Below are positions 1 through 64,000 of a stretch of 64,000 bases of DNA, piece by piece. The DNA comes from Bacteroidota bacterium. GTDB taxonomy: Bacteria > Bacteroidota > Ignavibacteria > UBA10030 > UBA6906. Both the position numbers and the translations under genes were made by a program. The notes below the pieces were generated by a model that saw nothing but the letters and a program-made list of their open reading frames with translations, made no database searches and was not told the origin of the DNA. The DNA is taken from positions 7,281 through 71,280 of the forward strand of contig DASRUE010000064.1 in the NCBI GenBank assembly GCA_035687895.1, in the 5' to 3' direction. Numbering within the stretch: position 1 is the stretch's first letter; every line of letters starts with the position of its first letter.

Positions 1-22
1 ATCATTGTAGCCAGGATGCCGA

Positions 23-1225
23 ATGCAAAGTGATCCCTCCGTACTCACTGTCAGTGAGCTAACCCATCGGATCAAGCGGATGCTTGAGAGCGGATTTTCT
101 TCCGTGCATTTACAGGGAGAAGTGTCCAACTTCAAGCGACACACATCCGGCCATGCTTATTTTACACTGAAGGACGAAAACGCCCAGATCTCTGCGGTCC
201 TTTGGAGAAGTAGAGTACAACAGCTTTCGTTCCTTCCTGAAGATGGGGCAAAGGTTATCATAAGTGGACGCATCACAGTCTATGAGCCCCGGGGAAACTA
301 TCAAATCGAAGTCCTCAGCATCAGACCCGTTGGCATTGGCGAACTGCAGATGGCATTTGAATATCTCAAGAGGAAGCTGGCCGCCGAGGGGCTTTTCGAC
401 AGCGAGCATAAGCAATCATTGCCACCGTACCCCGAAAGGATCGGGATCGTCACCTCGCCAACGGGTGCGGCGCTCCACGACATCCTGAATGTTCTCCAAC
501 GCCGGTTTCCCGGTGTTGAAGTAGTACTCCGCCCAACCAAAGTTCAAGGAATTGAAGCCGCGGCTGATATCGCTGATGCCATTCGAGAGTTTAACGCATT
601 CGGCAAGGTGGATGTGATGATTGTCGGAAGAGGGGGGGGATCATTAGAGGATTTGTGGGCATTCAACGAGGAAGTAGTGGCGCGAGCCATCTTTCAATCA
701 GCCATTCCCATCATCAGTGCTGTCGGACATGAGGTGGATTTTAGCATTGCCGACTTCGTCGCCGATCTGCGTGCGCCCACCCCATCTGCTGCTGCTGAAC
801 TGGTCGTGCGGGATCGATCAGCACTTCTTGATACTCTGCGGAATTATTGGTATACTATTCACCAGACAGTGACGCAGATGGTGAGTGACCGCAAAGACCA
901 AATCCGACATCTCCTGAGCAGCTATTCCTTCAACAAACCCATTGATCTCTTGCGCCGACACACCCAGCGGGTGGACGAGCTTGATCGCAGCATGGCGGCC
1001 AGCGTCGCCCATCGTGTCGCACTGGTGAGATCCCATGCTGATGCTCTCCATCACCGGATTAAAGCTCTGGATCCTCAGTTAACTTTGAAGCGCGGGTACG
1101 CGATCGTCTCCAAGAACGACGCGATTGTTTCTTCCGCGACGATGCTGCATGCCAACGATGCGATCGACATTCGATTCCACGATGGCAATGTCAGTTCCAC
1201 TGTTTCCCTGACTACACCCACATGA
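23..1225 (+). CDS. xseA: Exodeoxyribonuclease VII large subunit
   Basis: 400 aa; N-terminal OB-fold region (LTVSELTHRIKRMLE, VHLQGEVSNF) and central catalytic region typical of XseA; 4-nt overlap with the downstream small subunit. Confidence 0.85.
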   Translation: MQSDPSVLTVSELTHRIKRMLESGFSSVHLQGEVSNFKRHTSGHAYFTLKDENAQISAVLWRSRVQQLSFLPEDGAKVIISGRITVYEPRGNYQIEVLSIRPVGIGELQMAFEYLKRKLAAEGLFDSEHKQSLPPYPERIGIVTSPTGAALHDILNVLQRRFPGVEVVLRPTKVQGIEAAADIADAIREFNAFGKVDVMIVGRGGGSLEDLWAFNEEVVARAIFQSAIPIISAVGHEVDFSIADFVADLRAPTPSAAAELVVRDRSALLDTLRNYWYTIHQTVTQMVSDRKDQIRHLLSSYSFNKPIDLLRRHTQRVDELDRSMAASVAHRVALVRSHADALHHRIKALDPQLTLKRGYAIVSKNDAIVSSATMLHANDAIDIRFHDGNVSSTVSLTTPT

Positions 1226-1467
1226 GCGCATCGAAGAAAGAGCCACCAAAGCAGACATTTGAACAGTCTCTTCAGCGTCTGGAGGAGATCGTAGATCATC
1301 TTGAACAAGGGGATGTATCACTTGACGAGTCGATCAAGATGTATGAGGAAGGTCTTGCACTTTCCAAGGCATGCATGGACAAGTTGACCCAAGCGGAAGT
1401 GAAACTCAAAAAGCTGAGCAAAGATATTGAAGGTAATTTCCAACTCATCGATGACCAACCGGAATAG
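1222..1467 (+). CDS. xseB: Exodeoxyribonuclease VII small subunit
   Basis: 81 aa; FEQSLQRLEEIVDHLEQGDVSLDESIKMYEEG is the XseB signature; ATGA overlap with xseA. Confidence 0.85.
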   Translation: MSASKKEPPKQTFEQSLQRLEEIVDHLEQGDVSLDESIKMYEEGLALSKACMDKLTQAEVKLKKLSKDIEGNFQLIDDQPE

Positions 1468-1499
1468 CGGGACACAGGCACACACCGAGGAACACTGTT

Positions 1500-3434
1500 A
1501 TGAGTGAGGAACGATACCCATGTCTCGACCGGGTTACCACACCGGCGGATATGAAGCAACTTTCAATTCCTGAATTGAAGGAGCTTGCGGCCGACGTCAG
1601 GAGATTTCTGATCGAGGCCGTTTCCAAGACGGGGGGGCACCTCGGTGCTGGGCTGGGCTCGGTGGAACTTGCGGTGGCGCTCCATTATGTGTTCAACACG
1701 CCTCACGACAAGATTGTTTGGGACGTGGGCCATCAGGCATATCCGCACAAAATCCTCACTGGTCGGAAGGACCGTCTCCACACCATCAGGCAGTATGGCG
1801 GCCTGAGCGGTTTTCTCAAACGGTCTGAAAGCGAATATGATACATTTGGAGCCGGGCACGCCAGCACAGCGATTTCTGCTGCGCTCGGCATGGTAGCGGC
1901 CCGTGAATTGACCGCTGACCAGTACAAGGTTGTTGCGGTGGTTGGCGATGGTGCAATGACGGGGGGAATGGTCTACGAAGGGATGAACAATGCAGGAATG
2001 TTGAAGAAGGACATGATCGTCGTGTTGAACGACAACAACATGTCCATCGCACCCAACGTCTGGGCCATCTCTAACTACTTCACCCAGCTCATCTCCAATC
2101 CGTCATACAATCGTTTCAAATCGAATGTCTACCAACTCACCGGGAAACTTGATGTGTGGGGCGATCGGATCCGGAAGGTTGCGGCCCGTGTAGAGGAAGG
2201 GATCAAGGTTATCGTGACTCCGGGTATGTTGTTTGAAGCGCTCGGGTTCCGGTATTTCGGACCGATCAACGGTCACAACGTTGCACAGTTGGTGCGCATC
2301 TTCACGGATGTGAAGAATTACAGCGGTCCGATCCTCGTTCATACCATCACGCAAAAGGGGAAGGGGTACAAACCCGCCGAGGCCGACGTGCAACGTCTGC
2401 ACGGGGTCACGCCGTTTGACAAAGTGACCGGCATTTCGCCCAAGAAATCGGAATCTGCCCCGCCATTCACCAAGGTCTTTGGTCAAGCAGTAGTACAACT
2501 TGCCCGAGAAAACCCAAAGCTTGTTGCACTCACGGCTGCCATGCCCGACGGTACGGGCCTCGACCAATTGCAAAAAGAGCTCCCTGAGCGGTTCTACGAT
2601 GTAGGAATTGCAGAGCAACACGGTGTCACGTTTGCGGCCGGCCTTGCAACGCAGGGTTGCATCCCGATCGCAGCGATCTATTCAACATTCCTTCAACGTG
2701 CATTCGACCAGATCATCCATGACGTTGCCCTCCAACATCTGCACGTCATTTTCGCGCTTGACCGTGGTGGTCTGGTGGGCGCCGATGGTCCCACACATCA
2801 TGGTGTGTTCGATCTCTCCTATTTGCGGATGATCCCTGGAATGACCATTATGGCCCCGAAGGATGAGAGTGAATTGCGCGACATGCTCTATACGGCAACG
2901 TTGTACGATAAAGGACCCATAGCGCTCCGGTATCCACGAGGCAATGGCATCGGTGTTCCGCTGAAACCCGGCTTTGATCTTCTCCCCATTGGCAAGGCCG
3001 AGACGCTTCGTTCCGGACACCATGTTGCTATTCTTGCTATCGGGGCTATGGTGCAGCCTGCTCTGAAAACCGCCGACATTCTGGAGAATGAGGGCATTAC
3101 TTGCGAGGTAGTAAACATGCGCTTTGTTAAGCCGCTCGATGGCCCGTTGATTGACTCCGTTGCTGCGCGCTTCAAATTCATCGTCACGTTGGAGGATAAC
3201 GTGGTTTCTGGTGGCTTTGGGAGCGCTGTTGCGGAATACCTCGCCGCACAGGGCATCACCGACACCCGGTTGAAGATCCATGGCGTCCCGGATCGCTTCA
3301 TCGAACAGGGAACGCCTGCCGAATTGCAGCGTGACCTCATGTTGGATCCTCCGGGCATCACCACCATCGTACGAGATTTACTTGCGGCTCATCATCCTGA
3401 ACAGCGACGTCCCATGGAAGCCATCGCCGAATAA
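1500..3434 (+). CDS. dxs: 1-deoxy-D-xylulose-5-phosphate synthase
   Basis: 644 aa; TPP-binding GGHLGAGLG and GDGAMTGG motifs; transketolase-like domain order. Confidence 0.9.
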   Translation: MSEERYPCLDRVTTPADMKQLSIPELKELAADVRRFLIEAVSKTGGHLGAGLGSVELAVALHYVFNTPHDKIVWDVGHQAYPHKILTGRKDRLHTIRQYGGLSGFLKRSESEYDTFGAGHASTAISAALGMVAARELTADQYKVVAVVGDGAMTGGMVYEGMNNAGMLKKDMIVVLNDNNMSIAPNVWAISNYFTQLISNPSYNRFKSNVYQLTGKLDVWGDRIRKVAARVEEGIKVIVTPGMLFEALGFRYFGPINGHNVAQLVRIFTDVKNYSGPILVHTITQKGKGYKPAEADVQRLHGVTPFDKVTGISPKKSESAPPFTKVFGQAVVQLARENPKLVALTAAMPDGTGLDQLQKELPERFYDVGIAEQHGVTFAAGLATQGCIPIAAIYSTFLQRAFDQIIHDVALQHLHVIFALDRGGLVGADGPTHHGVFDLSYLRMIPGMTIMAPKDESELRDMLYTATLYDKGPIALRYPRGNGIGVPLKPGFDLLPIGKAETLRSGHHVAILAIGAMVQPALKTADILENEGITCEVVNMRFVKPLDGPLIDSVAARFKFIVTLEDNVVSGGFGSAVAEYLAAQGITDTRLKIHGVPDRFIEQGTPAELQRDLMLDPPGITTIVRDLLAAHHPEQRRPMEAIAE

Positions 3435-3448
3435 TTCTTCGAAGCCCT

Positions 3449-4453
3449 ATGGATAAAGTAAAGGTCGGCGTTATCGGACTTGGTTGGGTCGCTCAGGTTG
3501 TGCACCTCCCGATTCTTGCGAAGCTCCAGGAAGCAGAGATTGTTGCGGTTTGTGACAGGGACAAGTCGCGCGCACGGCTTGTGGCCGAGAAATTTGGCAT
3601 TCGGTCGCTCTACACGGATTACAACCAGATGCTCGAGAACGAGAAAATTGATGCCGTTATCGTCTGCACCTCGACGGACGCGCACAAGGAAGCTACGCTG
3701 GCAGCGTTTGAGGCGGGGAAGGATGTCCTCGTTGAAAAACCAATTGCACGTCGCCATGACGAAGCTGTAGCAATGGCAGATGCTGCGCGGCAAGCCAAAA
3801 GAAAGCTCATGGTCGGGATGAACCACCGCTTCCGGCCTGACACAATGATCCTCAAGAGCTTTTTGGAGGGGCAGGAACTTGGCAAGGTCTTCTATACCAA
3901 GACCGGCTGGCTCCGGAAAAACAATTCCGATCGGGCCTGGCTGACACAGAAAGAGAAATCCGGTGGCGGCGTCTTTCTCGACCTGGGGATTGTCATGCTC
4001 GACATGGCTTTCTGGATGATGGGCTATCCGGACGTCAAGAAGGTGAGCGCCACGCATTTTTCGCACACCACAAAACAGGTGGAAGACACCTCTGTTGTTG
4101 CTATTACGATGAAGAACGGATCGATGGTGAATATTGAGGTGAGTTGGTCGATGTTTCTACCTGACGATCTCTATTACTGCCAGATATTCGGAACGGAAGG
4201 AACGGCAAGCCTGAACCCCCTTCGTATTAACAAGGAACTCCATGGCAATTACGTGAATCTTGCCCCCGCTAAAATGGATCCGCCGCAGCATCTCTTCAAG
4301 AGATCATACGAAAACGAGTTGAAACATTTTTTTGGTGCGGTACACGACATTCACCCCGTGATATCGACGGGCGAGGAAGCCGTCCAACGAATGAAGATCG
4401 TCGACGCCATTTACAAATCGGTGAAGACGGGAAGAGAAGTGACACTGACGTAA
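3449..4453 (+). CDS. Gfo/Idh/MocA family oxidoreductase
   Basis: 334 aa; N-terminal Rossmann KVGVIGLGWVAQ and a GFM-type C-terminal domain. Confidence 0.7.
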   Translation: MDKVKVGVIGLGWVAQVVHLPILAKLQEAEIVAVCDRDKSRARLVAEKFGIRSLYTDYNQMLENEKIDAVIVCTSTDAHKEATLAAFEAGKDVLVEKPIARRHDEAVAMADAARQAKRKLMVGMNHRFRPDTMILKSFLEGQELGKVFYTKTGWLRKNNSDRAWLTQKEKSGGGVFLDLGIVMLDMAFWMMGYPDVKKVSATHFSHTTKQVEDTSVVAITMKNGSMVNIEVSWSMFLPDDLYYCQIFGTEGTASLNPLRINKELHGNYVNLAPAKMDPPQHLFKRSYENELKHFFGAVHDIHPVISTGEEAVQRMKIVDAIYKSVKTGREVTLT

Positions 4454-4469
4454 CAAACTATGTGATCAC

Positions 4470-5156
4470 GTGAAGAAAAGAATACTGGTTGTCGACGATG
4501 AACGGGACATCGTAGACCTCATTGGCTATAATCTGGGCAAGGAGGGATACGATGTCTCTTTCGCTTATAACGGGAAGGAAGCCCTGGATAAGGTCTCGCT
4601 GAAGCCCGACCTTGTCATCCTTGATGTCATGATGCCGGTGCTTAACGGCTTCGACACTTGTAAGCGTTTGAAGGCGGACCCAACTACAGCTACGGTCCCG
4701 GTTGTCTTTCTCACGGCAAGTTCCAGTGAAGTGGATGAAGTGCACGGACTGGAATTGGGGGCGGATGACTATATTCAGAAGCCCATCAGCCCGCGTAAAC
4801 TCATTGCCCGGGTAAAAGCGGTGTTCCGTCGTGCCGATCATCCTACCGCCGACATCCACGAACAGCCTATCATCAAAGCAGATCGCCTGGTGATTAACCG
4901 CTCGAATTATACCGTTCATATCGGAACAAAGGAGATCTTCCTCCCAAAGAAAGAGTTTGAGGTGCTTGCTTTGCTTGCTGCAAACCGGGGAAAGGTTTTC
5001 TCGCGAGAGATGTTGCTCAATAGTATCTGGGGGAGTGAAGTAGTGGTGATCGATCGGACAGTCGACGTGCACATTCGCAAGATCCGGGAAAAGCTCGGAG
5101 ATGATGCAGCAGTGATTGAAACCATCAAGGGGGTTGGCTATAAATTCCGCGAATGA
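4470..5156 (+). CDS. OmpR/PhoB-family response regulator
   Basis: 228 aa; receiver domain (ILVVDDE...D52-like LDVMMP) plus C-terminal winged-helix (IRKIREKL...GVGYKF). Confidence 0.85.
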   Translation: MKKRILVVDDERDIVDLIGYNLGKEGYDVSFAYNGKEALDKVSLKPDLVILDVMMPVLNGFDTCKRLKADPTTATVPVVFLTASSSEVDEVHGLELGADDYIQKPISPRKLIARVKAVFRRADHPTADIHEQPIIKADRLVINRSNYTVHIGTKEIFLPKKEFEVLALLAANRGKVFSREMLLNSIWGSEVVVIDRTVDVHIRKIREKLGDDAAVIETIKGVGYKFRE

Positions 5157-6644
5157 TTGTCGCGACGACAAATCGCCGGCAGAACAACAGGAACGCTCGC
5201 TATTGTGAAACTCAGGACAAAAATCCTCTCGACGTACATCGGTCTGACGGTTGTTGCAATTGTTCTAGTGGGTGTTCTCTCTTCATGGCAGATCAAAAAG
5301 TATCTCGAAGAGCGCATTCAGAGGGATCTTCTTGCTCACGTCACGTTGCTTGTTGAATTGTTTGAGAACGGTGCCATCGCCATTGAACCTGCCTCATTGT
5401 TCGACGATCGCTTGGAGGGCATTGCGCACTCCCTTGGTGTACGGGTGACCATACTCCGCCATGATGGGACCGTTATCTTTGATTCAGACGTCCCTCGAGA
5501 CTCTCTCCGCTGGGTAGAGAACCACGGAAATCGCCCCGAGGTCAGAGCTGCAGGATCGGGACGGACCGGAACTGATCTGCGGCAGAGCAGTACGGTGGGT
5601 ATCAACTACCTTTACGCTGCGCAACAACTGACGGCATCGAGCCTGGGACCCCTTGATTCCGGGTACGTTCGCGTTGCGCTTCCCGCCGCCGAGCTTCAAC
5701 AGCTCGACAACAAGGTCCAGCTGATCGTAGCAGGTATTGGTGGACTTACAATTTGCCTTATTGCCTTCGTCAGTTTCCGGATGTCTACCCGAATCTCGAA
5801 ACCACTCTTAGAAATCGTAGAGACTGCCCAGGCAATTACGCGCGGAGACGTCAGCAAACGGGCGCAGGTCCCCGCGGGCGATGAGATTGGTGCGTTGTCC
5901 GCCGCCATCAACGAAATGGCAGAGAAACTCGGTAACGATATCATCACACTGCAAAGGTTGGAACGAATCCGGAGTGAGTTTCTCGGTAACGTTTCTCACG
6001 AGCTTCGGACTCCGATCTTCTCTATTCAGGGATTTCTCGAGACTCTTCTTGATGGAGCCGTAGATGACCCCGCTGTTAACAGGGATTTCCTTGACAAAGC
6101 GTACGGCCATGCGGAGCGACTGAATGCACTCCTGAACGACCTTATTGAGATCTCCCGAATTGAATCGGGAGAAATGAAAATGAGTTTCAGGTATTTTCCC
6201 GTGCTTGAGTTCGTTGAACAAATGGTGGATGAAATGCGCCCGGCAGCAACAAAGAAGAAGATCCTGCTGGAAATCGATTCGTCTATGGACCACACGGCCC
6301 GGGTCTATGGCGATAAGGAACGTCTCCGCCAGGTGATGGTAAACTTGATCGACAACGGCGTGAAATACACGGAACCGGGGGGAACTGTGCGCTGCACAAT
6401 TGCGAGCCTGGGCCTCCGAACCCGGATTCGTGTGCAGGATACTGGCCTTGGCATCGCAACCGAACACCTCTCCAGGATATTTGAACGATTCTACCGGGTG
6501 GATCGTGACAGATCAAGAGAGGTCGGGGGAACCGGGCTCGGCCTTGCGATCGTGAAGCACATTGTAGAGGCCCATGGAGGTTCGATCAGCGTCGAGAGCC
6601 AAACGGGAAAAGGAAGCACTTTCACATTCACACTCAAGAATTGA
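5157..6644 (+). CDS. Sensor histidine kinase (HAMP-HisKA-HATPase)
   Basis: 495 aa; N-terminal transmembrane segments, HAMP, H-box FLGNVSHELRTP, and G-boxes DTGLGI, GGTGLGLAIVK; immediately downstream of the response regulator. Confidence 0.8.
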   Translation: MSRRQIAGRTTGTLAIVKLRTKILSTYIGLTVVAIVLVGVLSSWQIKKYLEERIQRDLLAHVTLLVELFENGAIAIEPASLFDDRLEGIAHSLGVRVTILRHDGTVIFDSDVPRDSLRWVENHGNRPEVRAAGSGRTGTDLRQSSTVGINYLYAAQQLTASSLGPLDSGYVRVALPAAELQQLDNKVQLIVAGIGGLTICLIAFVSFRMSTRISKPLLEIVETAQAITRGDVSKRAQVPAGDEIGALSAAINEMAEKLGNDIITLQRLERIRSEFLGNVSHELRTPIFSIQGFLETLLDGAVDDPAVNRDFLDKAYGHAERLNALLNDLIEISRIESGEMKMSFRYFPVLEFVEQMVDEMRPAATKKKILLEIDSSMDHTARVYGDKERLRQVMVNLIDNGVKYTEPGGTVRCTIASLGLRTRIRVQDTGLGIATEHLSRIFERFYRVDRDRSREVGGTGLGLAIVKHIVEAHGGSISVESQTGKGSTFTFTLKN

Positions 6645-7747
6645 ACATCAGGCGGATGGAAAGGGAGATCCACAAAACGCTAATGCAAGAGTGCCTCAGC
6701 CTTGCAAAGAAGGGAAAGGGCGCTGTCAGTCCGAATCCTCTGGTGGGTGCTATTTTGGTGAAGGGTGGCAGGATTGTTGCACGCGGTTATCATCGGAAAT
6801 TCGGCGGACCTCATGCTGAAGTTGAATGTCTCCAATCCTATCGGGGGGACGCTTCTTCTGCAACGCTGTACATCAACCTGGAACCGTGTTCACATCTCGG
6901 AAAGACCCCTCCGTGCACAGACCTCATCCTTAGATCGGGCATTCGCCGGGTGATCGTTGCAATGAAGGATCCGAATCCACTCGTATCGGGCCGGGGCATT
7001 CGGAGACTCCGCAGTGCCGGTGTGGACGTTCTTATGGGTGTGCTTGAAGAAGAAGCGGTAGCGTTGAACAGGTTTTTCGTCAAACACATTACAACAGGGA
7101 TGCCATACGTGCATCTCAAACTTGCTCAGTCTCTTGACGGTAAGATTGCTGACGCCGGAGGCAACTCACGATGGATCAGTTCTCCCGAATCGCGGTCCCT
7201 CGTGCATCAATGGCGGGCCGAGTATGATGCCGTTCTTGTTGGTGCGGGAACTGTTGAGAAGGACAATCCTGCGCTCACCGTCCGGATGGTACGAGGAAGG
7301 GATCCCGACATCGTAGTTCTGGATGGACGTTTTCGCGTCCCGTCCGGGAGCAGAGTCTTCTCAGTCAATCGGAACAGAAGAATCTTTCTCTGCGTTGGAC
7401 GAAATGCGGCCCGTCGGCAAGCGAGGAAAACCGCTGCCTTACGAAAGCGAGGAGTTGAGGTCATAGAGTTCCAATCCGAGCGAGGCCATTTGTCCTTAAA
7501 GAAAGTTCTTCACGTTCTGTATTCACGCGGTATCGGATCCCTGCTAGTGGAAGGTGGAGGGATGGTCTTCGGCGATTTTATTCATAATGCCCTCGCTGAC
7601 GAACTCAGCGTTTTTGTGGCTCCACGCATCATCGGTGAAGGTGTGAATGGTTTTGTGATGGATCAACGAGGAAAAAGACCTCGCCTTTTTCGGCTAAGTG
7701 CATCGCCCATAGGACCAGATATCCTGCTCAAGGGAGTCACAAAGTAG
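6641..7747 (+). CDS. ribD: Bifunctional riboflavin biosynthesis deaminase/reductase
   Basis: 368 aa; CMP/dCMP deaminase zinc motif HAEVECL...PCSHLGKTPPC followed by a RibD reductase domain; ATGA overlap with the kinase stop. Confidence 0.85.
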   Translation: MNIRRMEREIHKTLMQECLSLAKKGKGAVSPNPLVGAILVKGGRIVARGYHRKFGGPHAEVECLQSYRGDASSATLYINLEPCSHLGKTPPCTDLILRSGIRRVIVAMKDPNPLVSGRGIRRLRSAGVDVLMGVLEEEAVALNRFFVKHITTGMPYVHLKLAQSLDGKIADAGGNSRWISSPESRSLVHQWRAEYDAVLVGAGTVEKDNPALTVRMVRGRDPDIVVLDGRFRVPSGSRVFSVNRNRRIFLCVGRNAARRQARKTAALRKRGVEVIEFQSERGHLSLKKVLHVLYSRGIGSLLVEGGGMVFGDFIHNALADELSVFVAPRIIGEGVNGFVMDQRGKRPRLFRLSASPIGPDILLKGVTK

Positions 7748-7755
7748 AGGAGCAA

Positions 7756-8403
7756 ATGTTCACTGGAATCATTCAGGAGGTAGGTACCGTCATCCAGACA
7801 TCGAAGGTGGGTGGTGGCCTTCATATCACAGTGAGGGCGCCTCGCGCATCTGCGGAATTGAGGGTAAACGACAGTGTCTCCATTATCGGTGTGTGCCAGA
7901 CTGTGATCAAGCGGCAGGGAGATCATTTCACGGTTGAGGCTGTGGAAGAGACTCTCAAGAAAACCACTCTTGGAGACTTGCAGGTTTCCACGCCGGTGAA
8001 CTTGGAACTCGCGTTGCGACTCAACGACCGTGTAGGAGGCCATCTCGTCCAGGGTCATGTCGATGGCGTCGGCGTCGTGAGGTCAGTCGTGCGAAAAGAA
8101 AGTAGTTGGTTGATATCTGTGGAAATACCGGCGGAGTTTACGCGTTACGTAATTCCAGTCGGCTCGATAGCGATCGATGGCGTGAGCCTGACTGTGGCAA
8201 GCATTCAGGACTCTCTTGTCATCGTTTCGATCATCCCTCACACTATGGAGAACACGAACTTCGGCAACTTCAAGGCTGGTACAAGAGTGAATCTCGAATT
8301 TGATCTCGTAGGGAAGTATATCGAACGGCTTGCTGGAGTATCGACAGACTCAACACGTTCCCTTTCGAGGGAGAAGCTTCGGGAGTGGGGGTATGATGGC
8401 TGA
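7756..8403 (+). CDS. ribE: Riboflavin synthase alpha subunit
   Basis: 215 aa; MFTGIIQEVGTV start and internal duplicated lumazine-binding repeats (second repeat GVSLTV). Confidence 0.85.
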   Translation: MFTGIIQEVGTVIQTSKVGGGLHITVRAPRASAELRVNDSVSIIGVCQTVIKRQGDHFTVEAVEETLKKTTLGDLQVSTPVNLELALRLNDRVGGHLVQGHVDGVGVVRSVVRKESSWLISVEIPAEFTRYVIPVGSIAIDGVSLTVASIQDSLVIVSIIPHTMENTNFGNFKAGTRVNLEFDLVGKYIERLAGVSTDSTRSLSREKLREWGYDG

Positions 8404-8464
8404 AAATGCTTCTTGATTCTTCCCTCCGATTTTCTTATGTTAGGGCACATTTGAGTCCATACTT

Positions 8465-8824
8465 TTGAGAGTTAATCATATGTTTGGGTTCCTTATTGGC
8501 GTAGAGGTACTTGTCAGCATCTTGCTGATCGTTGTAATCCTGATGCAATCGAGCAAGGGGGGGGGCTTGGCGGGGACCTTTGGTGGCGGTTCAGTTGGGA
8601 TGGTTTTTGGTGTCCGGCGGACGGCAGACTTTTTGACCAAGGCAACCCAGATTCTCGCTGGCGCTTTCTTGCTGTTGAGTCTATTGATCAATATCGCGTT
8701 CCTGCCGAGAAGTGGGGGTGGCGGAACTGAGAGCGTGATTCAAGGACAGGGAGCTACTCAGCAGGGGACTGTGCCGCAGCAAACACCGCCGACGCAGCCG
8801 CCGGTCGGAGTGCCCGGAAATTGA
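8465..8824 (+). CDS. secG: Preprotein translocase subunit SecG
   Basis: 119 aa; two transmembrane helices separated by LMQSSKGGGLAGTFGGG, a SecG hallmark; Gly/Gln-rich tail. Confidence 0.7.
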   Translation: MRVNHMFGFLIGVEVLVSILLIVVILMQSSKGGGLAGTFGGGSVGMVFGVRRTADFLTKATQILAGAFLLLSLLINIAFLPRSGGGGTESVIQGQGATQQGTVPQQTPPTQPPVGVPGN

Positions 8825-8853
8825 TTGTTGATGGTTTTCGTTCGTTGCATTCT

Positions 8854-8926
8854 GCACCCATGGCTCAATTGGTAGAGCAAGTGACTCTTAATCACTGGGT
8901 TCCAGGTTCGAGTCCTGGTGGGTGCA
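8854..8926 (+). tRNA. tRNA-Lys (anticodon CTT)
   Basis: 73-nt cloverleaf folded by hand: acceptor gcaccca/tgggtgc, D stem gctc/gagc, anticodon stem agtga/tcact with loop ctCTTaa, T stem ccagg/cctgg with loop ttcgagt; CCA not encoded. Confidence 0.8.
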
Positions 8927-8942
8927 CATTGAGATACATTGA

Positions 8943-8978
8943 GTGCCCGGGTCCTTGCCCGGGCACTTCTGTTTTCTT
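8943..8978 (+). terminator. Intrinsic terminator downstream of tRNA-Lys
   Basis: GC hairpin gtgcccggg-tccttg-cccgggcac followed by ttctgttttctt. Confidence 0.5.
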
Positions 8979-8994
8979 GAAAAGAACTCACTGA

Positions 8995-10032
8995 ATGGGG
9001 AATATCTTGTTGCGAGCAATGCACCATCGTGGCGAAGAGGTCTACACATCAGTTGACGACGAGCTCGAACAGGCACTGACAAGCGCAGCTATAATTGATC
9101 GGTCATTTCTTGGCAGAATTGATGTCACCGGAACAGACCGCTTGGATTTGTTGCATCGGTTGTCGACCAATGATCTTCTGAGGCTTCAACCCGGAGAGCT
9201 CACTCCTACGGTCTTCACAACCGACAAGGGACGGATTGTAGACTACGTATATGTCCTTGCCGCCGAGAACAGTGTACGGCTTATCACCTCCGCTGGGAGC
9301 GAAGACCGTCTCGTTGGATGGATCGAGAAGTATCACATTATGGAGGATATATCGTTTTCCATACGGACTGGCGCTACGGCAATGTACACAATCATTGGGC
9401 CTCGGAGCGCCGATCTGGTTGTCAGACTACTGTCCACAGACCTTCCCCGTGGCCATCATACCTTCATAGAATGGAGGCAACTCCCACTTCATTTGGTTCA
9501 TGTTCAAGAATTTGGTACCCATCAGTTTAACATCATTCTGCCTGTCGAAGAGAGTGAGTCCTTTTGGGCCTTCCTTGTTGAGCAGGCATCAGCTGCAACG
9601 ATTCCCGTGCTGGGAAGACGAGCCTATAGTGCGTTGAAGTGTTTGCTGGGCATTCCCTCATCGGGAGCAGAGCTCTCTGAGTTATTCAATCCTTATGAAG
9701 CTGGTCTCCGCCGCGCCATCACTTTCACCAAGGGATGTTACATCGGACAAGAGGTTATTGCCCGACTCGACACCTATCAAAAGATCCAACGGCAACTGGT
9801 AGGGATTCTCTTTGAGACCTCGCTTGACTGTAGCAATGACCGGCCCGTTCTTTTCAAGGAAGGCGAGGAAGTAGGCCTCCTGACAAGTATGAGCAGAGCT
9901 GCGTTTCGCGGACGTTACCCCGCACTTGGGATCATCAAGAAGGAAGCGGCCCTTCAGGGTGGTTCTGTGGACGTGCAATACAGCACGGCGGAGATACGGG
10001 GAAGAATTGTCACAGTGTTTGACCGGTCTTGA
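8995..10032 (+). CDS. YgfZ/GcvT-family folate-binding protein
   Basis: 345 aa; aminomethyltransferase-fold signature (IDRSFLGRIDVTGTDRLDLLHRLSTND) but too short for a true GcvT. Confidence 0.6.
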   Translation: MGNILLRAMHHRGEEVYTSVDDELEQALTSAAIIDRSFLGRIDVTGTDRLDLLHRLSTNDLLRLQPGELTPTVFTTDKGRIVDYVYVLAAENSVRLITSAGSEDRLVGWIEKYHIMEDISFSIRTGATAMYTIIGPRSADLVVRLLSTDLPRGHHTFIEWRQLPLHLVHVQEFGTHQFNIILPVEESESFWAFLVEQASAATIPVLGRRAYSALKCLLGIPSSGAELSELFNPYEAGLRRAITFTKGCYIGQEVIARLDTYQKIQRQLVGILFETSLDCSNDRPVLFKEGEEVGLLTSMSRAAFRGRYPALGIIKKEAALQGGSVDVQYSTAEIRGRIVTVFDRS

Positions 10033-10887
10033 ATGAAACTCGCCTATACATCGGAAGAGGTGGAGCTCTGGCGTGATAAGATTCATCGTCGGAATCCGAG
10101 GCTTGCGGTGAAGTCGAAAGCTCAGGCACTCCGGTTCATCGAAGATGTCGGGTTTTGCTTCGCGTTCAAATCTGAGAACTCTGAATCTCCGTGCCTCTGG
10201 CACGCTGCCTTGGGAACTCGCAACCCCGAGATGCCAAAGCACACGCACCACGACCCGTATTTAAGCTTTGTGTGGGAAATGAAGAACATTCTTCCCTCCG
10301 AGCGCAAGATCTACTATGGAAAGCTCCTCAAGCATCGTCCAACTATGATCTCAATGGCTTATTTCCCGCATTTCTACGCCCTCTCCGAGAGAACGGGAAC
10401 GCCGGACGAATACCTGGACGAATTTTCCCGGGGCAAGTTGTCACCCGTGGCGAAGGCCATAATGGACTCACTTGCCGACACATCCCCTCAGGTCACAAAG
10501 GGCCTCAAGCTTGCTACTGGAAACCATACCAAGGGTGATCGTGCAGTCTTTGACAAGGCAATTGCAGAGCTCCAATCAAAGATGTTCATCGTCAAGGTGG
10601 CGGAGCATCACGAGCCGTTTACGTTTGAATGGGCCCCCGTTCACTCTACCTTTCCAGCTATGGTTCGAAAGTCACGGAAGATTTCAGCCCCTATTGCTCG
10701 CTGCGCGATTTTGGAGCGATACTTTAGAAACCAGCTCATCGGAACGGTGGACGCAATCCACAGACTCTTCGGTTGGAAGAAGCAGATAGTGTATCAGTCC
10801 CTTGGGAAAATGGTCGAAGAGGGGATAATCATACCAAACGTAAGAGTAGATGGAAAAGATAGTAAGTACTATTGCCTTGTACATTAA
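10033..10887 (+). CDS. Hypothetical protein (possible winged-helix C-terminus)
   Basis: 284 aa; no recognised catalytic motif; C-terminal IVYQSLGKMVEEGIII resembles a winged helix; start abuts the upstream stop. Confidence 0.4.
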   Translation: MKLAYTSEEVELWRDKIHRRNPRLAVKSKAQALRFIEDVGFCFAFKSENSESPCLWHAALGTRNPEMPKHTHHDPYLSFVWEMKNILPSERKIYYGKLLKHRPTMISMAYFPHFYALSERTGTPDEYLDEFSRGKLSPVAKAIMDSLADTSPQVTKGLKLATGNHTKGDRAVFDKAIAELQSKMFIVKVAEHHEPFTFEWAPVHSTFPAMVRKSRKISAPIARCAILERYFRNQLIGTVDAIHRLFGWKKQIVYQSLGKMVEEGIIIPNVRVDGKDSKYYCLVH

Positions 10888-10947
10888 AGTCCGCCAAACT
10901 ATGTTGTGCCACGTATGTTTCCGATTCAACGACTAAAGATTAGGTAA

Positions 10948-11778
10948 ATGAAACGACGCCTCCCGAAACCGACTAAAGCATACAAGAACCTCGAATTTCT
11001 CATCAGCCCCGATGCACGCATCATAAGAATGCTCGCGGAGTTTGTTGAGCCCCAAAGCAGGTTTAGGCATCAGGGCGTCAAAGACACGATCGTGTTCTTC
11101 GGTTCGGCTCGCATTAGGCCTCTGAGGGAATCCCGTCGCTACCTTGCATCAGTTCGGGAAAAAGTACGTCTCTTGAAGAAACCGGACAGAAAGTCTCTCC
11201 TTGTGCTCCGGGAAGCTCACACGATGGTCAAAATGTCGAAGTACTATGAGGATACCGTTGAGCTTGCACGGCTATTGACGACTTGGTCGAAAAAGTTGAG
11301 TAAGTCCAATCGATTTGTAGTATGTTCAGGTGGGGGACCGGGAATCATGGAAGCCGCAAATAAGGGAGCTTCATTGGCGAAAGGGAAAACCATAGGTCTG
11401 AATATCAGTCTACCTTTCGAGCAATTTGCCAATCCTTATATATCTAAGGAACTTAACTTCGAGTTTCACTACTTCTTTCTTCGCAAGTTCTGGTTCGTTT
11501 ACTTAGCCAAGGCGCTAGTTGTTTTCCCCGGTGGCTTCGGGACACTTGATGAACTCATGGAGGTTCTGACTCTGCTTCAGACAGAAAAGATCAAGAAGAA
11601 AATGACAGTTGTGATCTACGGAACGGAATACTGGAATAGGGTCATCAACTTCAAAGAGATGGTGCAGCACGGTGTTCTCTCAATGGAGGAACTCTCTCTT
11701 TTCAAATTCATAGATACTCCCAAAGAGGCCTTTGAGTATCTCAGAAACTCGTTGATGAAGAACTACCCAACTGGATAG
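10948..11778 (+). CDS. LOG family (TIGR00730) Rossmann-fold nucleotide-binding protein
   Basis: 276 aa; VVCSGGGPGIMEAANKGA and PGGFGTLDELMEVLTL motifs of the LOG / lysine-decarboxylase-like family. Confidence 0.8.
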   Translation: MKRRLPKPTKAYKNLEFLISPDARIIRMLAEFVEPQSRFRHQGVKDTIVFFGSARIRPLRESRRYLASVREKVRLLKKPDRKSLLVLREAHTMVKMSKYYEDTVELARLLTTWSKKLSKSNRFVVCSGGGPGIMEAANKGASLAKGKTIGLNISLPFEQFANPYISKELNFEFHYFFLRKFWFVYLAKALVVFPGGFGTLDELMEVLTLLQTEKIKKKMTVVIYGTEYWNRVINFKEMVQHGVLSMEELSLFKFIDTPKEAFEYLRNSLMKNYPTG

Positions 11779-11834
11779 TCAGCGTCTTCATAAACCTTGC
11801 TTTTTGAGGGACAGCTCCTTACCTTAGAGTCAGC

Positions 11835-12204
11835 GGGGATGACTTGGTTTCGACGGGGAAGGGGATGGTCAGGATTGCATACCGTGCTCTCCGAGTTGCA
11901 CGTTAATAAAGCGGAAAACCTTAAGTGCAGACTACAACTACGCACTGGCAGCTTAATTAATTAAGCTACCCGTTTCTCGGGATTCTGCCTGTCGGATCCC
12001 GAAGAAGCGCCGACTTCAGACAGGATAGCTGGACATGATCCTCAAGCACGTTTGGCGAACTCCCCGAAGGGGGAGACTCTTGGGGTTGCTTCCTCAATGT
12101 CCTGTCTGTCGGATACGAGGGAGTGAGTGGTGAAAGACAGACTATGTATGTAGTGGTCTTGATGGTCTTCTCTTCGGACGCGGGTTCGAATCCCGCCATC
12201 TCCA
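11835..12204 (+). ncRNA. ssrA: tmRNA (SsrA)
   Basis: 5' end GGGGATGACTTGGTTTCGACGGGG and 3' tRNA-like end GGACGCGGGTTCGAATCCCGCCATCTCCA. The G3:U pair is conserved. The internal tag frame GCA GAC TAC AAC TAC GCA CTG GCA GCT TAA encodes ADYNYALAA followed by a stop. Confidence 0.8.
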
Positions 12205-12210
12205 CACTAT

Positions 12211-12246
12211 GCGCCCCTGTTCAGAACGGGGCGCATTCATTTTGTC
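12211..12246 (+). terminator. Intrinsic terminator downstream of tmRNA
   Basis: Hairpin gcgcccc-tgttcagaa-cggggcgc followed by attcattttgt. Confidence 0.5.
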
Positions 12247-12305
12247 CGGCTTGCAACTTAATCTGAAAGTTGGTATCTACGTCTGAAACCTTCCAAACCC
12301 GGCAA

Positions 12306-13187
12306 ATGACAGAAACGATTGAGTTTACCAAAGCCTCAGGTGCAGGCAACGACTTCGTCCTTCTAAATAACATGAATGGACAAGTCATTGGAGACAGAAC
12401 CAGCCTCGCGAAGGCTCTATGCTCGCGTAATTCAGGAATTGGCGCGGACGGTCTGATCCTCCTGGAGAAAAGCGATCGGGCTGATTTTCTCATGACATAC
12501 TACAATGCCGATGGCAGCTACGGTGGCATGTGTGGAAACGGTGGCAGATGTGTTGCGAGATTCGCACATATCCTAGGTTTGGTTGCGGCAGAAATGCGCT
12601 TCGAAGCACTAGATCATGTCTATCGAGCACAGGTCAATGGGGAGACTGTGCGGCTTCATATGAAGGACCCTGTGAACTTGAAGGAGAATCTGGATTTCAC
12701 GGTGAGTTTGGCGAAGTTCCAAGGGCATTCTATCGACACGGGCTCCCCGCATTTGGTTCTTTTCGTAGATGAGATCATCCAGATTGATGTGGTTACTCTG
12801 GGTGCGAATCTTCGACGACATGAGCAGTTTCAGCCTTTAGGCACAAACGTCAATTTTGTAAAGGTGATATCGTCCAAGTCAATTGAAATCAGAACTTATG
12901 AGCGTGGGGTTGAAGCAGAAACGCTCGCCTGCGGCACAGGTTCAGTTGCAAGCGCTATAGTAAGTTCCCTTACCAAGGGAACGCAACCGCCAGTCGCCGT
13001 AAAGGTTCGCAGTGGGGAGGAACTGATTGTCGACTTTCGCAGGACTGGTAAACAATTCACCGAGGTTGTCCTCGAAGGGAGCGCCCACATGGTTTTTTCC
13101 GGGAGTCTACAATATGATCTTGATCGGCACCGGATTCGGGATGCTGCTCCCGTGATTGCTTCTTCACAATCGATGTCGTTCGGGTGA
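12306..13187 (+). CDS. dapF: Diaminopimelate epimerase
   Basis: FTKASGAGNDFVLL near the N-terminus and GMCGNGGRCVARF active-site Cys region; start set at the ATG giving MTETIEF. Confidence 0.85.
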   Translation: MTETIEFTKASGAGNDFVLLNNMNGQVIGDRTSLAKALCSRNSGIGADGLILLEKSDRADFLMTYYNADGSYGGMCGNGGRCVARFAHILGLVAAEMRFEALDHVYRAQVNGETVRLHMKDPVNLKENLDFTVSLAKFQGHSIDTGSPHLVLFVDEIIQIDVVTLGANLRRHEQFQPLGTNVNFVKVISSKSIEIRTYERGVEAETLACGTGSVASAIVSSLTKGTQPPVAVKVRSGEELIVDFRRTGKQFTEVVLEGSAHMVFSGSLQYDLDRHRIRDAAPVIASSQSMSFG

Positions 13188-14086
13188 GGAAGCACGTTTT
13201 CATCGTTAACCCGAAAGCTGGGCGAGGAGCTGGCAGACGTACGTTGAATGAATTGCCTGGGCGTCTAACCGGCTGGCCCAACGAGTACCAAATCATTGAG
13301 ACGTCTGGGCCGGGTGAAGCCTCAGAGATAGCAAGATCGGTTGACTCAGAGGTGTGCGTTGCGGTGGGGGGGGATGGGACCATCAACGAAGTGGTCAATG
13401 GGCTCATCGGCACAAACCGAACGCTTGCGATTCTGCCATCGGGTTCTGGAAATGACTTTGCGAAGTCGATTGGTATCCCCAAGTCGACAGCGGCGGCTTT
13501 AGAAATAATTCGTGCTGGCAAGTCAAAGAGCATTGACGTTGGAACCGTTGCTTGTGGGGCAAACAGTGACAGCCGCAACCAATCAAAACGCTTATTTGCT
13601 AATGGTGTAGGTATCGGCTTTGATGCAGCCGTAGCAGCAAAGACTCTGGAGATTCCCCATCTTTCGGGGACAATGCTATATCTGGTTGCCGTTCTGAAAA
13701 CGTTGGGAAAGTATCGCTCACCGCTTTTCCACATTTCGATAGACGGAAGAACCACGGTTTCACATAACTTGTTGATCGCCATTGGGAACGGCATCTGTGC
13801 TGGAGGTGGTTTCTATCTAACGCCTGACGCGAAAGTAGACGATGGCCAGCTCGACGTTTGCCTAGTCGAGGAAATGTCCATCGCAGGGATCCTCCAACTC
13901 ATGCCGAGAGTAATGAAGGGTAAACACGGCACGTTCAAAGGCGTCGAGTTTCAGAGAGGCGCTTGTGTAAGTATTCATGGGGATGCTCCGTTCTTTGTTC
14001 ATGCAGACGGTGAGATTGTTGGCGACGGTGTAACAGATGTACAGGTGTCGTTGGTCGACCAATCATTGTCGGTTATTGTTGGGTAG
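13184..14086 (+). CDS. Diacylglycerol-kinase-family lipid kinase (YegS/BmrU-like)
   Basis: 300 aa; DAGK catalytic motif VAVGGDGTINEVVNGL; GTG start overlaps the dapF stop (GTGA). Confidence 0.75.
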   Translation: MRKHVFIVNPKAGRGAGRRTLNELPGRLTGWPNEYQIIETSGPGEASEIARSVDSEVCVAVGGDGTINEVVNGLIGTNRTLAILPSGSGNDFAKSIGIPKSTAAALEIIRAGKSKSIDVGTVACGANSDSRNQSKRLFANGVGIGFDAAVAAKTLEIPHLSGTMLYLVAVLKTLGKYRSPLFHISIDGRTTVSHNLLIAIGNGICAGGGFYLTPDAKVDDGQLDVCLVEEMSIAGILQLMPRVMKGKHGTFKGVEFQRGACVSIHGDAPFFVHADGEIVGDGVTDVQVSLVDQSLSVIVG

Positions 14087-14088
14087 GA

Positions 14089-14556
14089 ATGTACCGAATG
14101 AAACTCGCTGAAGCCGAACAAACTCCGACCGAAGCCAGAAGGGACTTCATTTCCAAGTTGCTTGGTATTTGGTCTGTTGCTGTCGCCGCCCCCATTTGCA
14201 CAGCAATCCTAAAATTCGTCACGCCGATCATACCAGAAGGGCCTGCGACCGAGAGCATTGAGGTTGGAGCACGCAGCGATATTGTTGAGAATAGTGCAAG
14301 GATCGTCCGGTTTGGGAAAGAACCAGTTATCTTGGTCCATACTCAATCCGGACAGTACAAGGCATTCTTTGCACGATGTACTCACCTTGGTTGCATCGTT
14401 CAATACCAGGGGCAGGGTATTCCTCACTTTTCCTGTAACTGTCACGGTAGCCAATTTGACATCAATGGCAAGAACGTCGCGGGTCCTGCACCGCGGCCTC
14501 TCAGTCCTCTGAGAGTTAGTATTAAGGAAACCGCTGTAATCATTTCTAAAGTCTGA
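14089..14556 (+). CDS. petC: Rieske 2Fe-2S subunit of the cytochrome b/Rieske complex
   Basis: 155 aa; N-terminal transmembrane anchor; Rieske boxes CTHLGC and CNCHGS. Confidence 0.8.
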   Translation: MYRMKLAEAEQTPTEARRDFISKLLGIWSVAVAAPICTAILKFVTPIIPEGPATESIEVGARSDIVENSARIVRFGKEPVILVHTQSGQYKAFFARCTHLGCIVQYQGQGIPHFSCNCHGSQFDINGKNVAGPAPRPLSPLRVSIKETAVIISKV

Positions 14557-14568
14557 CGATATACTCGG

Positions 14569-15645
14569 ATGCCAAATCCCCGTTCTGCGATTCGGTTCGG
14601 TTCGTGGCTGCGCGAACGACTCCCAGTTAGTGATGATGTTTTCGCATTCTTCGCTAAGAAATCAGTCCCTCGACACAGACACTCAGTCTGGTATTACTTC
14701 GGCGGGTTGACTCTCTTTTTTCTTCTGGTCCAAGTTATTACGGGCGTACTATTGGCACTGTACTACAAACCTTCGCCGGAGCATGCCCATCAGAGTGTCA
14801 GCACAATTATTAACGATGTGCCCTACGGCTGGCTGATCCGTTCCCTGCATTCTTGGGGAGCGAATCTCATGATTGCGACTCTTTTCATTCATATGTTCAG
14901 TGCTTTCCTGTTGAAAGCCTATCGAAAGCCGCGTGAACTGATGTGGCTCTCTGGTGTCTTGCTCCTTTTCCTTGTGCTGGGGTTTGGATTCACCGGATAC
15001 CTGCTCCCATGGGACACGATGGCGTACTTTGCAACTCTGATCGGTACTGAAGTCCCCAAGGCTCTGCCAATAATTGGAGATTGGGGGGTGGGCCTCCTGA
15101 AAGGAGGAGACGATATTGGTGCTGAAACATTGACGAGGATGTACACAATTCACATAGTGATTCTGCCTTTAACCTCTTTGATCATTGTAAGTTTCCATCT
15201 TCTAACAAATCAACTTCTTGGATCGAGTATGCCATTGGGAGTGGAAGAGAAGAGGCCAGCCATTCGATTCTTTCCAAACTTCCTCTATCGCGACCTCATC
15301 GCATGGACTTTGGGGTTCATATCGTTACTCGCTCTGGCGACATTAATTCCTTGGGGGTTAGGCGAGCGAGCTGATCCATTTGCATCGGCTCCGTTGGGAA
15401 TCAAGCCAGAGTGGTACTTTCTTCCCCTGTATCAGACCTTAAGGATTGTACCATCCACAGTCTTTTCAGTGAGTGGGGAGTTCTTCGTCAACGGAATCGT
15501 GGGCCTTGTGGCTGTTCTCTGGGCGGGAATACCATTCCTGGACCGCAAGGCGTCCCGGGGCGAGAAGAGCAGACTGTTTACAGTTCTCGGGATTCTCTTG
15601 ATAGCGTATCTCGCAATAACGATCATTCTGGCATATGCGACATAG
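14569..15645 (+). CDS. petB: Cytochrome b subunit (b6-type) of the cytochrome b/Rieske complex
   Basis: 358 aa; polytopic; SVWYYFGGLTLFFLLVQVITGVLLALYY and conserved haem-ligand His-containing helices. Confidence 0.85.
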   Translation: MPNPRSAIRFGSWLRERLPVSDDVFAFFAKKSVPRHRHSVWYYFGGLTLFFLLVQVITGVLLALYYKPSPEHAHQSVSTIINDVPYGWLIRSLHSWGANLMIATLFIHMFSAFLLKAYRKPRELMWLSGVLLLFLVLGFGFTGYLLPWDTMAYFATLIGTEVPKALPIIGDWGVGLLKGGDDIGAETLTRMYTIHIVILPLTSLIIVSFHLLTNQLLGSSMPLGVEEKRPAIRFFPNFLYRDLIAWTLGFISLLALATLIPWGLGERADPFASAPLGIKPEWYFLPLYQTLRIVPSTVFSVSGEFFVNGIVGLVAVLWAGIPFLDRKASRGEKSRLFTVLGILLIAYLAITIILAYAT

Positions 15646-15868
15646 TATTTTGTTGGCAGTGGTTCTCGCAGCTTTGACAGCGACCCTCTGTATGGGCCAA
15701 ACGGATTTCACTCGGAAAGACTCAGTTCATTTCGTTTCCGAAAGTCAGATCCAATTCCCGGACATCACAGAGAGGATGTTTCTTCTCGCCACGATGATTG
15801 TGTGTATGGGCGGGCTGGCTCTGATCTTAAATGCAAAGCGTCGGGCAGCAGATATGCGCACGGACTAA
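15635..15868 (+). CDS. Small membrane protein overlapping the petB stop
   Basis: 77 aa; N-terminal signal/anchor and C-terminal transmembrane segment; ATG overlaps the petB stop codon; no recognised domain. Confidence 0.3.
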   Translation: MRHSILLAVVLAALTATLCMGQTDFTRKDSVHFVSESQIQFPDITERMFLLATMIVCMGGLALILNAKRRAADMRTD

Positions 15869-15957
15869 TGACGTCTGAGAAGCGAGCATGAGGGTTTTCA
15901 AGTCGCTACCAAATAAGGTATATTATGTAAATGTACGTATGATCAGCCCCTCCTCGC

Positions 15958-18195
15958 TCAATCCAACCGCTTCGGTATTGCACGCTCATAAGCATCTTTT
16001 AAACAATAGCATTCTACGCAAATCAAGTTGCCTATTTCCAGCCGATTCCCTCCAACAGTCCCGATCACTTCAGCCCGTAATCCAACTCGGTTCGCTTGCA
16101 TCAGAAGTTTTTCTGCATCCTCGGATCTTGTCGTGACGACAATTCGTGACTGATCCTCACCGAATAGAAGTTTGTCAACTCGTATTCCCTGGCTTGAAAG
16201 CTGCACAGTTGAGCCAAGCAACCCTGCTGAGGAAATACAACATTCAGCAAGAGCCACGGCCAAGCCACCCTCCGAACAATCGTGAGCTGACTGAACGATA
16301 CCAGCCTCTATGCCTTGCAAGCAAACTTGTTGGACTTTCTTCTCTGCAACGAGGTCGATCTCGGGAGCATCACCGCCCACCATACCGTGAAACGTTGCCA
16401 GGTATTCAGAGCCGCCAAGATGTCCCAGGTTTGAACCAAGCAAGATGACCGAATCACCAGAACGTTTGAAGCCGGACGTCCTTACCATATCCAGATTCTG
16501 AATTATACCCAGCATCCCGATGACTGGCGTCGGATAGACCGATGCAGTGGGTCCTTCATTGTAGAAGCTGACATTTCCGCCCGTCACCGGTGTATCAAGT
16601 ACACGGCAAGCGTCAGCCATACCGCGAACTGCTTCGCGAAACTGCCAGTATACATCCGGCTTGTGGGGATTTCCAAAGTTCAGGCAATTCGTAATGGCCA
16701 GCGGAGTTGCACCTGTGCATACGACGTTGCGCGCAGCTTCCGCTACAGCAATCATTCCACCAGAATATGGATTCAGATACACATATCGACTATTGCAGTC
16801 AGTCGTCAATGCAAGCGCTTTATTCGCTTCTTTAACATAGACTACAGCCGCATCACCTTGAGCCAATACCACGTTGTTTGTTCTGACCATACTATCATAC
16901 TGCTCGTAAACCCACCGTTTGCTTGAAACACTTGGAGATGAAAGAAGCGCAAGCAATACCTGATTGAGATCACCGGGCTGGGGTACCAATTCTTCATCAA
17001 GCAAGCGAATCGCCTTTAGGTACTCCGGTTCACGAGCCTCCCTGATGTAAACGGGAGCACCACCACCCAGAACAAGTGACTTCGGCGGAACATCCGCAAC
17101 AACCTCGCCGCGGTAAGAGATTTCAAGCCGATCTTCATCGATCACTTCTCCTATGATCTCCGCATGAAGATCCCATTTACCGAATACCGCCTTGACATCC
17201 CTTTCGTATCCATTCTTAACAACCACCAGCATGCGCTCTTGCGACTCCGAGAGCATTAGCTCGTACGCAGACATGTTGCCCTCGCGGGCTGGAACCCTGT
17301 CAAGGTTGATCCGCATGCCGCTCTCCCCCTTTGCGCTCATCTCCGATGTCGAGCATGTAATCCCAGCGGCACCCATATCCTGGATACCGACCACGAAACC
17401 TGACCGGATCGCTTCGAGTGACGCTTCCAGGAGGAGCTTTTCTGTGAAGGGATCACCGACCTGGACCGACGGGCGTTTTGCCTCCGACCTATCAGAGATC
17501 TCCTCGGATGCAAATGTCGCTCCGTGAATTCCGTCTCTGCCTGTCGCTGAACCAACAATCATCACCGGATTGCCAGCACCCATAGCAATTGCGCTGGACC
17601 ACTGGCCATGCTTCACTATGCCGACAGCCATGGCATTGACCAATGGGTTTTCCTGATAACATGGATCAAAATAGACCTCTCCTCCAACCGTCGGAACGCC
17701 AAAACTGTTGCCGTAGTCCCCGATTCCTTTCACTACGCCCTTCAGTAAGTGCTTTGTTCGGTCGCTGTCGAGATTGCCGAATCGAAGTGAATTAAGTCCC
17801 GCTATCGGCCGTGCACCCATGGTGAAGATGTCCCGCATGATTCCACCAACTCCAGTTGCAGCTCCTTGATAGGGCTCAACGGCCGAAGGATGATTGTGGC
17901 TTTCAATCTTGAACGCCACCGCGAATCCGCCACCGATATCCACAAGGCCTGCATTCTCCGATCCCGCACTTACGAGGAGTTTGCCACCGCTTCGAGGCAA
18001 TGTCTTGAGCACGGCAATGGAGTTTTTGTACGAGCAGTGTTCACTCCACATGACACTGTAGATACCCAGTTCGGTATACGTTGGAACACGGCCAAGGACA
18101 TTTAGTACCATGCCGTATTCTTCCTCTGTCAAGCCATGTTTCAAGGCAAGGTCGAGATCTACTCTGGGTTCGTTCTCCACAATGGTCTTTTCCAT
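15958..18195 (-). CDS. purL: Phosphoribosylformylglycinamidine synthase subunit PurL
   Basis: 745 aa; duplicated AIRS-like domains; EHCSYKNS and other PurL motifs. Confidence 0.9.
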
Positions 18196-18227
18196 TACGT
18201 CATGATCCGTTCAAGAATTGTTGTGGT

Positions 18228-18725
18228 TCATTCCAGCAACAGCAAAAGCTGGCCTTTCTCGACCGCCTTTCCCACCACCACCCAGATTTCCTTGACCTTG
18301 CCGGTCTGTTGTGCTCGGAGTTCATTTTCCATTTTCATCGCTTCGAGGATGATCAGTCCTTGCCCCTCAGTGACTTCATCCCCAACATTGACCTGAATCC
18401 TCGCCACCATCGCAGGCATTGGTGCGTGCACTTCAAAGCGGTGATGGCCGGCAATTGCGGTCCCGGCATACTGCCTCAGCAATCTTTCTCTTTCTGTCTC
18501 AACACCCACTCTTAGCAAGATCCCGTTGCTCAGCACTTCATATCCGCTGTTTGTTCGAGACGCTACCAATGTATGCGACCCACCATGAAGCAGAATTGAG
18601 AAGGTATTCGCATCGATCCGCGTGATATCAAGAGATGTGCGTCGCCCATCGAGCAATACGGTACCATCATCATGAACTATGACAACATGCTCCTTACCAC
18701 CGGATGTCATGAAGTAGGTATGCAT
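18228..18725 (-). CDS. Biotin carboxyl carrier / biotin-lipoyl attachment protein
   Basis: 165 aa; C-terminal EAMKMENE biotinylation motif. Confidence 0.7.
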   Translation of the reverse strand: MHTYFMTSGGKEHVVIVHDDGTVLLDGRRTSLDITRIDANTFSILLHGGSHTLVASRTNSGYEVLSNGILLRVGVETERERLLRQYAGTAIAGHHRFEVHAPMPAMVARIQVNVGDEVTEGQGLIILEAMKMENELRAQQTGKVKEIWVVVGKAVEKGQLLLLLE

Positions 18726-18726
18726 C

Positions 18727-20277
18727 CTATGATCTCATACCGTCGATACGCTTCTGTTTCCAATTCTTGCGTGTACCAGTGGGAATCGACCCATTCATGG
18801 ACAGCATCGCTCCGTTAACAGCATGGATGTTCACCCTGGATACATCACTATCGTGCCGAAGAAGAGCACAGACAATTGCTGCCATGCGTTGTTGGTCTAT
18901 CGTGGGCGACGGGAGTTTTTTCGGGTCGTAATGGCGAGCAAGGAAATTGGTATCAAGATCACCTGCCACAAATTGATCATGTTGCAGAATGAAACGATGC
19001 AGCGGTATATTCGTTCGAACACCGAGGATTTCGTATTCACCAAGCGCCCGCAACATCTTCGCGGTGGCTTCCATCCGATTGGGTCCCCAAGCAATCAACT
19101 TCGAGAGCAACGGATCGTAATACACTGACACCTCTCCCCCAACTTCAATTCCCCTATCCTCGCGTATCCCGACACCTTGCGGACTCTTCAGATGCACGAT
19201 CATTCCTGTCGATGGGAGGAAATCATTCTCGACATCTTCAGCACAGATCCTGCATTCGATAGCATGGCCGCTAAATCGAATGTCTTCCTGGTGAAACGGA
19301 AGAGGCTCTCCCATTGCGATTCGGAGTTGTGCTGCGACCAGATCGATACCCACGCGCAATTCTGTGATTGGATGCTCTACCTGAAGTCGCGTGTTCATTT
19401 CAAGGAAGTAGAACTTTCTGTCCTTGTCGACTAGAAACTCTATCGTTCCAGCATTCCGGTACCCGCAGGCCCGCGCTGCCTTCACAGCGGTCTCTCCCAT
19501 GCGATGGCGGAGTGCATCATCAAGGAATACCGAAGGAGTCTCCTCAATGATTTTTTGATGGCGCCGTTGAATTGTGCATTCTCTTTCCCCGAGGTGGACG
19601 ATGTTACCCTGATTGTCAGCCAGGATTTGAAACTCAATATGGCGCGGTCCCTCAAGATACTTTTCCACGTAGACGCGATCATCATCAAATGCGCTCCTCG
19701 CTTCCGACCGTGCAGCCGAGAGCGAGGGCGAGAGCTGCTCTTCAGTATGGACAATCCGCATTCCTTTGCCCCCTCCACCTGCCGCTGCTTTGATCAGGAT
19801 GGGAAGCCCGTGCCTCCTACAGAAGCTTCTGACTTCTTCCTCAGAGGAAACGGCACTGGAGGTGCCCGGAATAGTCGGGACCTTTGCCTCCTGAACGAGT
19901 CTTCGCGCTTCAGTCTTGTCGCCCATTGCATGGATGGCCTCGGGTGGAGGTCCGACGAAGAGAAAGCCCTCCTTGATAACGCGTCGTGCGAACAGTGCAT
20001 TTTCGGAGAGGAAACCATAGCCGGGATGGATGGCGTCGACCCCGGCACGTTTCCCGACCGCGAGGATCTTGTCCATAGCAAGATAACTCTCCCGGGAGGG
20101 TGACGGTCCGATGTGATAGGCCTCGTCGGCCATCAGAACATGGGGCATCTGTCTGTCTGCATCGGAATAAACGCCGACAGTTGCAATTCCCATTTCACGA
20201 CATGTCCGCATTATACGGACGGCGATTTCCCCGCGATTGGCAACGAGCAATTTTCGAATTGAACGTGTGCCTGTCAT
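18727..20277 (-). CDS. accC: Biotin carboxylase (acetyl/acyl-CoA carboxylase subunit)
   Basis: 516 aa; ATP-grasp with KLLVANRGEIAVRIMRTCREMGIATV N-terminus and a biotin carboxylase C-terminal domain; about 60 aa longer than a canonical AccC. Confidence 0.8.
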   Translation of the reverse strand: MTGTRSIRKLLVANRGEIAVRIMRTCREMGIATVGVYSDADRQMPHVLMADEAYHIGPSPSRESYLAMDKILAVGKRAGVDAIHPGYGFLSENALFARRVIKEGFLFVGPPPEAIHAMGDKTEARRLVQEAKVPTIPGTSSAVSSEEEVRSFCRRHGLPILIKAAAGGGGKGMRIVHTEEQLSPSLSAARSEARSAFDDDRVYVEKYLEGPRHIEFQILADNQGNIVHLGERECTIQRRHQKIIEETPSVFLDDALRHRMGETAVKAARACGYRNAGTIEFLVDKDRKFYFLEMNTRLQVEHPITELRVGIDLVAAQLRIAMGEPLPFHQEDIRFSGHAIECRICAEDVENDFLPSTGMIVHLKSPQGVGIREDRGIEVGGEVSVYYDPLLSKLIAWGPNRMEATAKMLRALGEYEILGVRTNIPLHRFILQHDQFVAGDLDTNFLARHYDPKKLPSPTIDQQRMAAIVCALLRHDSDVSRVNIHAVNGAMLSMNGSIPTGTRKNWKQKRIDGMRS

Positions 20278-22637
20278 TCGTCCACCAACTCAACCACCGT
20301 TGCCCCGGTGCCACCTTCGTTCCATTCACCAAGGCGGAACGACTTGACACGGGGATGATGGGAAAGGAATTCCGTTACCTTTTTTCTGAGGGCTCCGGTT
20401 CCTTTGCCATGGATGATATCCACGCGATGCAGACCTGTAAGAACTGCGTCATCAAGGAATTTGTCCACCATGGGAATTGCTTCCTCTCCGGTCATTCCGC
20501 GGAGGTCAAGGTCTTTCGGCCCTGCGTTTGGCTTTTCGGGGGCCACCACTGAGTGAATCCGTCGGGGTGCCCCTTTAGCAGGAGCCAGATCATGGGTGGC
20601 AATTTTCATCTTCACACTTCCGAACACTACGAGCGCGATCTTCCCGTCAGGGGAGAGGTTCTCGATTTCACCAGGCTCTCCTCCACCCTTTAGCTTGACG
20701 AGAGCCCCCACGGCGAAAAGCGGCCTGTCAATCTCTTCCTCCTCTACGCTGAGCTCTTTCTCTTTCAGGCGGATTTCCTCCTTGAACCGTGAAACTTCTT
20801 CCTTTAGTTCTTTGACAACCTCTCTTCCCGCAGATTGTTCCTTAATCTCCCGAACACTTCGTTCAATCAGTGTATTAGCCTGCTCTACGATCCCTCTTGC
20901 CTCTTCAATGGCCTGCCGTTTCAGTTCTCGAAGCTCTTTTGCCTGGGCTGCAATTTTTGATTCATATTGCTTCACGAGCGTGCCGGCGCGCAATTTGTCC
21001 CCGGCCAGTTGTTCCAGGTCTCGACGATATTTTTGTGTGACACGTTCGAGTTCCGCAAGAAGCCCTTCCAATTGTGTTTGCTGATGACCAAGCCTTGAGC
21101 GGGCATCCTGTAGAAAATCGTCAGTAAAACCTATCCGTCCGGCCATTTCGAGAGCATAGCTACTTCCCGGTATACCAGGCTTGAAGCGATATGTCGGGGT
21201 CAAGGTGGATTGATCGAACTCCATCGCGCCATTCTCCACTCCCGGGGTGTCGTGAGCAAAGACCTTCAGCGTCCCATGATGGGTTGTGGCTACGGTGAAC
21301 GCTTCTTTCTTGGTGAGCACTGCCAGCGTGGATGCCGCAATGGCACTCCCTTCCCCAGGGTCCGTTCCTGATCCGATCTCATCGATCAGTACCAGACTGT
21401 CTTGATCTGCACCTTCTGCGATGGCTTTGAGATTGGAAAGGTGTGAACTGAATGTACTGAGGTCATTCTCAATAGACTGTTCATCACCAATATCGACAGA
21501 CATCTTCTTGAAGATCCGTACAATCGAGAGATCGGAAGCGGGAATGTGGAGACCTGCCTGTACCATGAGCACCAGGAGACCAACACACTTCATGGTCACA
21601 CTTTTTCCACCTGCGTTGGGACCGCTGATCAGGAGTGTGGTGAATTGTGCTCCAAGTTCCAGATCAAGCGGCACCGTTTCCTTGTATCCATGTTTGATCA
21701 TAAGGATCGGGTGGCGCGCGTGTATGAGCTTGATGGGTCCGGATGCATTCACCACTGGCTGCACACCGAGAATCTCTATCGAGTACTTGGCCTTTGCGCG
21801 GAGCAGATCAAGCCGGGCCAGAACGGAGAGATTGGCAAGAAGCTTATCACGAGAATCACCTACTTGAGTCGCGAGCGCCTTCAGGATTTGCTCCACTTCG
21901 CGCTGTTCCTGAAACTGCAGGCTGCGGATATCGTTGTTCAACTCGAGTGACTCGGTCGGCTCGATAAACACCGTCGCACCGCTTGAAGAGGCGCTGTGAA
22001 TAAACCCGTGCACACGATTCTTGTGCTCCGCTTTCACGGGAATCACCATGCGACCTTCCCGCGTGGTGATGATCTCCTCCTGACTGAACCCGAGCTCGGA
22101 GACATCTTTGAGGATGCTCTCGAGCTTTTTCCTCACCTGATCATACTTCTCGGAAATCGCTCTGCGGATACTCTGTAACTCGCGCGACGCGCCCGCCTTC
22201 ACCGCACCGGACTCATCAATCGCCTGTTCGATGTTGTATTCAAGTACCTTGTCCACGTGAAGTGGTTCGGCAAGCTCCCAGAGAAGGAGGCTCTTTTCCT
22301 TTCGCTTGGAAAGAAAGCTACGAGCAATGCGTGCGGCCCGAAGAGTGGCTCCGATTTGCAAGAGATCCCGGGGCTGAAGCAATGTACCTTCGACGGCGGT
22401 TTTCTGCACGACCTGGCGGACAGGATGAATTCCGTCCAGCGGAAACTCCCCCTCTTCCTCCAGAACGAGCTTCAACTCACTCACCAGGGAGAGCTCGGAG
22501 GTAATCTCAGCGACAGATGCGGAAATGGGGAGTGAAGCGATCAGTTCCCTCCCAGGTTCGGAAGAGGCATACCGTTGCACGCATCGCAGCACTGTATCGA
22601 ATTCAAGCTTCTTGCGTGCATGCTCGAACAAACTCAT
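20274..22637 (-). CDS. mutS2: Endonuclease MutS2
   Basis: 787 aa; Walker A GPNAGGKS, coiled-coil middle region and C-terminal Smr domain. Confidence 0.85.
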   Translation of the reverse strand: MSLFEHARKKLEFDTVLRCVQRYASSEPGRELIASLPISASVAEITSELSLVSELKLVLEEEGEFPLDGIHPVRQVVQKTAVEGTLLQPRDLLQIGATLRAARIARSFLSKRKEKSLLLWELAEPLHVDKVLEYNIEQAIDESGAVKAGASRELQSIRRAISEKYDQVRKKLESILKDVSELGFSQEEIITTREGRMVIPVKAEHKNRVHGFIHSASSSGATVFIEPTESLELNNDIRSLQFQEQREVEQILKALATQVGDSRDKLLANLSVLARLDLLRAKAKYSIEILGVQPVVNASGPIKLIHARHPILMIKHGYKETVPLDLELGAQFTTLLISGPNAGGKSVTMKCVGLLVLMVQAGLHIPASDLSIVRIFKKMSVDIGDEQSIENDLSTFSSHLSNLKAIAEGADQDSLVLIDEIGSGTDPGEGSAIAASTLAVLTKKEAFTVATTHHGTLKVFAHDTPGVENGAMEFDQSTLTPTYRFKPGIPGSSYALEMAGRIGFTDDFLQDARSRLGHQQTQLEGLLAELERVTQKYRRDLEQLAGDKLRAGTLVKQYESKIAAQAKELRELKRQAIEEARGIVEQANTLIERSVREIKEQSAGREVVKELKEEVSRFKEEIRLKEKELSVEEEEIDRPLFAVGALVKLKGGGEPGEIENLSPDGKIALVVFGSVKMKIATHDLAPAKGAPRRIHSVVAPEKPNAGPKDLDLRGMTGEEAIPMVDKFLDDAVLTGLHRVDIIHGKGTGALRKKVTEFLSHHPRVKSFRLGEWNEGGTGATVVELVDE

Positions 22638-23194
22638 AGGGCTTTGCCGGCCTCCGACGCCTGTTCAAAAATGTCAGCATCCTTGAAGGTTCTTGACAAC
22701 TCTTCGCGGAAGCCCGACGCTCCGGGAAGATACGATTTCATCATATCGAAGGTTGTTGGCAGAAAGTTCGCCAGCGGCCGGTACAAGAGTGAGCTGTCAC
22801 GTGTATCGGTCCCCGGCGTATCCAGCACCCTCAGCATGATGAGGAGCAGGCTGGTTATCATCGCTCCTTCAAATGCACCGAGGACCATCCCAAGGATTTG
22901 ACTGGTTGATTTTGCAATTTCGCTCGGGCTGAATTTTCTGTAGAGAAGAATCGCTCCCGCCATCAGGGCTCCCACGACAGTCATGAACCCGAGCACGTGG
23001 GAAACGGCCTCGGACGAGAAGAAGACCGAGTGATAGACACCCCCGACAAATGTCATGAGGTACGTTGCCGCCACTATCGAGCCAGTGAGTGCAAGGATAT
23101 TGAATATTTTTTTTGTGAGCCCCCCGCGGAAACCAAGAAAGATACCCACACCGAGGGCCCCGAAAAGAAGAAGATCGATAAAATGGAACTTCAT
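22634..23194 (-). CDS. cvpA: CvpA family membrane protein
   Basis: 186 aa; 4 to 5 transmembrane helices and the family's typical N-terminus (MKFHFIDLLLFGALGVGIFLGFRGG). Confidence 0.7.
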   Translation of the reverse strand: MKFHFIDLLLFGALGVGIFLGFRGGLTKKIFNILALTGSIVAATYLMTFVGGVYHSVFFSSEAVSHVLGFMTVVGALMAGAILLYRKFSPSEIAKSTSQILGMVLGAFEGAMITSLLLIMLRVLDTPGTDTRDSSLLYRPLANFLPTTFDMMKSYLPGASGFREELSRTFKDADIFEQASEAGKAL

Positions 23195-23197
23195 GGA

Positions 23198-23671
23198 CTA
23201 TACTCCCAAGCGCTTTTTTACAAGCTCTTGAATCGTCCTGCCATCTGCCTTCCCCTTGAGCTGCTTCATCACAAGGGGCATCACCTTCCCAAAGTCCGCC
23301 GGACCAAGAGCACCTGTCTGACTGACGATCCCTTCGATTGTCTGGACAATCTCCCCTTCCGATAATTGCTTCGGTAGGTACTCCTGAATTATTGCAAGCT
23401 CCTTCCCCTCTTGCTCAACCAATTCCGGCCGTCCACCCTTTTCGAATTGCTCCATCGATTCCTTTCGCTTTTTTGCTGCACTCAAGAGCACAGCAACCTC
23501 GTCGTCCGGCGATACCTCCTTTCCCGTGCCTCGTTTTTCAATCTCTCGCTCCATAAGAGCGGCGCGTAGCGTTCTCAGCGTCTCCAGTCGAATCCTGTCG
23601 CCGCTCTTCATTGCGGTCTTGAGGTCGTCAGCGATCTTTTCCTTTAGTGACATTGCCAGGGTCTCCATCAA
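23198..23671 (-). CDS. GatB/YqeY domain protein
   Basis: 157 aa; IADDLKTAMKSGDRIRLETLR and the C-terminal helical YqeY domain. Confidence 0.8.
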   Translation of the reverse strand: MMETLAMSLKEKIADDLKTAMKSGDRIRLETLRTLRAALMEREIEKRGTGKEVSPDDEVAVLLSAAKKRKESMEQFEKGGRPELVEQEGKELAIIQEYLPKQLSEGEIVQTIEGIVSQTGALGPADFGKVMPLVMKQLKGKADGRTIQELVKKRLGV

Positions 23672-23818
23672 ATGAAAAAGGCAGGATCTCCATGTCCCGC
23701 CTTGACGCTTTTATGCACTGCGTTGGATTTGTATCGAAGGATGCGTGTTGGGAAGTTTAATGTGCTGATTCCGATACAAAATTAGAGCTTTTGGCTATTA
23801 AAGTCAACGAAGCCGCGA

Positions 23819-24532
23819 TCAGACTCCGCCATAGATCTTGACAACGTTTCCACTGATCGATCGAGCCTTATCACTACAGAGATAGGCAACAAGGCTGGCG
23901 ACGTCGTCGAGGGTCACCCATTTGCTGATGTCTGCATCCGGCATGGATTTCTTGTTTGCTTCCGTGAGAAGGATACTTGGCGCGATAACATTTGCCGTAA
24001 TACCCGTCCCTTTGACTTCTGCCGCTATTGTTTCCGTAAGCGTAATGACACCCCTTTTCGAGATGGCATACGGTCCTTTTTTGGAAGATGGAGTGACCGC
24101 CGGCATGGAGGCAACCGTCACGATCCGGCCGCTTTTCTGGCGCCTCATTCTGGCGAGAACGCTCCGGCAAATGAGAAATGTCGTCCGCAAGTTTATCGTC
24201 AGCATCCCCTCAAACTCCTCGATATCGACATCTTCCGTCAGGTTTCCTCCGGCGTATCCCCCCGCCGCAGCAATCAGAAAATCGATCTTGCCAAATTTTT
24301 TAGCGACATCCTTTGTAAACGCACTTACTTGGGCATCCTGTGCAAGGTCAACTTTCGCAGCATAGAATCGGGAGGGAGTTGAGGATATCTTCTGAGGAAC
24401 CGAAGAGAGCGAGGATGAACTGTGATAAGGAATCGCAATCGAAGATCCTTCATCAAACAATCGTTCAACAATTGCTTTCCCAAGAATTCCGGTTCCGCCA
24501 GTTACTATAGCTGTCTTGCCGTTGAATGTCAT
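23819..24532 (-). CDS. SDR-family oxidoreductase
   Basis: TGGTGILG Rossmann motif and a YxxxK catalytic pair. The ORF track extends it 5' to 24691, but that N-terminal stretch lacks SDR homology and overlaps the divergent peroxiredoxin gene. Start chosen at MTFNGKTAIVTGG. Confidence 0.7.
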   Translation of the reverse strand: MTFNGKTAIVTGGTGILGKAIVERLFDEGSSIAIPYHSSSSLSSVPQKISSTPSRFYAAKVDLAQDAQVSAFTKDVAKKFGKIDFLIAAAGGYAGGNLTEDVDIEEFEGMLTINLRTTFLICRSVLARMRRQKSGRIVTVASMPAVTPSSKKGPYAISKRGVITLTETIAAEVKGTGITANVIAPSILLTEANKKSMPDADISKWVTLDDVASLVAYLCSDKARSISGNVVKIYGGV

Positions 24533-24679
24533 CAAGTTGTAAGGTGGTAAGAGAATAAACGTGTGCACAATATATCCATGCATCGGGCGAAAATCAAGGA
24601 CAAGATGGCAATGATGAATCTGTTGCATTTTCATGTCGGAGGAGGTACATTTCAGTAGCCATTCTGATGGAGACCACCG

Positions 24680-25234
24680 ATGATCAAACACATTAGACAG
24701 GCCAGCTTCCTTCTGGCAACGGTCCTTGAACTATCGTTCAATCCATGTGCTGAGGCAGGCGATGCGCCTGGTGTCGGAACCTCTGCACCGGACTTCACAC
24801 TCCCCTATGCAACGAAGGACACCATCGACCACACAGGCCTGAAGCTTTCCGAAATGATCGGGAAGGATATTATCATCCTCGCCTTTTACCCGGCCGATTG
24901 GAGCGGTGGGTGCACAAAAGAAATGTGCACGATACGCGATAACTTCGCTGCTCTTTCAGACCTCGGTGCCGCTGTATTCGGCATCAGCGGAGACTACACC
25001 TACTCGCATCATGAGTGGGCGAAGCACCATAATCTCCAGTTTGCGCTCCTTGGTGATCACACCCATGAAGTAGCAAAGGCTTATGGGAGCTACAACGCGC
25101 ACTCCGGCTACAACATGCGCACGATCTTCGTGATTGACAGAAAAGGCATAGTTGTTTATGTCGATATGGCCTACAAAGCAGGCACGCCAGAGTCATTCGA
25201 AAAACTCAAGTCCTCTCTTGCAGATTTGAAATAG
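24680..25234 (+). CDS. Peroxiredoxin (AhpC/TSA, Bcp-like), secreted or anchored
   Basis: 184 aa; N-terminal hydrophobic leader; peroxidatic motif FYPADWSGGCT. Confidence 0.75.
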   Translation: MIKHIRQASFLLATVLELSFNPCAEAGDAPGVGTSAPDFTLPYATKDTIDHTGLKLSEMIGKDIIILAFYPADWSGGCTKEMCTIRDNFAALSDLGAAVFGISGDYTYSHHEWAKHHNLQFALLGDHTHEVAKAYGSYNAHSGYNMRTIFVIDRKGIVVYVDMAYKAGTPESFEKLKSSLADLK

Positions 25235-25238
25235 TCCC

Positions 25239-25502
25239 GTGGCTGACTACATTCCGATTTCCTGCTCTCTATACGATGTTCTCGAAGCCTCTGCAGTGCA
25301 ACGGGTGACAGTGTCCCTCGTGCTATCAGGCATAAACGCCGAGAGGCATGTAACAATCCTTGATCTGTATTCGAAGGAGAGACAGGAGTTCTTGACCGCC
25401 CGCGACGTTTCCACTGGTGACGAACTGACACTCCGGCTCGACGAGATATTGCAGGTAACAGACCGTTTAACCAACCGAGTGTACATCTCGGATCGTTGTT
25501 GA
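25239..25502 (+). CDS. Hypothetical small protein
   Basis: 87 aa; no motif; sits between two same-strand genes. Confidence 0.3.
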   Translation: MADYIPISCSLYDVLEASAVQRVTVSLVLSGINAERHVTILDLYSKERQEFLTARDVSTGDELTLRLDEILQVTDRLTNRVYISDRC

Positions 25503-25554
25503 GCAAATGTCAGCCTTCTAATTGAATCAATAACCTTATCCCGAAACCAAACCC

Positions 25555-26604
25555 ATGAGTCGACGCCGCCTCCATTTTGTTCTCTTTATCGTATTCCCTT
25601 TGTTCACTTTTTCCTTCGCACAGGAAACCGATCTTGCCGTAAAGGGCGAGACTCATCTTTCCAACATAAGGCAGCTCACGTTTGGCGGCCAGAATGCAGA
25701 AGGATATTTCTCGTTCGACGAAACTCACCTTATTTTTCAGTCCACGCGTGACTCCTTCCAGTGCGATCAAGAATATATCATGGACCTCTCCTCCGGTGCA
25801 ACGCGGATGGTCAGCAATGGCCTTGGTCGAACCACCTGCGGCTATTTCTTCCCCGGGGATGAGGAAATACTGTTTTCCTCGACACACCATCTTCGCAAAG
25901 CATGTCCACCCACACCGGACTTCTCCAAAGGATACGTCTGGGCGGTGTATCCCGAGTTCGACATATTCACAGCAAAGGCAGACGGCTCGGCTTTGCGCCC
26001 TCTCACGACAACGCCCGGCTACGATGCCGAGGCGACCATCTCTCCCACCGGTGACAAGATCGTGTTCACCTCTGTGCGCAACGGGGACCTTGATCTCTAC
26101 AGCATGAACCTCGATGGCTCAGACGTGCGCCAGCTGACAAACGAACTCGGGTACGACGGCGGGGCATTCTTTTCGTCGGACGGATCCATGATCGTCTACC
26201 GTACATGGCACTACACTGACAGCAACGACGTTGCCACCTATAAGCAATTGCTATCGCAGCATCTTGTCCGACCATCACGGATGGAGTTGTTCGTTGCCCA
26301 GGCCGACGGATCAAACAAGCGTCAGGTGACGAACAACGGTGCAGCCAATTTTGGCCCGTTCTTCCATCCTGACAACAAGCGGATCATCTTTGCGTCCAAC
26401 CTGGCCGATCCAAAAGGGAGAAACTTTGACCTTTATATCATCAACATCGATGGGACTGGGTTGGAACGGGTGACATTCAATGAGACGTTCGATGGCTTTC
26501 CAATGTTCACACGCGACGGCAAGAAGCTTGTCTTTGCCTCTAACCGGAATGGCAAGGTCCGTGGCGAAACAAACCTCTTCATAGCAGATTGGGTTGAGAA
26601 ATGA
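25555..26604 (+). CDS. TolB-like / PD40 beta-propeller periplasmic protein
   Basis: 349 aa; signal peptide; repeated DGS-R/K-ITF/VF-S PD40-type blades. Confidence 0.6.
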   Translation: MSRRRLHFVLFIVFPLFTFSFAQETDLAVKGETHLSNIRQLTFGGQNAEGYFSFDETHLIFQSTRDSFQCDQEYIMDLSSGATRMVSNGLGRTTCGYFFPGDEEILFSSTHHLRKACPPTPDFSKGYVWAVYPEFDIFTAKADGSALRPLTTTPGYDAEATISPTGDKIVFTSVRNGDLDLYSMNLDGSDVRQLTNELGYDGGAFFSSDGSMIVYRTWHYTDSNDVATYKQLLSQHLVRPSRMELFVAQADGSNKRQVTNNGAANFGPFFHPDNKRIIFASNLADPKGRNFDLYIINIDGTGLERVTFNETFDGFPMFTRDGKKLVFASNRNGKVRGETNLFIADWVEK

Positions 26605-28430
26605 AGGCTTCATACTTGGTTCACCAGATATGCTCTACGCTCCTTCTTTCTGCGGGAATGGCGTTTTCCTCTTTTGGACAGAACCCCTCCTCCTCTATTA
26701 CGGCAGACGAATTGAAAGCCCATGTCAAGTTTCTTGCGTCAGATGAATTGGAAGGGCGGGGATCAGGAACTCCGGGGAATGAACGGGCGGCCACATACAT
26801 CGCCGAACGATTCACGCAGTATGGCCTGACACCAGCCGGCGATTCAGGCACGTACTTTCAGAAATTCACATTTGTTTCGGCAGTTCGCCTCGGAACAAGG
26901 AATTCTCTGAACTTTGCAGGCATTGATGCTAGAACCCCCTCGTTGGATCCTGACGTCGACTTCCGCCCACTCGGTTTCTCCATTGACACTTCCGTCTCGG
27001 GCAATGTTGTGTTTGTTGGTTATGGCATCTCTGCGCCGGAAAATGGATATGACGATTACGCCGGCATTGAAGTGACAGGCAAGTTGGTTATTGCAATGCG
27101 GTATGGACCCGATGGGAATGACCTACACAGCGACCTCTACAAGCATACTTCATTTCGAAACAAAGCGCGCAAGGCAAGGGAAAAAGGAGCGGCAGGCTTG
27201 ATAGTCATCAATGGACCCAATGATGATGAGGATGATGAGTTGGTGAAGCTCAGCTACGACAATTCATTTGCGAACTCGGGCATTGCTGCTATCTCAATGA
27301 AACGTGGTCTGATAGAGAGGGCCCTGCATCACCTGGGAAAGGACATGAAGTCCATCCAGGATACCATCAAGCAAAACCGTCGACCCCAGAGTATCGAATT
27401 GCCCGGTGTTAGAGCTTCTCTTTCCACTGAAGTTGTACAAGTAATGGCCACAAGCGCGAATATCGTTGGCTACCTCGAGGGAACCAGCCCGACTCTGAAA
27501 AAACAGGTAATCGTTGTGGGAGCACACATGGACCATCTTGGTTACGGCGGCCCAGGGTCCGGCTCCCTGATGCCGGATGTACACGAAATCCATAACGGCG
27601 CAGACGATAACGCATCAGGCACGGCCGGACTTCTTGAACTTGCCGAGGCGTTTGCGACGAGAAGAGACCCCCCCGCAAGAGGCCTCGTGTTTATTTCGTT
27701 CTCGGGCGAAGAGCTTGGAACGCTCGGATCCAGCTACTATGTGAATCACCCGTTTGTCCCCCTTTCCCACACGATTGGAATGATCAACATGGATATGGTT
27801 GGGAAACTTGAGGGAAGAGAGCTTACAGTCTACGGAACAGGTACTTCACCATTGTGGGATACTGTTCTTTCCAGTGCAGACCCGGATTCTCTTTTCTCAC
27901 CCAAAAAGGTTCCAGACGGCTTCGGCCCGAGCGATCACTCTCAATTCTATGCCAAAGACATCCCGGTTTTGTTCTTCTTCACGGGCACGCACAATGACTA
28001 TCACAAGCCCTCAGATGATTGGGACAAGTTGAATTACCAAGGAGAGGAGAAGGTCATCAAGTATGTATACAGGATAGTGGAAAAACTGAACAACCTCCAA
28101 GAAAGACCCCAATTTGCACGAACGCAAACCTCTTCCTCCATGGGTGGAGGTGACTCTCGCGGCTTCAACGTGACTTTAGGAGTGATTCCTGATTACGGCG
28201 AAGGGAGCCAGGGGATGAAGATTGGAGGAATTCGCCCGGGGGGCCCAGCCGAGAAAGCTGGGATGCAGGCTGGAGATGTCATCGTAAAGATGGCCGGGAA
28301 AAAGGTCCTGAATATCTATGACTACATGGGAATTCTTGGGGAACTCAAGGCAGGACAAGAAATCGACGTTGAGGTGATTCGAAACGGGAAGACGATACCT
28401 CTCCGGACAACCATGGAGAAGAGGAAATAG
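26601..28430 (+). CDS. M28-family zinc peptidase with PA and C-terminal PDZ domains
   Basis: 609 aa; signal peptide; M28 metal ligands (HMDHLGYG, DDNASGTAGLLELA, SGEELG); C-terminal PDZ-like GIRPGGPAEKAGMQAGDVIVKMAG. Confidence 0.75.
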   Translation: MKASYLVHQICSTLLLSAGMAFSSFGQNPSSSITADELKAHVKFLASDELEGRGSGTPGNERAATYIAERFTQYGLTPAGDSGTYFQKFTFVSAVRLGTRNSLNFAGIDARTPSLDPDVDFRPLGFSIDTSVSGNVVFVGYGISAPENGYDDYAGIEVTGKLVIAMRYGPDGNDLHSDLYKHTSFRNKARKAREKGAAGLIVINGPNDDEDDELVKLSYDNSFANSGIAAISMKRGLIERALHHLGKDMKSIQDTIKQNRRPQSIELPGVRASLSTEVVQVMATSANIVGYLEGTSPTLKKQVIVVGAHMDHLGYGGPGSGSLMPDVHEIHNGADDNASGTAGLLELAEAFATRRDPPARGLVFISFSGEELGTLGSSYYVNHPFVPLSHTIGMINMDMVGKLEGRELTVYGTGTSPLWDTVLSSADPDSLFSPKKVPDGFGPSDHSQFYAKDIPVLFFFTGTHNDYHKPSDDWDKLNYQGEEKVIKYVYRIVEKLNNLQERPQFARTQTSSSMGGGDSRGFNVTLGVIPDYGEGSQGMKIGGIRPGGPAEKAGMQAGDVIVKMAGKKVLNIYDYMGILGELKAGQEIDVEVIRNGKTIPLRTTMEKRK

Positions 28431-28512
28431 ATGCTCCCCGGATTGTCAAGGACATCGGGCCGGCACATCTCTCACCGGACCCGCATCCTAACTACTCAGA
28501 CGACAGAAACCT

Positions 28513-29037
28513 TCAGTGTTCCTTCTGAGCTGTACCGCTGACAACATCCTTCTGTTCCTTGGATAGCTCAGGCCCGTTCTCAATCGCGACAACTGAAGCA
28601 GTCACCATTGTCATTAGTTGATCTTGTTTGATGTCTTCGGGTTTAACATCCGGTGAATGTTGGTCTTCAGCCCAATGCTTTGCAACGTTTTTATCAACAA
28701 GCTTTGTGTACACTTTCCCCTGAACGCGAACTCTTTGCCCCTCTGATTCCCACGGGACAAAGAAGCTGTAATTCTTGAAGTCCACTCGGATCTTCTGCGT
28801 CCCATCCGTCACAAACATCCAGCACCCCTTGTTCTGACACACCTCCTTAACTGTCCCCTCAAAAACAACTTCCACCTTATTATATGAACCACTATTCGTG
28901 AGGATTTCAGCAATGGTAGCCGTCCTTGCATCCGAAAACTCTCCTCCGTAGACTCTCTCATTCTTGAACTCATCACCGGTCATTCCAAGAGCTGAAGCAG
29001 CAATAGCAAGTGATAGAAATCCAACAACCCGTTTCAT
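28513..29037 (-). CDS. Secreted hypothetical protein
   Basis: Start chosen at MKRVVGFLSLAIAASALG (signal peptide); no catalytic motif recognised; the ORF track's upstream extension lacks a leader. Confidence 0.45.
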   Translation of the reverse strand: MKRVVGFLSLAIAASALGMTGDEFKNERVYGGEFSDARTATIAEILTNSGSYNKVEVVFEGTVKEVCQNKGCWMFVTDGTQKIRVDFKNYSFFVPWESEGQRVRVQGKVYTKLVDKNVAKHWAEDQHSPDVKPEDIKQDQLMTMVTASVVAIENGPELSKEQKDVVSGTAQKEH

Positions 29038-29071
29038 AGTACCTCCTCTGATATCAATGAAATGATTGGAA

Positions 29072-29263
29072 TTAGCGTTGCTGTAAGAGATTGTGTACCT
29101 CTTTGATGTAACTTTCCACAATTCGTGCCCTTGCATCCTCACTTCGCGCCGCCAACAATTCGGTCCGATACTGGCGGATGAAATCGCTAAGCTGAGTCCG
29201 CTCTTGCTCAGAAAGCGATGAATTGAAACTTCGGAATGTATCTTCGGCGGCCATAGACCACAT
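29072..29263 (-). CDS. Hypothetical small helical protein
   Basis: 63 aa; only ORF-level support. Confidence 0.2.
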   Translation of the reverse strand: MWSMAAEDTFRSFNSSLSEQERTQLSDFIRQYRTELLAARSEDARARIVESYIKEVHNLLQQR

Positions 29264-29284
29264 CTCCCTTGTTGACGCTACTGT

Positions 29285-29632
29285 TCAATCCTGGACTCTT
29301 TCCGATTTGCAGACATCGCATTCGCAGAGTTTCCGAAGATGATCCCAAGTGTACATCCCCATGTCGTGGGTGTCTCCCCATGTGAATTTGACTCCGTAGT
29401 TCCCAACCGGAACAGCCTTCCTTAGCTCATATCGTCCAGTCGTTTCAATGTCTGGGGGAGGTGGAACATAGGTTTGAAATAGCACACTCTCTCCTTTGCA
29501 TCCTGCGCACGGACATGAGTCACGTACATGGCGTAAGCTGATTGCGCTCTCATGTCCGTCCCTCCAAATAATCGCTAGAATAGATGAGCTGATCTGTTTT
29601 AATTGTTTTGGAGAACTGGAGTTAAGCATCAT
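29285..29632 (-). CDS. DUF971-family (gamma-butyrobetaine-hydroxylase-like N-terminal domain) protein
   Basis: 115 aa; ISLRHVRDSCPCAGCKGE motif typical of DUF971. Confidence 0.55.
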   Translation of the reverse strand: MMLNSSSPKQLKQISSSILAIIWRDGHESAISLRHVRDSCPCAGCKGESVLFQTYVPPPPDIETTGRYELRKAVPVGNYGVKFTWGDTHDMGMYTWDHLRKLCECDVCKSERVQD

Positions 29633-29677
29633 TACCTACTCAAGAAAAAGGGAGTTTGGGGCCACCGAGTGACTGTT

Positions 29678-30817
29678 TCAAACAGTATACATCCCCGACT
29701 TCAAGATGGTTTCTCTGTTCCCTGACGCGTACACAAAGGCCACTTCCTCAACGCGCACGAGGGGCTGAATGGTGGGAATGTACACCCTATCAATGTGAAC
29801 AACATTCTTGGGATCCCGGAACGATGCCGGACTTGTAACACCGCCAAAATGCTCGCTCCTACCGAATGCGATGTGGAGACCCAGTTTTTCATCCAGCAAG
29901 ATGCTACCGACCGGGGTAACTCCCCACTCCCCCAGCACTCCAATTCCTATCTCGGCAATGTTCCCGTATGCAGGTTCGGCAGTTAGTTTCTTCCGTTCCT
30001 CTTCAGACCTCGGGCCCTGGGTCAATACATCAGTCGCCTTGTTGGCTGTGATGTTGTAGAGGACTATCTCATCGCCAAACTGAACGGGGAGTGTTCCTGC
30101 CGTCTTACTGGGATCATCTGTTCTCTCTCCTTCATAGGGAACAATATATGCTTCGCCAGAGGGTAGATTACCCACGACGCCTGGTTCCCTCATCAATCCA
30201 CCGCTCGCATGGGCAGTCCTATGGCGAAGATCAAACAGCATATCATACTGCTTCCCCAGTACGCTGAAAACAATGAATGCCTCCTTTGCCTCATCAAGTC
30301 GGCTCTTGAACTGCATCACTCTTGCATGCACCTTCTCGTAGTCAAGCGCAAGGGTTGGCAACATCCTGCGTGAGAATCCAGGCAGTGTCGCACCGCGGAA
30401 TCCAAATTTCTTTGCCAGGTTCTTTAGCGGCGCAGTCGCTGAAAGCTCAGTCAGAGCGAGGACAACAGAAGTGTTTTTAAGAACCTCCTCCAAAGCAACC
30501 GTTTCGCCCCACAAAGCGTGGTCTGCACTTGTTCGTGAGGAAATGGAAACCGTTGGAGGAAGATCATTGTTATTTGTCCTGACGTTTCCATAAGTACAGA
30601 GTCTGACATCATCAAACGGGAGTTCCCTGGCATGATTTGACAGCTCGACAAACCACTCTACAGCTATTCTCCTTCTGTCCGCCCACTCTGCCGAATCAGG
30701 CACATTGGAATCCGGGAGGTCAATCAAGATGGTCAAGCCGCGCTCCAATGATTCAAGTCCGAAAACTGATCGAAAGAGCGTGCTAAGTTCAGAGAATGTG
30801 AGATTCTGTATCATCAA
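29678..30817 (-). CDS. Hypothetical protein, possibly an M29 (aminopeptidase T/PepS-like) aminopeptidase
   Basis: 379 aa; size and C-terminal LGLHIAFGRSEHFGG region reminiscent of M29; assignment tentative. Confidence 0.35.
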   Translation of the reverse strand: MMIQNLTFSELSTLFRSVFGLESLERGLTILIDLPDSNVPDSAEWADRRRIAVEWFVELSNHARELPFDDVRLCTYGNVRTNNNDLPPTVSISSRTSADHALWGETVALEEVLKNTSVVLALTELSATAPLKNLAKKFGFRGATLPGFSRRMLPTLALDYEKVHARVMQFKSRLDEAKEAFIVFSVLGKQYDMLFDLRHRTAHASGGLMREPGVVGNLPSGEAYIVPYEGERTDDPSKTAGTLPVQFGDEIVLYNITANKATDVLTQGPRSEEERKKLTAEPAYGNIAEIGIGVLGEWGVTPVGSILLDEKLGLHIAFGRSEHFGGVTSPASFRDPKNVVHIDRVYIPTIQPLVRVEEVAFVYASGNRETILKSGMYTV

Positions 30818-31056
30818 AGATAGTCCATTTCTCTATATTTACTCTTCCGTCCCCGTTGCTGGCTGCAATAGAACTCCACCGTCAGGCCCTTCCACTAAAT
30901 CCCTGAGTCGCCCAAGTTGGACACAACCAACATGCAAGCAGAGCGGATGTCCAATTTACATCAGGCATAGAGAATGCAATACACAGCGTTAGGGCGAGTT
31001 CTCTTGTACAATAGGAAGATACTTCAACCGGATTGAAGAGTCAACGAACAGAAGGG

Positions 31057-31569
31057 TTAGTGCTGAAGCATGCGGCGAGCAACCTCGCGCAGTGCATCCT
31101 TCGTAAGGAATTTCTGAACCAGGGGAAAGAGGATATGATTTTCTTTATGAATATGATTCACGAATCGTTGTACGATGGTTTTGGAGATTGCTTCCAGATC
31201 CACGGCAGCTTTCTTGTCCGACCTCCGACGACCTACTTTGTTTACCGCAGCCCGCAGCCTCGTGAACTCCTTTTTGAGGTACCTGTGGTCGCTTCGCATG
31301 AGCTTGGTGGGGCCTTCCACATATCGCTCCAGAACGGGAAACAAGGCATCCTCCTCGCTTTTGTTGTGGACGCCGACTTCTTCCTCAATAAACTCCAGCG
31401 CAACCAGCACCTTGCGGTACGCATCCTCCGAGAAACCGCTTTCCGCTATGGAACGCGTGGCTTTGTTCAGCGACGAAAGTTGTACGAGAGCCTCGTCATG
31501 TTCTTGCATCAGCTGAGCAATAGGGTCTATCCGACGATGCATGGATGTTGTCTGCGTCTTTTGGTTCAA
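31057..31569 (-). CDS. Hemerythrin-like (HHE cation-binding) domain protein
   Basis: 170 aa; paired H..E and HIHKENHILFPLV motifs. Confidence 0.55.
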   Translation of the reverse strand: MNQKTQTTSMHRRIDPIAQLMQEHDEALVQLSSLNKATRSIAESGFSEDAYRKVLVALEFIEEEVGVHNKSEEDALFPVLERYVEGPTKLMRSDHRYLKKEFTRLRAAVNKVGRRRSDKKAAVDLEAISKTIVQRFVNHIHKENHILFPLVQKFLTKDALREVARRMLQH

Positions 31570-31574
31570 GCAAT

Positions 31575-31874
31575 CTACACTGTTTCAAGGAGCGTTGTGT
31601 ACTTCATGCCACCTTCATCGACATACTCCTCCAATTTGCTCACCATCTTCTCAGCCATTTCATCCATGTTATCTTCCAGCGCATCAAATTCCTCAATGCT
31701 GTTGGTAACGAAGACTTCTGTAAACTGGTTCCTTTTTCCTTTCTGTTCGTAGACCGAGTAATTCTTGTTGGCAATGGTGGTGAAGTGGTCCTTCATACTC
31801 CTCACTAACGCAAGGTATTCTTCACGCAGCTCCGGCTTGACGCCATATGAAATGGTGAACATCACTCGTGGCAT
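31575..31874 (-). CDS. Hypothetical small alpha+beta protein
   Basis: 99 aa; no motif; co-directional and tightly spaced with the hemerythrin gene. Confidence 0.35.
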   Translation of the reverse strand: MPRVMFTISYGVKPELREEYLALVRSMKDHFTTIANKNYSVYEQKGKRNQFTEVFVTNSIEEFDALEDNMDEMAEKMVSKLEEYVDEGGMKYTTLLETV

Positions 31875-31910
31875 TACAGCGTTTCCTTTCGTTGATAGTG
31901 ATGAGTGAAC

Positions 31911-32282
31911 TTAGTACCCCGCGTCCCGAATCTCCTCTTCGTCCATCCCGAAGTAATGGGCAATCTCATGGATCAGCACCTCCCGAATTTTTCCGCGGAT
32001 CTCTTCACCTGATGCGCAAAGCCGTTCAATGTTGTCCTGATAGAGCGTAATCTTGTCAGGGACGACCGGCCACGCGCCATAGTGCAAGCCTCGATTGGTC
32101 AATGGAACGCCTTCGTACAACCCGAGCAGCATCGACTCCGGAGAAAGACCCACTTTGTGTTCCATCTCTCCAGTCGGTGTTGACTCCACCACGATCCTCA
32201 CATTTTCAATCTTCTGGAGCAACGGGTCCGGTAGTGCATCAAAGATCTCCTGTGCAAGTTCTTCAAATACCTCTCTCTTCAT
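31911..32282 (-). CDS. Zincin-like metallopeptidase family protein
   Basis: 123 aa; HEXXH in LIHEIAHYFGMDEEE. Confidence 0.6.
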   Translation of the reverse strand: MKREVFEELAQEIFDALPDPLLQKIENVRIVVESTPTGEMEHKVGLSPESMLLGLYEGVPLTNRGLHYGAWPVVPDKITLYQDNIERLCASGEEIRGKIREVLIHEIAHYFGMDEEEIRDAGY

Positions 32283-32288
32283 CTTCGC

Positions 32289-32981
32289 TCACACAAAGTA
32301 CAGCAGCAAAGCAACGGCCACGGTCAGAAGCAAGACGGAAAGGGAAACCAGCACTGTCTTCCCCCGGGTGAATCCGTTTGCTACGATAGTCCCCTCAACG
32401 AGGAGAAACCAGGACCATGCTACCGCCATTACATCAAAGGCAATCAGGACAATGTAGATGACTGGATTGATCACCAGCGGCGGTGGGTTCTTGCCGAAAA
32501 AATCCTGTCCAAAGATGGCGATTTCGACAGGAAAGACGAACACCAGCGATATCACGATCGGAACACATGCATAGGCCACAAGCGCATAGGTGTTCTTCAG
32601 GCCAGCCTTCCCACCGAACAGGCGTGCAGTCCAGCGGAGCACCACGCTTGCAACCAGGACGAACATAATACCCAGCGGCGGACCGAGGAGTATACCTGAT
32701 CCAACCAGCGTGAGCAAATTTGAAAATACTGGCCCGACGTCCTTATACCAGAAAACCGTGTATGCAAGCGCAGTCCCAAGCAAGCAGCTCAATAGGAAGA
32801 CGTAGTTTTTGTGATGCGAAAGAACGATTCGACGGAACCCCTCGCGTGGCGACTCAATCAGCTTCCAAACAGTTTCAAACAGATTAAGATTGTCGACCTT
32901 GGATTGAATGTAGCTCTTGCAGGAGAAACAGACTGTCGCAAAATCATCATTCTCTGCGTCGCAGATAGAGCATTTGATCAT
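32289..32981 (-). CDS. Zinc-ribbon plus Yip1-like polytopic membrane protein
   Basis: 230 aa; N-terminal CxxC...CxxC (CSICDA...CFSCKS) followed by five predicted transmembrane helices. Confidence 0.5.
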   Translation of the reverse strand: MIKCSICDAENDDFATVCFSCKSYIQSKVDNLNLFETVWKLIESPREGFRRIVLSHHKNYVFLLSCLLGTALAYTVFWYKDVGPVFSNLLTLVGSGILLGPPLGIMFVLVASVVLRWTARLFGGKAGLKNTYALVAYACVPIVISLVFVFPVEIAIFGQDFFGKNPPPLVINPVIYIVLIAFDVMAVAWSWFLLVEGTIVANGFTRGKTVLVSLSVLLLTVAVALLLYFV

Positions 32982-33146
32982 GCTTGATCCGCTCTTGATG
33001 CCTCGGAGAATGGCCGTTCTCCGTCAAATGTCTTACCCTGCATGCATGACTGTCTCACGCAGCTCTTGCAAGCGTAGGTATATCAATTGGTTAACAGTAT
33101 ACCAATTTTCAGTCTCTTTAGCAATGGATTTCTTGCGGTAGTTGTC

Positions 33147-34517
33147 CTAGAGCGGTGCAAATCGAGCCGTGAAGTGCCGCAGGACGGGAGCCTCCTCAAT
33201 GATTTTGTAACCATGGAGAGATTGACGGCGCTGGAACGCCTCAACAACAACTTCGATCACATAATCAATGTGACTTTGCGTGTACACCCTCCGGGGTATG
33301 GCAAGTCTTACCAGTTCCATGCGCGCTGGAATGAGCTTGCCATCATTCCCGTACTTGCCGAACATAACGCTTCCAATCTCTACTGATCTGATGCCCCCGA
33401 GTCGGAAGAGCTCAACAACGAGAGCCTGACCAGGATATTGGTCTGGAGGAATGTGAGAAAGAAATGCCTTGGCATTCAGATAAATGGCATGCCCACCAGG
33501 CGGCCGTAGAATAGGGACACCCGCTTCGACCAAGCGCTCACCAAGATATTCCACAGACCGGATGCGGTACTGCAAATAGTGTTCGTCTAACACTTCATCA
33601 AGACCCTGAGCGATTGCCTCAAGGTCACGACCTGCCAATCCACCATATGTTGTGAAACCTTCCGTCATGATCAGGAGGTTACGAGCACCAAAAGCCAGCT
33701 TATCGTCATTCATCGCAAGAAAGCCGCCCATATTCACGAGGCCATCTTTCTTTGCGCTCATGGTGGCTCCGTCTGCGTACGAGAACATTTCGCGTACTAT
33801 CTCAGAAATTGCTTTTGTCGCGTAGCCTTCTTCTCTGCGCTTGATGAAGTATGCATTCTCTGCAAACCGGCAAGCATCCAGAAAGAGAGGAATGCCGTAT
33901 TTGCTGCACACTCTTTTTGTTTCCCGAATATTCTGCATTGCAACCGGTTGACCGCCGCCGGAATTATTGGTGATTGTGATCATGCAAAGGGGGATACGCT
34001 CGCTCCCTACCTTCTTGATGAACTCTTCCAGAGCAATCACATCCATATTTCCTTTGAAGTCGGCGATAATCTCGGGATCCTTTCCGATTTCTATCGGAAG
34101 GTCTACCGCTTCAGCTCCCGTGAATTCAACATTAGCCCGGGTGGTATCAAAATGGGAGTTGTTCGGAATGTACTTCCCTTTCCCACCCACGAGGCTGAAT
34201 AAGATTTTTTCGGCTGCTCTCCCTTGGTGTGTCGGAACAATGTAGGTGAAGCCCGTCAACTCTCTCACTTTTTTCTCGAATCGGAAGAAACTACGGGCGC
34301 CCGCATACGATTCATCCCCCTCCATCATCCCTGCCCATTGCTTCGCGCTCATGGCAGACGTGCCGCTGTCCGTCAACAGATCGATCAGCACATCGTCAGA
34401 AGGAATGAGGAACATGTTGTAGTCTGCTCGCTTTAAGACGGCTGTACGCTCGTCCACAGTGGTGAACCGGATTGGCTCGACCGATTTGATTTTGAAGGGT
34501 TCTATGATCGTTTTCAT
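33147..34517 (-). CDS. tnaA: Beta-eliminating lyase (tryptophanase / tyrosine phenol-lyase family)
   Basis: 456 aa; IDLLTDSGTSAMSAKQWAGMMEGDESYAG and a PLP-lysine region; matches both TnaA and Tpl. Confidence 0.85.
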   Translation of the reverse strand: MKTIIEPFKIKSVEPIRFTTVDERTAVLKRADYNMFLIPSDDVLIDLLTDSGTSAMSAKQWAGMMEGDESYAGARSFFRFEKKVRELTGFTYIVPTHQGRAAEKILFSLVGGKGKYIPNNSHFDTTRANVEFTGAEAVDLPIEIGKDPEIIADFKGNMDVIALEEFIKKVGSERIPLCMITITNNSGGGQPVAMQNIRETKRVCSKYGIPLFLDACRFAENAYFIKRREEGYATKAISEIVREMFSYADGATMSAKKDGLVNMGGFLAMNDDKLAFGARNLLIMTEGFTTYGGLAGRDLEAIAQGLDEVLDEHYLQYRIRSVEYLGERLVEAGVPILRPPGGHAIYLNAKAFLSHIPPDQYPGQALVVELFRLGGIRSVEIGSVMFGKYGNDGKLIPARMELVRLAIPRRVYTQSHIDYVIEVVVEAFQRRQSLHGYKIIEEAPVLRHFTARFAPL

Positions 34518-34579
34518 GGCAAAATGAAGGATGGATTAATGAATACGCAAAGAACGAGGCATCATATAGTGATGGGGGG

Positions 34580-35236
34580 TTGCTGAACAAATCTACAGGA
34601 CCGGCTCCTCTATTGCAAGGGTGTCAGCGCTCACTTGAACAGAATGTTGATTTCCCTTACTTTGAAAACAAGCATTCAGGAAAAGGAGACGTGAAACTTT
34701 TCAGAAAACAGCATCGTCCTGAGGATCTTGGTGGCATGATCTACGAGGCGCTCCGCTCGGGTATGGAATCAGGGGGTGATCTCTCGATGAACGGATTCCT
34801 ACGGAGTCTTGATCGGGGCCCCGCAGAACTCGACGAGCAGTACGTCGGAGAGATCATGGTAGGCCTTATGTTTGGCGCGGCCCTTGCAATTGAGCGGTCT
34901 GCCTCTTTACGGGTTGCCGAACAAATCGACTCGGGAATGAAAACTGAGTTTTTCAGCCATATCATGGAACAGGGGGCCTCCGCCGTGGAAAAGGCGGAAT
35001 GGGAGGCTGTCATCGCCGATCACTTCCTAGCATACCGTCAATGCCTCGAGGATTATTCAGGCTTCGAACCACCCTGGAAAGTAGGGCGACAATTCTATTG
35101 GAATCTTATTGGCAGCGAGGAGTATAACGCGATGGCGATCAAGATTGCCACGCTCTACATGCTCACTGCACGGGATGTCTCCCAGGACCTGCTCAACGAA
35201 TACGGTCCTACTCTGCTTGTGGAAAAAGGGATCTGA
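34580..35236 (+). CDS. Hypothetical protein
   Basis: 218 aa; ORF only; start uncertain. Confidence 0.3.
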   Translation: MLNKSTGPAPLLQGCQRSLEQNVDFPYFENKHSGKGDVKLFRKQHRPEDLGGMIYEALRSGMESGGDLSMNGFLRSLDRGPAELDEQYVGEIMVGLMFGAALAIERSASLRVAEQIDSGMKTEFFSHIMEQGASAVEKAEWEAVIADHFLAYRQCLEDYSGFEPPWKVGRQFYWNLIGSEEYNAMAIKIATLYMLTARDVSQDLLNEYGPTLLVEKGI

Positions 35237-35251
35237 GAAAGAGATCCTTCC

Positions 35252-35851
35252 TCACCTCAAACCCTCAAGGGTCGCGAGCACACCTTCAACGTGCTTTTCA
35301 ATCAGAATTTCGTGGTGAAAAACTCCACGAACAATCCCCTCTTTATCGATCACATACGTAACTCTCTTCGGTGGCAGTAGGCGTCCTCCCGGACGGGTGG
35401 CTCCATATGCGCTGGCAATCTCTGCAGTCGTATCACTGATAAGTGGAAACGGGAGATTGTACTTTTCGACAAATTGACTGTGCGAGCGCTCGGGATCGCG
35501 GCTCACACCGAACATTACGGCGCCCATGTCGGCAATATGAGAGTAGTTGTCACGGTATGAGCAAACCTGTTTCGTGCAGCCCCGAGTGAAATCCTTAGGA
35601 TAGAAGAACAGGACAACGTGTTTCTTGCGTCTGAAATTGCCAAGCGAAACCACTTCCCCACCGCTGAGACGTGCGACAAACTGCGGGGCGGTGTCGCCAA
35701 CGCTCAAGAGGCCGGTACGTTCTTCCAGCATAACCATGCCTCCGGCTATGAGAAGAATGATGAGAAGTCCGAAGATCAACCGTTTACGTTTCACTGCCCG
35801 TCCCGGCGCCGGAGGCAGAGGTGGCAGGTCCCTTACTCGTGATCGATCCAA
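35252..35851 (-). CDS. Membrane-anchored peroxiredoxin (Bcp-type)
   Basis: FFYPKDFTRGCTKQVC peroxidatic motif preceded by a transmembrane segment. The ORF-track start overlaps the RND pump's 3' end by 68 nt. An in-frame GTG at about 35794 would remove the overlap. Confidence 0.65.
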   Translation of the reverse strand: MDRSRVRDLPPLPPAPGRAVKRKRLIFGLLIILLIAGGMVMLEERTGLLSVGDTAPQFVARLSGGEVVSLGNFRRKKHVVLFFYPKDFTRGCTKQVCSYRDNYSHIADMGAVMFGVSRDPERSHSQFVEKYNLPFPLISDTTAEIASAYGATRPGGRLLPPKRVTYVIDKEGIVRGVFHHEILIEKHVEGVLATLEGLR

Positions 35852-38800
35852 GCCGATTCCTCACATCACGCAGGCGACCCTTGAGCGCGATCCCCCACGA
35901 CTCGAACAACGAATAGAACGTGGGGATCACTACCAGAGTCAGGAAGGTCGAGACCGTCAAGCCGGAAATTATCGAGATGCCCAACGGGCGCCAGAAGTCG
36001 GCGCTCTCTGCACCGATCACAAAATGGAATTTCCTCCAATCAAAGTCGAATCCTGTGGCAAGGGGGAGGATTCCAAGGACGGTCGTGGCTGCAGTGAGTA
36101 GAACCGGGCGGAGTCTCGTTCTGCCTGCTTCCACAAGCGCTTCGTCGAGTGTTAGGCCGGATTCACGAAGGTGCTTCATGAAGTCAAGCAATACAATGGC
36201 ATTCTTCACAACGATACCAGAGAGAGCTATTACACCAATGCCGGTCATGATGATGCTGAACGGCGTCAATGTCGCCAGCAATCCTATGAACACACCTACG
36301 AGCGACAAGGGAACGGACAGCATGATGACAAACGGGACCTTGATGGAATTGAATTCCATCACAAGGATGAGAAACACCATCAGCAGGGTAATCACGAGAG
36401 CCTGAGTCAGAAAAGCTGCAGCCTTCTGTTGTTCTTCATCCTCGCCGGAGTATTTGATCGTGTAACCACCGGGCAAGTCAAACTGCGCCAGGGAGGACTT
36501 GACGTCCTGCAGCACTTCCGATGCAAGTCTCCCCTGGACATCGCCAGTGATCGTGATGACCCGCTTCTGATCTTTTCGTTGGATATCGGCTAGACCCGCC
36601 GTCTTTCGGATCGTAGCGACGCTGACCAGCGGGACCGAAACGAGCTTGCCTTGCTTGTTCATGAATGTAATCATCAGATTCTCCAGATCCGCCGGCGAAG
36701 ATCGTTGATTCCCCTGTAACCGGACACGGATCTTGTACTCGTCTTCACCGAGACGATACTTTGATGCCTCCGTACCATTGATTGCTGATCGCACAGTGTT
36801 GGCGACCTGGTCGGTATTCATCCACAACAACGCTGCTTTTTCACGGTCCACCTCGACTTCGATTTCCGGCTTTCCGGCATTGTAGTCATCCTTGACATCA
36901 ACGAGATTGGAGATTTGTTTGATTTGTCCCTGGATGCGAGAACTCAGCGCAGCAAGCTGCGCGTAGTCTTCGCCTGCAATTTCAATGCTCACCGGGGCCC
37001 CCACAGGGGGTCCCATGGCCTGTTTGCTCACCTTGATATCAGCACCCGGGATTCCGGTCGAATGGTTGCGGATTTCATCGATTGTCTGGAAACTGCTTTG
37101 CTTTCGCTTGGACTTCTCGAAAAAGTTTACTGCAATCTGTCCCTTATTAGAGGTCCCCTGTCCCCCGAAATCAAACGGATTGTCCGAGGTGCCGACGCTC
37201 GTCACGACGAACTCCATGTCGTTCTTGCCAGGCACGTTGCGGAAACGTTCCTCAAGCTCGTGAGCAATTTTATTGGTCACCTCCAGAGATGTCCCCGAAG
37301 GAGCTTCTATGGTCACATTCGCCATGTTCGGTTGTGTATTCGGGAAGAACACGATGCCTTTATTGAGAAGTCCGAAGAGGGCGGTGATCAAGACAAGAAC
37401 GCCCATCGAAGCCAGGATTGTTGTCCCCTTGCGCTGGAGAGCCCACCGAAGAGTGCCAGCGTACGTTTCTTGTGCCCAGGGGAAAAACCGCTCGTCGACT
37501 TTGTGGTAGATGATCGTGATCGGATTATACCTTTTGTACCAGTGGGGGTGTTCAAGGTTCTCTTTTGCCTTCCGGATTTCCTTTTTATAGTTGATCCACT
37601 GAGCACCCTGGACAGGGCTTATCACAAACGCTACAAATAGAGAGGCACCCAGTGTATAGATCAAAGTCAGTGGGAGGTACTTCATGAAGTCACCAACCAC
37701 ACCCGGCCAGAACAGGAGCGGGACAAACGCCGCAAGTGTGGTGACTGTTGACGTGATGATGGGAACCGAAACCTCCGCCGTCCCGTCCTTGGCCGCATGG
37801 ATGGGGTCCTTGTCGTATGTTTGTTGATGCCGGTAAATGTTCTCAATCACCACGATAGCATCGTCCACGAGGATCCCCAAAACAAGCACCAGTCCGAAGA
37901 GAACCACAAAGTTCAGCGTAATACCGACGAGACCGAGAATGATGAACCCGATGAACATGGAGAGTGGAATCGCGGTGGAGATGAGAAGCGAGTTCTTGAA
38001 TCCGAAAAACATGAAAAGGAGCACCACAACAAGGAACATCCCGGTCATAATGCTGTTTTCCAACTCTCCCACCATGCGAGCAATGGTGATGGACTGGTCG
38101 TTGGAGATTGTCAACGTCACTCCTGGGGGCAACGCGGGGCGTGTTTCGTTCACGATCTTTTTCACTTCGCCGGCAATCCGGACGAGATTCTCTCCTGCGC
38201 GCTTGCGCACTGCAAGCGTCACAACCTCCTCGTCGTTCAATCGTGCATATGTAAGTCTATCTTCAAACGAGTACTCAACACTCGCCACGTCCCGGACATA
38301 GATCGGCTTTCCATTCTGGAGCTTGACGATGATGCCCTCGATCGGTCCGACCTGCTTATATTCACCAGGGACCCTTACAGAGAAATTTGTCGTTTCGTTG
38401 TCAATCGATCCACCCGGTATCGAGACGTTCTCTCCTTTGATAGCGTTGACGAGGTCATCGAAACTGATCTTGTAGCCATTCAAAAGGGTCACATCGCAGT
38501 TCACCTGGACCTCCGGTTCGAGCCCTCCATTCAGATCTGCGCGCAATACACCGGGGATCGCTTCAAACTTGTCCTGCAAATTCTCGGCGATTTTCTTGAG
38601 CCTCGCGATACCAAAATTCCCCCCGACATTCACATACATGATGGGGAATTCGCTGAAGTTAATTTCCGACACAACCGGATCGAGGACGTCGGACGGAAGT
38701 TCCGGACGAGTCGAATTCACTTCGTCCCTGACGCGCCGGAGGGCCTCATCAATATCGACCCCAACAGTGAACTCCACCCGCACTGTTGAGAGCCCTTCCT

Positions 38801-39059
38801 TCGAGGCTGACGTGATCTGCTTGATGTCTTTCAGAGACTTCAGGTTCCGTTCAAGCGGTTGCGTGACGAGTCCCTCCACGTCGGAAGGTGCTACACCAAC
38901 ATACGGCGTGGAAACAATCACCAAAGGAATCGTGATATCCGGCGCCGCTTCGCGCGGTAACTCACTATATGAATTCCATCCCACGATCACGATAATCGCT
39001 ATCAGGATGTACACCGCAACTCGATTGTCAACGGCGAGATTCGAAATACGCATATACAT
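35784..39059 (-). CDS. RND efflux transporter permease (AcrB/CzcA family)
   Basis: 1091 aa; 12 transmembrane helices with two large periplasmic loops; typical RND motifs. Confidence 0.85.
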   Translation of the reverse strand: MYMRISNLAVDNRVAVYILIAIIVIVGWNSYSELPREAAPDITIPLVIVSTPYVGVAPSDVEGLVTQPLERNLKSLKDIKQITSASKEGLSTVRVEFTVGVDIDEALRRVRDEVNSTRPELPSDVLDPVVSEINFSEFPIMYVNVGGNFGIARLKKIAENLQDKFEAIPGVLRADLNGGLEPEVQVNCDVTLLNGYKISFDDLVNAIKGENVSIPGGSIDNETTNFSVRVPGEYKQVGPIEGIIVKLQNGKPIYVRDVASVEYSFEDRLTYARLNDEEVVTLAVRKRAGENLVRIAGEVKKIVNETRPALPPGVTLTISNDQSITIARMVGELENSIMTGMFLVVVLLFMFFGFKNSLLISTAIPLSMFIGFIILGLVGITLNFVVLFGLVLVLGILVDDAIVVIENIYRHQQTYDKDPIHAAKDGTAEVSVPIITSTVTTLAAFVPLLFWPGVVGDFMKYLPLTLIYTLGASLFVAFVISPVQGAQWINYKKEIRKAKENLEHPHWYKRYNPITIIYHKVDERFFPWAQETYAGTLRWALQRKGTTILASMGVLVLITALFGLLNKGIVFFPNTQPNMANVTIEAPSGTSLEVTNKIAHELEERFRNVPGKNDMEFVVTSVGTSDNPFDFGGQGTSNKGQIAVNFFEKSKRKQSSFQTIDEIRNHSTGIPGADIKVSKQAMGPPVGAPVSIEIAGEDYAQLAALSSRIQGQIKQISNLVDVKDDYNAGKPEIEVEVDREKAALLWMNTDQVANTVRSAINGTEASKYRLGEDEYKIRVRLQGNQRSSPADLENLMITFMNKQGKLVSVPLVSVATIRKTAGLADIQRKDQKRVITITGDVQGRLASEVLQDVKSSLAQFDLPGGYTIKYSGEDEEQQKAAAFLTQALVITLLMVFLILVMEFNSIKVPFVIMLSVPLSLVGVFIGLLATLTPFSIIMTGIGVIALSGIVVKNAIVLLDFMKHLRESGLTLDEALVEAGRTRLRPVLLTAATTVLGILPLATGFDFDWRKFHFVIGAESADFWRPLGISIISGLTVSTFLTLVVIPTFYSLFESWGIALKGRLRDVRNRLGSITSKGPATSASGAGTGSET

Positions 39060-39080
39060 TTCTATGGATTTAGAAACCAG

Positions 39081-40169
39081 TTAGCGGGCTACCACAACAG
39101 TTTGCCCGTCCGCAACATTTTGGTAACCGGAAGTGATAACCCGATCACCAATTTCGAGCCCCGCGAGGATTTCCACCTTACCTTCCCCGTGGCCACCGAG
39201 CTGGACGGATCGCTCGACCGCCCTGCCATCCTTCACAAGATAGACAACAAACTTTTGACGGTCCACCTGTTGAATGATGTCGCCATCGACCAGCAGAGCT
39301 TTCTTTTTCATGGACTGCAAGACAAACACCCTGCCGATCATCTCCGGCTTCAGTTTTCTGCCCGGGTTCGAGATCACCACTTCCACAGGGAATGTCCTGT
39401 TATCCGGCGACACGGTTGCGCCGATATAACTGATCCGCCCGGAGAATTCCTCTTCCGGATAGGCCAATACAGTCATTGTCACAGGGGTCCCGAGCGTGAT
39501 GCTTCCCGCGTAGCGTTCTGGGACATTGATGAGGATTTTGACCTGGCTTATATTCACTACGCGAGCGATTGGAACTCCCGCCTGCGCCATTTCACCTTCA
39601 TCAACGAAACGGTCATCGAGGATCCCCCCCACCGGGCTCCGGATTTGTGTCCGCTCCAGGCGTGCACGCATCATTTCCGCCTGTGCCTTTGCCGCATCGC
39701 GTCCATACTCGGAGGTCTTCACTTGCCATTCACTGACTCCCTGTTCAGCGAACACTGAACGTTGTTTCTGATACGTCAACTCAGTTGTCTTGTACTGGGC
39801 GTCGGCTGCCTCATAGTTGGGACGAAGCACGTCATCTTTCATCGTCACCAGAACATCGTTCTTCTTTACATAGTGGCCCTTCGACACCTTCCATTCATTG
39901 ACCACACCTCCTTCTTCCGGACTGATCATCACGTCCTCGTATGCCTTAACAATGCCGGTTAGTTGGATCCGTTCCGTGAAAGCCTCAGGAACAAGTTCGT
40001 ACACCGAAACGGTAACTGCCCGTTCGTTGCTCTTGTTTGTAGTTGAGGTCTCGTCTGCATTCGAATCGCCGCACCCCAGTGAAGAACATGCAATCAAGGT
40101 GCCGGCGAGAGCAGGTACAATCAAATTGAAGTGGTACTTCATTTTACCATTGTCTCCAAGGATGATCAT
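39081..40169 (-). CDS. RND efflux periplasmic adaptor (HlyD/MFP family)
   Basis: 362 aa; lipoprotein-like leader, coiled-coil and beta-barrel regions; 4-nt overlap with the upstream gene. Confidence 0.8.
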   Translation of the reverse strand: MIILGDNGKMKYHFNLIVPALAGTLIACSSLGCGDSNADETSTTNKSNERAVTVSVYELVPEAFTERIQLTGIVKAYEDVMISPEEGGVVNEWKVSKGHYVKKNDVLVTMKDDVLRPNYEAADAQYKTTELTYQKQRSVFAEQGVSEWQVKTSEYGRDAAKAQAEMMRARLERTQIRSPVGGILDDRFVDEGEMAQAGVPIARVVNISQVKILINVPERYAGSITLGTPVTMTVLAYPEEEFSGRISYIGATVSPDNRTFPVEVVISNPGRKLKPEMIGRVFVLQSMKKKALLVDGDIIQQVDRQKFVVYLVKDGRAVERSVQLGGHGEGKVEILAGLEIGDRVITSGYQNVADGQTVVVAR

Positions 40170-41605
40170 TCTGTGTCCTCGTCAGTTTCTTCGATGACAT
40201 ACTCGGGCAGCCTGCCCAGCATTTGCTCGAGTTCCGCTGTTGCTGTGAGATGCTCGTAGATTGCTTCTATCCTGTTTACCCTTGCCCGCGTCAAACCCAA
40301 TTGAGCATCGTTCACTTCCAATTGAATGCCTAACCCATTTGCAAACCTCGACGAGGCGATCCGGTACCCTCTTTCTGCCTGTTCTACGGTTCTCCCTTGA
40401 GCGGCGATCCTTTGCCTAGCTTGTCGGATCTGGAGAACTAAAGACTCAGCAGATGTCTGCAAGCGAATTTCCATACCATTGATTGCCTCTTGTGACTTGC
40501 GCAGGTCGAGTTCAGCCTGCTCCACGCGGGCGTTGGTCTGCAATCCGCTGAAGATGTTCATTGAAAGAGAGAGCCCGATCTGGGAGCTCGCAATGAAATC
40601 TCCTGTCGAAAAGTTGAACATGTTGTTCTGTGCCGTGTACTGGTAATTGCCAAATGCCGAGAGTCGGGGAAGGTAGCTCGACCTTTCGACGGAGATGACA
40701 GCATCGCTCACCTCTGTCTGGTACCGCATGGCAGCAAGGGAAGGATTCGTCTTCACCACCCGCTCCACCACTGACTCCAACTGGAATTCGACGGTCGTAT
40801 CGGCTTCAAGCACTCCGTGGATTTCCAACCTGGAAATGTATGGGGCACCGATCATAGACTTGAGGTTATTGAGTGCAAGGCTGTATGCATTCTCCACTCT
40901 CAGAAGCTCCGGGTGAAGGTTATCCAATGCAACTGCCGCGCGGAGCTCATCATACTCAGACACTAGTCCCGATGCCGCAAGGAGTCGTGTGTTCTGGTAA
41001 TTCTCCTCCGCGTTGGTGAGGTTCTGCCGAATCATCTTCAGAACCTCCCCCGCCACGAGGACACTGTAGAACGCTTTCTTTGCTGCGGTAATCGTCTCCA
41101 GGCACTTTGCGCGGTAAACCTCTTCCGCGGCTTTCGAGTAGATCCGGGCAGTCCCCACGCCAACGAATACCGATGAATTGAAGAGAACCTGTTCGGCACT
41201 CACAGTCATGTCGAATGCATGCGTGGAGCCTATTTCTATTGCACTGACGCGGTCGCTCCCGGGGTTTGCAAAGTCCGGAAGAAAGAACACCGGTTTCTTG
41301 AGCGCCCGCGTATAGCGCGCGCTCAGATCAATCTTGGGGAGGGCATATCCCCATGCTTCTCGCACTCGTGCGGATGCACGCTGCACCTCAAGCCGCGCTG
41401 AGGTCAAATCATGATTGTTGCGCAATGCGGTCTGAACAACTCCCTCAAGTGTGTAGACGTTCGAGGAGTCTGGTCCCTCGGCCAACGATATCGCAACAAA
41501 GAAAAGAGAAATGCTAATCGAGTATGAACTGGTACGCCACATTGTGATCGATGAGTATGAGAAAGAGATGAGGGTCGCGTGGTTTTCGGGGTTACAGCCA
41601 CCCAC
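40166..41605 (-). CDS. TolC-family outer-membrane efflux protein
   Basis: 479 aa; duplicated TolC repeat architecture with a signal peptide. Confidence 0.8.
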   Translation of the reverse strand: MGGCNPENHATLISFSYSSITMWRTSSYSISISLFFVAISLAEGPDSSNVYTLEGVVQTALRNNHDLTSARLEVQRASARVREAWGYALPKIDLSARYTRALKKPVFFLPDFANPGSDRVSAIEIGSTHAFDMTVSAEQVLFNSSVFVGVGTARIYSKAAEEVYRAKCLETITAAKKAFYSVLVAGEVLKMIRQNLTNAEENYQNTRLLAASGLVSEYDELRAAVALDNLHPELLRVENAYSLALNNLKSMIGAPYISRLEIHGVLEADTTVEFQLESVVERVVKTNPSLAAMRYQTEVSDAVISVERSSYLPRLSAFGNYQYTAQNNMFNFSTGDFIASSQIGLSLSMNIFSGLQTNARVEQAELDLRKSQEAINGMEIRLQTSAESLVLQIRQARQRIAAQGRTVEQAERGYRIASSRFANGLGIQLEVNDAQLGLTRARVNRIEAIYEHLTATAELEQMLGRLPEYVIEETDEDTE

Positions 41606-41685
41606 TGCGGCTCAATGAAGAACGGTCAGTACTAAAGGAGAGTAGGTATGTCAAGAGAATTGAGCGGCAGTTCCGCCACCTCAAT

Positions 41686-42315
41686 TCAAGGAAGAGACGC
41701 CCCCTCAAAGAACAAACGAACAAGAAAACCTGCCTCGCGCTCAGAATCAAGCGTTCGGAGCCCCTTCGCTTCAAAAAAGCATCGCATTGCACTGTTATGG
41801 ACCATCGAGACGAAGGCCTGGGCAAGGTCGTCCGGATTCTCCCTAATCAACCGCTTACGGGAGATGTCTTTTTTCACAAGGGCGCTGAGCATATTCGCTA
41901 TCCGGTGTACACGCTCATGAATGGCAGCAATCCTCTGCTGCTCCTCCTCGAGTTGCATCCGATTCATTTCCCGCGCGATAATGCGGAGGAGATCTTCATT
42001 GGTCTTGTAATACTCCATCATCCGGGTCGCATAACTATGGAAGGCATCACGGGTTGTTCCTCCAGCGGCGATGGCCCCTTCTGCCACATGTACCATGTCG
42101 TCCAGCAATTCTTCCACAATGTGCTGGAACAATTCATCCTTGCTCTGGAAATAGTTGTACAGTGTCCCCTTTGCGAACTCTGCTCTCTCGGCAATTTCAT
42201 CGAGCGTGGCATGACTATACCCCCGCTGAGCGAACACTTGCCGTGCAGCAACAAGGATCTCTGCCCGCTTGGCAATCCGTTCCCGCTCTTTCCGTATCAG
42301 TGGCTGCTCCATCAT
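41686..42315 (-). CDS. TetR/AcrR-family transcriptional regulator
   Basis: HTH ATLDEIAERAEFAKGTLYNYFQSKDELF; start chosen at MMEQPL; sits immediately upstream of the efflux operon. Confidence 0.75.
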   Translation of the reverse strand: MMEQPLIRKERERIAKRAEILVAARQVFAQRGYSHATLDEIAERAEFAKGTLYNYFQSKDELFQHIVEELLDDMVHVAEGAIAAGGTTRDAFHSYATRMMEYYKTNEDLLRIIAREMNRMQLEEEQQRIAAIHERVHRIANMLSALVKKDISRKRLIRENPDDLAQAFVSMVHNSAMRCFFEAKGLRTLDSEREAGFLVRLFFEGASLP

Positions 42316-42482
42316 GTCTCGATCCTCTTGGATGAACAAGCCGGTCACCCGATCAACTAAATGGTCATGAAATGACTGACTGGTCATAACCTAAGGAAAG
42401 GGTGTCCGGAAGTCAAGCACAAAAACGAAAACGGTCAGGAGATTTCCTGACCGTGGATCTTTTCAACACTTTCTCCGGGCCG

Positions 42483-43007
42483 TCATTCGCTGTCGTAGTG
42501 GAGAATGGAAAAAACATCATATGCCTTCAGCTTCGCCCGCCCGCCGAGAAACGAGAGTTCGATCAAAAAAGAAAGGCCGATAATGGTCCCGCCAAGCCTC
42601 TCGACCAGTTGGCACGCAGCGCGCGCAGTCCCCCCTGTCGCGAGAAGGTCATCATGCATCAGAATCCGCTCTCCAGGCCTGATTGCATCTTTGTGAATCT
42701 CGATCGCGTCTGTACCGTACTCCAATGCATACTCCTGGCGAAGAGTTGCCGCGGGTAGTTTGCCCGGCTTGCGGATGGGGACGAAGCCTGCCCCGAGCCG
42801 ATACGCGAGCGGCGCCCCGAAGATGAACCCGCGGGATTCCACGCTAACGACCTTCTCGACATGCAGGCTCTTGTAACGGTCGTGGAACAGGTCCACTGAT
42901 TGCCTGAAAGCCTCGCCATCCTTCAGAAGTGTGGTGATGTCACGAAAGACGATACCCTTCTTCGGAAAATCCGGCACACTGCGGATGGTGGAGAGAAGAT
43001 GATTCAT
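42483..43007 (-). CDS. apt: Adenine phosphoribosyltransferase
   Basis: 174 aa; PRPP-binding ILMHDDLLATGGTA and the Apt-specific N-terminus. Confidence 0.85.
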   Translation of the reverse strand: MNHLLSTIRSVPDFPKKGIVFRDITTLLKDGEAFRQSVDLFHDRYKSLHVEKVVSVESRGFIFGAPLAYRLGAGFVPIRKPGKLPAATLRQEYALEYGTDAIEIHKDAIRPGERILMHDDLLATGGTARAACQLVERLGGTIIGLSFLIELSFLGGRAKLKAYDVFSILHYDSE

Positions 43008-43009
43008 GC

Positions 43010-43792
43010 TTACCAGCTCATTTTCTGTTTGTTGAGGAAGGCGTCAATCCCCTGCTTGCAGTCGGGAGTCATGCGGGAAGCCGCGTTCATGTTTGCTGCG
43101 AAATCGAGCGCGTCCACGAAATTGAGGCCATGCAACTTCGAGAGCATCTCCTTGCACAACGACATGGATGTAGCGCTGTTTCGGTCGAGCAATTCCTGTA
43201 TAAGAGAGTCTGCTGCAGCGTTGAGGTCCCGCTCCGGAACTACGAGACTAACGAGTCCAATACTCTTTGCCTCTTCAGCATTGATGGTATTCCCGCGCAG
43301 GATCAGCTCTCGCGCACGGCCTTCCCCAACGCGTTTGATCAGGAAGATCATTACCACGGCCGGAATGAATCCAATCCGCACCTCCGTATACCCGAACGTG
43401 GCATGCTCCTTCGAGGCGATCACGAAATCACATACACTTGCCAAACCACACCCACCGGCAAGTGCCGGTCCGTTCACCGTGGCAATGACCGGTTTGCGAC
43501 ATTCATAGATAAGGCGGAAGAGTTGGGCGAGCTGTTGGGAATCCGCACGGTTCTCTTCGAGATCAAACTTTGCGATGCGGCTCAGATACTCTAAGTCGGC
43601 ACCGGAACAGAACGAACTCCCCTGCGCGACAAGGTGTATTACTTTTACTGCATGGTCCCTCGCGGCAGCGGAGAAGGCTGTCGTCAACTCCCTCACCATC
43701 ACATCATCAAGTGCGTTCCTCTTCTCGGGGCGGTTGAGCGTGATCGTCGCTCTACGGCTTGCAGCGTCGAACAGAATGCGGGTGAATGGCAT
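43010..43792 (-). CDS. Enoyl-CoA hydratase/isomerase family protein
   Basis: 260 aa; crotonase fold with ATVNGPALAGGCGLA oxyanion region. Confidence 0.8.
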   Translation of the reverse strand: MPFTRILFDAASRRATITLNRPEKRNALDDVMVRELTTAFSAAARDHAVKVIHLVAQGSSFCSGADLEYLSRIAKFDLEENRADSQQLAQLFRLIYECRKPVIATVNGPALAGGCGLASVCDFVIASKEHATFGYTEVRIGFIPAVVMIFLIKRVGEGRARELILRGNTINAEEAKSIGLVSLVVPERDLNAAADSLIQELLDRNSATSMSLCKEMLSKLHGLNFVDALDFAANMNAASRMTPDCKQGIDAFLNKQKMSW

Positions 43793-43844
43793 GGACGAAA
43801 ATAGGTAATCTCACAAGGAAAAACAAGTCCGTCATTAATCGAGG

Positions 43845-43883
43845 GAGGAAAAGAAAATCCCGCGCCGTTACCAGGCGCGGGAT
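43845..43883 (-). terminator. Intrinsic terminator downstream of glnA
   Basis: On the minus strand: hairpin aaatcccgcgcc-tggtaac-ggcgcgggattt followed by a T-rich run. Confidence 0.45.
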
Positions 43884-43904
43884 TTGTTCGTGGAGAAGGT
43901 CAAA

Positions 43905-45335
43905 CTAGACATCATAGTACAGACCGAACTCATACGGATGAGGACGCAACGCCATTGGTTTGACCTCGCGATCCATCTTGTACTGAATCCATGCGTTGAT
44001 GACATCTTTGGTGAACACGTCTCCGCGAAGCAGGAAATCGTGGTCACGCTCCAATGCTTTGAGAGCGTGCTCAAGAGAGCCCGGCGTTGAGGGGACATGC
44101 TTCAACTCCTCCGGTTCCAGGTCATAAATATCCTTGTCGAGCGGTTCACCGGGATCGATCTTGTTCATGATGCCATCGAGGCCCGCCAGTAAGAGCGCAG
44201 AGAATGCGAGATACGGATTACAGGCCGGGTCAGGGCAGCGGAATTCGATCCTCTTTGCCTTCGGACTATTGGAGTACATGGGGATGCGGACGGAAGCGCT
44301 TCTGTTCCTTTGGGAGTATGCAAGGTTCACGGGCGCTTCAAATCCTGGTACGAGACGCTTGTACGAATTTGTGGTTGGGTTGGTAATGGCGCAGAGCGCT
44401 GGCGCGTGCTTCAACAAACCGCCGATGTAGTGAAGCGCTGTCTCGCTCAGGTTGGCGTAGCCGTTGCCGTAAAACAGCGGCTTCCCATTCTTCCAGAGGC
44501 TTTGATGAACATGCATTCCGGACCCATTGTCACTAAACACGGGCTTCGGCATGAAGGTGACCGTCTTGCCACGGAGACGCGCCGTGTTTTTGATGATGTA
44601 CTTATACTTCAGCATGTCGTCGGCATGGCGCAACAGCGGCGCAAAACGCAAATCGATCTCCGCCTGGCCGCCGCTTGCCACCTCATGGTGCTGTGTCTCC
44701 ACATCCAACCCTGCCGCAATCATGTTGAGTGTCATCTCGTTGCGAATATCCTGCAAATGATCGGTCGGTGGAACAGGGTAATATCCCTCCTTGTAGCGGG
44801 GTTTGTAGCCGAGGTTTGGCATCTCCTCCCGGCCGGAGTTCCATCGCCCTTCGATTGAATCGAGATAATAGTAACTGCTATGTTCGTTCGTGTCAAACCG
44901 TATGTCGTCGAAGATGAAGAACTCTGCCTCCGCCCCCATAAAAGCCGTGTCGGCAATCCCGGTGGAGGCAAGATACGCTTCTGCCTTCTGGGCAATGCTG
45001 CGTGGACAGCGTTCGTATTTCTCCTTGGTCAGAGGATCGTAGACATCGCAAATGAGGCTCAGTGTCTTTGCTTCAATGAACTTATCGATGAACGCCGTCG
45101 ACGGATCAGGAATGATCAACATATCGCTTTCATTGATGGCCTTCCATCCTCGCATGCTCGAGCCGTCAAACCCGAAACCGTCGTCAAATGACGATTCCTC
45201 CAGCCGGGAGGCAGGGATGGAAACGTGTTGCCATTGGCCAGGGAAGTCCATGAATTTGAAATCGATCATTTGAACTCCCTCGTCCCTGATCGTCTTGAAG
45301 ACTTTAGCGATACTGGAGTCGGCTTTCTTTGCCAT
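43905..45335 (-). CDS. glnA: Glutamine synthetase type I
   Basis: 476 aa; GSI N-terminal beta-grasp and catalytic motifs ([14 protein letters not shown] and others). Confidence 0.9.
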
Positions 45336-45373
45336 GGTGATCCTTTCAGTTGTGAGGTGATGATATCAATGAA

Positions 45374-46618
45374 CTATACAAGCTCGTGGTAACCCTTCTC
45401 GCCATGCTCAACGAGGTCGAGTCCTTCATGCTGGTGTTCGTTGCTGCTCCGTATTCCCAGTGTAAGATCGATGAGCTTCAAGACCACAAATGTGACAACC
45501 GCCGAAAAGAGAATCGTCGCTGCAACGCCAACGAACTGGATCCAGAGCAATGACGGATTGCCATAAAGAAGGCCGTTGTTCCCTGCTGCATTGACAGCGG
45601 TGGTCGCAAAGACACCAGTCATGAGGGCGCCAAAAATACCGCCAACGCCGTGAACTGAGAATGCATCAAGAGAATCATCCAGTCCCCACTTGACGCGTTG
45701 GGTGAGCGCCCAGTAGCAGACCCCAGCCACACCGAGTCCAATGAAGATCGCGCCAACCGGAGTAACGAACCCACAAGCCGGTGTGATTGCCACGAGTCCG
45801 GCAACGGCACCGGTAATTGCACCGATTGCCGTTGGTTTTCCTTTGAAGACCATGTCCAAGACTAGCCACCCCAGCATTCCCGAAGCGGCAGCAGTGTTTG
45901 TAGCGACAAATGCCGTTGTTGCCAACGCACCCGAGGCGATTGCACTCCCTGCATTGAATCCGAACCATCCAAACCAGAGCATCCCACCACCAAGGAGAGC
46001 ATACGTGACGTTATGTGGTGGCATCGCCCTCTCTGGAAACCCACTTCTCGGTCCCAGCATCAGCGACGCAACAAGGGCTGAGACTCCAGCGTTGATATGT
46101 ACGACCGTCCCTCCGGCGAAGTCCAACGCTCCCATTGTCCTAAGCCAACCACCTACACCCCAAACCCAATGCGCCACCACATCGTACGAAAATGTGGTCC
46201 ACAGCAGAATGAAAACTGCGTAGGATTTGAACTTCATCCGCTCGACGATTGCTCCGGAGATCAATGCAGGCGTTATAATGGCAAACATCGCCTGGTAGAT
46301 CATAAAGAGCTGGTGCGGAATGGTACCGCCGTAGTCAGGATTAGGTGTGAGACCAACGCCATCGAGACCCAGCCAGCTGAGATTGCCAAAAAGATGACCA
46401 AACACATCTGAATTTGGACTGAACGCTATGCTATACCCGAAGAGAACCCACTGCACCGCTACAATGCCAAGTGCCACAAAACTCATCATCATCGTGTTGA
46501 CAACATTCTTGCTTCGTACAAGTCCTCCGTAGAAAAACGCGAGGCCTGGGGTCATGAACAACACCAGAGCGGCAGATACGAGCATGAAGGCGGTATCGCC
46601 AGTATCGATCCTGTTCAC
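45374..46618 (-). CDS. amt: Ammonium transporter (Amt family)
   Basis: DTAFMLVSAALVLFMTPGLAFFYGG signature and 11 transmembrane helices. Start reassigned to a GTG preceded by GGAGG that overlaps the lrp stop (GTGA). The ORF-track N-terminal extension is non-hydrophobic and overlaps lrp. Confidence 0.8.
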   Translation of the reverse strand: MNRIDTGDTAFMLVSAALVLFMTPGLAFFYGGLVRSKNVVNTMMMSFVALGIVAVQWVLFGYSIAFSPNSDVFGHLFGNLSWLGLDGVGLTPNPDYGGTIPHQLFMIYQAMFAIITPALISGAIVERMKFKSYAVFILLWTTFSYDVVAHWVWGVGGWLRTMGALDFAGGTVVHINAGVSALVASLMLGPRSGFPERAMPPHNVTYALLGGGMLWFGWFGFNAGSAIASGALATTAFVATNTAAASGMLGWLVLDMVFKGKPTAIGAITGAVAGLVAITPACGFVTPVGAIFIGLGVAGVCYWALTQRVKWGLDDSLDAFSVHGVGGIFGALMTGVFATTAVNAAGNNGLLYGNPSLLWIQFVGVAATILFSAVVTFVVLKLIDLTLGIRSSNEHQHEGLDLVEHGEKGYHELV

Positions 46619-47073
46619 TTCGTTGCCTCCACTTTGATGCGAGTGTTTTCCTTGGAGCTCGAAAGGACCAGGTTTGTTCGCGTGCTGACAACTCCACTCC
46701 ACGCCTGTATCTTTGAGAGAAGCTTCTCGAGCGAAGCGGTATTTGTCGTCCGGATTTTCAGGAGGTGGCTCCCCTCGCCAGTGATGGCATGGCACTCCAG
46801 CACTTCGTCAAGGGCTTTGGCATGGTCAATGAACTGATTGTAATGTTTCGATGAATCGACCGTTACAAAGATGAATGCCGTAATATCTTTCCCGAGCTTC
46901 TGTGAGTCCAGCACAGCATGAAAGCCAGTTATGATGCCGCTTTCCTCGAGCTTCCGAAGGCGATCACTCACGGAGGGAATGGAAAGGCCCACTGCTTCTG
47001 CCAGGTCGTTACGACGAGTGCGGCCCTTCTTCTGGAGGATCTCCAGAATCTTTACGTCAATGTCGTCAAGCAT
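46615..47073 (-). CDS. lrp: Lrp/AsnC-family transcriptional regulator
   Basis: 152 aa; N-terminal HTH (LDDIDVKILEILQKKGRTRRNDLAEAVGLSIPSVSDRLRKLE) plus a RAM domain. Confidence 0.8.
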   Translation of the reverse strand: MLDDIDVKILEILQKKGRTRRNDLAEAVGLSIPSVSDRLRKLEESGIITGFHAVLDSQKLGKDITAFIFVTVDSSKHYNQFIDHAKALDEVLECHAITGEGSHLLKIRTTNTASLEKLLSKIQAWSGVVSTRTNLVLSSSKENTRIKVEATK

Positions 47074-47189
47074 CGGGAAATGAATCCGGGGGAGGAATGG
47101 AAAAGTGGTTCAAATTCCTAAGAAACTAAGGTATTGTGTCATCTATGCCTTCGAATATAAGGTTATTGATAGAAGTTGTCAAGTTTTTT

Positions 47190-47230
47190 TTGCCTAGAAA
47201 ATAGGAAAGGCCGGCACTTCCGTGCCGGCC
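47190..47230 (-). terminator. Intrinsic terminator downstream of rpe
   Basis: Hairpin ggccggcac-ggaa-gtgccggcc with a T-rich tail when read on the minus strand. Confidence 0.45.
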
Positions 47231-47260
47231 CTCACGCAGCTGCCGCCAGCCTGGTTCCTG

Positions 47261-47920
47261 TCATCTCTTGAGGGCTTCGGACCTTAACGTTTTGATCGCA
47301 CCGGCAATATTCTTAGAACCAAAAACGAAGCTCCCTGCCACAAGGACGTTTGCGCCAGCCTCAACGGCACCGTGAGCTGTTTCCGCATCAATACCACCAT
47401 CCACCTCGAGGTGGACCTCCGGTTTTAGCTGTCTGATAAGATCGGCTGCTTCCCGTAGTTTGCCATATGATCCCGGCAAAAATGATTGACCGCCAAAGCC
47501 CGGGTTGACTGACATGATCAGAACGAGATCAACATGCCGAATGATATCCTTGAGCAATGCAACAGGCGTTGCAGGATTAATGCACACTCCCGCCATGGCC
47601 CCAAGCTCCTTGATGCGATGGACTGTTTTGTTCAGGTGTGTGCACGCCTCCACGTGGACTGTGAGAACATCGCTTCCCGCACTCCTGAAGGCTTCAATAT
47701 ACTTGTCGGCATCCTCAATCATGAGGTGTGTATCGAACGGCAACTTTGTCATCTTCCTGATGGTTCTGATGACAGGTGGGCCGAACGTGATGTTCGGGAC
47801 AAAATGGCCATCCATAATATCCAAATGAAGCCAATCCGCACCTCCCGACTCGGCTTGTGCTATCTGTCCCTTGAGATCCGAGAAGTCGGCCGAAAGCAAA
47901 GATGGAGCAATCTTGATCAT
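47261..47920 (-). CDS. rpe: Ribulose-phosphate 3-epimerase
   Basis: 219 aa; LHLDIMDGHFVPN and other TIM-barrel Rpe motifs. Confidence 0.9.
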   Translation of the reverse strand: MIKIAPSLLSADFSDLKGQIAQAESGGADWLHLDIMDGHFVPNITFGPPVIRTIRKMTKLPFDTHLMIEDADKYIEAFRSAGSDVLTVHVEACTHLNKTVHRIKELGAMAGVCINPATPVALLKDIIRHVDLVLIMSVNPGFGGQSFLPGSYGKLREAADLIRQLKPEVHLEVDGGIDAETAHGAVEAGANVLVAGSFVFGSKNIAGAIKTLRSEALKR

Positions 47921-47931
47921 GGGGTTTTCTA

Positions 47932-48738
47932 CTATTTCCGCGGTAATTCGATTTCTTCCTTGGGTTTGCCGGATTTCACGACAAACAAATCAATCGCCTG
48001 TTCTTCAGGCACCTGATCGCCGGGTCTGGGGAACTGATCGACAACAGTATTCGGGATAAGGTCAAAGCTTGCTTGATAAGTGATATTGCCTAACTTGAGT
48101 TTCTGCTGTACAATCAGTCGTTCAGCTTCCGTTAACGTCTTGCCAAGAAAGTCCGGGACGGTAATCTGTTGAAGAACCTTGCCACGACTGACCACAATGT
48201 TGACGGCAGAACCCTTTACAACTCTGCTTCCCGATCCCACTGACTGTTCGACGATGGTATTCTCCGGGTATTGGTCAGACGTCGCGTACCCAACAGTGCC
48301 AAGCCGAAGACCGTTGCGTTCAAGTGTGAACTTTGCGTCCCGCAGCGACCTCCCCCGTAATGGAGGAACATTGACCAAGGCTTCTCCGCCAGAAATCGTC
48401 AGGTAGATGCGCCTCCCTTGCTTCACCACTGCGTCTGGCTGGGGATTCTGTGATACTACCGTCCCTTGGGGAGCACGTGGGTCAGGGCGAGTCTCTGCCT
48501 CAACCGGCTGGAGACCGGCCGAATCGAGTTTTGCTTTTGCCAACTCCAACGGAAGATCTGTGATTTTCGGGACAGGCTGTGTGTCGCCATGATTCACATA
48601 CCAGGGAAGAATAACATTGTCTAGCAACAGGAATCCGCCAATGAGTGCAGCCAATGTGTAAAGAAACTTCTTGTTCTTTAGGAGTCTGATGGGATTGAGT
48701 CGTCTGAGCATGCAGCCCCGAAGGTTCCTTGAATTCAA
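47932..48738 (-). CDS. PASTA-domain membrane protein
   Basis: 268 aa; N-terminal transmembrane helix then three ~65-aa PASTA-like repeats. Confidence 0.6.
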   Translation of the reverse strand: MNSRNLRGCMLRRLNPIRLLKNKKFLYTLAALIGGFLLLDNVILPWYVNHGDTQPVPKITDLPLELAKAKLDSAGLQPVEAETRPDPRAPQGTVVSQNPQPDAVVKQGRRIYLTISGGEALVNVPPLRGRSLRDAKFTLERNGLRLGTVGYATSDQYPENTIVEQSVGSGSRVVKGSAVNIVVSRGKVLQQITVPDFLGKTLTEAERLIVQQKLKLGNITYQASFDLIPNTVVDQFPRPGDQVPEEQAIDLFVVKSGKPKEEIELPRK

Positions 48739-48898
48739 CGGTTGAAAATATAGTCAATAACTCGTTGATGCACAAGGATTGCTGGTTGCGAAACAGTCGA
48801 ATTCTTCGCATATTCACACAGCTATCCCTTAGCACTCACCGTACGGATGATATAGCAGGGCAGGCTGATGATTGTTCCCACTCTCCCACTAACGGCGT

Positions 48899-49804
48899 AT
48901 GAAATCACTGCAGAGTGACATACTCAGAACGCTGCTGTACTACGACATCTGGCATTATCCATTGACGGCCACTGAGTTGTTCACATTTCTCCCTGTCAAC
49001 TCGATGACATTTGAGGAGTTTGACAAATATTTGCGTGAGCAGGCGACAGGCGATGACATACTCTTCGACCAGGGCTATTACTTCGTCCGGGGAAAGGGTC
49101 CCGGCATCGTCCCACAGCGACGTGAGAAAGAGCATCACGCACAGCTGATGTGGCGAATGGCAGCCATCTCGATGCACATTATCAAGAGATTTCCATTCGT
49201 CAGAGGCGTGTGCGTGTCAGGCGACCTTTCCAAGAACGCAACCAACCGGAAGAGCGACGTGGATTTTTTTGTGATCACCGAACCAGGGCGACTCTGGATC
49301 ACACGCACACTCCTCATCCTCTTTAAGAAGGTCTTCCTTCTGAACAGCAAGAAATACTTCTGCCTGAACTATTTCGTGACAACGGACCATCTCACACTTG
49401 ACGATCACAATGTCTTCCTTGCCACCGAGATTGCACACTTGAAGCCTTTGTACAACTCAGGTTTGTTCAGGAAGTACTTCGCAAGCAATCAGTGGATCAG
49501 AGACTACTTCCCAAATTACGACCTCCGGCATCTACAATTTCCTGTAGCAAACGAGCGTCAGAGCCTCTTGCAGCGTCTGCTGGAGATTCCTTTCTCATTC
49601 ATTGCGGCTGACACGCTCGATACATACCTGATGAACAAGATGGCTGCAATCTGGGCCAGGCGCTATCCGGAGTTTGACGATACCACACGACGGAAAATTT
49701 TCCGCTGTACGAAGAGTGAATCCCGTGCTTATGTTGGCAACTTTGAAGAGAAAATTCTAGCCATTTACGAGCAGAAGCTCCGCGAATTCGGTGTTTCTGC
49801 TTGA
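48899..49804 (+). CDS. Hypothetical protein with nucleotidyltransferase-fold motif
   Basis: 301 aa; GVCVSGDLSKNATNRKSDVDFFV resembles the GS..x..DxD NTase signature; first gene of the same-strand block. Confidence 0.4.
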   Translation: MKSLQSDILRTLLYYDIWHYPLTATELFTFLPVNSMTFEEFDKYLREQATGDDILFDQGYYFVRGKGPGIVPQRREKEHHAQLMWRMAAISMHIIKRFPFVRGVCVSGDLSKNATNRKSDVDFFVITEPGRLWITRTLLILFKKVFLLNSKKYFCLNYFVTTDHLTLDDHNVFLATEIAHLKPLYNSGLFRKYFASNQWIRDYFPNYDLRHLQFPVANERQSLLQRLLEIPFSFIAADTLDTYLMNKMAAIWARRYPEFDDTTRRKIFRCTKSESRAYVGNFEEKILAIYEQKLREFGVSA

Positions 49805-49834
49805 GGATTCAACCAAAAGGACAGAAGAAGGAGA

Positions 49835-51364
49835 GTGATTCATGATTCCTGGGCCTCGGTATCCTGGCGGCAATTTCGTCAACCCATGACCGACATCCTC
49901 TTCACCCATTCATACTTCCTCCACTTTGATCCGAAGGAGTACAAGGCGATGATGCCCTACCCTCCGCTCGGAACGCTCTATGCCGCGAGCGTAGCACGCG
50001 CAGCAGGCTATTCGGTTCAATTGTTCGACAGCATGCTTGCAACCAACGAAGACGAGATCCTCCCCGTTATCCGTGAACACCGTCCAAAAGTAGTTGTCAT
50101 CTACGATGATGATTTCAACTACCTCACCAAGATGTGTCTGACGCGCATGCGTGAAGCAGCGTTCACAATGGCCTCTCTTGCAAAGAGGGAAGGTTGCACG
50201 GTAATCGTTCATGGCTCTGATGCTGTTGACCATCTCGACAAGTACTTCAACCACTCCGTTGACTTCGTCATCTGTGGAGAAGGAGAACAGACGCTCCGTG
50301 AGACACTTGACCACCTCCTGAAAAATGGGAAGGCCAAGGAAGAGATTCCGGGTCTTGCATACATGAGCATGGGGACTGGTGCCACGAACACGGCGCGGCC
50401 TGTGGTTAAGGATCTCGATGCTCTCCCCTTTCCTGCGTGGGACATTGTCGACATTGAGCGATACCGGAGCGTCTGGAAGAGACGACATGGTTTTTTTTCA
50501 GTCAACATGGTCACCACGCGCGGATGCCCATTCCACTGCAATTGGTGTGCAAAGCCAATCTACGGTCAGGTGTACAGTTGTCGTTCGCCACGCAATGTGG
50601 TGGAGGAGATGCAATGGCTGAAACGGACCGTGAAACCCGACCACATCTGGTTCTGCGATGACATTTTTGGACTGAAACCAGGCTGGGTTGCCGCGTTCAG
50701 CAAAGAAGTGATAGATCAGGATGCGATCATTCCCTTCAAATGCCTGGCACGTGTTGACCTCCTGCTGAAGGAAGACGCCGTTGAGAATCTCCGGAAGGCG
50801 GGATGCACAACGGTGTGGGTAGGCGCAGAATCCGGTTCACAAAAGATTCTCGACGCGATGGACAAAGGCACAACAGTGAAGCAAATCTACGAGGCATGCC
50901 GACTTCTGAAGATGGCTGGAATATGTGTCGGCTTTTTTCTGCAGTACGGCTATCCGGGCGAAACCCGAGATGACATTAAACTGACGCTGAAGATGGTAAA
51001 GGAATGCATGCCCGATGAGATTGGTGTGTCTGTTTCCTACCCACTGCCGGGCACGAAGTTCTTTGAGAACGTGAAGACCCAGATGGGAGCGAAGCACAAC
51101 TGGACGGACAGCCAGGATCTCGCAATGATGTTTGGCGGTACCTACCACCCAAACTTTTACCGTGTGTTGCACAAAGTGACGCATAAGAAATTCCGGATCT
51201 GGAAGAGTACAGAACTCTTACAAAAAACGATGAAGCAACCCTGGCGATTCACCCCTCAGAATGTGAGGAGCCTGGCGGCGGGCATATACCATCGCTTCAC
51301 GTTGGCCGGAATAGAGAGCGAGATGGGTGAATTTCTGGCGGAACACAAGCATGCCGACTCTTGA
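49835..51364 (+). CDS. B12-binding-domain radical SAM protein (paralog 1)
   Basis: 509 aa; N-terminal cobalamin-binding Rossmann-like region (PYPPLGTLYAASVARAAGYSVQLFD) and CxxxCxxC (TTRGCPFHCNWCAKP); SD-like AAGGAGAG 6 nt upstream; alternative ATG at 49886. Confidence 0.8.
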   Translation: MIHDSWASVSWRQFRQPMTDILFTHSYFLHFDPKEYKAMMPYPPLGTLYAASVARAAGYSVQLFDSMLATNEDEILPVIREHRPKVVVIYDDDFNYLTKMCLTRMREAAFTMASLAKREGCTVIVHGSDAVDHLDKYFNHSVDFVICGEGEQTLRETLDHLLKNGKAKEEIPGLAYMSMGTGATNTARPVVKDLDALPFPAWDIVDIERYRSVWKRRHGFFSVNMVTTRGCPFHCNWCAKPIYGQVYSCRSPRNVVEEMQWLKRTVKPDHIWFCDDIFGLKPGWVAAFSKEVIDQDAIIPFKCLARVDLLLKEDAVENLRKAGCTTVWVGAESGSQKILDAMDKGTTVKQIYEACRLLKMAGICVGFFLQYGYPGETRDDIKLTLKMVKECMPDEIGVSVSYPLPGTKFFENVKTQMGAKHNWTDSQDLAMMFGGTYHPNFYRVLHKVTHKKFRIWKSTELLQKTMKQPWRFTPQNVRSLAAGIYHRFTLAGIESEMGEFLAEHKHADS

Positions 51365-51485
51365 ATAGCCACTTCCGATGCCTAATGGGGAGAATGAACC
51401 TGCTAACGTTTCAGAGGAGCGCTGAGGTCCCCGTCTACCGCTGCCCTTCGATATATCTTTCGAACTCGCACAGGAGGGCTAGCGA

Positions 51486-51773
51486 ATGAGCGCGTTCGTA
51501 ATTGTCGACATCAATGTCACTGATCCGGTCGGCTACGAGGAGTACAAGAAAACTGCGGCGCCTACCGTTGCCATGTATGGTGGCAAGTATCTGGCGAGGG
51601 GTGGCCGGACTGAAGTACTGGAAGGTAACTGGATTCCCAATCGATTAGTCATCCTGCAATTCGGAAGTGTTGACCAAGCGAAACAGTGGCTGGATTCGGC
51701 AGAATACAGAGCAATTAAACACCTCCGGCACCAAAATGCCGAATCGAATATGGTCGTCGTTGAAGGAGTGTAA
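51486..51773 (+). CDS. DUF1330 family protein
   Basis: 95 aa; MSAFVIVDINVTDPVGYEEYKK...VILQFGSVDQAKQW typical of DUF1330 (dimeric alpha+beta barrel); AGGAGG SD upstream. Confidence 0.55.
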   Translation: MSAFVIVDINVTDPVGYEEYKKTAAPTVAMYGGKYLARGGRTEVLEGNWIPNRLVILQFGSVDQAKQWLDSAEYRAIKHLRHQNAESNMVVVEGV

Positions 51774-51825
51774 CATCATCATCGTTGCTGCGACTCATGC
51801 ATAACACATAGAAAGGAGAGCCATC

Positions 51826-52095
51826 ATGGATGACAAAGTCCGCTGTCAGAGTTGCGGGATGCCACTCTCGGACGTGTTTGGGAATTACGGCACAAACAAG
51901 GATGGATCGGATAATACCGACTATTGCGCTTTTTGTTTCAAGGATGGAGCATTCACAAATCCGCGTCAGACAATGGACGAGATGATCAAGAGTTCCATTC
52001 TGAATATGACAAAGGACCTCCGGATGCCAGGAGAAAAGGCCATTCAACTGGCGAACGAGATTATCCCGAAACTGAAGCGATGGAAAAAGCCGTAA
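51826..52095 (+). CDS. Zinc-ribbon domain protein
   Basis: 89 aa; CQSCGMP...CAFCF four-Cys ribbon; AAAGGAGAG SD upstream. Confidence 0.5.
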   Translation: MDDKVRCQSCGMPLSDVFGNYGTNKDGSDNTDYCAFCFKDGAFTNPRQTMDEMIKSSILNMTKDLRMPGEKAIQLANEIIPKLKRWKKP

Positions 52096-52135
52096 TGTAA
52101 ACAGGGGATCACTGGGTATTGATCTTTGTCCCTAA

Positions 52136-53572
52136 TTGGAAATCGCCAATGAGTGCCGTCTCAATGTCAAAGGTTCTGCATTGGATATTGTTCTGACACA
52201 CGGGTATTTTCTTCAGGAAGATGAGGCCGAGAAACGGATCATGAAACCGTATCCGACGCTCGGGATTCTTTACATCTCCGCGTACCTCAAATCCAAGGGT
52301 TTTCATGTAGAGGTTTTTGACTCGACATTCCAGTCGAAGAAGGCGTTCACCCGGTACCTTGCCGACACGCGGCCTTCCATCGTAGGCATTTACGTCAACT
52401 TGATGACAAAATTGAATGCCCTCTGGATGATTCGGGAATGCAAGGCACATGGTTGTACTGTGATCGTTGGTGGCCCGGAGATTCCGTACTATGGCGAAGA
52501 TTTTCTGAAACGCGGGGCGGATGTTGGCGTGATTGGTGAGGGTGAGCTGACGCTTCAAGAGTTGATCCCCCATCTCCAGAAGTCCGGCGCCAGCGGGATG
52601 CAACATGTCAGCGGAATCGTCTACCGCGAAAACGACGGCACCATCATCCGGACACCAGAGCGGCAGTTGATTGCCGACCTCGATCAACTTCCCGATCCTG
52701 ACCGCGGCGCGATCGATCTTGCGCGCTACATACAGACATGGAAGACACACCATGGGAAGGGATCAGTCTCCCTCATTTGTGCACGAGGTTGTCCGTTTAC
52801 CTGTACGTGGTGCAGCCGCTCGGTATTTGGTGATACGCACCGTCGGCGTTCGCCGCAGCGTGTGGTGGATGAGATCGAGTTTCTTCTTGCCACGTACCAT
52901 CCCGACATGCTCTGGTTTGCCGATGACGTCTTCACCATCAACCACCGGTGGTTCTATCAGTTTCATGATGAAATGAAGCGACGGAACATCCGGATCCCCT
53001 TTGAGTGTATTTCCCGCGCAGACCGGCTGAACGAGGATATCCTGCAGAAGATGGCCGAACTTGGGTCATTCCGCATATGGTATGGCTCAGAAAGCGGTTC
53101 TCAGAAAATCCTCGATGCAATGCAACGACGGGTAAAGGTGGAACAAATCCAGACGATCACGCGCCTCGCTCAGAAATATGGCATCGAGGCTGGGCTATTT
53201 GTGATGCTTGGCTACCCCGGGGAAGAGATTGAAGACATCGACGCCACCATCGAACATTTGAAAGCGACGAAGCCCGATACATATCTCACCACGGTGGCCT
53301 ATCCAATCAAGGGCACGACGATGTACAACGAAGTTCGGGACCGTTTACTGGTCAATGACGATTGGGCAAGCAGCACCGACAGGAGCATCGACTTTAGAGG
53401 GAGACATTCCTCAAGGTTCTACTACTTTGCCACCCGGCATATGGTGAATGAGGTGCTGTTCTTTCGCCTCAGAAGCAACGGCCACCGGCCGTTCGGCCCC
53501 CGCCTCACATCGTTTGCTAAGTCCAAGCTTGCCCGGATAGGCATGCATCTGACAGAACGGACCCGCACCTGA
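52136..53572 (+). CDS. B12-binding-domain radical SAM protein (paralog 2)
   Basis: 478 aa; collinear with paralog 1 (KPYPTLGILYISAYLKSKGFHVEVFD; CARGCPFTCTWCSRS). Confidence 0.8.
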   Translation: MEIANECRLNVKGSALDIVLTHGYFLQEDEAEKRIMKPYPTLGILYISAYLKSKGFHVEVFDSTFQSKKAFTRYLADTRPSIVGIYVNLMTKLNALWMIRECKAHGCTVIVGGPEIPYYGEDFLKRGADVGVIGEGELTLQELIPHLQKSGASGMQHVSGIVYRENDGTIIRTPERQLIADLDQLPDPDRGAIDLARYIQTWKTHHGKGSVSLICARGCPFTCTWCSRSVFGDTHRRRSPQRVVDEIEFLLATYHPDMLWFADDVFTINHRWFYQFHDEMKRRNIRIPFECISRADRLNEDILQKMAELGSFRIWYGSESGSQKILDAMQRRVKVEQIQTITRLAQKYGIEAGLFVMLGYPGEEIEDIDATIEHLKATKPDTYLTTVAYPIKGTTMYNEVRDRLLVNDDWASSTDRSIDFRGRHSSRFYYFATRHMVNEVLFFRLRSNGHRPFGPRLTSFAKSKLARIGMHLTERTRT

Positions 53573-53575
53573 AGC

Positions 53576-54400
53576 ATGACAACCCGGGCACCAATGATCG
53601 AGCAACGGCCATTTGATGCAGCCGCGTCACTGTATGACCAGGAATTCGACGGCCATCGGCCTACTGTTCGCCTCCGACAGATTATGATGAAGTTGTTCCT
53701 CAGGTACTTTCCCATTCATAGCTCGCTTCTTGAATTGAATTGTGGCACTGGGACCGACGCCATTGCGTTGGCAAACCATCGTATGACCGTTTACGCGACA
53801 GATGATTCCCCAGCGATGGTATCATCTGCGCGGGAAAAAGTGTCGATGGCAGGACTTACCTCTCACATTATCGTTGACCGACTCGCTTTTGATCAACTGG
53901 ATCAACTCCGCGGCAAGGTGTTTGACGGAGTATACTCGAACTTTGGCGGACTGAACTGTGTCCCCGATCTCTCTTCCATCGCTGCTGATGTGAGCGTGCT
54001 ATTGAAGCCTGGTGGTTTCTTCGTCCTTTGCGTGATGACAGACTTCAGTATCTGGGAGACGACCGCGTTTCTCCTTCGGCTCCGATGGCAGAGTGCCTTC
54101 CGTCGTTTGCGGAGAGACGGCGTTGACGCAAGGGTTCATGAAACGACTCTCCGTATCTACTATCACTCTCCTGATTCTATCCGGTCAGCTTTCGAGCCAT
54201 GGTTCGAGCTGGTCGAGATGGGCGGGCTGAGTGTTTTCACTCCCCCACCCGGCGCAACAAAAGCGAACAGAGTGCTTCGCCCCATCATCCCCTTGCTGGA
54301 CCTTCTCGACAACGCTGTGTATCGCTGGTATCCCTTCCGTCGCATTGGGGACCATTGCTATATCGTCATGAGACGCACTACGCGGGAGAGTCTGGCATGA
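53576..54400 (+). CDS. Class I SAM-dependent methyltransferase (paralog A)
   Basis: 274 aa; motif I LELNCGTGTDAIALA and motif post-I/II LKPGGFFVL; stop overlaps the next start (ATGA). Confidence 0.75.
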   Translation: MTTRAPMIEQRPFDAAASLYDQEFDGHRPTVRLRQIMMKLFLRYFPIHSSLLELNCGTGTDAIALANHRMTVYATDDSPAMVSSAREKVSMAGLTSHIIVDRLAFDQLDQLRGKVFDGVYSNFGGLNCVPDLSSIAADVSVLLKPGGFFVLCVMTDFSIWETTAFLLRLRWQSAFRRLRRDGVDARVHETTLRIYYHSPDSIRSAFEPWFELVEMGGLSVFTPPPGATKANRVLRPIIPLLDLLDNAVYRWYPFRRIGDHCYIVMRRTTRESLA

Positions 54401-55572
54401 ATGTCAACACCATGCGGGCAATAGACAGGTATGTCGGCATTCCACTCTGCTGGGCAACGGGGATCTGGAGCAATCTCTTCAGGCACAGGAAACAACTTGC
54501 GCCAGAGCAGTGGAGATCCGTTCTCGTAATGAAGTTTTTCGGGATGGGAAGTGTTCTGCTTTCATCGTCCTTTGTTTCGGCGCTCCATGAACGGCTTCCA
54601 AACGTGAAGATCATTTATCTGACCTTTGGTGCTAATCTGGAAATGCTTGAGATGCTGCCTCAGGTATCATTCCGACTAGCGATCTCCACATCTTCCCTGC
54701 ATCAGTTCATCTATGATTCCTTTAGGGCCTGGCGATTGATCCAGAGGGAATCGGTGGATGCTACATTCGATCTGGAGTTCTTCTCAAAATTTTCGACCCT
54801 TGTGTCATTCCTGTCCAGAGCACCTGTTCGAGTTGGCTATGCCTTACCTACTTACTGGCGGCGAATGCATCTGACCGTTCCCGTCCCTTTCGGGCATAAC
54901 AAGCACGTGACCCAAGTATTCCTCAGTCAGCTGCAAGCTGTCGGGCTCCCGCCGCAGCAAACCGCTTCGGTCACATCTCTACAAGCCTCTCTGATAATCA
55001 ATGCGTGCATGGAACGCGCTCTCAATCTTCAGTCGAATGGATTTGAGATCATTGCCGTGAACATTAACGCAGGGCCCACATCCCTGGAGCGTCGATGGCC
55101 CCCCGGGCGTTTCATAGAGGTGTGTCGTGTGCTTCTCGCCGAGAGGCCGGGCGTGCGATTCGTATTCACGGGAAGCACAGAAGAAAGGGGCTACGTCGAA
55201 GAAGCGCTACGTCACGATGTTGGCGTTCAGCACAACTCCATCAACGCTGCAGGACTCCTTTCTCTTGGCGAACTGATAGCGTTGCTTGAACGATCCTCTC
55301 TTCTTCTCACCAATGATAGCGGCCCCATGCACATTGCGGCCGCGATGGGCAGGCCTGTTGTGGCACTCTTTGGACCCGAGTCGCCCGCATTTTATGGCCC
55401 TTCCGCTCAATCCTCTCTTACCATCTACAAAGCGATCTCCTGCAGCCCGTGTTTGAATGCTTACAATGCCAAACTCTTTGTCTGCCCGTTTGATGCCAGA
55501 TGTATGAAGGAGATCTCAATAGCCGAAGTGCTTGCTGCCGTTCGCTCTCTCCGTCCAGCCCTCGTCACGTAA
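54397..55572 (+). CDS. Glycosyltransferase family 9 (heptosyltransferase-like)
   Basis: Start reassigned to MNVNTMRAIDRY (the ORF-track upstream extension overlaps the methyltransferase); GT9 motifs VLVMKFFGMGSVLLSS and TNDSGPMHIAAAMGRPVVALFGPE. Confidence 0.75.
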   Translation: MNVNTMRAIDRYVGIPLCWATGIWSNLFRHRKQLAPEQWRSVLVMKFFGMGSVLLSSSFVSALHERLPNVKIIYLTFGANLEMLEMLPQVSFRLAISTSSLHQFIYDSFRAWRLIQRESVDATFDLEFFSKFSTLVSFLSRAPVRVGYALPTYWRRMHLTVPVPFGHNKHVTQVFLSQLQAVGLPPQQTASVTSLQASLIINACMERALNLQSNGFEIIAVNINAGPTSLERRWPPGRFIEVCRVLLAERPGVRFVFTGSTEERGYVEEALRHDVGVQHNSINAAGLLSLGELIALLERSSLLLTNDSGPMHIAAAMGRPVVALFGPESPAFYGPSAQSSLTIYKAISCSPCLNAYNAKLFVCPFDARCMKEISIAEVLAAVRSLRPALVT

Positions 55573-55577
55573 AACCC

Positions 55578-56837
55578 ATGCGGATCTTTCCCCGGCCACT
55601 GTTCGGTTACCTCGCTCTTCTTGTGCTTTTCGTGCTGGTTGTGTACCGCGGCGTTTTCCCCGCGTTCACTCAGATCGATACAGATTTTCCCAACTACTAT
55701 ACGGCCGCACGGATTGTCCTTGAACAAGGCGACGTCAACCGTTTGTACGACGATCAATGGTTCCAGGAACAGATCTCCGCCCACCGGATACAGGCAAAAG
55801 GAAAGTTCTCGCCATTTCCGCCAACCACCGCATTGTTGGCCACGCCGCTGGGCCTGGTGCAACCTCAGACGGCGTTGCGGCTCCTTACGTTAGTCAATCT
55901 GATTTGCGTTTCCATTTGCGTCATACTCCTCGCACAGGCAACATCGTTTGAGTTCCCCGATGTCGCCGTGTTCGTTCTTCTCGCTGGGGTTGGACTCATC
56001 AATTGTATTCGCTTCGGCCAGTGGTACATTGTTGTTGCGCTATCCATCATTGCAGGATATGTTCTCTATCAGCATGGTCGCTTCATTTTGTCGGGTATCT
56101 GTTTTGGTCTCTTTGTTCCAGTCAAGTATTTTCCCATTCTGTTTGTTCTTTATTTCGCAGCGCGCAAGGAATGGCGGCTGGTAGTGTCAGCAATCGCCAC
56201 CAGCATGCTACTGATCCTTGTAAGCCTGCTAGTATTGGGGTGGGAGATCCACTATGCATTTCTCACATCTGTCCTTGGCGATCATTTGCAATCCCGGTAT
56301 ACCTTGCAGAGTCCGTTTACAGGCACCTTCCAATCGTTCGATAGCCTACTTCATCAGCTTATGGTGTATGACCCCGAGCAGAACCCTCGTCCAGCGGTCC
56401 TCTCTGCAGACATGTTACCGGATGTCAAGTGGGGAATTGTCACCTTCCTTGTATTGGTGGCGCTTGTCTCCATCTTCAGGTCCCAAAGGCTCGGTGCTTC
56501 TGCGTCAGTCTCCTTATCCCTTTCGCTCTTGAGTGTTCTTGGTTTGCTGATTGCGCCAGGAGGGGCAACATACCACTTTGTCCTTCTCTGGCTCCCTTGT
56601 GCATTGCTATTGCAGTGGCTGGACAACACAGGACGGAATCGGCTTTTCCTTCTAACTCTCCTCATCTACGGGGCAATAGGATTCATCCCCTACAGCCTGT
56701 TCCACTCGTTCGAAGGTCGGGGCTGGCTGTCGGTCCTTGCTTTCCCGCGGCTATGCCTGATGATCCTCCTCTTCTTCGTTGCGGTAGTAACCATGTGGTT
56801 ACCCGCAACCAGGCAGCCTCTGGCACGTAATGTATGA
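55578..56837 (+). CDS. Polytopic membrane protein, DUF2029/GT87-like putative GT-C glycosyltransferase
   Basis: 419 aa; 10 or more transmembrane helices; first periplasmic loop with FPNYYTAARIVLEQGD...YDDQW resembling the DUF2029 family; start reassigned to MRIFPRPLFGY. Confidence 0.45.
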   Translation: MRIFPRPLFGYLALLVLFVLVVYRGVFPAFTQIDTDFPNYYTAARIVLEQGDVNRLYDDQWFQEQISAHRIQAKGKFSPFPPTTALLATPLGLVQPQTALRLLTLVNLICVSICVILLAQATSFEFPDVAVFVLLAGVGLINCIRFGQWYIVVALSIIAGYVLYQHGRFILSGICFGLFVPVKYFPILFVLYFAARKEWRLVVSAIATSMLLILVSLLVLGWEIHYAFLTSVLGDHLQSRYTLQSPFTGTFQSFDSLLHQLMVYDPEQNPRPAVLSADMLPDVKWGIVTFLVLVALVSIFRSQRLGASASVSLSLSLLSVLGLLIAPGGATYHFVLLWLPCALLLQWLDNTGRNRLFLLTLLIYGAIGFIPYSLFHSFEGRGWLSVLAFPRLCLMILLFFVAVVTMWLPATRQPLARNV

Positions 56838-56922
56838 TAGTAGTATCTTGAGAGACGAGAACTTTCTATGTGCTTCCCGCGTTAGATTATATACTTACTG
56901 AGTCATATAGAATCGACAGGTA

Positions 56923-58197
56923 ATGGGTACCTCCCTCAGCATGGGGTTTATTGTGTTCAGGATCGGTCTTCCTCTTGTGTTGTTGTTCATACAAATTGTG
57001 CTCTACCGTCGCACCATGCGGTGGCTCCGGCAGACATTTCCCTCCCGACCGGTTCTCCGCCACACGGCTCGAGGCATTTTCCTTCTTTTCAATCTCTCAC
57101 TTGCCTATGTCGTGTTCATGCACCCTCAGCTAGGAGGAGTTCCGGCATGGTTTATCTATGGCGCGGCCTATCCGTTTTTCATCTGGCACGGCGCAACGTT
57201 TTTCCTTGGTTTGGGGATTTTCATTGCCACGATCGTGAAAGCACCGTTCACTGTCCCGTTCTGGATTTCCAAACGAATTCCAGCCTCGAGGAAAAAGATC
57301 GAAGCAATAAGGGCGGTGCCATCGTTCCAACAATTCGATGTCTCCCGTCGAGTATTCCTGCGCCGCAGCATGTATGGCTTGACTGCCGCGTCGTTTGCTG
57401 GTACGGCGTACGGCATGCTGATCGAGAAGAACGACGTAGAGGTAAACGACGCGGAGTTTTTCATCCCGAATCTGCCACAGGAATTGGATGGTTTCACTAT
57501 CGCCCTCGCCAGCGACATCCACTCAAGTCTCTACATGACTAAGGAAGACATGCAGGAGTATGCACTTCGGATTAACGACATGAAGACGGACATGATTGCG
57601 GTGGTGGGTGACTTCGTCAACGGGGCGATTTCCGAAGTGTATCCGTTTGCGGAAGCCTTCGGCAGCCTCAGCGCGCCGCTCGGTGTGTACGGCGTGATGG
57701 GCAATCACGACTTCTACAATCCTGACCCTGACATGGTGGCAAAGGAGGTGGATGGGTGTGGCATCAAGTTGCTACGGGATGACAAAGTCATTGTCGAAAA
57801 GAACGGTGCGAAGTTCTACCTTATCGGAGTCGATGATGTTGGAAGGGCAAATACGGCAACGGTCAAGCTCGATGCTGCACTCAGGTCCACGCCGCTGAAG
57901 ATTCCGCGCATTCTTCTCTGCCATCGGCCGTACTACCTGCCGGAAGCATCGGAACGAAATATCGACCTGATGCTTAGTGGGCATACACATGGAGGACAAG
58001 TGGTGCTTGGACAGTTTGGCGATCTTGTTATTGCACCTGCTTCATTCGCCTCGCGCTACGTCTGGGGGAAGTACCGAATCGGCGATACGCATATGTACGT
58101 ATCCCGAGGAATTGGCACGGTTGGACTCCCAATCCGTTTGAACTGCCCGCCTGAGCTCACGCGAATCACACTGCGGAGTGCCATGCCTGCTATTTAA
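56923..58197 (+). CDS. Membrane-anchored metallophosphoesterase (calcineurin-like)
   Basis: 424 aa; four or more N-terminal transmembrane helices then MPP motifs LASDIHS, VVGDFVNG, GNHDFY, GHTHGGQ. Confidence 0.7.
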   Translation: MGTSLSMGFIVFRIGLPLVLLFIQIVLYRRTMRWLRQTFPSRPVLRHTARGIFLLFNLSLAYVVFMHPQLGGVPAWFIYGAAYPFFIWHGATFFLGLGIFIATIVKAPFTVPFWISKRIPASRKKIEAIRAVPSFQQFDVSRRVFLRRSMYGLTAASFAGTAYGMLIEKNDVEVNDAEFFIPNLPQELDGFTIALASDIHSSLYMTKEDMQEYALRINDMKTDMIAVVGDFVNGAISEVYPFAEAFGSLSAPLGVYGVMGNHDFYNPDPDMVAKEVDGCGIKLLRDDKVIVEKNGAKFYLIGVDDVGRANTATVKLDAALRSTPLKIPRILLCHRPYYLPEASERNIDLMLSGHTHGGQVVLGQFGDLVIAPASFASRYVWGKYRIGDTHMYVSRGIGTVGLPIRLNCPPELTRITLRSAMPAI

Positions 58198-58211
58198 GAT
58201 GCTGGCAGGTT

Positions 58212-59510
58212 TTGTCTATTCGTTCATCTCTCACCATCCCTTGTTTGTTCTTGACCTCCTCTCCTCCATCCAATGTCGTTGGAAGTCTTCTCCAATCATC
58301 CGCGATATACTTCCTCAGCTCAGTGTTCACCAACGGCGCGACGTTTCTCAACTCGATTGCCGTTTCATGGTACCTTGGCAAGGTGGGCTTGGGTGAATTC
58401 TCCCTCTGTCTAACAGCCGTCTTGATTGCTCTCCTTCTGTCGGACATGGGGTTGAACACAATCGTTTTGCGCGACTACTCTGGTAGAAATGAACCCGCCT
58501 CACCATCTCTCCGGTTTCTCTTGGGAATCAGAACTCTCGCCGCATCTGCAGTCACCGTTGTTATCATCGCGGTTGGTGTTTCGGTCTTTCAGGAGTCCGC
58601 GCCTCTCGTTGTCGCTGCATCCCTATTGATTTTGCCCCGTTCCATTTCCGGGGTGGCTGAGAGCTACCTGAAGGCGCGGATCCAACGGCGAACCGTCTTT
58701 GCTATCGCAATCGTTTCGTCCATCCTCCAGATCCTCTTAGTTTGGGAAGTGGCGGCTGGCGGCAACAGCCTTACCATGATCTTCTTTGTGCTGGCTGCAC
58801 TCGAATATGGGAAATCACTTATCCTCTTGCTCATCCTGCGGCCCACGCTCCAATCCCAAAACAACTCCGTTCCGATTCAGCAATCAGGTTTGAGATCTTT
58901 GCTTGTACAAGGACTTCCCTTCGCGATCATTGCCCTCCTTTCTCTTCTCGGTGAGCGCGCAGATCTCTTTTTCCTTGCCGCTCTACGAGGAGCGGCGGAG
59001 ACTGGAATCTACGCGGGCGCCGAGCGATTCCTTATGCTCGGTAACTTGTTTGCCTTCTCATTCTACGGCTCCGCCCTGCCTGTTTTCTCCTCGTTCCGGA
59101 GACAGGCTGATTATCGCGCCGTGGTGCGAAAGACACTCCTTTTCGCTCTCGTCCTTTCCTCCGGCGCGGCTTTCATACTCGGTGTTGGGGCCCGGTTGAT
59201 CATAGCTACGACTTTCCGCTTCGAGGAATCCGTCCTGCTGCTGCGGATACTTGCCGCCACCTTCCCTGGAATTGTCATCAACTCAATTCTAAGAATAGCC
59301 CTCTTCTCCGTTCAGCGGGAGCGCCCAGTGGCAACCGTGTTTGTCGTTGCCATTGCCCTGAATACAATCCTTAATCTCATATTCATCCCTCGTTTTGGTG
59401 CACTGGCCGCCGCCTTTATTGCCGTGGGTACAGAGTACGCAATTATGTTCGGACATTTGCGGTTGTACCTGTCCTTTGAACATGACAAGTGGCCATCTCG
59501 CAATTATTGA
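58212..59510 (+). CDS. Oligosaccharide flippase (Wzx/MOP superfamily)
   Basis: 432 aa; 12 or more predicted transmembrane helices and a Wzx-like N-terminal region; start codon uncertain (track uses TTG). Confidence 0.6.
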   Translation: MSIRSSLTIPCLFLTSSPPSNVVGSLLQSSAIYFLSSVFTNGATFLNSIAVSWYLGKVGLGEFSLCLTAVLIALLLSDMGLNTIVLRDYSGRNEPASPSLRFLLGIRTLAASAVTVVIIAVGVSVFQESAPLVVAASLLILPRSISGVAESYLKARIQRRTVFAIAIVSSILQILLVWEVAAGGNSLTMIFFVLAALEYGKSLILLLILRPTLQSQNNSVPIQQSGLRSLLVQGLPFAIIALLSLLGERADLFFLAALRGAAETGIYAGAERFLMLGNLFAFSFYGSALPVFSSFRRQADYRAVVRKTLLFALVLSSGAAFILGVGARLIIATTFRFEESVLLLRILAATFPGIVINSILRIALFSVQRERPVATVFVVAIALNTILNLIFIPRFGALAAAFIAVGTEYAIMFGHLRLYLSFEHDKWPSRNY

Positions 59511-59583
59511 CTTTGAGAAGAGTTTCAAACATCTTGCTTTACAATCAATAGTAGTTCATGTTTTTCCGTTATCCACGAAGACA

Positions 59584-61053
59584 ATGATCCTCCTGGTCAA
59601 TCCCAAAGCAACCTCGTGGCGATACCGCATCCCGCTTTCAGTGCTCGCAATTGGTGCTTCCCTAGAAGGAAGATATCCGTATGAGATCGTTGATGGCAAT
59701 GTTGACAGGAAAATATTCGAGACACTTCCTCGACTGATCAAGGAAAAGAACATTCGGTACGTTGGGTTTACGGTTATGCCCGGGCCTCAACTGATGCAGG
59801 CAATCAGGCTTTCCAAGATGGTCCGAGAGCAGTTTCCTACCGTGAAGATAATCTGGGGTGGCTATTTCGCGTCTCTACATACCACCGTCATCTTGCACTC
59901 CGATTGTGCGGACTTCGTGATTAGAGATCAGGGTGATTATTCATTTCGGCAGCTTATAGATGCGCTCGAAGATGGTGGCTCGCTCTCCTCAGTCAAGGGT
60001 CTCTCCTTTGACCACGGGACCATTCAGCACAATGAAAAGCAGGAGTTGATCGACCCAAATCAACTTCCCGCTCTTCCCTACCACAAAGTTCATCTTCCAC
60101 CGTACATAGGAAGGACCTATGTTGGAACCAGGACGATCAACTACCATTCAAGCGTCGGCTGTCCGTTTCTCTGCGGTTTCTGTGCGGTTGCGGCAGTGTA
60201 CAAAGCGCGCTGGCTGGGACTGGCCCCTGAGAAGATCGTTGCAGACCTTCTTTGGTTCAAGAGGGAGCATGGAGTGAACGCTGTTGAGTTTCACGATAAC
60301 AACTTCTTCACCTCAGAAAAGCGCACAAGGGAGTTCGCCGAACGCATTAACGGGCATGAGATAAGCTGGTGGGGAGAAGCGCGCCCCGATACGATGCTGA
60401 ACTACAGTGACAGCACGTGGCGTCTTATGAAGCAGGCAGGCTGCAAGATGATTTTCTTTGGGGCCGAGTCAAGTTCTCAAAAGGTTCTTGACCTGATGGA
60501 AAAAGGTGGTACCCAGACACCCGATACCGTGCTCGACCTCGCTGACCGAATGAAGGGATATAGTATTGTCCCGGAGTTTTCTTTTGTTCTTGGTAGTCCA
60601 ACTGAAACTATGGAACAGGATCTTGAAAGGGATATCCAGTATATCAAGAGAATTAAGGAGATAAGCTCTGAAAGCGAAATTATTATCTATGTTTATTCAC
60701 CTGTCCACTTTGAAGAATCGGAGCTCTACCACAGTGCACAGACCCATGGTTTTGCGTATCCTAAGACCCTTGATGAATGGCTCCTTCCAGAGTGGCAACT
60801 ACATGATCTCCGGAAGAACCCCGTCACGCCCTGGCTAACGCCAAAAGTGCTTACGCGTATCAAGGACTTTGAGCGCGTGCTCCATGCCAGGTACCCGACA
60901 AACGCCGATTTAAGACTGCGAAAAGTCCAACGGACAATTCTCAAATCTCTGGGCACGTGGCGATACAAGCTGTCTATTTACTTCGCTCCGTACGAGATCG
61001 CGGTGGCCCAACGCATGTTCCGGTACCGGCAGCCTGAGGTAGAAGGATTCTGA
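59584..61053 (+). CDS. B12-binding-domain radical SAM protein (paralog 3, divergent)
   Basis: Start at MILLVNPKA (the upstream ORF-track extension overlaps the flippase); cobalamin-binding region (VGFTVMPGPQLMQAIRLSKMVREQFPTVKIIWGGYF) and CxxxCxxC (SSVGCPFLCGFCAV). Confidence 0.8.
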   Translation: MILLVNPKATSWRYRIPLSVLAIGASLEGRYPYEIVDGNVDRKIFETLPRLIKEKNIRYVGFTVMPGPQLMQAIRLSKMVREQFPTVKIIWGGYFASLHTTVILHSDCADFVIRDQGDYSFRQLIDALEDGGSLSSVKGLSFDHGTIQHNEKQELIDPNQLPALPYHKVHLPPYIGRTYVGTRTINYHSSVGCPFLCGFCAVAAVYKARWLGLAPEKIVADLLWFKREHGVNAVEFHDNNFFTSEKRTREFAERINGHEISWWGEARPDTMLNYSDSTWRLMKQAGCKMIFFGAESSSQKVLDLMEKGGTQTPDTVLDLADRMKGYSIVPEFSFVLGSPTETMEQDLERDIQYIKRIKEISSESEIIIYVYSPVHFEESELYHSAQTHGFAYPKTLDEWLLPEWQLHDLRKNPVTPWLTPKVLTRIKDFERVLHARYPTNADLRLRKVQRTILKSLGTWRYKLSIYFAPYEIAVAQRMFRYRQPEVEGF

Positions 61054-61077
61054 GTTAATATCTGGCCTTTCCACTAC

Positions 61078-61881
61078 ATGGAATTGAAAGCAAGCACCAT
61101 AGAGTTTCATAATTCGATCGCCAATGAATATGACGCTCTCTTCAGCGCTAGCGGGACCGGCAATTGGATGCGCAGGCGTGTCCAGGAACAACTGCTGGAC
61201 ATTTTCAAGCCGGGTCAACGTATTCTTGAGATCAATTGTGGAACGGGAACAGACGCGATCGTTCTCGGAAAGGCTGGAATCCGTGTCCATGCTACAGATA
61301 TCTCTCCTCGTATGGTACAGATGACCGCCGAGAAGGTAGTTTCAGAAGGTCTCACGACGCTTGTGACTACTGACGTCATGGACGCTGACGACCCGAGCAT
61401 TCTCGCCAGTCCTCTCTTTGATGGAGCATTCTCGAACTTCAACGGATTGAATCACGTCGATGATCTGGAGCGGACCATGCATCGGCTCTCGAATCTGCTG
61501 AAACCAGGCGGGCGCGTGCTCTGTGTTCTCCTGAACCCTTTCTGTCTATGGGAAGTCCTCTATCTCATAACAACACTCCAATTGCCGAAGGCGTGGCGGC
61601 GCGCCTTTCGGCGGGGAGAAGAATTGGTCAAGGAACGTGTGCCAATGAACTTCCGACTCTATTCTCCGCGTCAGTTCAGCCGGATTGTGAATCGGGATTT
61701 TCTGGTGAGGCGTGTCAGTGGCCTCGGCATTTTCCTCCCTCCAGCGGGTTTTCCTCGTTTGTACGTGAGCCACGTTCCGTTACTGCGAAGACTCGATGTT
61801 GTGGAGAGAATTTTGTCGAGCCTTTATCCATTCTTTTTGATTGGCGACCATTTCATGGTTGAGCTGGAGAAACGAAAATGA
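61078..61881 (+). CDS. Class I SAM-dependent methyltransferase (paralog B)
   Basis: 267 aa; motif I LEINCGTGTDAIVLG and LKPGGRVL; collinear with paralog A including the C-terminal AWRRAFRRGEE / SAFRRLRRDGVD block. Confidence 0.75.
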   Translation: MELKASTIEFHNSIANEYDALFSASGTGNWMRRRVQEQLLDIFKPGQRILEINCGTGTDAIVLGKAGIRVHATDISPRMVQMTAEKVVSEGLTTLVTTDVMDADDPSILASPLFDGAFSNFNGLNHVDDLERTMHRLSNLLKPGGRVLCVLLNPFCLWEVLYLITTLQLPKAWRRAFRRGEELVKERVPMNFRLYSPRQFSRIVNRDFLVRRVSGLGIFLPPAGFPRLYVSHVPLLRRLDVVERILSSLYPFFLIGDHFMVELEKRK

Positions 61882-62444
61882 AAATCCTGAAGGAACTCAT
61901 TCGCAGGATCCGCTTCAAGCTCTATGCGTCTGAGTACATGCGAGTAGCATACCTTCATCCTCGATCAGTTGTATTGGTCACAGTACGACACGAAGGGGCA
62001 GAAAATCTCCTCCCTCTCGACTGGCATCTCCCACTTTCTTTTTTTCCAAAACTATACGGAATCAGTCTTGAGTCCAGGAACTACTCGAGTGAATTGATCC
62101 GGAAATCCGGAGCATTCGCGGTCAATTTCATGCCGTATGAGTTCGAGCCGGCAATGCTCGCCGCCGGAAGAACCTCGGGCCGCACTGCAGATAAATTTGC
62201 CCTCACTAGTCTCTCCCGAAAAGAGGGTGAGGCACTTCCCCTGCCGATTCTTGTTGATGCGATGGGTGTCCTTGAATGCAAGGTGGTTCAGACCGTCGAA
62301 ACAGGCGATCACACCTTGTTTGTCGGAAAGGTGGTCCATGAGATGCTTGCCCCGAAGAACCAACAAAGGCAAGTGTATCATGTGACCGATGCCGTCAAGG
62401 GCAAAGTGATTCGAGACGACACCGGCTCAGGAGGCGGCGTATGA
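61878..62444 (+). CDS. Flavin reductase-like FMN-binding protein
   Basis: 188 aa; split-barrel flavin-reductase fold (SVVLVTVRHEGAENLLPLDWH...FAVNFM); 4-nt overlaps on both sides. Confidence 0.7.
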   Translation: MKILKELIRRIRFKLYASEYMRVAYLHPRSVVLVTVRHEGAENLLPLDWHLPLSFFPKLYGISLESRNYSSELIRKSGAFAVNFMPYEFEPAMLAAGRTSGRTADKFALTSLSRKEGEALPLPILVDAMGVLECKVVQTVETGDHTLFVGKVVHEMLAPKNQQRQVYHVTDAVKGKVIRDDTGSGGGV

Positions 62445-63211
62445 GCATCGATACACAAACGGAGGCACTGCTTTCCACTCCAAGCGATGTTCCGCTTCCC
62501 GACCTTCGCGCCCCCCGCTATCCACGCCTGCTGCGGAAAGGTTTTTCGTCGCTCCTCTTTCGTCTTCACGTGAAGCCTCGGATTGAGCGCACGGACAAGG
62601 TAGTGCTCGAAGGGTTGTCGCTTTCCATCCCCCCTACGGTATTCCATCCACGGTTCTACTATACCAGCCGCTTTCTCGCACACTTTGTCAAACAGATGGA
62701 CTTGGCGAATCGGTCCGTGCTCGAGGTGGGCTGCGGCTCGGGTTTCGTCTCACTCGTGGCTGCATCGCGGGGAGGGCTCATCACTGCGGTGGATATCAAT
62801 GAGGCGGCCGTTACAGCAACGAAAGACAACGCAAAGTTGAATGGGTTCCAGATCAGGGTTCTGCACTCAGATCTTTTTGAGCATTTGCAGGGGGAGCGTT
62901 TCGATCATATCGTCATCAATCCACCCTTCTACGACGGAGATCCGTCTCATATCGCTGAACATGCCTGGAAAGCCGGCGAGAAGAATTCACTCATCCATCG
63001 ATTTGCCGCTTCCGCTACACGGTTTCTTGCCCCCGGAGGTTCGATCATTGCAGTCCTCTCCACTGATACTGAGATGTCGCAAGTCCTTCGCATTTTTAAA
63101 GAGAATGGCTTTTCCATGAGTTGTCTCGCCTCGAAGCGGAAGCTCTTCGAGACACTTTTCATCTTTCAGTTTATCCCCATCACCACCGTTGCACCTGAAC
63201 ATGAACGTTAG
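62441..63211 (+). CDS. HemK/PrmC-type (NPPF motif) SAM-dependent methyltransferase
   Basis: 256 aa; motif I VLEVGCGSGFVSL and catalytic IVINPPFY characteristic of N-directed (N5-Gln / N6-Ade type) methyltransferases. Confidence 0.65.
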   Translation: MSIDTQTEALLSTPSDVPLPDLRAPRYPRLLRKGFSSLLFRLHVKPRIERTDKVVLEGLSLSIPPTVFHPRFYYTSRFLAHFVKQMDLANRSVLEVGCGSGFVSLVAASRGGLITAVDINEAAVTATKDNAKLNGFQIRVLHSDLFEHLQGERFDHIVINPPFYDGDPSHIAEHAWKAGEKNSLIHRFAASATRFLAPGGSIIAVLSTDTEMSQVLRIFKENGFSMSCLASKRKLFETLFIFQFIPITTVAPEHER

Positions 63212-64000
63212 CGCGTTCTTGAACACTCTTGGCTCCCGTGCTCGTACGTTACCCATCTGCATCCTTTATGTCACGGAGGGCTGTAATCTCCGCTGCATAA
63301 CCTGCTCCTACCGGAATCCCCTCCCCAACGAACTCGCGCTTCGGGAGATCACCACACTGGCACACCAACTGAAAGGTGTCGGCCTTCGCCATATTGTCTA
63401 CTCCGGCGGTGAGCCGCTCATGCGAAGGGATTTTCCTGAGATATGTGAGACCTTCAGGCGGCTTGGCATAAAGCAAACACTTCTCACCAACGGGCTGCTG
63501 TTGGAGAAGCGCCTGGAAGAAATCGCCGGACACTTCGCAGAGATCATTGTGTCGGTGGATGGGCCGGATGCGAACGTGCATAACGCGATTCGCGGCATAG
63601 ACTCGTTTGACCACATCGTCCGCGGGATACGGGCTGCCATTGCACATCCCCGTCGGTGTCCACTTTCCATCCGGACTGTGGTTCAGAAGAGAAACTTTCG
63701 CACCCTTGGTGACATGATTGCCTTTGCGGAATCGCTCGGCACAACCAGGATTTCGTTTCTCGCAGCAGATGTTCTTTCTGAAAGTTTCGGGAGGGAGACC
63801 CGAGGGCCTGTCGTCCCGGATAACGAAATCATGCTGTCAGTGGATGAAACATATGAACTCCGGCGACTCGTGGAACGATGGACCGTGGAATACCGTGACG
63901 CCTTTTTGAACGGGTTCGTTACGGAACCACCCGAGAAGTTGTTTCACCTCGTTCAGTATTTCGAGGCATTGGCTCTCAAGGCCTCCTACCCTTCGACACT
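63201..64000 (+). CDS. Radical SAM protein (MoaA/PqqE-like core), 3'-truncated by the window end
   Basis: Not in the supplied ORF list because it runs off the window. ATG at 63201 opens a frame with CNLRCITCSY (CxxxCxxC), a GGEP SAM-binding motif (VYSGGEPLMRRD) and a TIM-barrel-like continuation. It overlaps the preceding methyltransferase by 11 nt. Confidence 0.75.
   Translation, partial: MNVSAFLNTLGSRARTLPICILYVTEGCNLRCITCSYRNPLPNELALREITTLAHQLKGVGLRHIVYSGGEPLMRRDFPEICETFRRLGIKQTLLTNGLLLEKRLEEIAGHFAEIIVSVDGPDANVHNAIRGIDSFDHIVRGIRAAIAHPRRCPLSIRTVVQKRNFRTLGDMIAFAESLGTTRISFLAADVLSESFGRETRGPVVPDNEIMLSVDETYELRRLVERWTVEYRDAFLNGFVTEPPEKLFHLVQYFEALALKASYPST

Follow-up and report, generated by a model that had tools for sequence, protein, structure and literature searches.

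A plus-strand block of B12-binding radical SAM enzymes, methyltransferases and glycosyltransferases in an Ignavibacteria genome: candidate for an undescribed envelope glycoconjugate pathway

The 64,000-nt stretch of DNA analysed here (the window), from an uncultured member of the Ignavibacteria, ends in a block of 15 genes (48899-64000, Table 1), all of them on the plus strand and, in the ORF listing of the window, free of any competing long minus-strand ORF. An earlier interpretation of this DNA (the sequence-only reading) had described tight packing on one strand, which we could read directly: junctions range from -11 to +125 nt, with ATGA overlaps at g6/g7 (54397-54400), g12/g13 (61878-81) and g13/g14 (62441-44), an 11-nt overlap between g14 and g15 (63201-63211) and gaps of 3-125 nt at the junctions without overlap. 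The block was also said to be truncated by the window edge, and the source contig (ena:ERZ27254861:k141_225637) bore this out. At full length, g15 has 343 aa and ends at window-equivalent position 64232; with g16, which follows it, the block comprises 16 genes and its 3' limit lies ∼1.5 kb beyond the window end. Further downstream come unrelated nucleoside-salvage genes (cdd, tdk, a nucleoside transporter and PNP), while the genes upstream of the block (PASTA, rpe, AsnC, Amt and GlnA) are on the opposite strand. The divergent region that separates them from g1 is the presumed promoter region of the block; an inverted repeat was not found there, nor a promoter signal above chance. Inside the block, promoter-like and terminator-like sites are as frequent as in shuffled sequence, and we therefore infer operon status, and with it a putative co-transcription of the block, from gene packing only.

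Table 1. Genes and intergenic region of the block (window positions)
Feature	Position	Strand	Description	Evidence
Intergenic	48739..48898	.	Divergent region between minus-strand PASTA-domain gene and g1	ORF map
g1	48899..49804	+	Winged-helix and Pol-beta-type nucleotidyltransferase-fold protein, 301 aa	
g2	49835..51364	+	B12-binding radical SAM enzyme, orthogroup a	Pfam Radical_SAM 74 bits, B12-binding 32.0 bits; CPFHCNWC motif
g3	51486..51773	+	DUF1330 protein, lineage-specific accessory	Pfam 111 bits
g4	51826..52095	+	Zn_ribbon_2 protein, lineage-specific accessory	Pfam 92 bits
g5	52136..53572	+	B12-binding radical SAM enzyme, orthogroup b	Pfam; CPFTCTWC motif
g6	53576..54400	+	Class I SAM methyltransferase	Pfam Methyltransf_25/11/12
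g7	54397..55572	+	GT9-family (heptosyltransferase-like) GT-B glycosyltransferase	Pfam Glyco_transf_9 93.9 bits
g8	55578..56837	+	GT87-family polytopic GT-C glycosyltransferase	Pfam GT87 96.5 bits; ∼9 TM (hydropathy)
g9	56923..58197	+	Membrane-anchored metallophosphoesterase (MPE)	Pfam Metallophos; N-terminal TM segments
g10	58212..59510	+	Wzx-type flippase (Polysacc_synt), accessory	Pfam 63.7 bits; at least 8 TM segments
g11	59584..61053	+	B12-binding radical SAM enzyme, orthogroup c	Pfam; CPFLCGFC motif
g12	61078..61881	+	Class I SAM methyltransferase	Pfam
g13	61878..62444	+	Flavin reductase-like protein	Pfam Flavin_Reduct 107 bits
g14	62441..63211	+	HemK2/MTQ2-family methyltransferase with NPPF motif	Pfam MTS 82 bits; INPPFY
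g15	63201..64000	+	Radical SAM/SPASM protein, cut by window edge	Translation, contig extension, Pfam
g16	64241-65485 (window-equivalent, outside window)	+	Second GT87, 414 aa	Contig extension

Pfam confirmed all the domains that had been listed from the sequence, including three B12-binding radical SAM enzymes (g2, g5 and g11) and one radical SAM protein without a B12 domain (g15); the B12-binding domain of g2 is borderline (32.0 bits against a cutoff of 32.1). The sequences of g2 and g5 are 36% identical, and the paralogous methyltransferases g6 and g12 share 34% identity. Alternative starts exist for g2 (49886, used by the metagenome gene caller), g10 (58323, also used by the gene caller) and g11 (59482). 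Several members of the block fall short of the curated models closest to them: g7 stays under all cutoffs of the WaaC, WaaF and WaaQ equivalog models, g9 is YaeI/LpxG-like but subthreshold in NCBIfam (YaeI 118 bits against 188, LpxG 95 against 350), and g12 has only UbiE/CpaM-like NCBIfam matches, all subthreshold. The GT87 domain of g8 was formerly named DUF2029, and the 561 homologs of g8 include a GT87-methyltransferase fusion (P0220). In the cluster, Pfam and the contig extension revealed no initiating phosphoglycosyl transferase, polyprenyl-phosphate sugar synthase or sugar-nucleotide synthesis gene. This weighs against a glycoconjugate pathway, whose acceptor lipid and donor for GT-C have to be supplied from elsewhere.

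The first gene of the block, g1, is the founding member of a large family without annotation, with ∼6,000 cluster representatives. Its product combines a winged helix with an aminoglycoside-nucleotidyltransferase-like fold; the structure model gives a confident nucleotidyltransferase fold, and the catalytic carboxylates are invariant. In other genomes, members of this family are fused to glycan-assembly enzymes, namely a phosphoglycosyl transferase (Bac_transf) and a GT4, as well as to a methyltransferase, and the Bac_transf fusion is situated in a classical Wzy-type polysaccharide locus with GT4 and Wzy_C. Kryptonia possess g1 homologs and lack the radical SAM genes, which counts against a glycoconjugate function.

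The sequence-only reading had asked whether the block is conserved as a unit. The full set of 15 genes is not; a core of ∼8 genes is syntenic in related genomes. In its Ignavibacteria-type form, this core consists of the nucleotidyltransferase-fold protein, the three B12-binding radical SAM orthogroups, a class I methyltransferase, the HemK2-like methyltransferase, a GT-B and a GT-C, and it occurs in dozens of MAGs of two phyla, Ignavibacteriota and Bacteroidota. Many MAG loci of the Ignavibacteria type, L006 and L007 among them, show the order g1-B12rSAM-B12rSAM-MT-GT9-GT87-MPE-B12rSAM at the same place in the chromosome. Directly downstream of g1, at a distance of up to 1.2 kb, lies g2 in 62 of 68 g1 loci. 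Among the 45 'full-length' loci (at least 9.5 kb downstream of g1), 34 hold a methyltransferase of the g6/g12 type, 33 have at least two B12-binding radical SAM genes and 21 at least three. GT9 is present in 20 of them, with a GT4 in its place in other lineages, and Wzx in only two, which speaks against a glycoconjugate; MsbA-like ABC exporters take the place of Wzx in four other loci. Moreover, g11 usually pairs with g14, and the two are neighbours in many distant loci. Presence varies for the accessory genes, which encode Wzx, the flavin reductase, DUF1330, the Zn ribbon, the SPASM radical SAM protein and the second GT87: g13 is almost confined to this lineage, g3 is absent from all 80 related loci and g4 is absent from related loci as well.

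Distant loci extend this picture. Those of Flavobacteriales retain g1, g2, the methyltransferase, g5, g11 and g14, in company with a GT4 and another kind of polytopic GT-C-like protein; Wzy_C, Wzz and Wzx-like genes are added in some of them. In Gammaproteobacteria, loci of Steroidobacteraceae hold orthologs of g2 (45-46% identity), g5 (50-54%), g11, g6, g15 and g8. Two GT4, a PMT_2 GT-C and sugar-nucleotide enzymes are also encoded there, and an NTP_transf_5 (PF14907) nucleotidyltransferase substitutes for g1. On the other hand, GT9, GT87 and MPE are missing from many loci that keep the radical SAM/methyltransferase core, a further point against a glycoconjugate. Such loci, and the modular, variable gene content among relatives, are what would be seen if the block joined two or more independent modules, a radical SAM/methyltransferase set making a soluble small molecule (possibly nucleoside or phosphonate-like) and an ordinary envelope polysaccharide set, adjacent by chance or genome streamlining. 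The best solved match of g15, BlsE (63 bits), belongs to a nucleoside antibiotic pathway, and the Ignavibacteria cluster adjoins nucleoside-salvage genes. However, these neighbours are lost outside Ignavibacteria-type loci, and neither a PEP mutase nor a nucleoside-biosynthesis gene is present. The radical SAM and glycosyltransferase genes alternate along the block, the stop codon of one gene overlapping the start of the next, their association is repeated with non-orthologous GT-B/GT-C partners in Flavobacteriales and Gammaproteobacteria, and fusions join the g1, methyltransferase and GT87 families to one another and to glycan enzymes. We thus consider separate modules quite unlikely.

The modified substrate could also be a peptide or protein, in a proteusin-like RiPP or post-translational modification system. 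In such a system, C-methylation of residues would be the task of the B12-binding radical SAM enzymes, N-methylation of Gln/Asn amides that of the HemK2-like enzyme and cross-linking or epimerisation that of the SPASM protein, with glycosylation of the product left to the glycosyltransferases. Three proteins of the block agree with this, and two of them weigh against a glycoconjugate: the nearest solved relative of g2 is MgmA, a protein glutamine C-methyltransferase, and g14 passes the HemK2/MTQ2 model TIGR00537 (109.3 bits, cutoff 87), whose family consists of protein-glutamine methyltransferases. The third is g15, with a radical SAM core similar to sactipeptide and other RiPP maturases. In addition, some relatives encode ABC exporters, and the proteobacterial version adjoins an HprK-like/ScmC gene and an NTP_transf_5 gene, both typical of RiPP cassettes. 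However, a search of 80 loci turned up neither a conserved small ORF nor a precursor peptide, and no RRE/PqqD domain was detected by Pfam in the block genes. GT9, GT87, GT-C, Wzx, Wzy and Wzz are at odds with known RiPP logic, and the fusions of the g1 family with a phosphoglycosyl transferase and GT4 also count against this reading; a peptide or protein substrate appears unlikely.

More weight attaches to a membrane lipid modified in its hydrocarbon part, although we regard this as doubtful. The B12-binding radical SAM enzymes would methyl-branch or cyclise that part, as HpnP/HpnR, Gmm and GrsA/B do, and the glycosyltransferases would contribute no more than a head group, to give a methyl-branched glycolipid and not a modified sugar. 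In loci of Flavobacteriales and Steroidobacteraceae, a YceI-like protein, from a family that binds polyisoprenoids, is a recurrent neighbour of the cluster. The ladderane-lipid radical SAM model TIGR04072 gives subthreshold scores of 118-128 bits. For primary envelope lipids, every B12-dependent radical SAM enzyme listed in a review acts on lipid carbons (PMC13459092). However, all NCBIfam cutoffs for lipid radical SAM enzymes are missed widely, the core lacks a prenyltransferase, a fatty-acid/polyketide synthase and an acyltransferase (one acyltransferase occurs, only in L051), and the fusion partners of g1 are sugar-transfer enzymes.

We favour, at a probability of about 0.55, the view that the genes of the block form a single functional cluster whose product is an undescribed glycoconjugate of the cell envelope (a glycolipid or lipid-linked glycan), with multiple B12-dependent radical modifications as its hallmark. 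The pathway would consist of radical modification, probably C-methylation, of the lipid-linked glycoconjugate, followed by flipping and periplasmic GT-C finishing. The link to a lipid-linked glycan, as drawn in the sequence-only reading, has become stronger because the radical SAM/methyltransferase core co-occurs with GT-B and GT-C across phyla, because the g1 family is fused to phosphoglycosyl transferase, GT4 and methyltransferase and because one such fusion lies inside a Wzy-type locus; Wzx, part of the original argument, turned out to be a variable accessory. The proposal extends to substrate, order of steps, methylation chemistry and topology. The GT-B enzyme (GT9 here, GT4 elsewhere) would glycosylate a lipid-linked acceptor at the cytoplasmic face of the inner membrane, and g1 would move a nucleotidyl or nucleotide-activated group onto the intermediate. 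The non-redundant g2, g5 and g11, with g15, would functionalise unactivated carbons, most likely by C-methylation, an HpnJ-like sugar rearrangement being the alternative. Heteroatom methyl groups would be added by g6 and g12 and, as an amide/amine N-methyltransferase, by g14; g13 is a candidate electron supplier that may provide reducing equivalents. Wzx would flip the product, as an ABC exporter would in some relatives; g8 and g16, acting in the periplasm, would transfer or extend it, and g9 would trim it.

Comparison with known systems agrees with the claim that no characterised system matches: the four radical SAM proteins all stay below the curated NCBIfam cutoffs of named families (BchE, HpnJ/P/R, PhpK, HemN and others), and we found no literature on this cluster. 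For the radical-methylation part of the earlier claim, the absence of a named family stands, while methylation itself is suggested by membership of the superfamily; the best NCBIfam matches, BchE and HpnJ, are non-methylating enzymes, which counts against it. BchE is the top match of g2, g5 and g11, and JGI labels Steroidobacteraceae relatives of g2 as 'anaerobic magnesium-protoporphyrin IX monomethyl ester cyclase', so that an ordinary block with BchE, BchQ/R, HpnP/R/J or HemN enzymes had to be weighed. However, BchE scores are 101-165 bits (146 for g2) against a cutoff of 481, HpnJ 97-136 against 578, HpnR 59-104 against 650, and HemZ/HemN-type models merely 24-36 bits. These scores, far under the cutoffs, a 64-kb window and extension free of bch, hpn/shc and heme genes, and the non-phototrophic nature of the carrier lineages effectively refute such identities, in keeping with the sequence-only reading.

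Fifteen genes (g1 to g15) follow one another on the plus strand from position 48899 to the end of the window in the ORF map. The sequence-only reading had taken this block for a candidate operon of radical methylation and glycoconjugate synthesis, and Pfam recovered all the domains it named: B12-binding and Radical_SAM in g2, g5 and g11, Radical_SAM without the B12 domain in g15, class I methyltransferase domains in g6 and g12, MTS and NPPF in g14, Flavin_Reduct in g13, Glyco_transf_9 in g7, GT87 (formerly DUF2029) in g8, Metallophos behind an N-terminal membrane domain in g9, Polysacc_synt/Wzx in g10, DUF1330 in g3 and Zn_ribbon_2 in g4. In the sequence, neighbouring genes share an ATGA at g6/g7, g12/g13 and g13/g14, g14 and g15 overlap by 11 nt, and the other junctions are gaps of 3-125 nt. 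Scans for promoter-like and terminator-like sites gave as many in the block as in shuffled sequence, so an operon is predicted from gene packing. No riboswitch, for cobalamin or otherwise, was detected in the block with Rfam, whose matches in the window are limited to a tmRNA and a tRNA outside the block, and we found no operator-like inverted repeat 5' of g1, a possible target of its winged helix. Start codons are ambiguous for g2, g10 and g11, and the metagenome gene-caller products of these genes correspond neither to the longest ORFs nor to the most parsimonious starts.

The block had also been supposed to extend past the window, and this is the case. On the 97-kb contig ena:ERZ27254861:k141_225637, found by exact-protein match, g15 encodes a 343-aa radical SAM/SPASM protein and is followed by g16, a second GT87 gene. 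After a gap of 70 nt come genes for a cytidine deaminase, a thymidine kinase, a nucleoside transporter and a PNP-family phosphorylase. On the 5' side, a PASTA-domain gene, rpe and genes for an AsnC regulator, an ammonium transporter and glnA are divergent to the block. A functional tie to the cdd, tdk, nupC-like and PNP genes was rejected, because their synteny is confined to Ignavibacteria-type loci and is missing in distant loci; as rpe and the PASTA gene on the other side, which are unrelated to the block, show the same synteny, we treated them as backbone neighbours. Ordinary housekeeping genes of the chromosome make up the remainder of the window, which also carries a tRNA-Lys(CTT) gene and a tmRNA gene (tag peptide ADYNYALAA), both unrelated to the block.

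We scanned one genome per GTDB species, which gave 182 loci encoding a g1 relative, and compared the gene content of the best 80 by tblastn with the window proteins. These 80 all come from MAGs labelled Ignavibacteriota/Ignavibacteria, Bacteroidota, Kryptonia, Flavobacteriales, Fluviicola, Aquimarina, Ohtaekwangia or Chitinophagaceae. Of the 68 loci among them with enough sequence, 62 have a gene for a B12-binding radical SAM enzyme (B12-rSAM) of the g2 type at most 1.2 kb 3' of g1. Within the 45 of these best loci that have at least 9.5 kb downstream of g1, the g2 type is present in 41, a class I methyltransferase of the g6/g12 type in 34, at least two B12-rSAM genes in 33 and at least three in 21; GT9, g14, GT87 and metallophosphoesterase genes were found in 20, 19, 16 and 15 of them, respectively. 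The Ignavibacteria-type order, g1-g2-(small variable gene)-g5-methyltransferase-GT9-GT87-metallophosphoesterase-g11, is held at one chromosomal site between PASTA/rpe and cdd/tdk, and four loci of this type have an MsbA-like ABC exporter in place of Wzx. Thus, a core of about 8 genes recurs in relatives, whereas the 15-gene unit as a whole is not conserved. Since Wzx, the flavin reductase, DUF1330, the Zn ribbon, the SPASM radical SAM and the second GT87 are rare or lineage-unique, we regard the block as this conserved core plus accessories. Distant Flavobacteriales versions retain g1-g2-methyltransferase-g5-methyltransferase and the g11-g14 pair, together with a GT4 glycosyltransferase and a different, 484-aa polytopic GT-C-like protein; some add Wzy_C, Wzz, a Wzx-like protein or a pair of YceI and a DUF5777 barrel. 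Most of the carriers recovered to date are uncultured.

Contigs of the Steroidobacteraceae were reached through homologs of g8, and then through the radical SAM genes found on those contigs. Their loci contain orthologs of six window genes: g2 (45-46% identity), g5 (50-54%), g11 (34-35%), g6 (36%), g15 (37%) and g8 (40-47%). A PF14907 (NTP_transf_5) nucleotidyltransferase gene directly follows the radical SAM genes, and two GT4, an amidohydrolase, a PMT_2 GT-C, YceI, HprK-like/ScmC and sugar-nucleotide enzymes are also encoded there. Many loci retain the radical SAM/methyltransferase core without GT87, GT9 or metallophosphoesterase genes, which weakens the glycan reading developed below, and one may ask whether independent modules are merely adjacent here. 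We give this explanation little credit; the strongest evidence for a joint function, as judged from gene content, is the association in two phyla of a nucleotidyltransferase with the same three B12-rSAM orthogroups, the same methyltransferase, a GT-B and a GT-C.

The positions of two neighbouring genes are given in the Table. An HprK-like/ScmC P-loop gene lies divergently next to the proteobacterial cluster and has no counterpart in the window. A gene for a YceI-like protein neighbours the cluster in both phyla, accompanied in Flavobacteriales by the DUF5777 beta-barrel. The YceI family binds polyisoprenoids, and its presence here may be a sign of a transport step or a lipid carrier.

Table. 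Coordinates of the block, its extension and features of the compared loci (L-numbers).
Feature	Sequence	Position	Remark
Block g1-g15	window	48899-64000	plus strand
g2, alternative starts	window	49835/49886	gene-caller product 492 aa
g9, metallophosphoesterase	window	56923-58197	
g10, alternative starts	window	58212/58323	gene-caller product 395 aa
g11, alternative starts	window	59482/59584	gene-caller product 523 aa
g15, end	extension	64232	window-equivalent position
g16, second GT87	extension	64241-65485	window-equivalent position
tRNA-Lys(CTT)	window	8854-8927	
tmRNA	window	11835-12207	
g2 relative	L004	17546-19012	Steroidobacteraceae
g2 relative	L091	10001-11461	Steroidobacteraceae
g2 relative	L092	10001-11455	Steroidobacteraceae
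HprK-like/ScmC gene	L004	16336-17364	divergent
HprK-like/ScmC gene	L091	8848-9897	divergent
HprK-like/ScmC gene	L092	8807-9985	divergent
YceI-like neighbour	L063	~17118-18700	
YceI-like neighbour	L070		
YceI-like neighbour	L077	18796-19689	
YceI-like neighbour	L087		
YceI-like neighbour	L004	14332-14931	
YceI-like neighbour	L092	6819-7424	
Bac_transf-g1 fusion gene	L093	5236-6837	
g1 homolog	L053	10001-10918	Kryptonium/Kryptoniota
g1 homolog	L057	10001-10924	Kryptonium/Kryptoniota

The translations of g2, g5 and g11 contain the CxxxCxxC motifs CPFHCNWC, CPFTCTWC and CPFLCGFC and score 74, 70 and 43 bits, respectively, with Radical_SAM PF04055 (cutoff 29.5). With B12-binding PF02310, g5 (53.8 bits) and g11 (39.2 bits) are above the cutoff of 32.1, and g2 (32.0 bits) is marginally under it. 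By sequence criteria, the three proteins are class B (cobalamin-dependent) radical SAM enzymes, with predicted cobalamin binding and methyl transfer. The sequence-only reading had set its proposal against an identity with BchE, hopanoid radical SAM enzymes or coproporphyrinogen oxidase, and for all of these the scores are far under the curated NCBIfam cutoffs. With the BchE model TIGR02026, g2, g5 and g11 reach 146, 165 and 101 bits (cutoff 481), and no bch gene is present in the window or its extension; it is extremely improbable that the cluster encodes known enzymes of this kind. The same three proteins give 97-136 bits with HpnJ (cutoff 578) and 59-104 with HpnR (650), and there is no squalene-hopene cyclase gene among the annotated neighbours in the window and its extension. 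Further models dismissed in this way were those of the ladderane-lipid radical SAM (69-128 bits, cutoff 360), PhpK (78-130, cutoff 600), the Sden_1168 P-methylase (91-104, cutoff 575), HemN/HemZ-type proteins and coproporphyrinogen oxidases (24-36, cutoffs 321-653) and AprD4 (42-73, cutoff 500); BchQ/R, HpnP, MgmA and BzaD were also dropped, being far under the curated cutoffs. The closest solved structures, all remote, are MgmA (9ccb, 65 bits; PMC11796369), AprD4 and OxsB for g2 and AprD4 and TokK for g11, and the best solved match of g15 is BlsE (63 bits). Steroidobacteraceae relatives of g2 carry the JGI label 'anaerobic magnesium-protoporphyrin IX monomethyl ester cyclase', that is, BchE. 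As the g2 family scores ∼146 bits with a model whose cutoff is 481, this name is unsupported and, in non-phototrophs, probably reflects systematic misannotation.

No Pfam or NCBIfam model matches g1, the first gene of the block. Its N-terminus is a winged helix, and the protein shows the Pol-beta signature hG[GS]-x(9-13)-D-x-[DE] and a third carboxylate on an NTase alpha-beta-alpha-beta-alpha-beta core, with S107-G108, D120-x-D122 and E177 invariant in the family. Foldseek returned MNT, ANT, AadA and GlnE-type adenylyltransferases, all weak, and among 40 single family members NTP_transf_2 was matched in 36 and Polbeta in 31, always below threshold. Taken with the predicted fold, these features are those of a Pol-beta superfamily nucleotidyltransferase, the activity being predicted. 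A search of the PDB with the g1 sequence gave nothing under E = 0.4, and identity to ANT(4'), LinB, AAD(9) and MNT-type minimal nucleotidyltransferases is 10-16%, without a significant sequence match. Unlike these aminoglycoside/lincosamide and MNT-type enzymes, g1 has the added winged helix and a biosynthetic genomic context, as opposed to resistance or toxin-antitoxin. A role of the block in anti-phage defence was rejected, since the PADLOC matches are only generic (MTase, viperin-core, rSAM) and there is none for g1. The 897 g1 homologs in a 90%-clustered collection are every one labelled 'hypothetical'; representatives of 50%-identity clusters number 5,983 at E ≤ 1e-3 and 1,056 at E ≤ 1e-30. 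Remote homology of g1 to the proteobacterial NTP_transf_5 partner was also discarded (hhalign probability 0.2%, with only the D-x-D strand aligned), and the two proteins may be analogous replacements.

Fusion proteins give the g1 family a setting. Its representatives include a fusion with a Bac_transf phosphoglycosyl transferase (P0464), one with a GT4 (P0427) and one with a class I methyltransferase (P0474), and a GT87-class I methyltransferase fusion (P0220) occurs among the g8 homologs. The Bac_transf-g1 fusion is encoded within a classical polysaccharide locus (GT4/GT4/Wzy_C/epimerase), and no radical SAM gene is found beside it on its 8-kb contig. On these protein architectures, the g1, methyltransferase and GT87 families are placed in lipid-linked glycan assembly. 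In Candidatus Kryptonium/Kryptoniota, g1 homologs (39-41% identity) stand directly 3' of a putative uvrC, called from N-terminal sequence only, and no B12-rSAM gene accompanies them; the family therefore has one or more functions apart from the cluster. The MAG MFD05942.bin.1.467 has two g1 paralogs (L013 and L033), one in a full cluster; the second (54% identity) has no radical SAM gene within 10 kb downstream.

As judged by PF01075 (93.9 bits, cutoff 22), g7 is a GT9 family member; it misses every heptosyltransferase equivalog (WaaC/WaaF/WaaQ), the best being heptosyltransferase II (103.5 versus 134.6 bits). The GT87 proteins g8 and g16 pass PF09594 (96.5 and 81.8 bits, cutoff 25), are polytopic with 7-9 hydrophobic segments by hydropathy and miss the PimE equivalog NF009915 (24 versus 413 bits). 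The class I methyltransferases g6 and g12 are 34% identical, and g14 passes the HemK2/MTQ2 model TIGR00537 (109.3 versus 87 bits) and has an 'INPPFY' motif; its substrate may be protein Gln or a different amine or amide. In g9 (residues ∼140-170), 3-4 TM segments are followed by an internal SRRVFLRRS motif, similar to a twin-arginine signal, and then by a mildly hydrophobic stretch (MYGLTAASFAGTAYG), directly before the phosphoesterase domain. The position of this motif before the last hydrophobic segment, together with a positive-inside pattern, weakly suggests a periplasmic catalytic domain.

We propose a pathway of cytoplasmic assembly, radical modification, flipping and periplasmic finishing by GT-C enzymes, a mechanism to which, as a whole, we assign a probability of about 0.55. 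A GT-B enzyme would glycosylate a lipid-linked acceptor on the cytoplasmic side, and g1 would nucleotidylate an intermediate or pass a nucleotide-activated group to it. The radical SAM enzymes g2, g5, g11 and g15 would functionalise C-H bonds, most probably by C-methylation, or alternatively catalyse an HpnJ/Cds-like sugar rearrangement (PMC13459092). O- or N-methyl groups would be added by g6, g12 and g14, with g13 as a possible electron supply. The product would be flipped by Wzx or the ABC exporter and transferred or extended outside the membrane by the GT87 enzymes, and g9 would trim a phosphate, pyrophosphate or nucleotide handle. A weakness of this mechanism is that genes for an initiating transferase, for a polyprenyl-phosphate sugar synthase and for sugar-nucleotide synthesis are all absent from the cluster of the window. 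Another is that proteins are the substrates of the characterised enzymes closest to g2 and g14. RiPP-like modification of a peptide or protein is nevertheless quite unlikely: no conserved precursor ORF was found, small-ORF clustering across 80 loci (the best 80 of 182) giving only shadow ORFs, Pfam detects no PqqD or RRE domain, and the links to GT-C, Wzx and PGT point away from it. To our knowledge, the cell-envelope targets of B12-rSAM enzymes are hopanoids, archaeal tetraethers and ladderanes, not bacterial surface glycans. An action of the radical SAM enzymes on the lipid chain, yielding a methyl-branched lipid or glycolipid, is accordingly worth naming; set beside the scores with the hopanoid and ladderane models and the fusions of the g1 family to sugar-transfer enzymes, it appears unlikely.

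We conclude that this is a genuine, conserved and so far uncharacterised cluster that spans phyla. A search of the literature for this gene combination gave nothing relevant, and recent reviews of B12-rSAM and lipid-modifying radical SAM enzymes (including PMC13459092) describe no such system. More tentatively than the mechanism itself, we suggest that the block is the first example of a widespread class of envelope pathways that crosses phyla (Ignavibacteriota, Bacteroidota and Steroidobacteraceae), in which several B12-rSAM enzymes C-methylate or rearrange a lipid-linked sugar primed by a g1 or, in Proteobacteria, a PF14907 nucleotidyltransferase, to give a so far unseen, heavily C-, N- and O-methylated surface glycolipid or glycan. 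If so, the product might be usable as a biomarker, lipid or glycan, and B12-rSAM enzymology would gain several new reactions. Cobalamin-dependent radical SAM proteins are among the largest reservoirs of enzyme chemistry still to be characterised, and three of their orthogroups tied to GT-B, GT-C and exporters in two phyla point to an unrecognised surface decoration in abundant soil, sediment and freshwater lineages. The cluster also gives a functional context to the g1 family, about 6,000 clusters unnamed in domain databases, and flags the probable systematic misannotation of g2 relatives as BchE.

In the hopanoid HpnI-HpnK-HpnJ and archaeal Cds systems, a membrane lipid first receives a sugar from a glycosyltransferase, and this lipid-linked sugar is afterwards remodelled by a radical SAM enzyme (PMC13459092). 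The block likewise joins glycosyltransferases and radical SAM enzymes, and HpnJ is the second-best NCBIfam match of g2 and g11 and among the top matches of g5. Unlike hopanoid tailoring, it has no shc or hpn genes, misses the HpnJ cutoff and encodes three distinct B12-rSAM enzymes, a nucleotidyltransferase, a GT-C, a flippase and three SAM methyltransferases. Mycobacterial PIM/LM synthesis proceeds from the GT4 enzymes PimA/PimB' through flipping to the GT87 PimE, without radical SAM or methylation chemistry. It shares with the block a cytoplasmic GT-B acting on a lipid acceptor, translocation and a periplasmic GT87 step, with g8 and g16 passing the GT87 model; however, the block lacks inositol-lipid genes and the PimE equivalog is missed. 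As in Wzx/Wzy loci for O-antigen or capsule, there is a Wzx flippase with a GT-B, relatives carry Wzy_C and Wzz, and the g1 family also occurs in one classical locus of this type, fused to the initiating transferase. The cluster of the window has only Wzx, and no Bac_transf/Glycos_transf_4, Wzy or Wzz; we know of no Wzx/Wzy-dependent locus with B12-rSAM enzymes as a described component. The aminoglycoside enzymes GenK and GenD1 (sugar C-methyltransferases) and AprD4 (a dehydratase) are likewise B12-domain radical SAM proteins acting on sugars, but the AprD4 relationship to g2 and g11 is remote (35-59 bits), aminoglycoside biosynthesis genes are absent from the block, and the block is membrane- and export-oriented. 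In fosfomycin synthesis, the cytidylyltransferase Fom1, the B12-rSAM C-methyltransferase Fom3 and the phosphodiesterase FomD act in turn, so that a nucleotidyl 'handle' is put on before the B12-rSAM step and later removed by a metal-dependent phosphodiesterase. The set of g1, g2/g5/g11 and the metallophosphoesterase g9 parallels this logic by analogy and not by membership, g1 having a Pol-beta and not a MobA-like fold and g9 being membrane-anchored. A phosphonate pathway of the fosfomycin/PTT type was itself rejected, as the annotated genes include no PEP mutase or other phosphonate gene and the P-methylase models are missed. All parts of the block come from known superfamilies and its frame of cytoplasmic assembly, flipping and periplasmic GT-C action is known; what is new is the triad of B12-rSAM enzymes and the g1 nucleotidyltransferase.

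Follow-up and report, generated by a model that had tools for sequence, protein, structure and literature searches.

In the operon at the end of the 64,000-nucleotide window (the whole stretch of DNA analysed here), a widespread "multi-radical-SAM alkylation" cluster takes a lineage-specific form. At its core, this cluster conserves three orthologous groups of B12-binding radical SAM enzymes (rSAM1, rSAM2 and rSAM3), normally with a class I methyltransferase gene behind each, together with a SPASM radical SAM enzyme. The pairing of radical SAM enzyme and methyltransferase is real and old. Based on sequence and on analogy to characterized pathways, we propose, with a probability of roughly 0.55, that the encoded enzymes would carry out consecutive tailoring of a shared envelope glycoconjugate, combining heteroatom methylation with radical C-alkylation.

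Gene content of the operon

The genes form one operon, at least 15 kb long, running from position 48899 to past 64000 (the window end), as indicated by ATGA overlaps and spacers of 3-24 nt. For example, the rSAM2 stop is 3 nt from the MT1 ATG, the rSAM3 stop is 24 nt from the MT2 ATG, and the MT1 stop overlaps the ATG of the GT9 gene as ATGA. The operon encodes hyp301, three B12-binding radical SAM enzymes, three class I methyltransferases that represent two families, a flavin reductase-like protein, a SPASM radical SAM enzyme, GT9 and GT87 glycosyltransferases, a phosphoesterase and a flippase, arranged as follows.

48899-49804, plus strand: hyp301, first gene of the operon; highly conserved, matches no Pfam or NCBIfam family, apparently a nucleotidyltransferase-like fold
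49835-51364, plus strand: rSAM1, B12-binding radical SAM enzyme of orthogroup 1 (Radical_SAM 74 bits)
51486-51773, plus strand: DUF1330 protein (Pfam 111 bits)
51826-52095, plus strand: Zn_ribbon_2 protein (Pfam 92 bits)
52136-53572, plus strand: rSAM2, B12-binding radical SAM enzyme of orthogroup 2, partner of MT1 (Radical_SAM 70 bits, B12-binding 54 bits)
53576-54400, plus strand: MT1, class I SAM methyltransferase of a ~270-aa family (Pfam Methyltransf_25/11/12/31/23)
54397-55572, plus strand: GT9 (heptosyltransferase-like) glycosyltransferase (Glyco_transf_9 94 bits)
55578-56837, plus strand: GT87 (DUF2029) integral-membrane glycosyltransferase (GT87 96 bits)
56923-58197, plus strand: membrane-anchored metallophosphoesterase, YaeI/LpxG-like (Metallophos 48 bits)
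58212-59510, plus strand: polysaccharide flippase, Wzx-like (Polysacc_synt 64 bits)
59584-61053, plus strand: rSAM3, B12-binding radical SAM enzyme of orthogroup 3, partner of MT2 in this lineage (Radical_SAM 43 bits, B12-binding 39 bits)
61078-61881, plus strand: MT2, second member of the MT1 family, in a separate subclade (Pfam)
61878-62444, plus strand: flavin reductase-like protein (Flavin_Reduct 107 bits)
62441-63211, plus strand: MTS/HemK-like class I methyltransferase of a family other than that of MT1 and MT2 (MTS 82 bits)
63201-64000, plus strand: SPASM-domain radical SAM enzyme, running off the window end (tblastn match to the SPASM enzyme of locus L001, 54% identity over 266 aa)

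The sequence-only reading had drawn attention to two gene pairs, rSAM2/MT1 and rSAM3/MT2, each with a B12-binding radical SAM gene upstream and a class I methyltransferase gene downstream. All four open reading frames are present on the plus strand, with B12-binding and Radical_SAM domains plus CX3CX2C in the upstream proteins, class I SAM methyltransferase domains in the downstream ones, and every peptide motif that had been quoted found in the translations. The third B12-radical SAM gene that it implied is rSAM1, at 49835-51364. The CX3CX2C motif is present in all three radical SAM enzymes, and the B12-binding score of rSAM1 (32.0 bits) falls just short of the cut-off (32.1). The rSAM2 start is probably the TTG at 52181 rather than 52136, because it predicts a protein of 463 aa, as in the orthologs (60-84% identity, 461-463 aa).

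No curated family covers the key proteins of the operon or links any of them to a reaction, and our literature search found no paper describing this gene cluster. NCBIfam matches of the radical SAM enzymes, MT1, MT2 and the SPASM protein were all far below cut-off; for rSAM1 the best was BchE, at 146 against 481.

Homologs of hyp301 number 897, the best 120 of which share 54-80% identity, and all named ones are annotated as hypothetical. Neither Pfam nor NCBIfam gave a family match, and a Foldseek search of the PDB with its AlphaFold2 model (pLDDT 90) gave weak matches (best E 0.045) to the nucleotidyltransferases MNT, ANT and AadA. The modelled structure apparently folds like a nucleotidyltransferase, and its homologs share an invariant GDLSKN..SDVD motif. 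In most Bacteroidota loci, rSAM1 lies directly downstream of hyp301. In relatives, rSAM1 and rSAM2 are directly adjacent, or other DNA occupies the place of the DUF1330 and Zn_ribbon_2 genes, which are probably two small inserted genes outside the system.

The GT9 protein scored 103 with the heptosyltransferase II model (cut-off 135) and the metallophosphoesterase scored 118 with YaeI (cut-off 188) and 95 with LpxG (cut-off 350). The MTS/HemK-like methyltransferase passed TIGR00537 (HemK2/MTQ2), with 109 against 87. The flippase is swapped for an ABC transporter in relatives, and the flavin reductase-like protein is a possible electron supplier.

Conservation of the pairing across phyla

The MT1/MT2 family was detected in at least 593 species genomes. 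The 80 loci sampled were the best-scoring of these, and gene contexts may differ among more distant members. The comparison covers 84 loci from Bacteroidota, Ignavibacteria, Acidobacteriota, Gemmatimonadota, Chloroflexota and others. A B12-radical SAM gene lies immediately upstream on the same strand in 73 of the 82 testable family members, from at least six phyla, and it is of the rSAM1/2 type in 70 of those 73. This preset comparison bears out the conservation of the pairing in other genomes, which extends to loci selected through another gene: the same gene order was found in three loci chosen via hyp301 instead of the methyltransferase, and in four further loci.

Each of the three radical SAM enzymes has orthologs (39-76% identity) in Bacteroidota, Acidobacteriota, Gemmatimonadota and Actinomycetota; across phyla the identity is 46-70% for rSAM1 and 39-64% for rSAM3. 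Of the 47 complete loci, 33 contain a SPASM gene. The core has an additional gene, encoding a nucleotidyltransferase-like protein in Bacteroidota or an HPr-kinase-like P-loop protein in other phyla.

Gene fusions were found as well. One protein (P0402) joins an rSAM1 ortholog (56% identity) to an MT1/MT2-family methyltransferase, a singleton from one 8.3-kb metagenomic contig that could reflect misassembly or the loss of a stop codon. Others combine an MT1/MT2-family with an F0-type methyltransferase (P0438, P0429 and P0446), or these two with a HemK-like methyltransferase (P0476 and P0491).

Glycan context and the likely substrate

Within the window, glycan genes are interleaved among the tailoring genes, and a glycosyltransferase gene lies within 10 kb in 31 of the 47 complete loci. 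GT87-like genes are near the cluster in 8 of 10 Ignavibacteria loci and 5 of 25 Acidobacteriota loci. In the syntenic loci of Mucilaginibacter, Dyadobacter and Hanamia, the cluster is flanked by genes for Wzy_C, a flippase, GT2/GT4, Bac_transf and a deacetylase. Some versions have no nearby glycosyltransferase, including a compact six-gene operon (L087) and most Acidobacteriota loci, so the glycan link could be lineage-specific.

The sequences show the paralogy, the gene order, the conserved pairing, the orthogroups and the fusions; the chemistry, the order of the steps and the substrate are inferred. We suggest that the enzymes of the operon would tailor one shared substrate in sequence. Because genes for GT9, GT87, a phosphoesterase and a flippase lie among the tailoring genes, an envelope glycoconjugate of the LPS, O-antigen or EPS type appears most likely; the modified moiety would be one of its sugars or head groups, which may bear a nucleotidyl or phosphoryl handle. 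The class I methyltransferases would perform ordinary SN2 methyl transfer to O, N or a carboxylate. The B12-radical SAM enzymes, using a 5'-deoxyadenosyl radical and their own SAM-derived methylcobalamin, would alkylate or otherwise rearrange an unactivated carbon, with electrons perhaps coming from the flavin reductase. Their target may be the same group that the methyltransferase has made or will cap, as in the steps from CysF to CysS and from BchM to BchE. The label "methylase" is an assumption, since cyclisations, ring contractions and dehydrations are also among the reactions of B12-radical SAM enzymes.

The combination of radical and SN2 methyl transfers in one pathway, as had been suggested from the sequence, is plausible in light of several precedents. 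In the biosynthesis of cystobactamid, the class I O-methyltransferase CysF acts before the B12-radical SAM enzyme CysS (PMC7966384). CysF/CysS is the closest model for how such a pair could work, but CysS has no specific sequence relationship (20-30 bits with rSAM2 and rSAM3) and belongs to an NRPS antibiotic pathway with an aromatic substrate, whereas the locus here is a phylum-spanning envelope locus. Similarly, in bacteriochlorophyll synthesis, a system that also has BchQ/BchR/BchU, the class I methyltransferase BchM esterifies a side chain that the B12-radical SAM enzyme BchE then transforms. BchE is the top NCBIfam match of rSAM1 and rSAM2, and some orthologs are so named by JGI automatic annotation; however, the two score 146-165 against the cut-off of 481 and are not family members, other bch genes are absent, and the hosts include non-phototrophs. 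Several B12-radical SAM enzymes and conventional methyltransferases likewise decorate one sugar-based or peptide scaffold in aminoglycoside and proteusin pathways, where the C-methylases GenK/GenD1 and PoyB/PoyC act with the class I N-methyltransferases GenN and PoyE, respectively, but those are narrowly distributed secondary-metabolite clusters that are not known to have conserved one-to-one gene adjacency or a hyp301-like gene. In fosfomycin biosynthesis, the cytidylyltransferase Fom1 is followed by the B12-radical SAM enzyme Fom3, acting on the nucleotidylated substrate, and then by the phosphodiester hydrolase FomD (PMC8158854). This logic parallels hyp301, the radical SAM enzymes and the metallophosphoesterase, although hyp301 resembles Pol-beta-type nucleotidyltransferases only weakly, the PEP mutase and phosphonate genes are absent, and the PhpK-type and Sden_1168-type models scored 78-130 against cut-offs of 575-600.

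A peptide or protein substrate (RiPP-like or an envelope protein, modified in the proteusin manner by B12-radical SAM C-methylases, a SPASM maturase and N-methyltransferases together), with the glycan genes being neighbours or serving product glycosylation, is an unlikely alternative. The best solved relative of rSAM2 is QCMT/MgmA (PDB 9CCB; 64 bits, E 1e-16, core only), a B12-radical SAM methylase of class I architecture that C-methylates a glutamine of methyl-coenzyme M reductase, a methanogen protein. One methyltransferase of the operon scores above the cut-off of the HemK2/MTQ2 model for protein-glutamine methyltransferases, most SPASM enzymes are peptide maturases, and Acidobacteriota loci contain HPr-kinase-like and NTP_transf_5 genes, which are familiar from lasso-peptide clusters. 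However, the QCMT family model (TIGR04014) scored only 99-107 against a cut-off of 360. A search out to 10 kb in 87 loci turned up no conserved small open reading frame, and the operon in the window leaves no space for one. The glycan genes lie between the tailoring genes and not just next to them, and the chromosomal position of the cluster is fixed in this lineage, resembling a housekeeping envelope locus.

A membrane lipid or a tetrapyrrole-like cofactor as the substrate, in the manner of BchM/BchE, HpnJ or lipid radical SAM enzymes and with glycosyltransferases then decorating the lipid, is improbable to a similar degree. The best family matches of rSAM1 and rSAM2 are BchE, HpnJ and the ladderane lipid radical SAM enzyme, and those of the SPASM protein include AhbD, NirJ and AhbC, but these matches are 3-5 times under the cut-offs and hardly different from those to other B12-radical SAM families. 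The similarity of the methyltransferase fold to the carboxyl methyltransferase CmoM fits such a substrate, as do the absence of glycosyltransferases from the compact L087 operon and the fact that the MsbA-like ABC transporter, the LpxG-like phosphoesterase and GT9 all act on lipid-linked substrates. Against it, bch, hpn and fatty-acid genes are absent from the loci examined.

Origin and possible roles of the two methyltransferases

MT1 and MT2 are true full-length paralogs, as the sequence-only reading had recognized, with 34% identity over a full-length alignment (135 bits, E 3e-43). In the preset comparison, either protein scored just 23-36 bits, over the Rossmann core only, with other class I methyltransferases of such clusters, placing their similarity far above the level between unrelated class I enzymes. 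Both retain the SAM motif and all 21 invariant columns of the family. The MT2 model (AlphaFold2, pLDDT 90) has a class I methyltransferase fold with a lid, nearest to TM1389 and CmoM, so that on sequence and model both proteins are active-looking, as are the three radical SAM enzymes with their CX3CX2C motif. An identical MT2 protein at NCBI is deposited as a "Bacteroidota bacterium" MAG protein.

The same reading held that tandem duplication of a two-gene cassette would let one two-step methylation be done twice, at two positions or on two sugars. The order and orientation of the genes are identical in both pairs and the methyltransferases are paralogous, but this scenario is very unlikely and is already contradicted by the phylogeny. 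The radical SAM partners, rSAM2 and rSAM3, share just 24% identity (E 7e-19) and fall in different orthogroups that predate the phyla, and the closest paralog of rSAM2 is rSAM1 (36% identity, E 1e-99), not rSAM3 (24-27% identity with the other two). MT1 and MT2 were sisters in 0 of 100 bootstrap trees and sit in separate clades with 76% support each, that of MT2 comprising the L001/L002 proteins and the second methyltransferase of L055; MT1 ranks 85 of 87 family members by score against MT2. No DNA-level repeat linking the two gene pairs was found, and they are separated by ~5.2 kb with four unrelated genes. Given rSAM identities of 24%, 27% and 36%, ancient separate orthogroups, the lack of a DNA repeat and the separate methyltransferase clades, sequence comparison indicates that the two pairs are not a duplicated cassette.

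The rSAM3 orthologs are also usually paired with other methyltransferase families: the gene after an rSAM3-type gene encodes an F0 methyltransferase in 29 cases, an MTS methyltransferase in 7 and an MT1/MT2-family member in just 5, and in relatives the MTS/HemK-like gene directly follows rSAM3. MT1 occupies the standard position of its family, after rSAM1/rSAM2, because the ~270-aa family is their regular partner, and its nearest relatives are syntenic orthologs (44% identity). MT2 is an old divergent paralog that in this lineage was placed, with the flavin reductase, between rSAM3 and its usual HemK-like methyltransferase; an MT2-type gene followed by a flavin reductase gene also occurs in L055.

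It is least probable of all that the class I methyltransferase re-methylates cob(I)alamin or a corrinoid carrier, as had been offered as an alternative, although the strict adjacency, the one fusion with a radical SAM enzyme and the top NCBIfam match of MT1 and MT2, CpaM (corrinoid protein-associated methyltransferase, NF043040), could be read this way. The CpaM scores of 44 and 56 bits are far under the cut-off of 180, the unrelated F0 and MTS methyltransferases also match (33-38 bits), and the match covers only the Rossmann core; MT1 and MT2 are not members. In the B12-radical SAM methylases studied, enzyme-bound SAM methylates cob(I)alamin, which stays bound, and the enzymes thus make their own methylcobalamin (PMC8158854). 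Identities of 31-48% for the methyltransferase and 60-84% for its radical SAM partner show that the former evolves far more quickly, as would not be expected of a protein that docks on a conserved cofactor site, and the fusions of MT1/MT2-family proteins with other methyltransferases point to a shared substrate and not to cofactor service.

Returning to the consecutive tailoring of an envelope glycoconjugate, the gene adjacency is compatible both with consecutive steps at one site and with action at different sites of one molecule. Although uncharacterized, the cluster is of a conventional kind and makes a moderately interesting lead.

Gene content and setting of the operon

From 48.9 kb to the window end, the plus strand is occupied by genes that overlap or follow one another closely and form a single operon.

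48899-49804, +: hyp301, a nucleotidyltransferase-like protein of no family
49835-51364, +: rSAM1, the first of three B12-binding radical SAM enzymes
51486-52095, +: two small inserted genes, DUF1330 and Zn_ribbon_2
52136-53572, +: rSAM2
53576-54400, +: MT1, a class I methyltransferase
54397-55572, +: GT9 glycosyltransferase
55578-56837, +: GT87 membrane glycosyltransferase
56923-58197, +: membrane metallophosphoesterase
58212-59510, +: Wzx-like flippase
59584-61053, +: rSAM3
61078-61881, +: MT2, a class I methyltransferase of the MT1 family
61878-62444, +: flavin reductase-like protein
62441-63211, +: HemK/MTS-like methyltransferase
63201-64000, +: SPASM radical SAM gene, incomplete at the window end

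ATGA overlaps occur at several of the junctions, and the spacers between rSAM2 and MT1 and between rSAM3 and MT2 are 3 nt and 24 nt, respectively. The start of the SPASM gene overlaps the 3' end of the HemK-like methyltransferase gene. Since the SPASM gene is cut by the window end, the operon continues past it. The longest ORF of rSAM2 opens at a TTG (52136), and an in-frame TTG at 52181 fits the length of its orthologs (461-463 aa). The DUF1330 and Zn_ribbon_2 genes are wedged between rSAM1 and rSAM2. These two rSAM genes are directly adjacent in some relatives (L004, L036 and L085) and separated by 2-7 kb of other DNA in others (L005, L026 and L029), so their junction looks like an insertion hot spot.

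The Rfam search of the window detected no cobalamin riboswitch or other RNA near the operon genes, despite the three B12-dependent enzymes; its sole matches, a tmRNA (11835-12207, 177 bits) and a tRNA (8854-8926), are both far upstream of the operon. A scan of the operon for sigma-70 promoters and terminators, with a model unsuited to Bacteroidota, gave counts that were not above those of shuffled controls.

The site of the cluster is constant in this Bacteroidota lineage. Its upstream flank (43010-48738 in the window) encodes an enoyl-CoA hydratase, glutamine synthetase, ammonium transporter, AsnC regulator, ribulose-phosphate epimerase and PASTA-domain protein. The same chromosomal place in L001, L004, L085, L086 and the window suggests vertical inheritance of the cluster rather than a mobile island. 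At the rSAM2 position of L086 (12681-14938), fragments only were found, namely a 191-aa Radical_SAM piece, a 152-aa piece without a Pfam match and an 87-aa B12-binding piece, with a Peptidase_M48 gene in between. In this locus rSAM2 looks decayed or disrupted, with the methyltransferase kept.

Relationships of the radical SAM enzymes and methyltransferases

All three rSAM proteins matched the Radical SAM domain (PF04055; 74, 70 and 43 bits for rSAM1, rSAM2 and rSAM3, cut-off 29.5) and have the CX3CX2C motif (GCPFHCNWC, GCPFTCTWC and GCPFLCGFC, in the same order). The B12-binding domain (PF02310, cut-off 32.1) was matched at 53.8 bits by rSAM2, at 39.2 bits by rSAM3 and, as a borderline case, at 32.0 bits by rSAM1. 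The partners upstream of the methyltransferases are thus B12-binding radical SAM proteins, as the sequence-only reading had proposed. They are predicted class B (cobalamin-dependent) radical SAM enzymes, members of which also perform cyclisation, ring contraction and dehydration (PMC13459092).

No NCBIfam model was passed by any of the rSAM proteins, MT1, MT2 or the SPASM protein, and the best models for these (BchE, HpnJ, PhpK, ApyD and ladderane-type) gave between a quarter and a third of the cut-off score. The scores of rSAM1, rSAM2 and rSAM3 were 145.8, 165.4 and 100.9 bits for BchE (TIGR02026, cut-off 481), and 107.6, 99.0 and 47.4 bits for QCMT/MgmA (TIGR04014, cut-off 360). The best solved relative of rSAM2 was QCMT (PDB 9CCB, identified as such from the literature; 64 bits), followed by AprD4, OxsB, TokK and CysS, and the matches of rSAM3 to solved structures were weaker. 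Orthologs in other phyla share 46-70% (rSAM1), 46-76% (rSAM2) and 39-64% (rSAM3) identity with the window proteins, against 22-39% across groups. The three enzymes are old and distinct.

Pfam domains identified both downstream genes as class I SAM methyltransferases (MT1, Methyltransf_25 at 45.9 against a gathering threshold of 27 and Methyltransf_11 at 44 against 21; MT2, Methyltransf_23 at 55.7 against 27), in line with SAM motif I and the acidic residue after strand 2. Motif I, LE(L/I)NCGTGTDA, is the same in 20 members of their family, MT1 and MT2 among them, and so is the Asp of (A)TD (D74 in MT2 numbering). This focal family (~270 aa) was defined from a 20-sequence alignment, and its conserved motifs are LE(L/I)NCGTGxDA, SNFGGLNC, LKPGG, CLWE, AFRR and GDH. 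A profile search of 1.84 billion representatives retrieved 1,615 focal-family representatives at E ≤ 1e-30. The AF2 model of MT2 (pLDDT 90.3) has the class I methyltransferase fold with a C-terminal lid. Its best Foldseek matches in the PDB were TM1389 (E 1e-18, TM 0.78) and CmoM (E 5e-17, TM 0.77), the latter a carboxyl methyltransferase, followed by small-molecule methyltransferases such as RebM, AtmM, TleD and MitM. All of these matches have 15-22% identity, and they give no specific pointer to the substrate. The third methyltransferase of the window (62441-63211) exceeded the cut-off of the HemK2/MTQ2 model TIGR00537 (109.3 against 87 bits), a model of the type hypoth_equivalog, which leaves the function putative.

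MT1 and MT2 align end to end (34% identity, E 3e-43), whereas against the other class I methyltransferases of this type of cluster they reach 23-36 bits only, in the Rossmann core. Their paralogy over the full length therefore holds. The sequence-only reading had gone further and described a tandemly repeated cassette of an rSAM and a methyltransferase, which the phylogeny contradicts. In the pairwise alignments, rSAM2 is closest to rSAM1 (36% identity) and not to rSAM3 (24%), with rSAM1 and rSAM3 at 27%. No DNA-level repeat was detected between the two rSAM-methyltransferase pairs. In a neighbour-joining tree of 87 focal-family sequences (100 replicates), MT1 grouped with the methyltransferases of the syntenic loci L016, L017 and L030 (44% identity; bootstrap 76), and MT2 with those of L001/L002 and the second methyltransferase of L055 (bootstrap 76). 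The L001/L002 counterpart of MT2 also follows rSAM3, and in L055 a flavin reductase gene likewise comes after the second methyltransferase. MT1 and MT2 were sisters in 0 of the 100 replicates. In view of the separate clades, either the methyltransferase duplication is old or MT2 was gained horizontally, and the rSAM genes had no part in it.

Conservation of the pairing and composition of the cluster

The focal family is encoded in at least 593 genomes, based on a scan with one genome per species. We focused on the neighbourhoods of the best 80 of these at least 593 loci, and 84 loci were labelled in all, using the BLASTP best match of each ORF to the window proteins. The best 80 comprise 38 loci from Bacteroidota (non-Ignavibacteria names), 25 from Acidobacteriota, 10 from Ignavibacteria, 2 each from Gemmatimonadota and Chloroflexota, 1 each from Gammaproteobacteria and Actinomycetota, and 1 without a group label.

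The 84 loci hold 85 focal-family members, 82 of which were testable, with the other 3 at a contig edge. A B12-rSAM gene was found directly upstream on the same strand for 73 of the 82, in at least six phyla, and the upstream enzyme was of the rSAM1 type in 38 cases, rSAM2 in 32 and rSAM3 in 3. Several of the remaining 9 have an rSAM gene nearby or divergent. The same order of hyp301, rSAM(s) and a ~270-aa methyltransferase was observed in three loci that had been fetched via hyp301 and not via the methyltransferase. The pairing proposed from the window sequence is thus kept in other genomes.

In general, rSAM1 or rSAM2 is followed by a focal-family methyltransferase, in the order rSAM1-rSAM2-MT or rSAM1-MT-rSAM2. 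The gene after an rSAM3-type enzyme belonged to the F0 family (a zinc ribbon plus Methyltransf_11) 29 times, to an MTS/HemK-like family 7 times and to the focal family 5 times only, and the cases of rSAM3 with the focal family are essentially those of the window's own lineage. The side-by-side placement of specific rSAM orthogroups and specific families of class I methyltransferases is strict and ancient, and the gene order in the window follows a general rSAM-methyltransferase pattern and is not a pair that was doubled. The 47 loci with full flanks, tallied below, have as many as five B12-rSAM genes apiece.

Gene classes in the 47 loci with full flanks
rSAM1 or rSAM2: 45/47
rSAM3: 42/47
Second methyltransferase family: 42/47
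hyp301 or HPr-kinase-like P-loop protein: 34/47
SPASM rSAM: 33/47
At least one glycosyltransferase: 31/47

Fusion proteins tie parts of the cluster together. In P0402 (765 aa), a single sequence from one contig, an ortholog of rSAM1 (56% identity over 495 residues) is fused in frame to a focal methyltransferase. Fusions between methyltransferases recur: the focal and F0 types are joined in P0438 (558 aa; four members from several independent contigs), P0429 and P0446, and all three methyltransferase types in P0476 (814 aa) and P0491 (817 aa). The domain order in P0438, P0476 and P0491 is focal methyltransferase, F0 type and HemK-like type, the last being absent from the two-domain form. P0108 was considered as a second rSAM-methyltransferase fusion and rejected as an apparent assembly artefact, since it combines an internal rSAM2 fragment with a focal methyltransferase.

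The most conserved gene of the cluster is hyp301, whose best 120 homologs are 54-80% identical, none of them with a name or Pfam domain. It evolves far more slowly than the adjoining methyltransferases. The hyp301 model (pLDDT 90) had weak Foldseek matches only, to protein- or aminoglycoside-adenylylating nucleotidyltransferases of the Pol-beta type, a resemblance that is consistent with the invariant motif GDLSKN..SDVD. The N-terminus is winged helix-like and the core nucleotidyltransferase-like. An hhalign comparison of hyp301 with NTP_transf_5 proteins from Acidobacteriota loci gave no significant homology (probability 0.3), though the G..DxD motifs do align. hyp301 is absent from the Acidobacteriota, Gemmatimonadota, Actinomycetota and Gammaproteobacteria loci. 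An HPr-kinase-C-like P-loop protein beside rSAM1 or rSAM2 replaces it (L007, L011, L014, L019, L040, L046, L074 and others), sometimes alongside an NTP_transf_5 protein. The replacement may mean that phosphorylation has functionally taken the place of nucleotidylation.

Candidate substrates and chemistry

The catalytic motifs are intact in the rSAM proteins and methyltransferases. Genes for glycan assembly and export are interleaved with the tailoring genes in the window lineage, and the flanking glycan genes are conserved in loci of Sphingobacteriales, Cytophagales and Chitinophagales. The most probable substrate is part of an envelope glycoconjugate. The presence of a nucleotidyltransferase-like protein or kinase, plus a phosphodiesterase, in the cluster suggests that this substrate has a phosphate or nucleotidyl handle.

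The methyltransferases and B12-rSAM enzymes would be consecutive tailoring enzymes on one substrate, the former performing SN2 methylation of a heteroatom and the latter alkylating or rearranging an unactivated carbon by radical chemistry. The flavin reductase could supply electrons to the Fe-S cluster or cobalamin. In the BchM-BchE sequence, both enzyme classes act on the same group. The same holds for CysF and then CysS (PMC7966384), and the proposed handle resembles the arrangement of Fom1, Fom3 and FomD (PMC8158854).

Jointly, these features could represent a phylum-spanning, undescribed 'poly-alkylation' system of the cell envelope that makes a surface glycoconjugate with extensive alkylation, a type so far not known in Bacteroidota or Acidobacteriota; we regard this full reading as unlikely, with a probability of roughly 15%. 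It would comprise two to five B12-rSAM enzymes, each with a cognate class I methyltransferase, plus the SPASM enzyme and the very conserved nucleotidyltransferase-like protein (a kinase in other phyla). The methyltransferase would first place a methyl at an O or N atom of a sugar or head group that is nucleotidylated or phosphorylated, and the B12 partner, perhaps physically bound to the methyltransferase, would then turn this group by extension or rearrangement into ethyl, isopropyl or branched substituents.

A lipid or tetrapyrrole (cofactor) target is suggested only by the best matches, which are weak, and by the compact L087 operon without glycosyltransferases. The Acidobacteriota loci had also prompted the idea of a brGDGT or iso-diabolic-acid lipid, which was dropped because the cluster is equally common in Bacteroidia and showed no link to ether-lipid or fatty-acid genes. 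Some hints of a RiPP or protein target come from the QCMT resemblance, the HemK-like methyltransferase, the SPASM enzyme and the kinase or nucleotidyltransferase genes, but no conserved precursor ORF was detected in 87 loci. Each small-ORF family there was confined to 4 loci at most, and the shared ones, few in number, were fragments of genes or antisense ORFs; the comparison could miss peptides that vary strongly. Re-methylation of cobalamin by the class I methyltransferase, the alternative offered by the sequence-only reading, has as its sole basis a non-specific CpaM match (NF043040, cut-off 180) of MT1 (43.9 bits) and MT2 (55.6 bits), below the cut-off and in the Rossmann part only, and conflicts with the known behaviour of B12-rSAM methylases (PMC8158854).

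Both the enzyme superfamilies and the concept of a B12-rSAM paired with a conventional methyltransferase are already well known. The literature searched contained the CysF/CysS and Fom precedents and no description of this cluster, whose specific families, one-to-one pairing and hyp301 are uncharacterized. B12-dependent radical SAM enzymes are one of the largest enzyme groups with mostly unknown reactions, and three ancient orthogroups, their regular class I methyltransferase partners and the family-less, conserved hyp301 are defined here as one cluster. Hundreds of bacteria from soil and sediment carry this cluster. The cultured carriers, among them Mucilaginibacter flavidus, M. dorajii, M. 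psychrotolerans, Dyadobacter frigoris, Hanamia caeni and Roseivirga pacifica, make it a testable and moderately interesting lead. Should the product be ordinary, the tempting misreading as a duplicated cassette would still be corrected and the cobalamin-recharging idea disfavoured. An alkylated envelope glycan or lipid as the product would mean new cell-surface chemistry for Bacteroidota and Acidobacteriota, and the cluster would then be a tractable model in which to ask why radical methyltransferases so often stay next to conventional ones.
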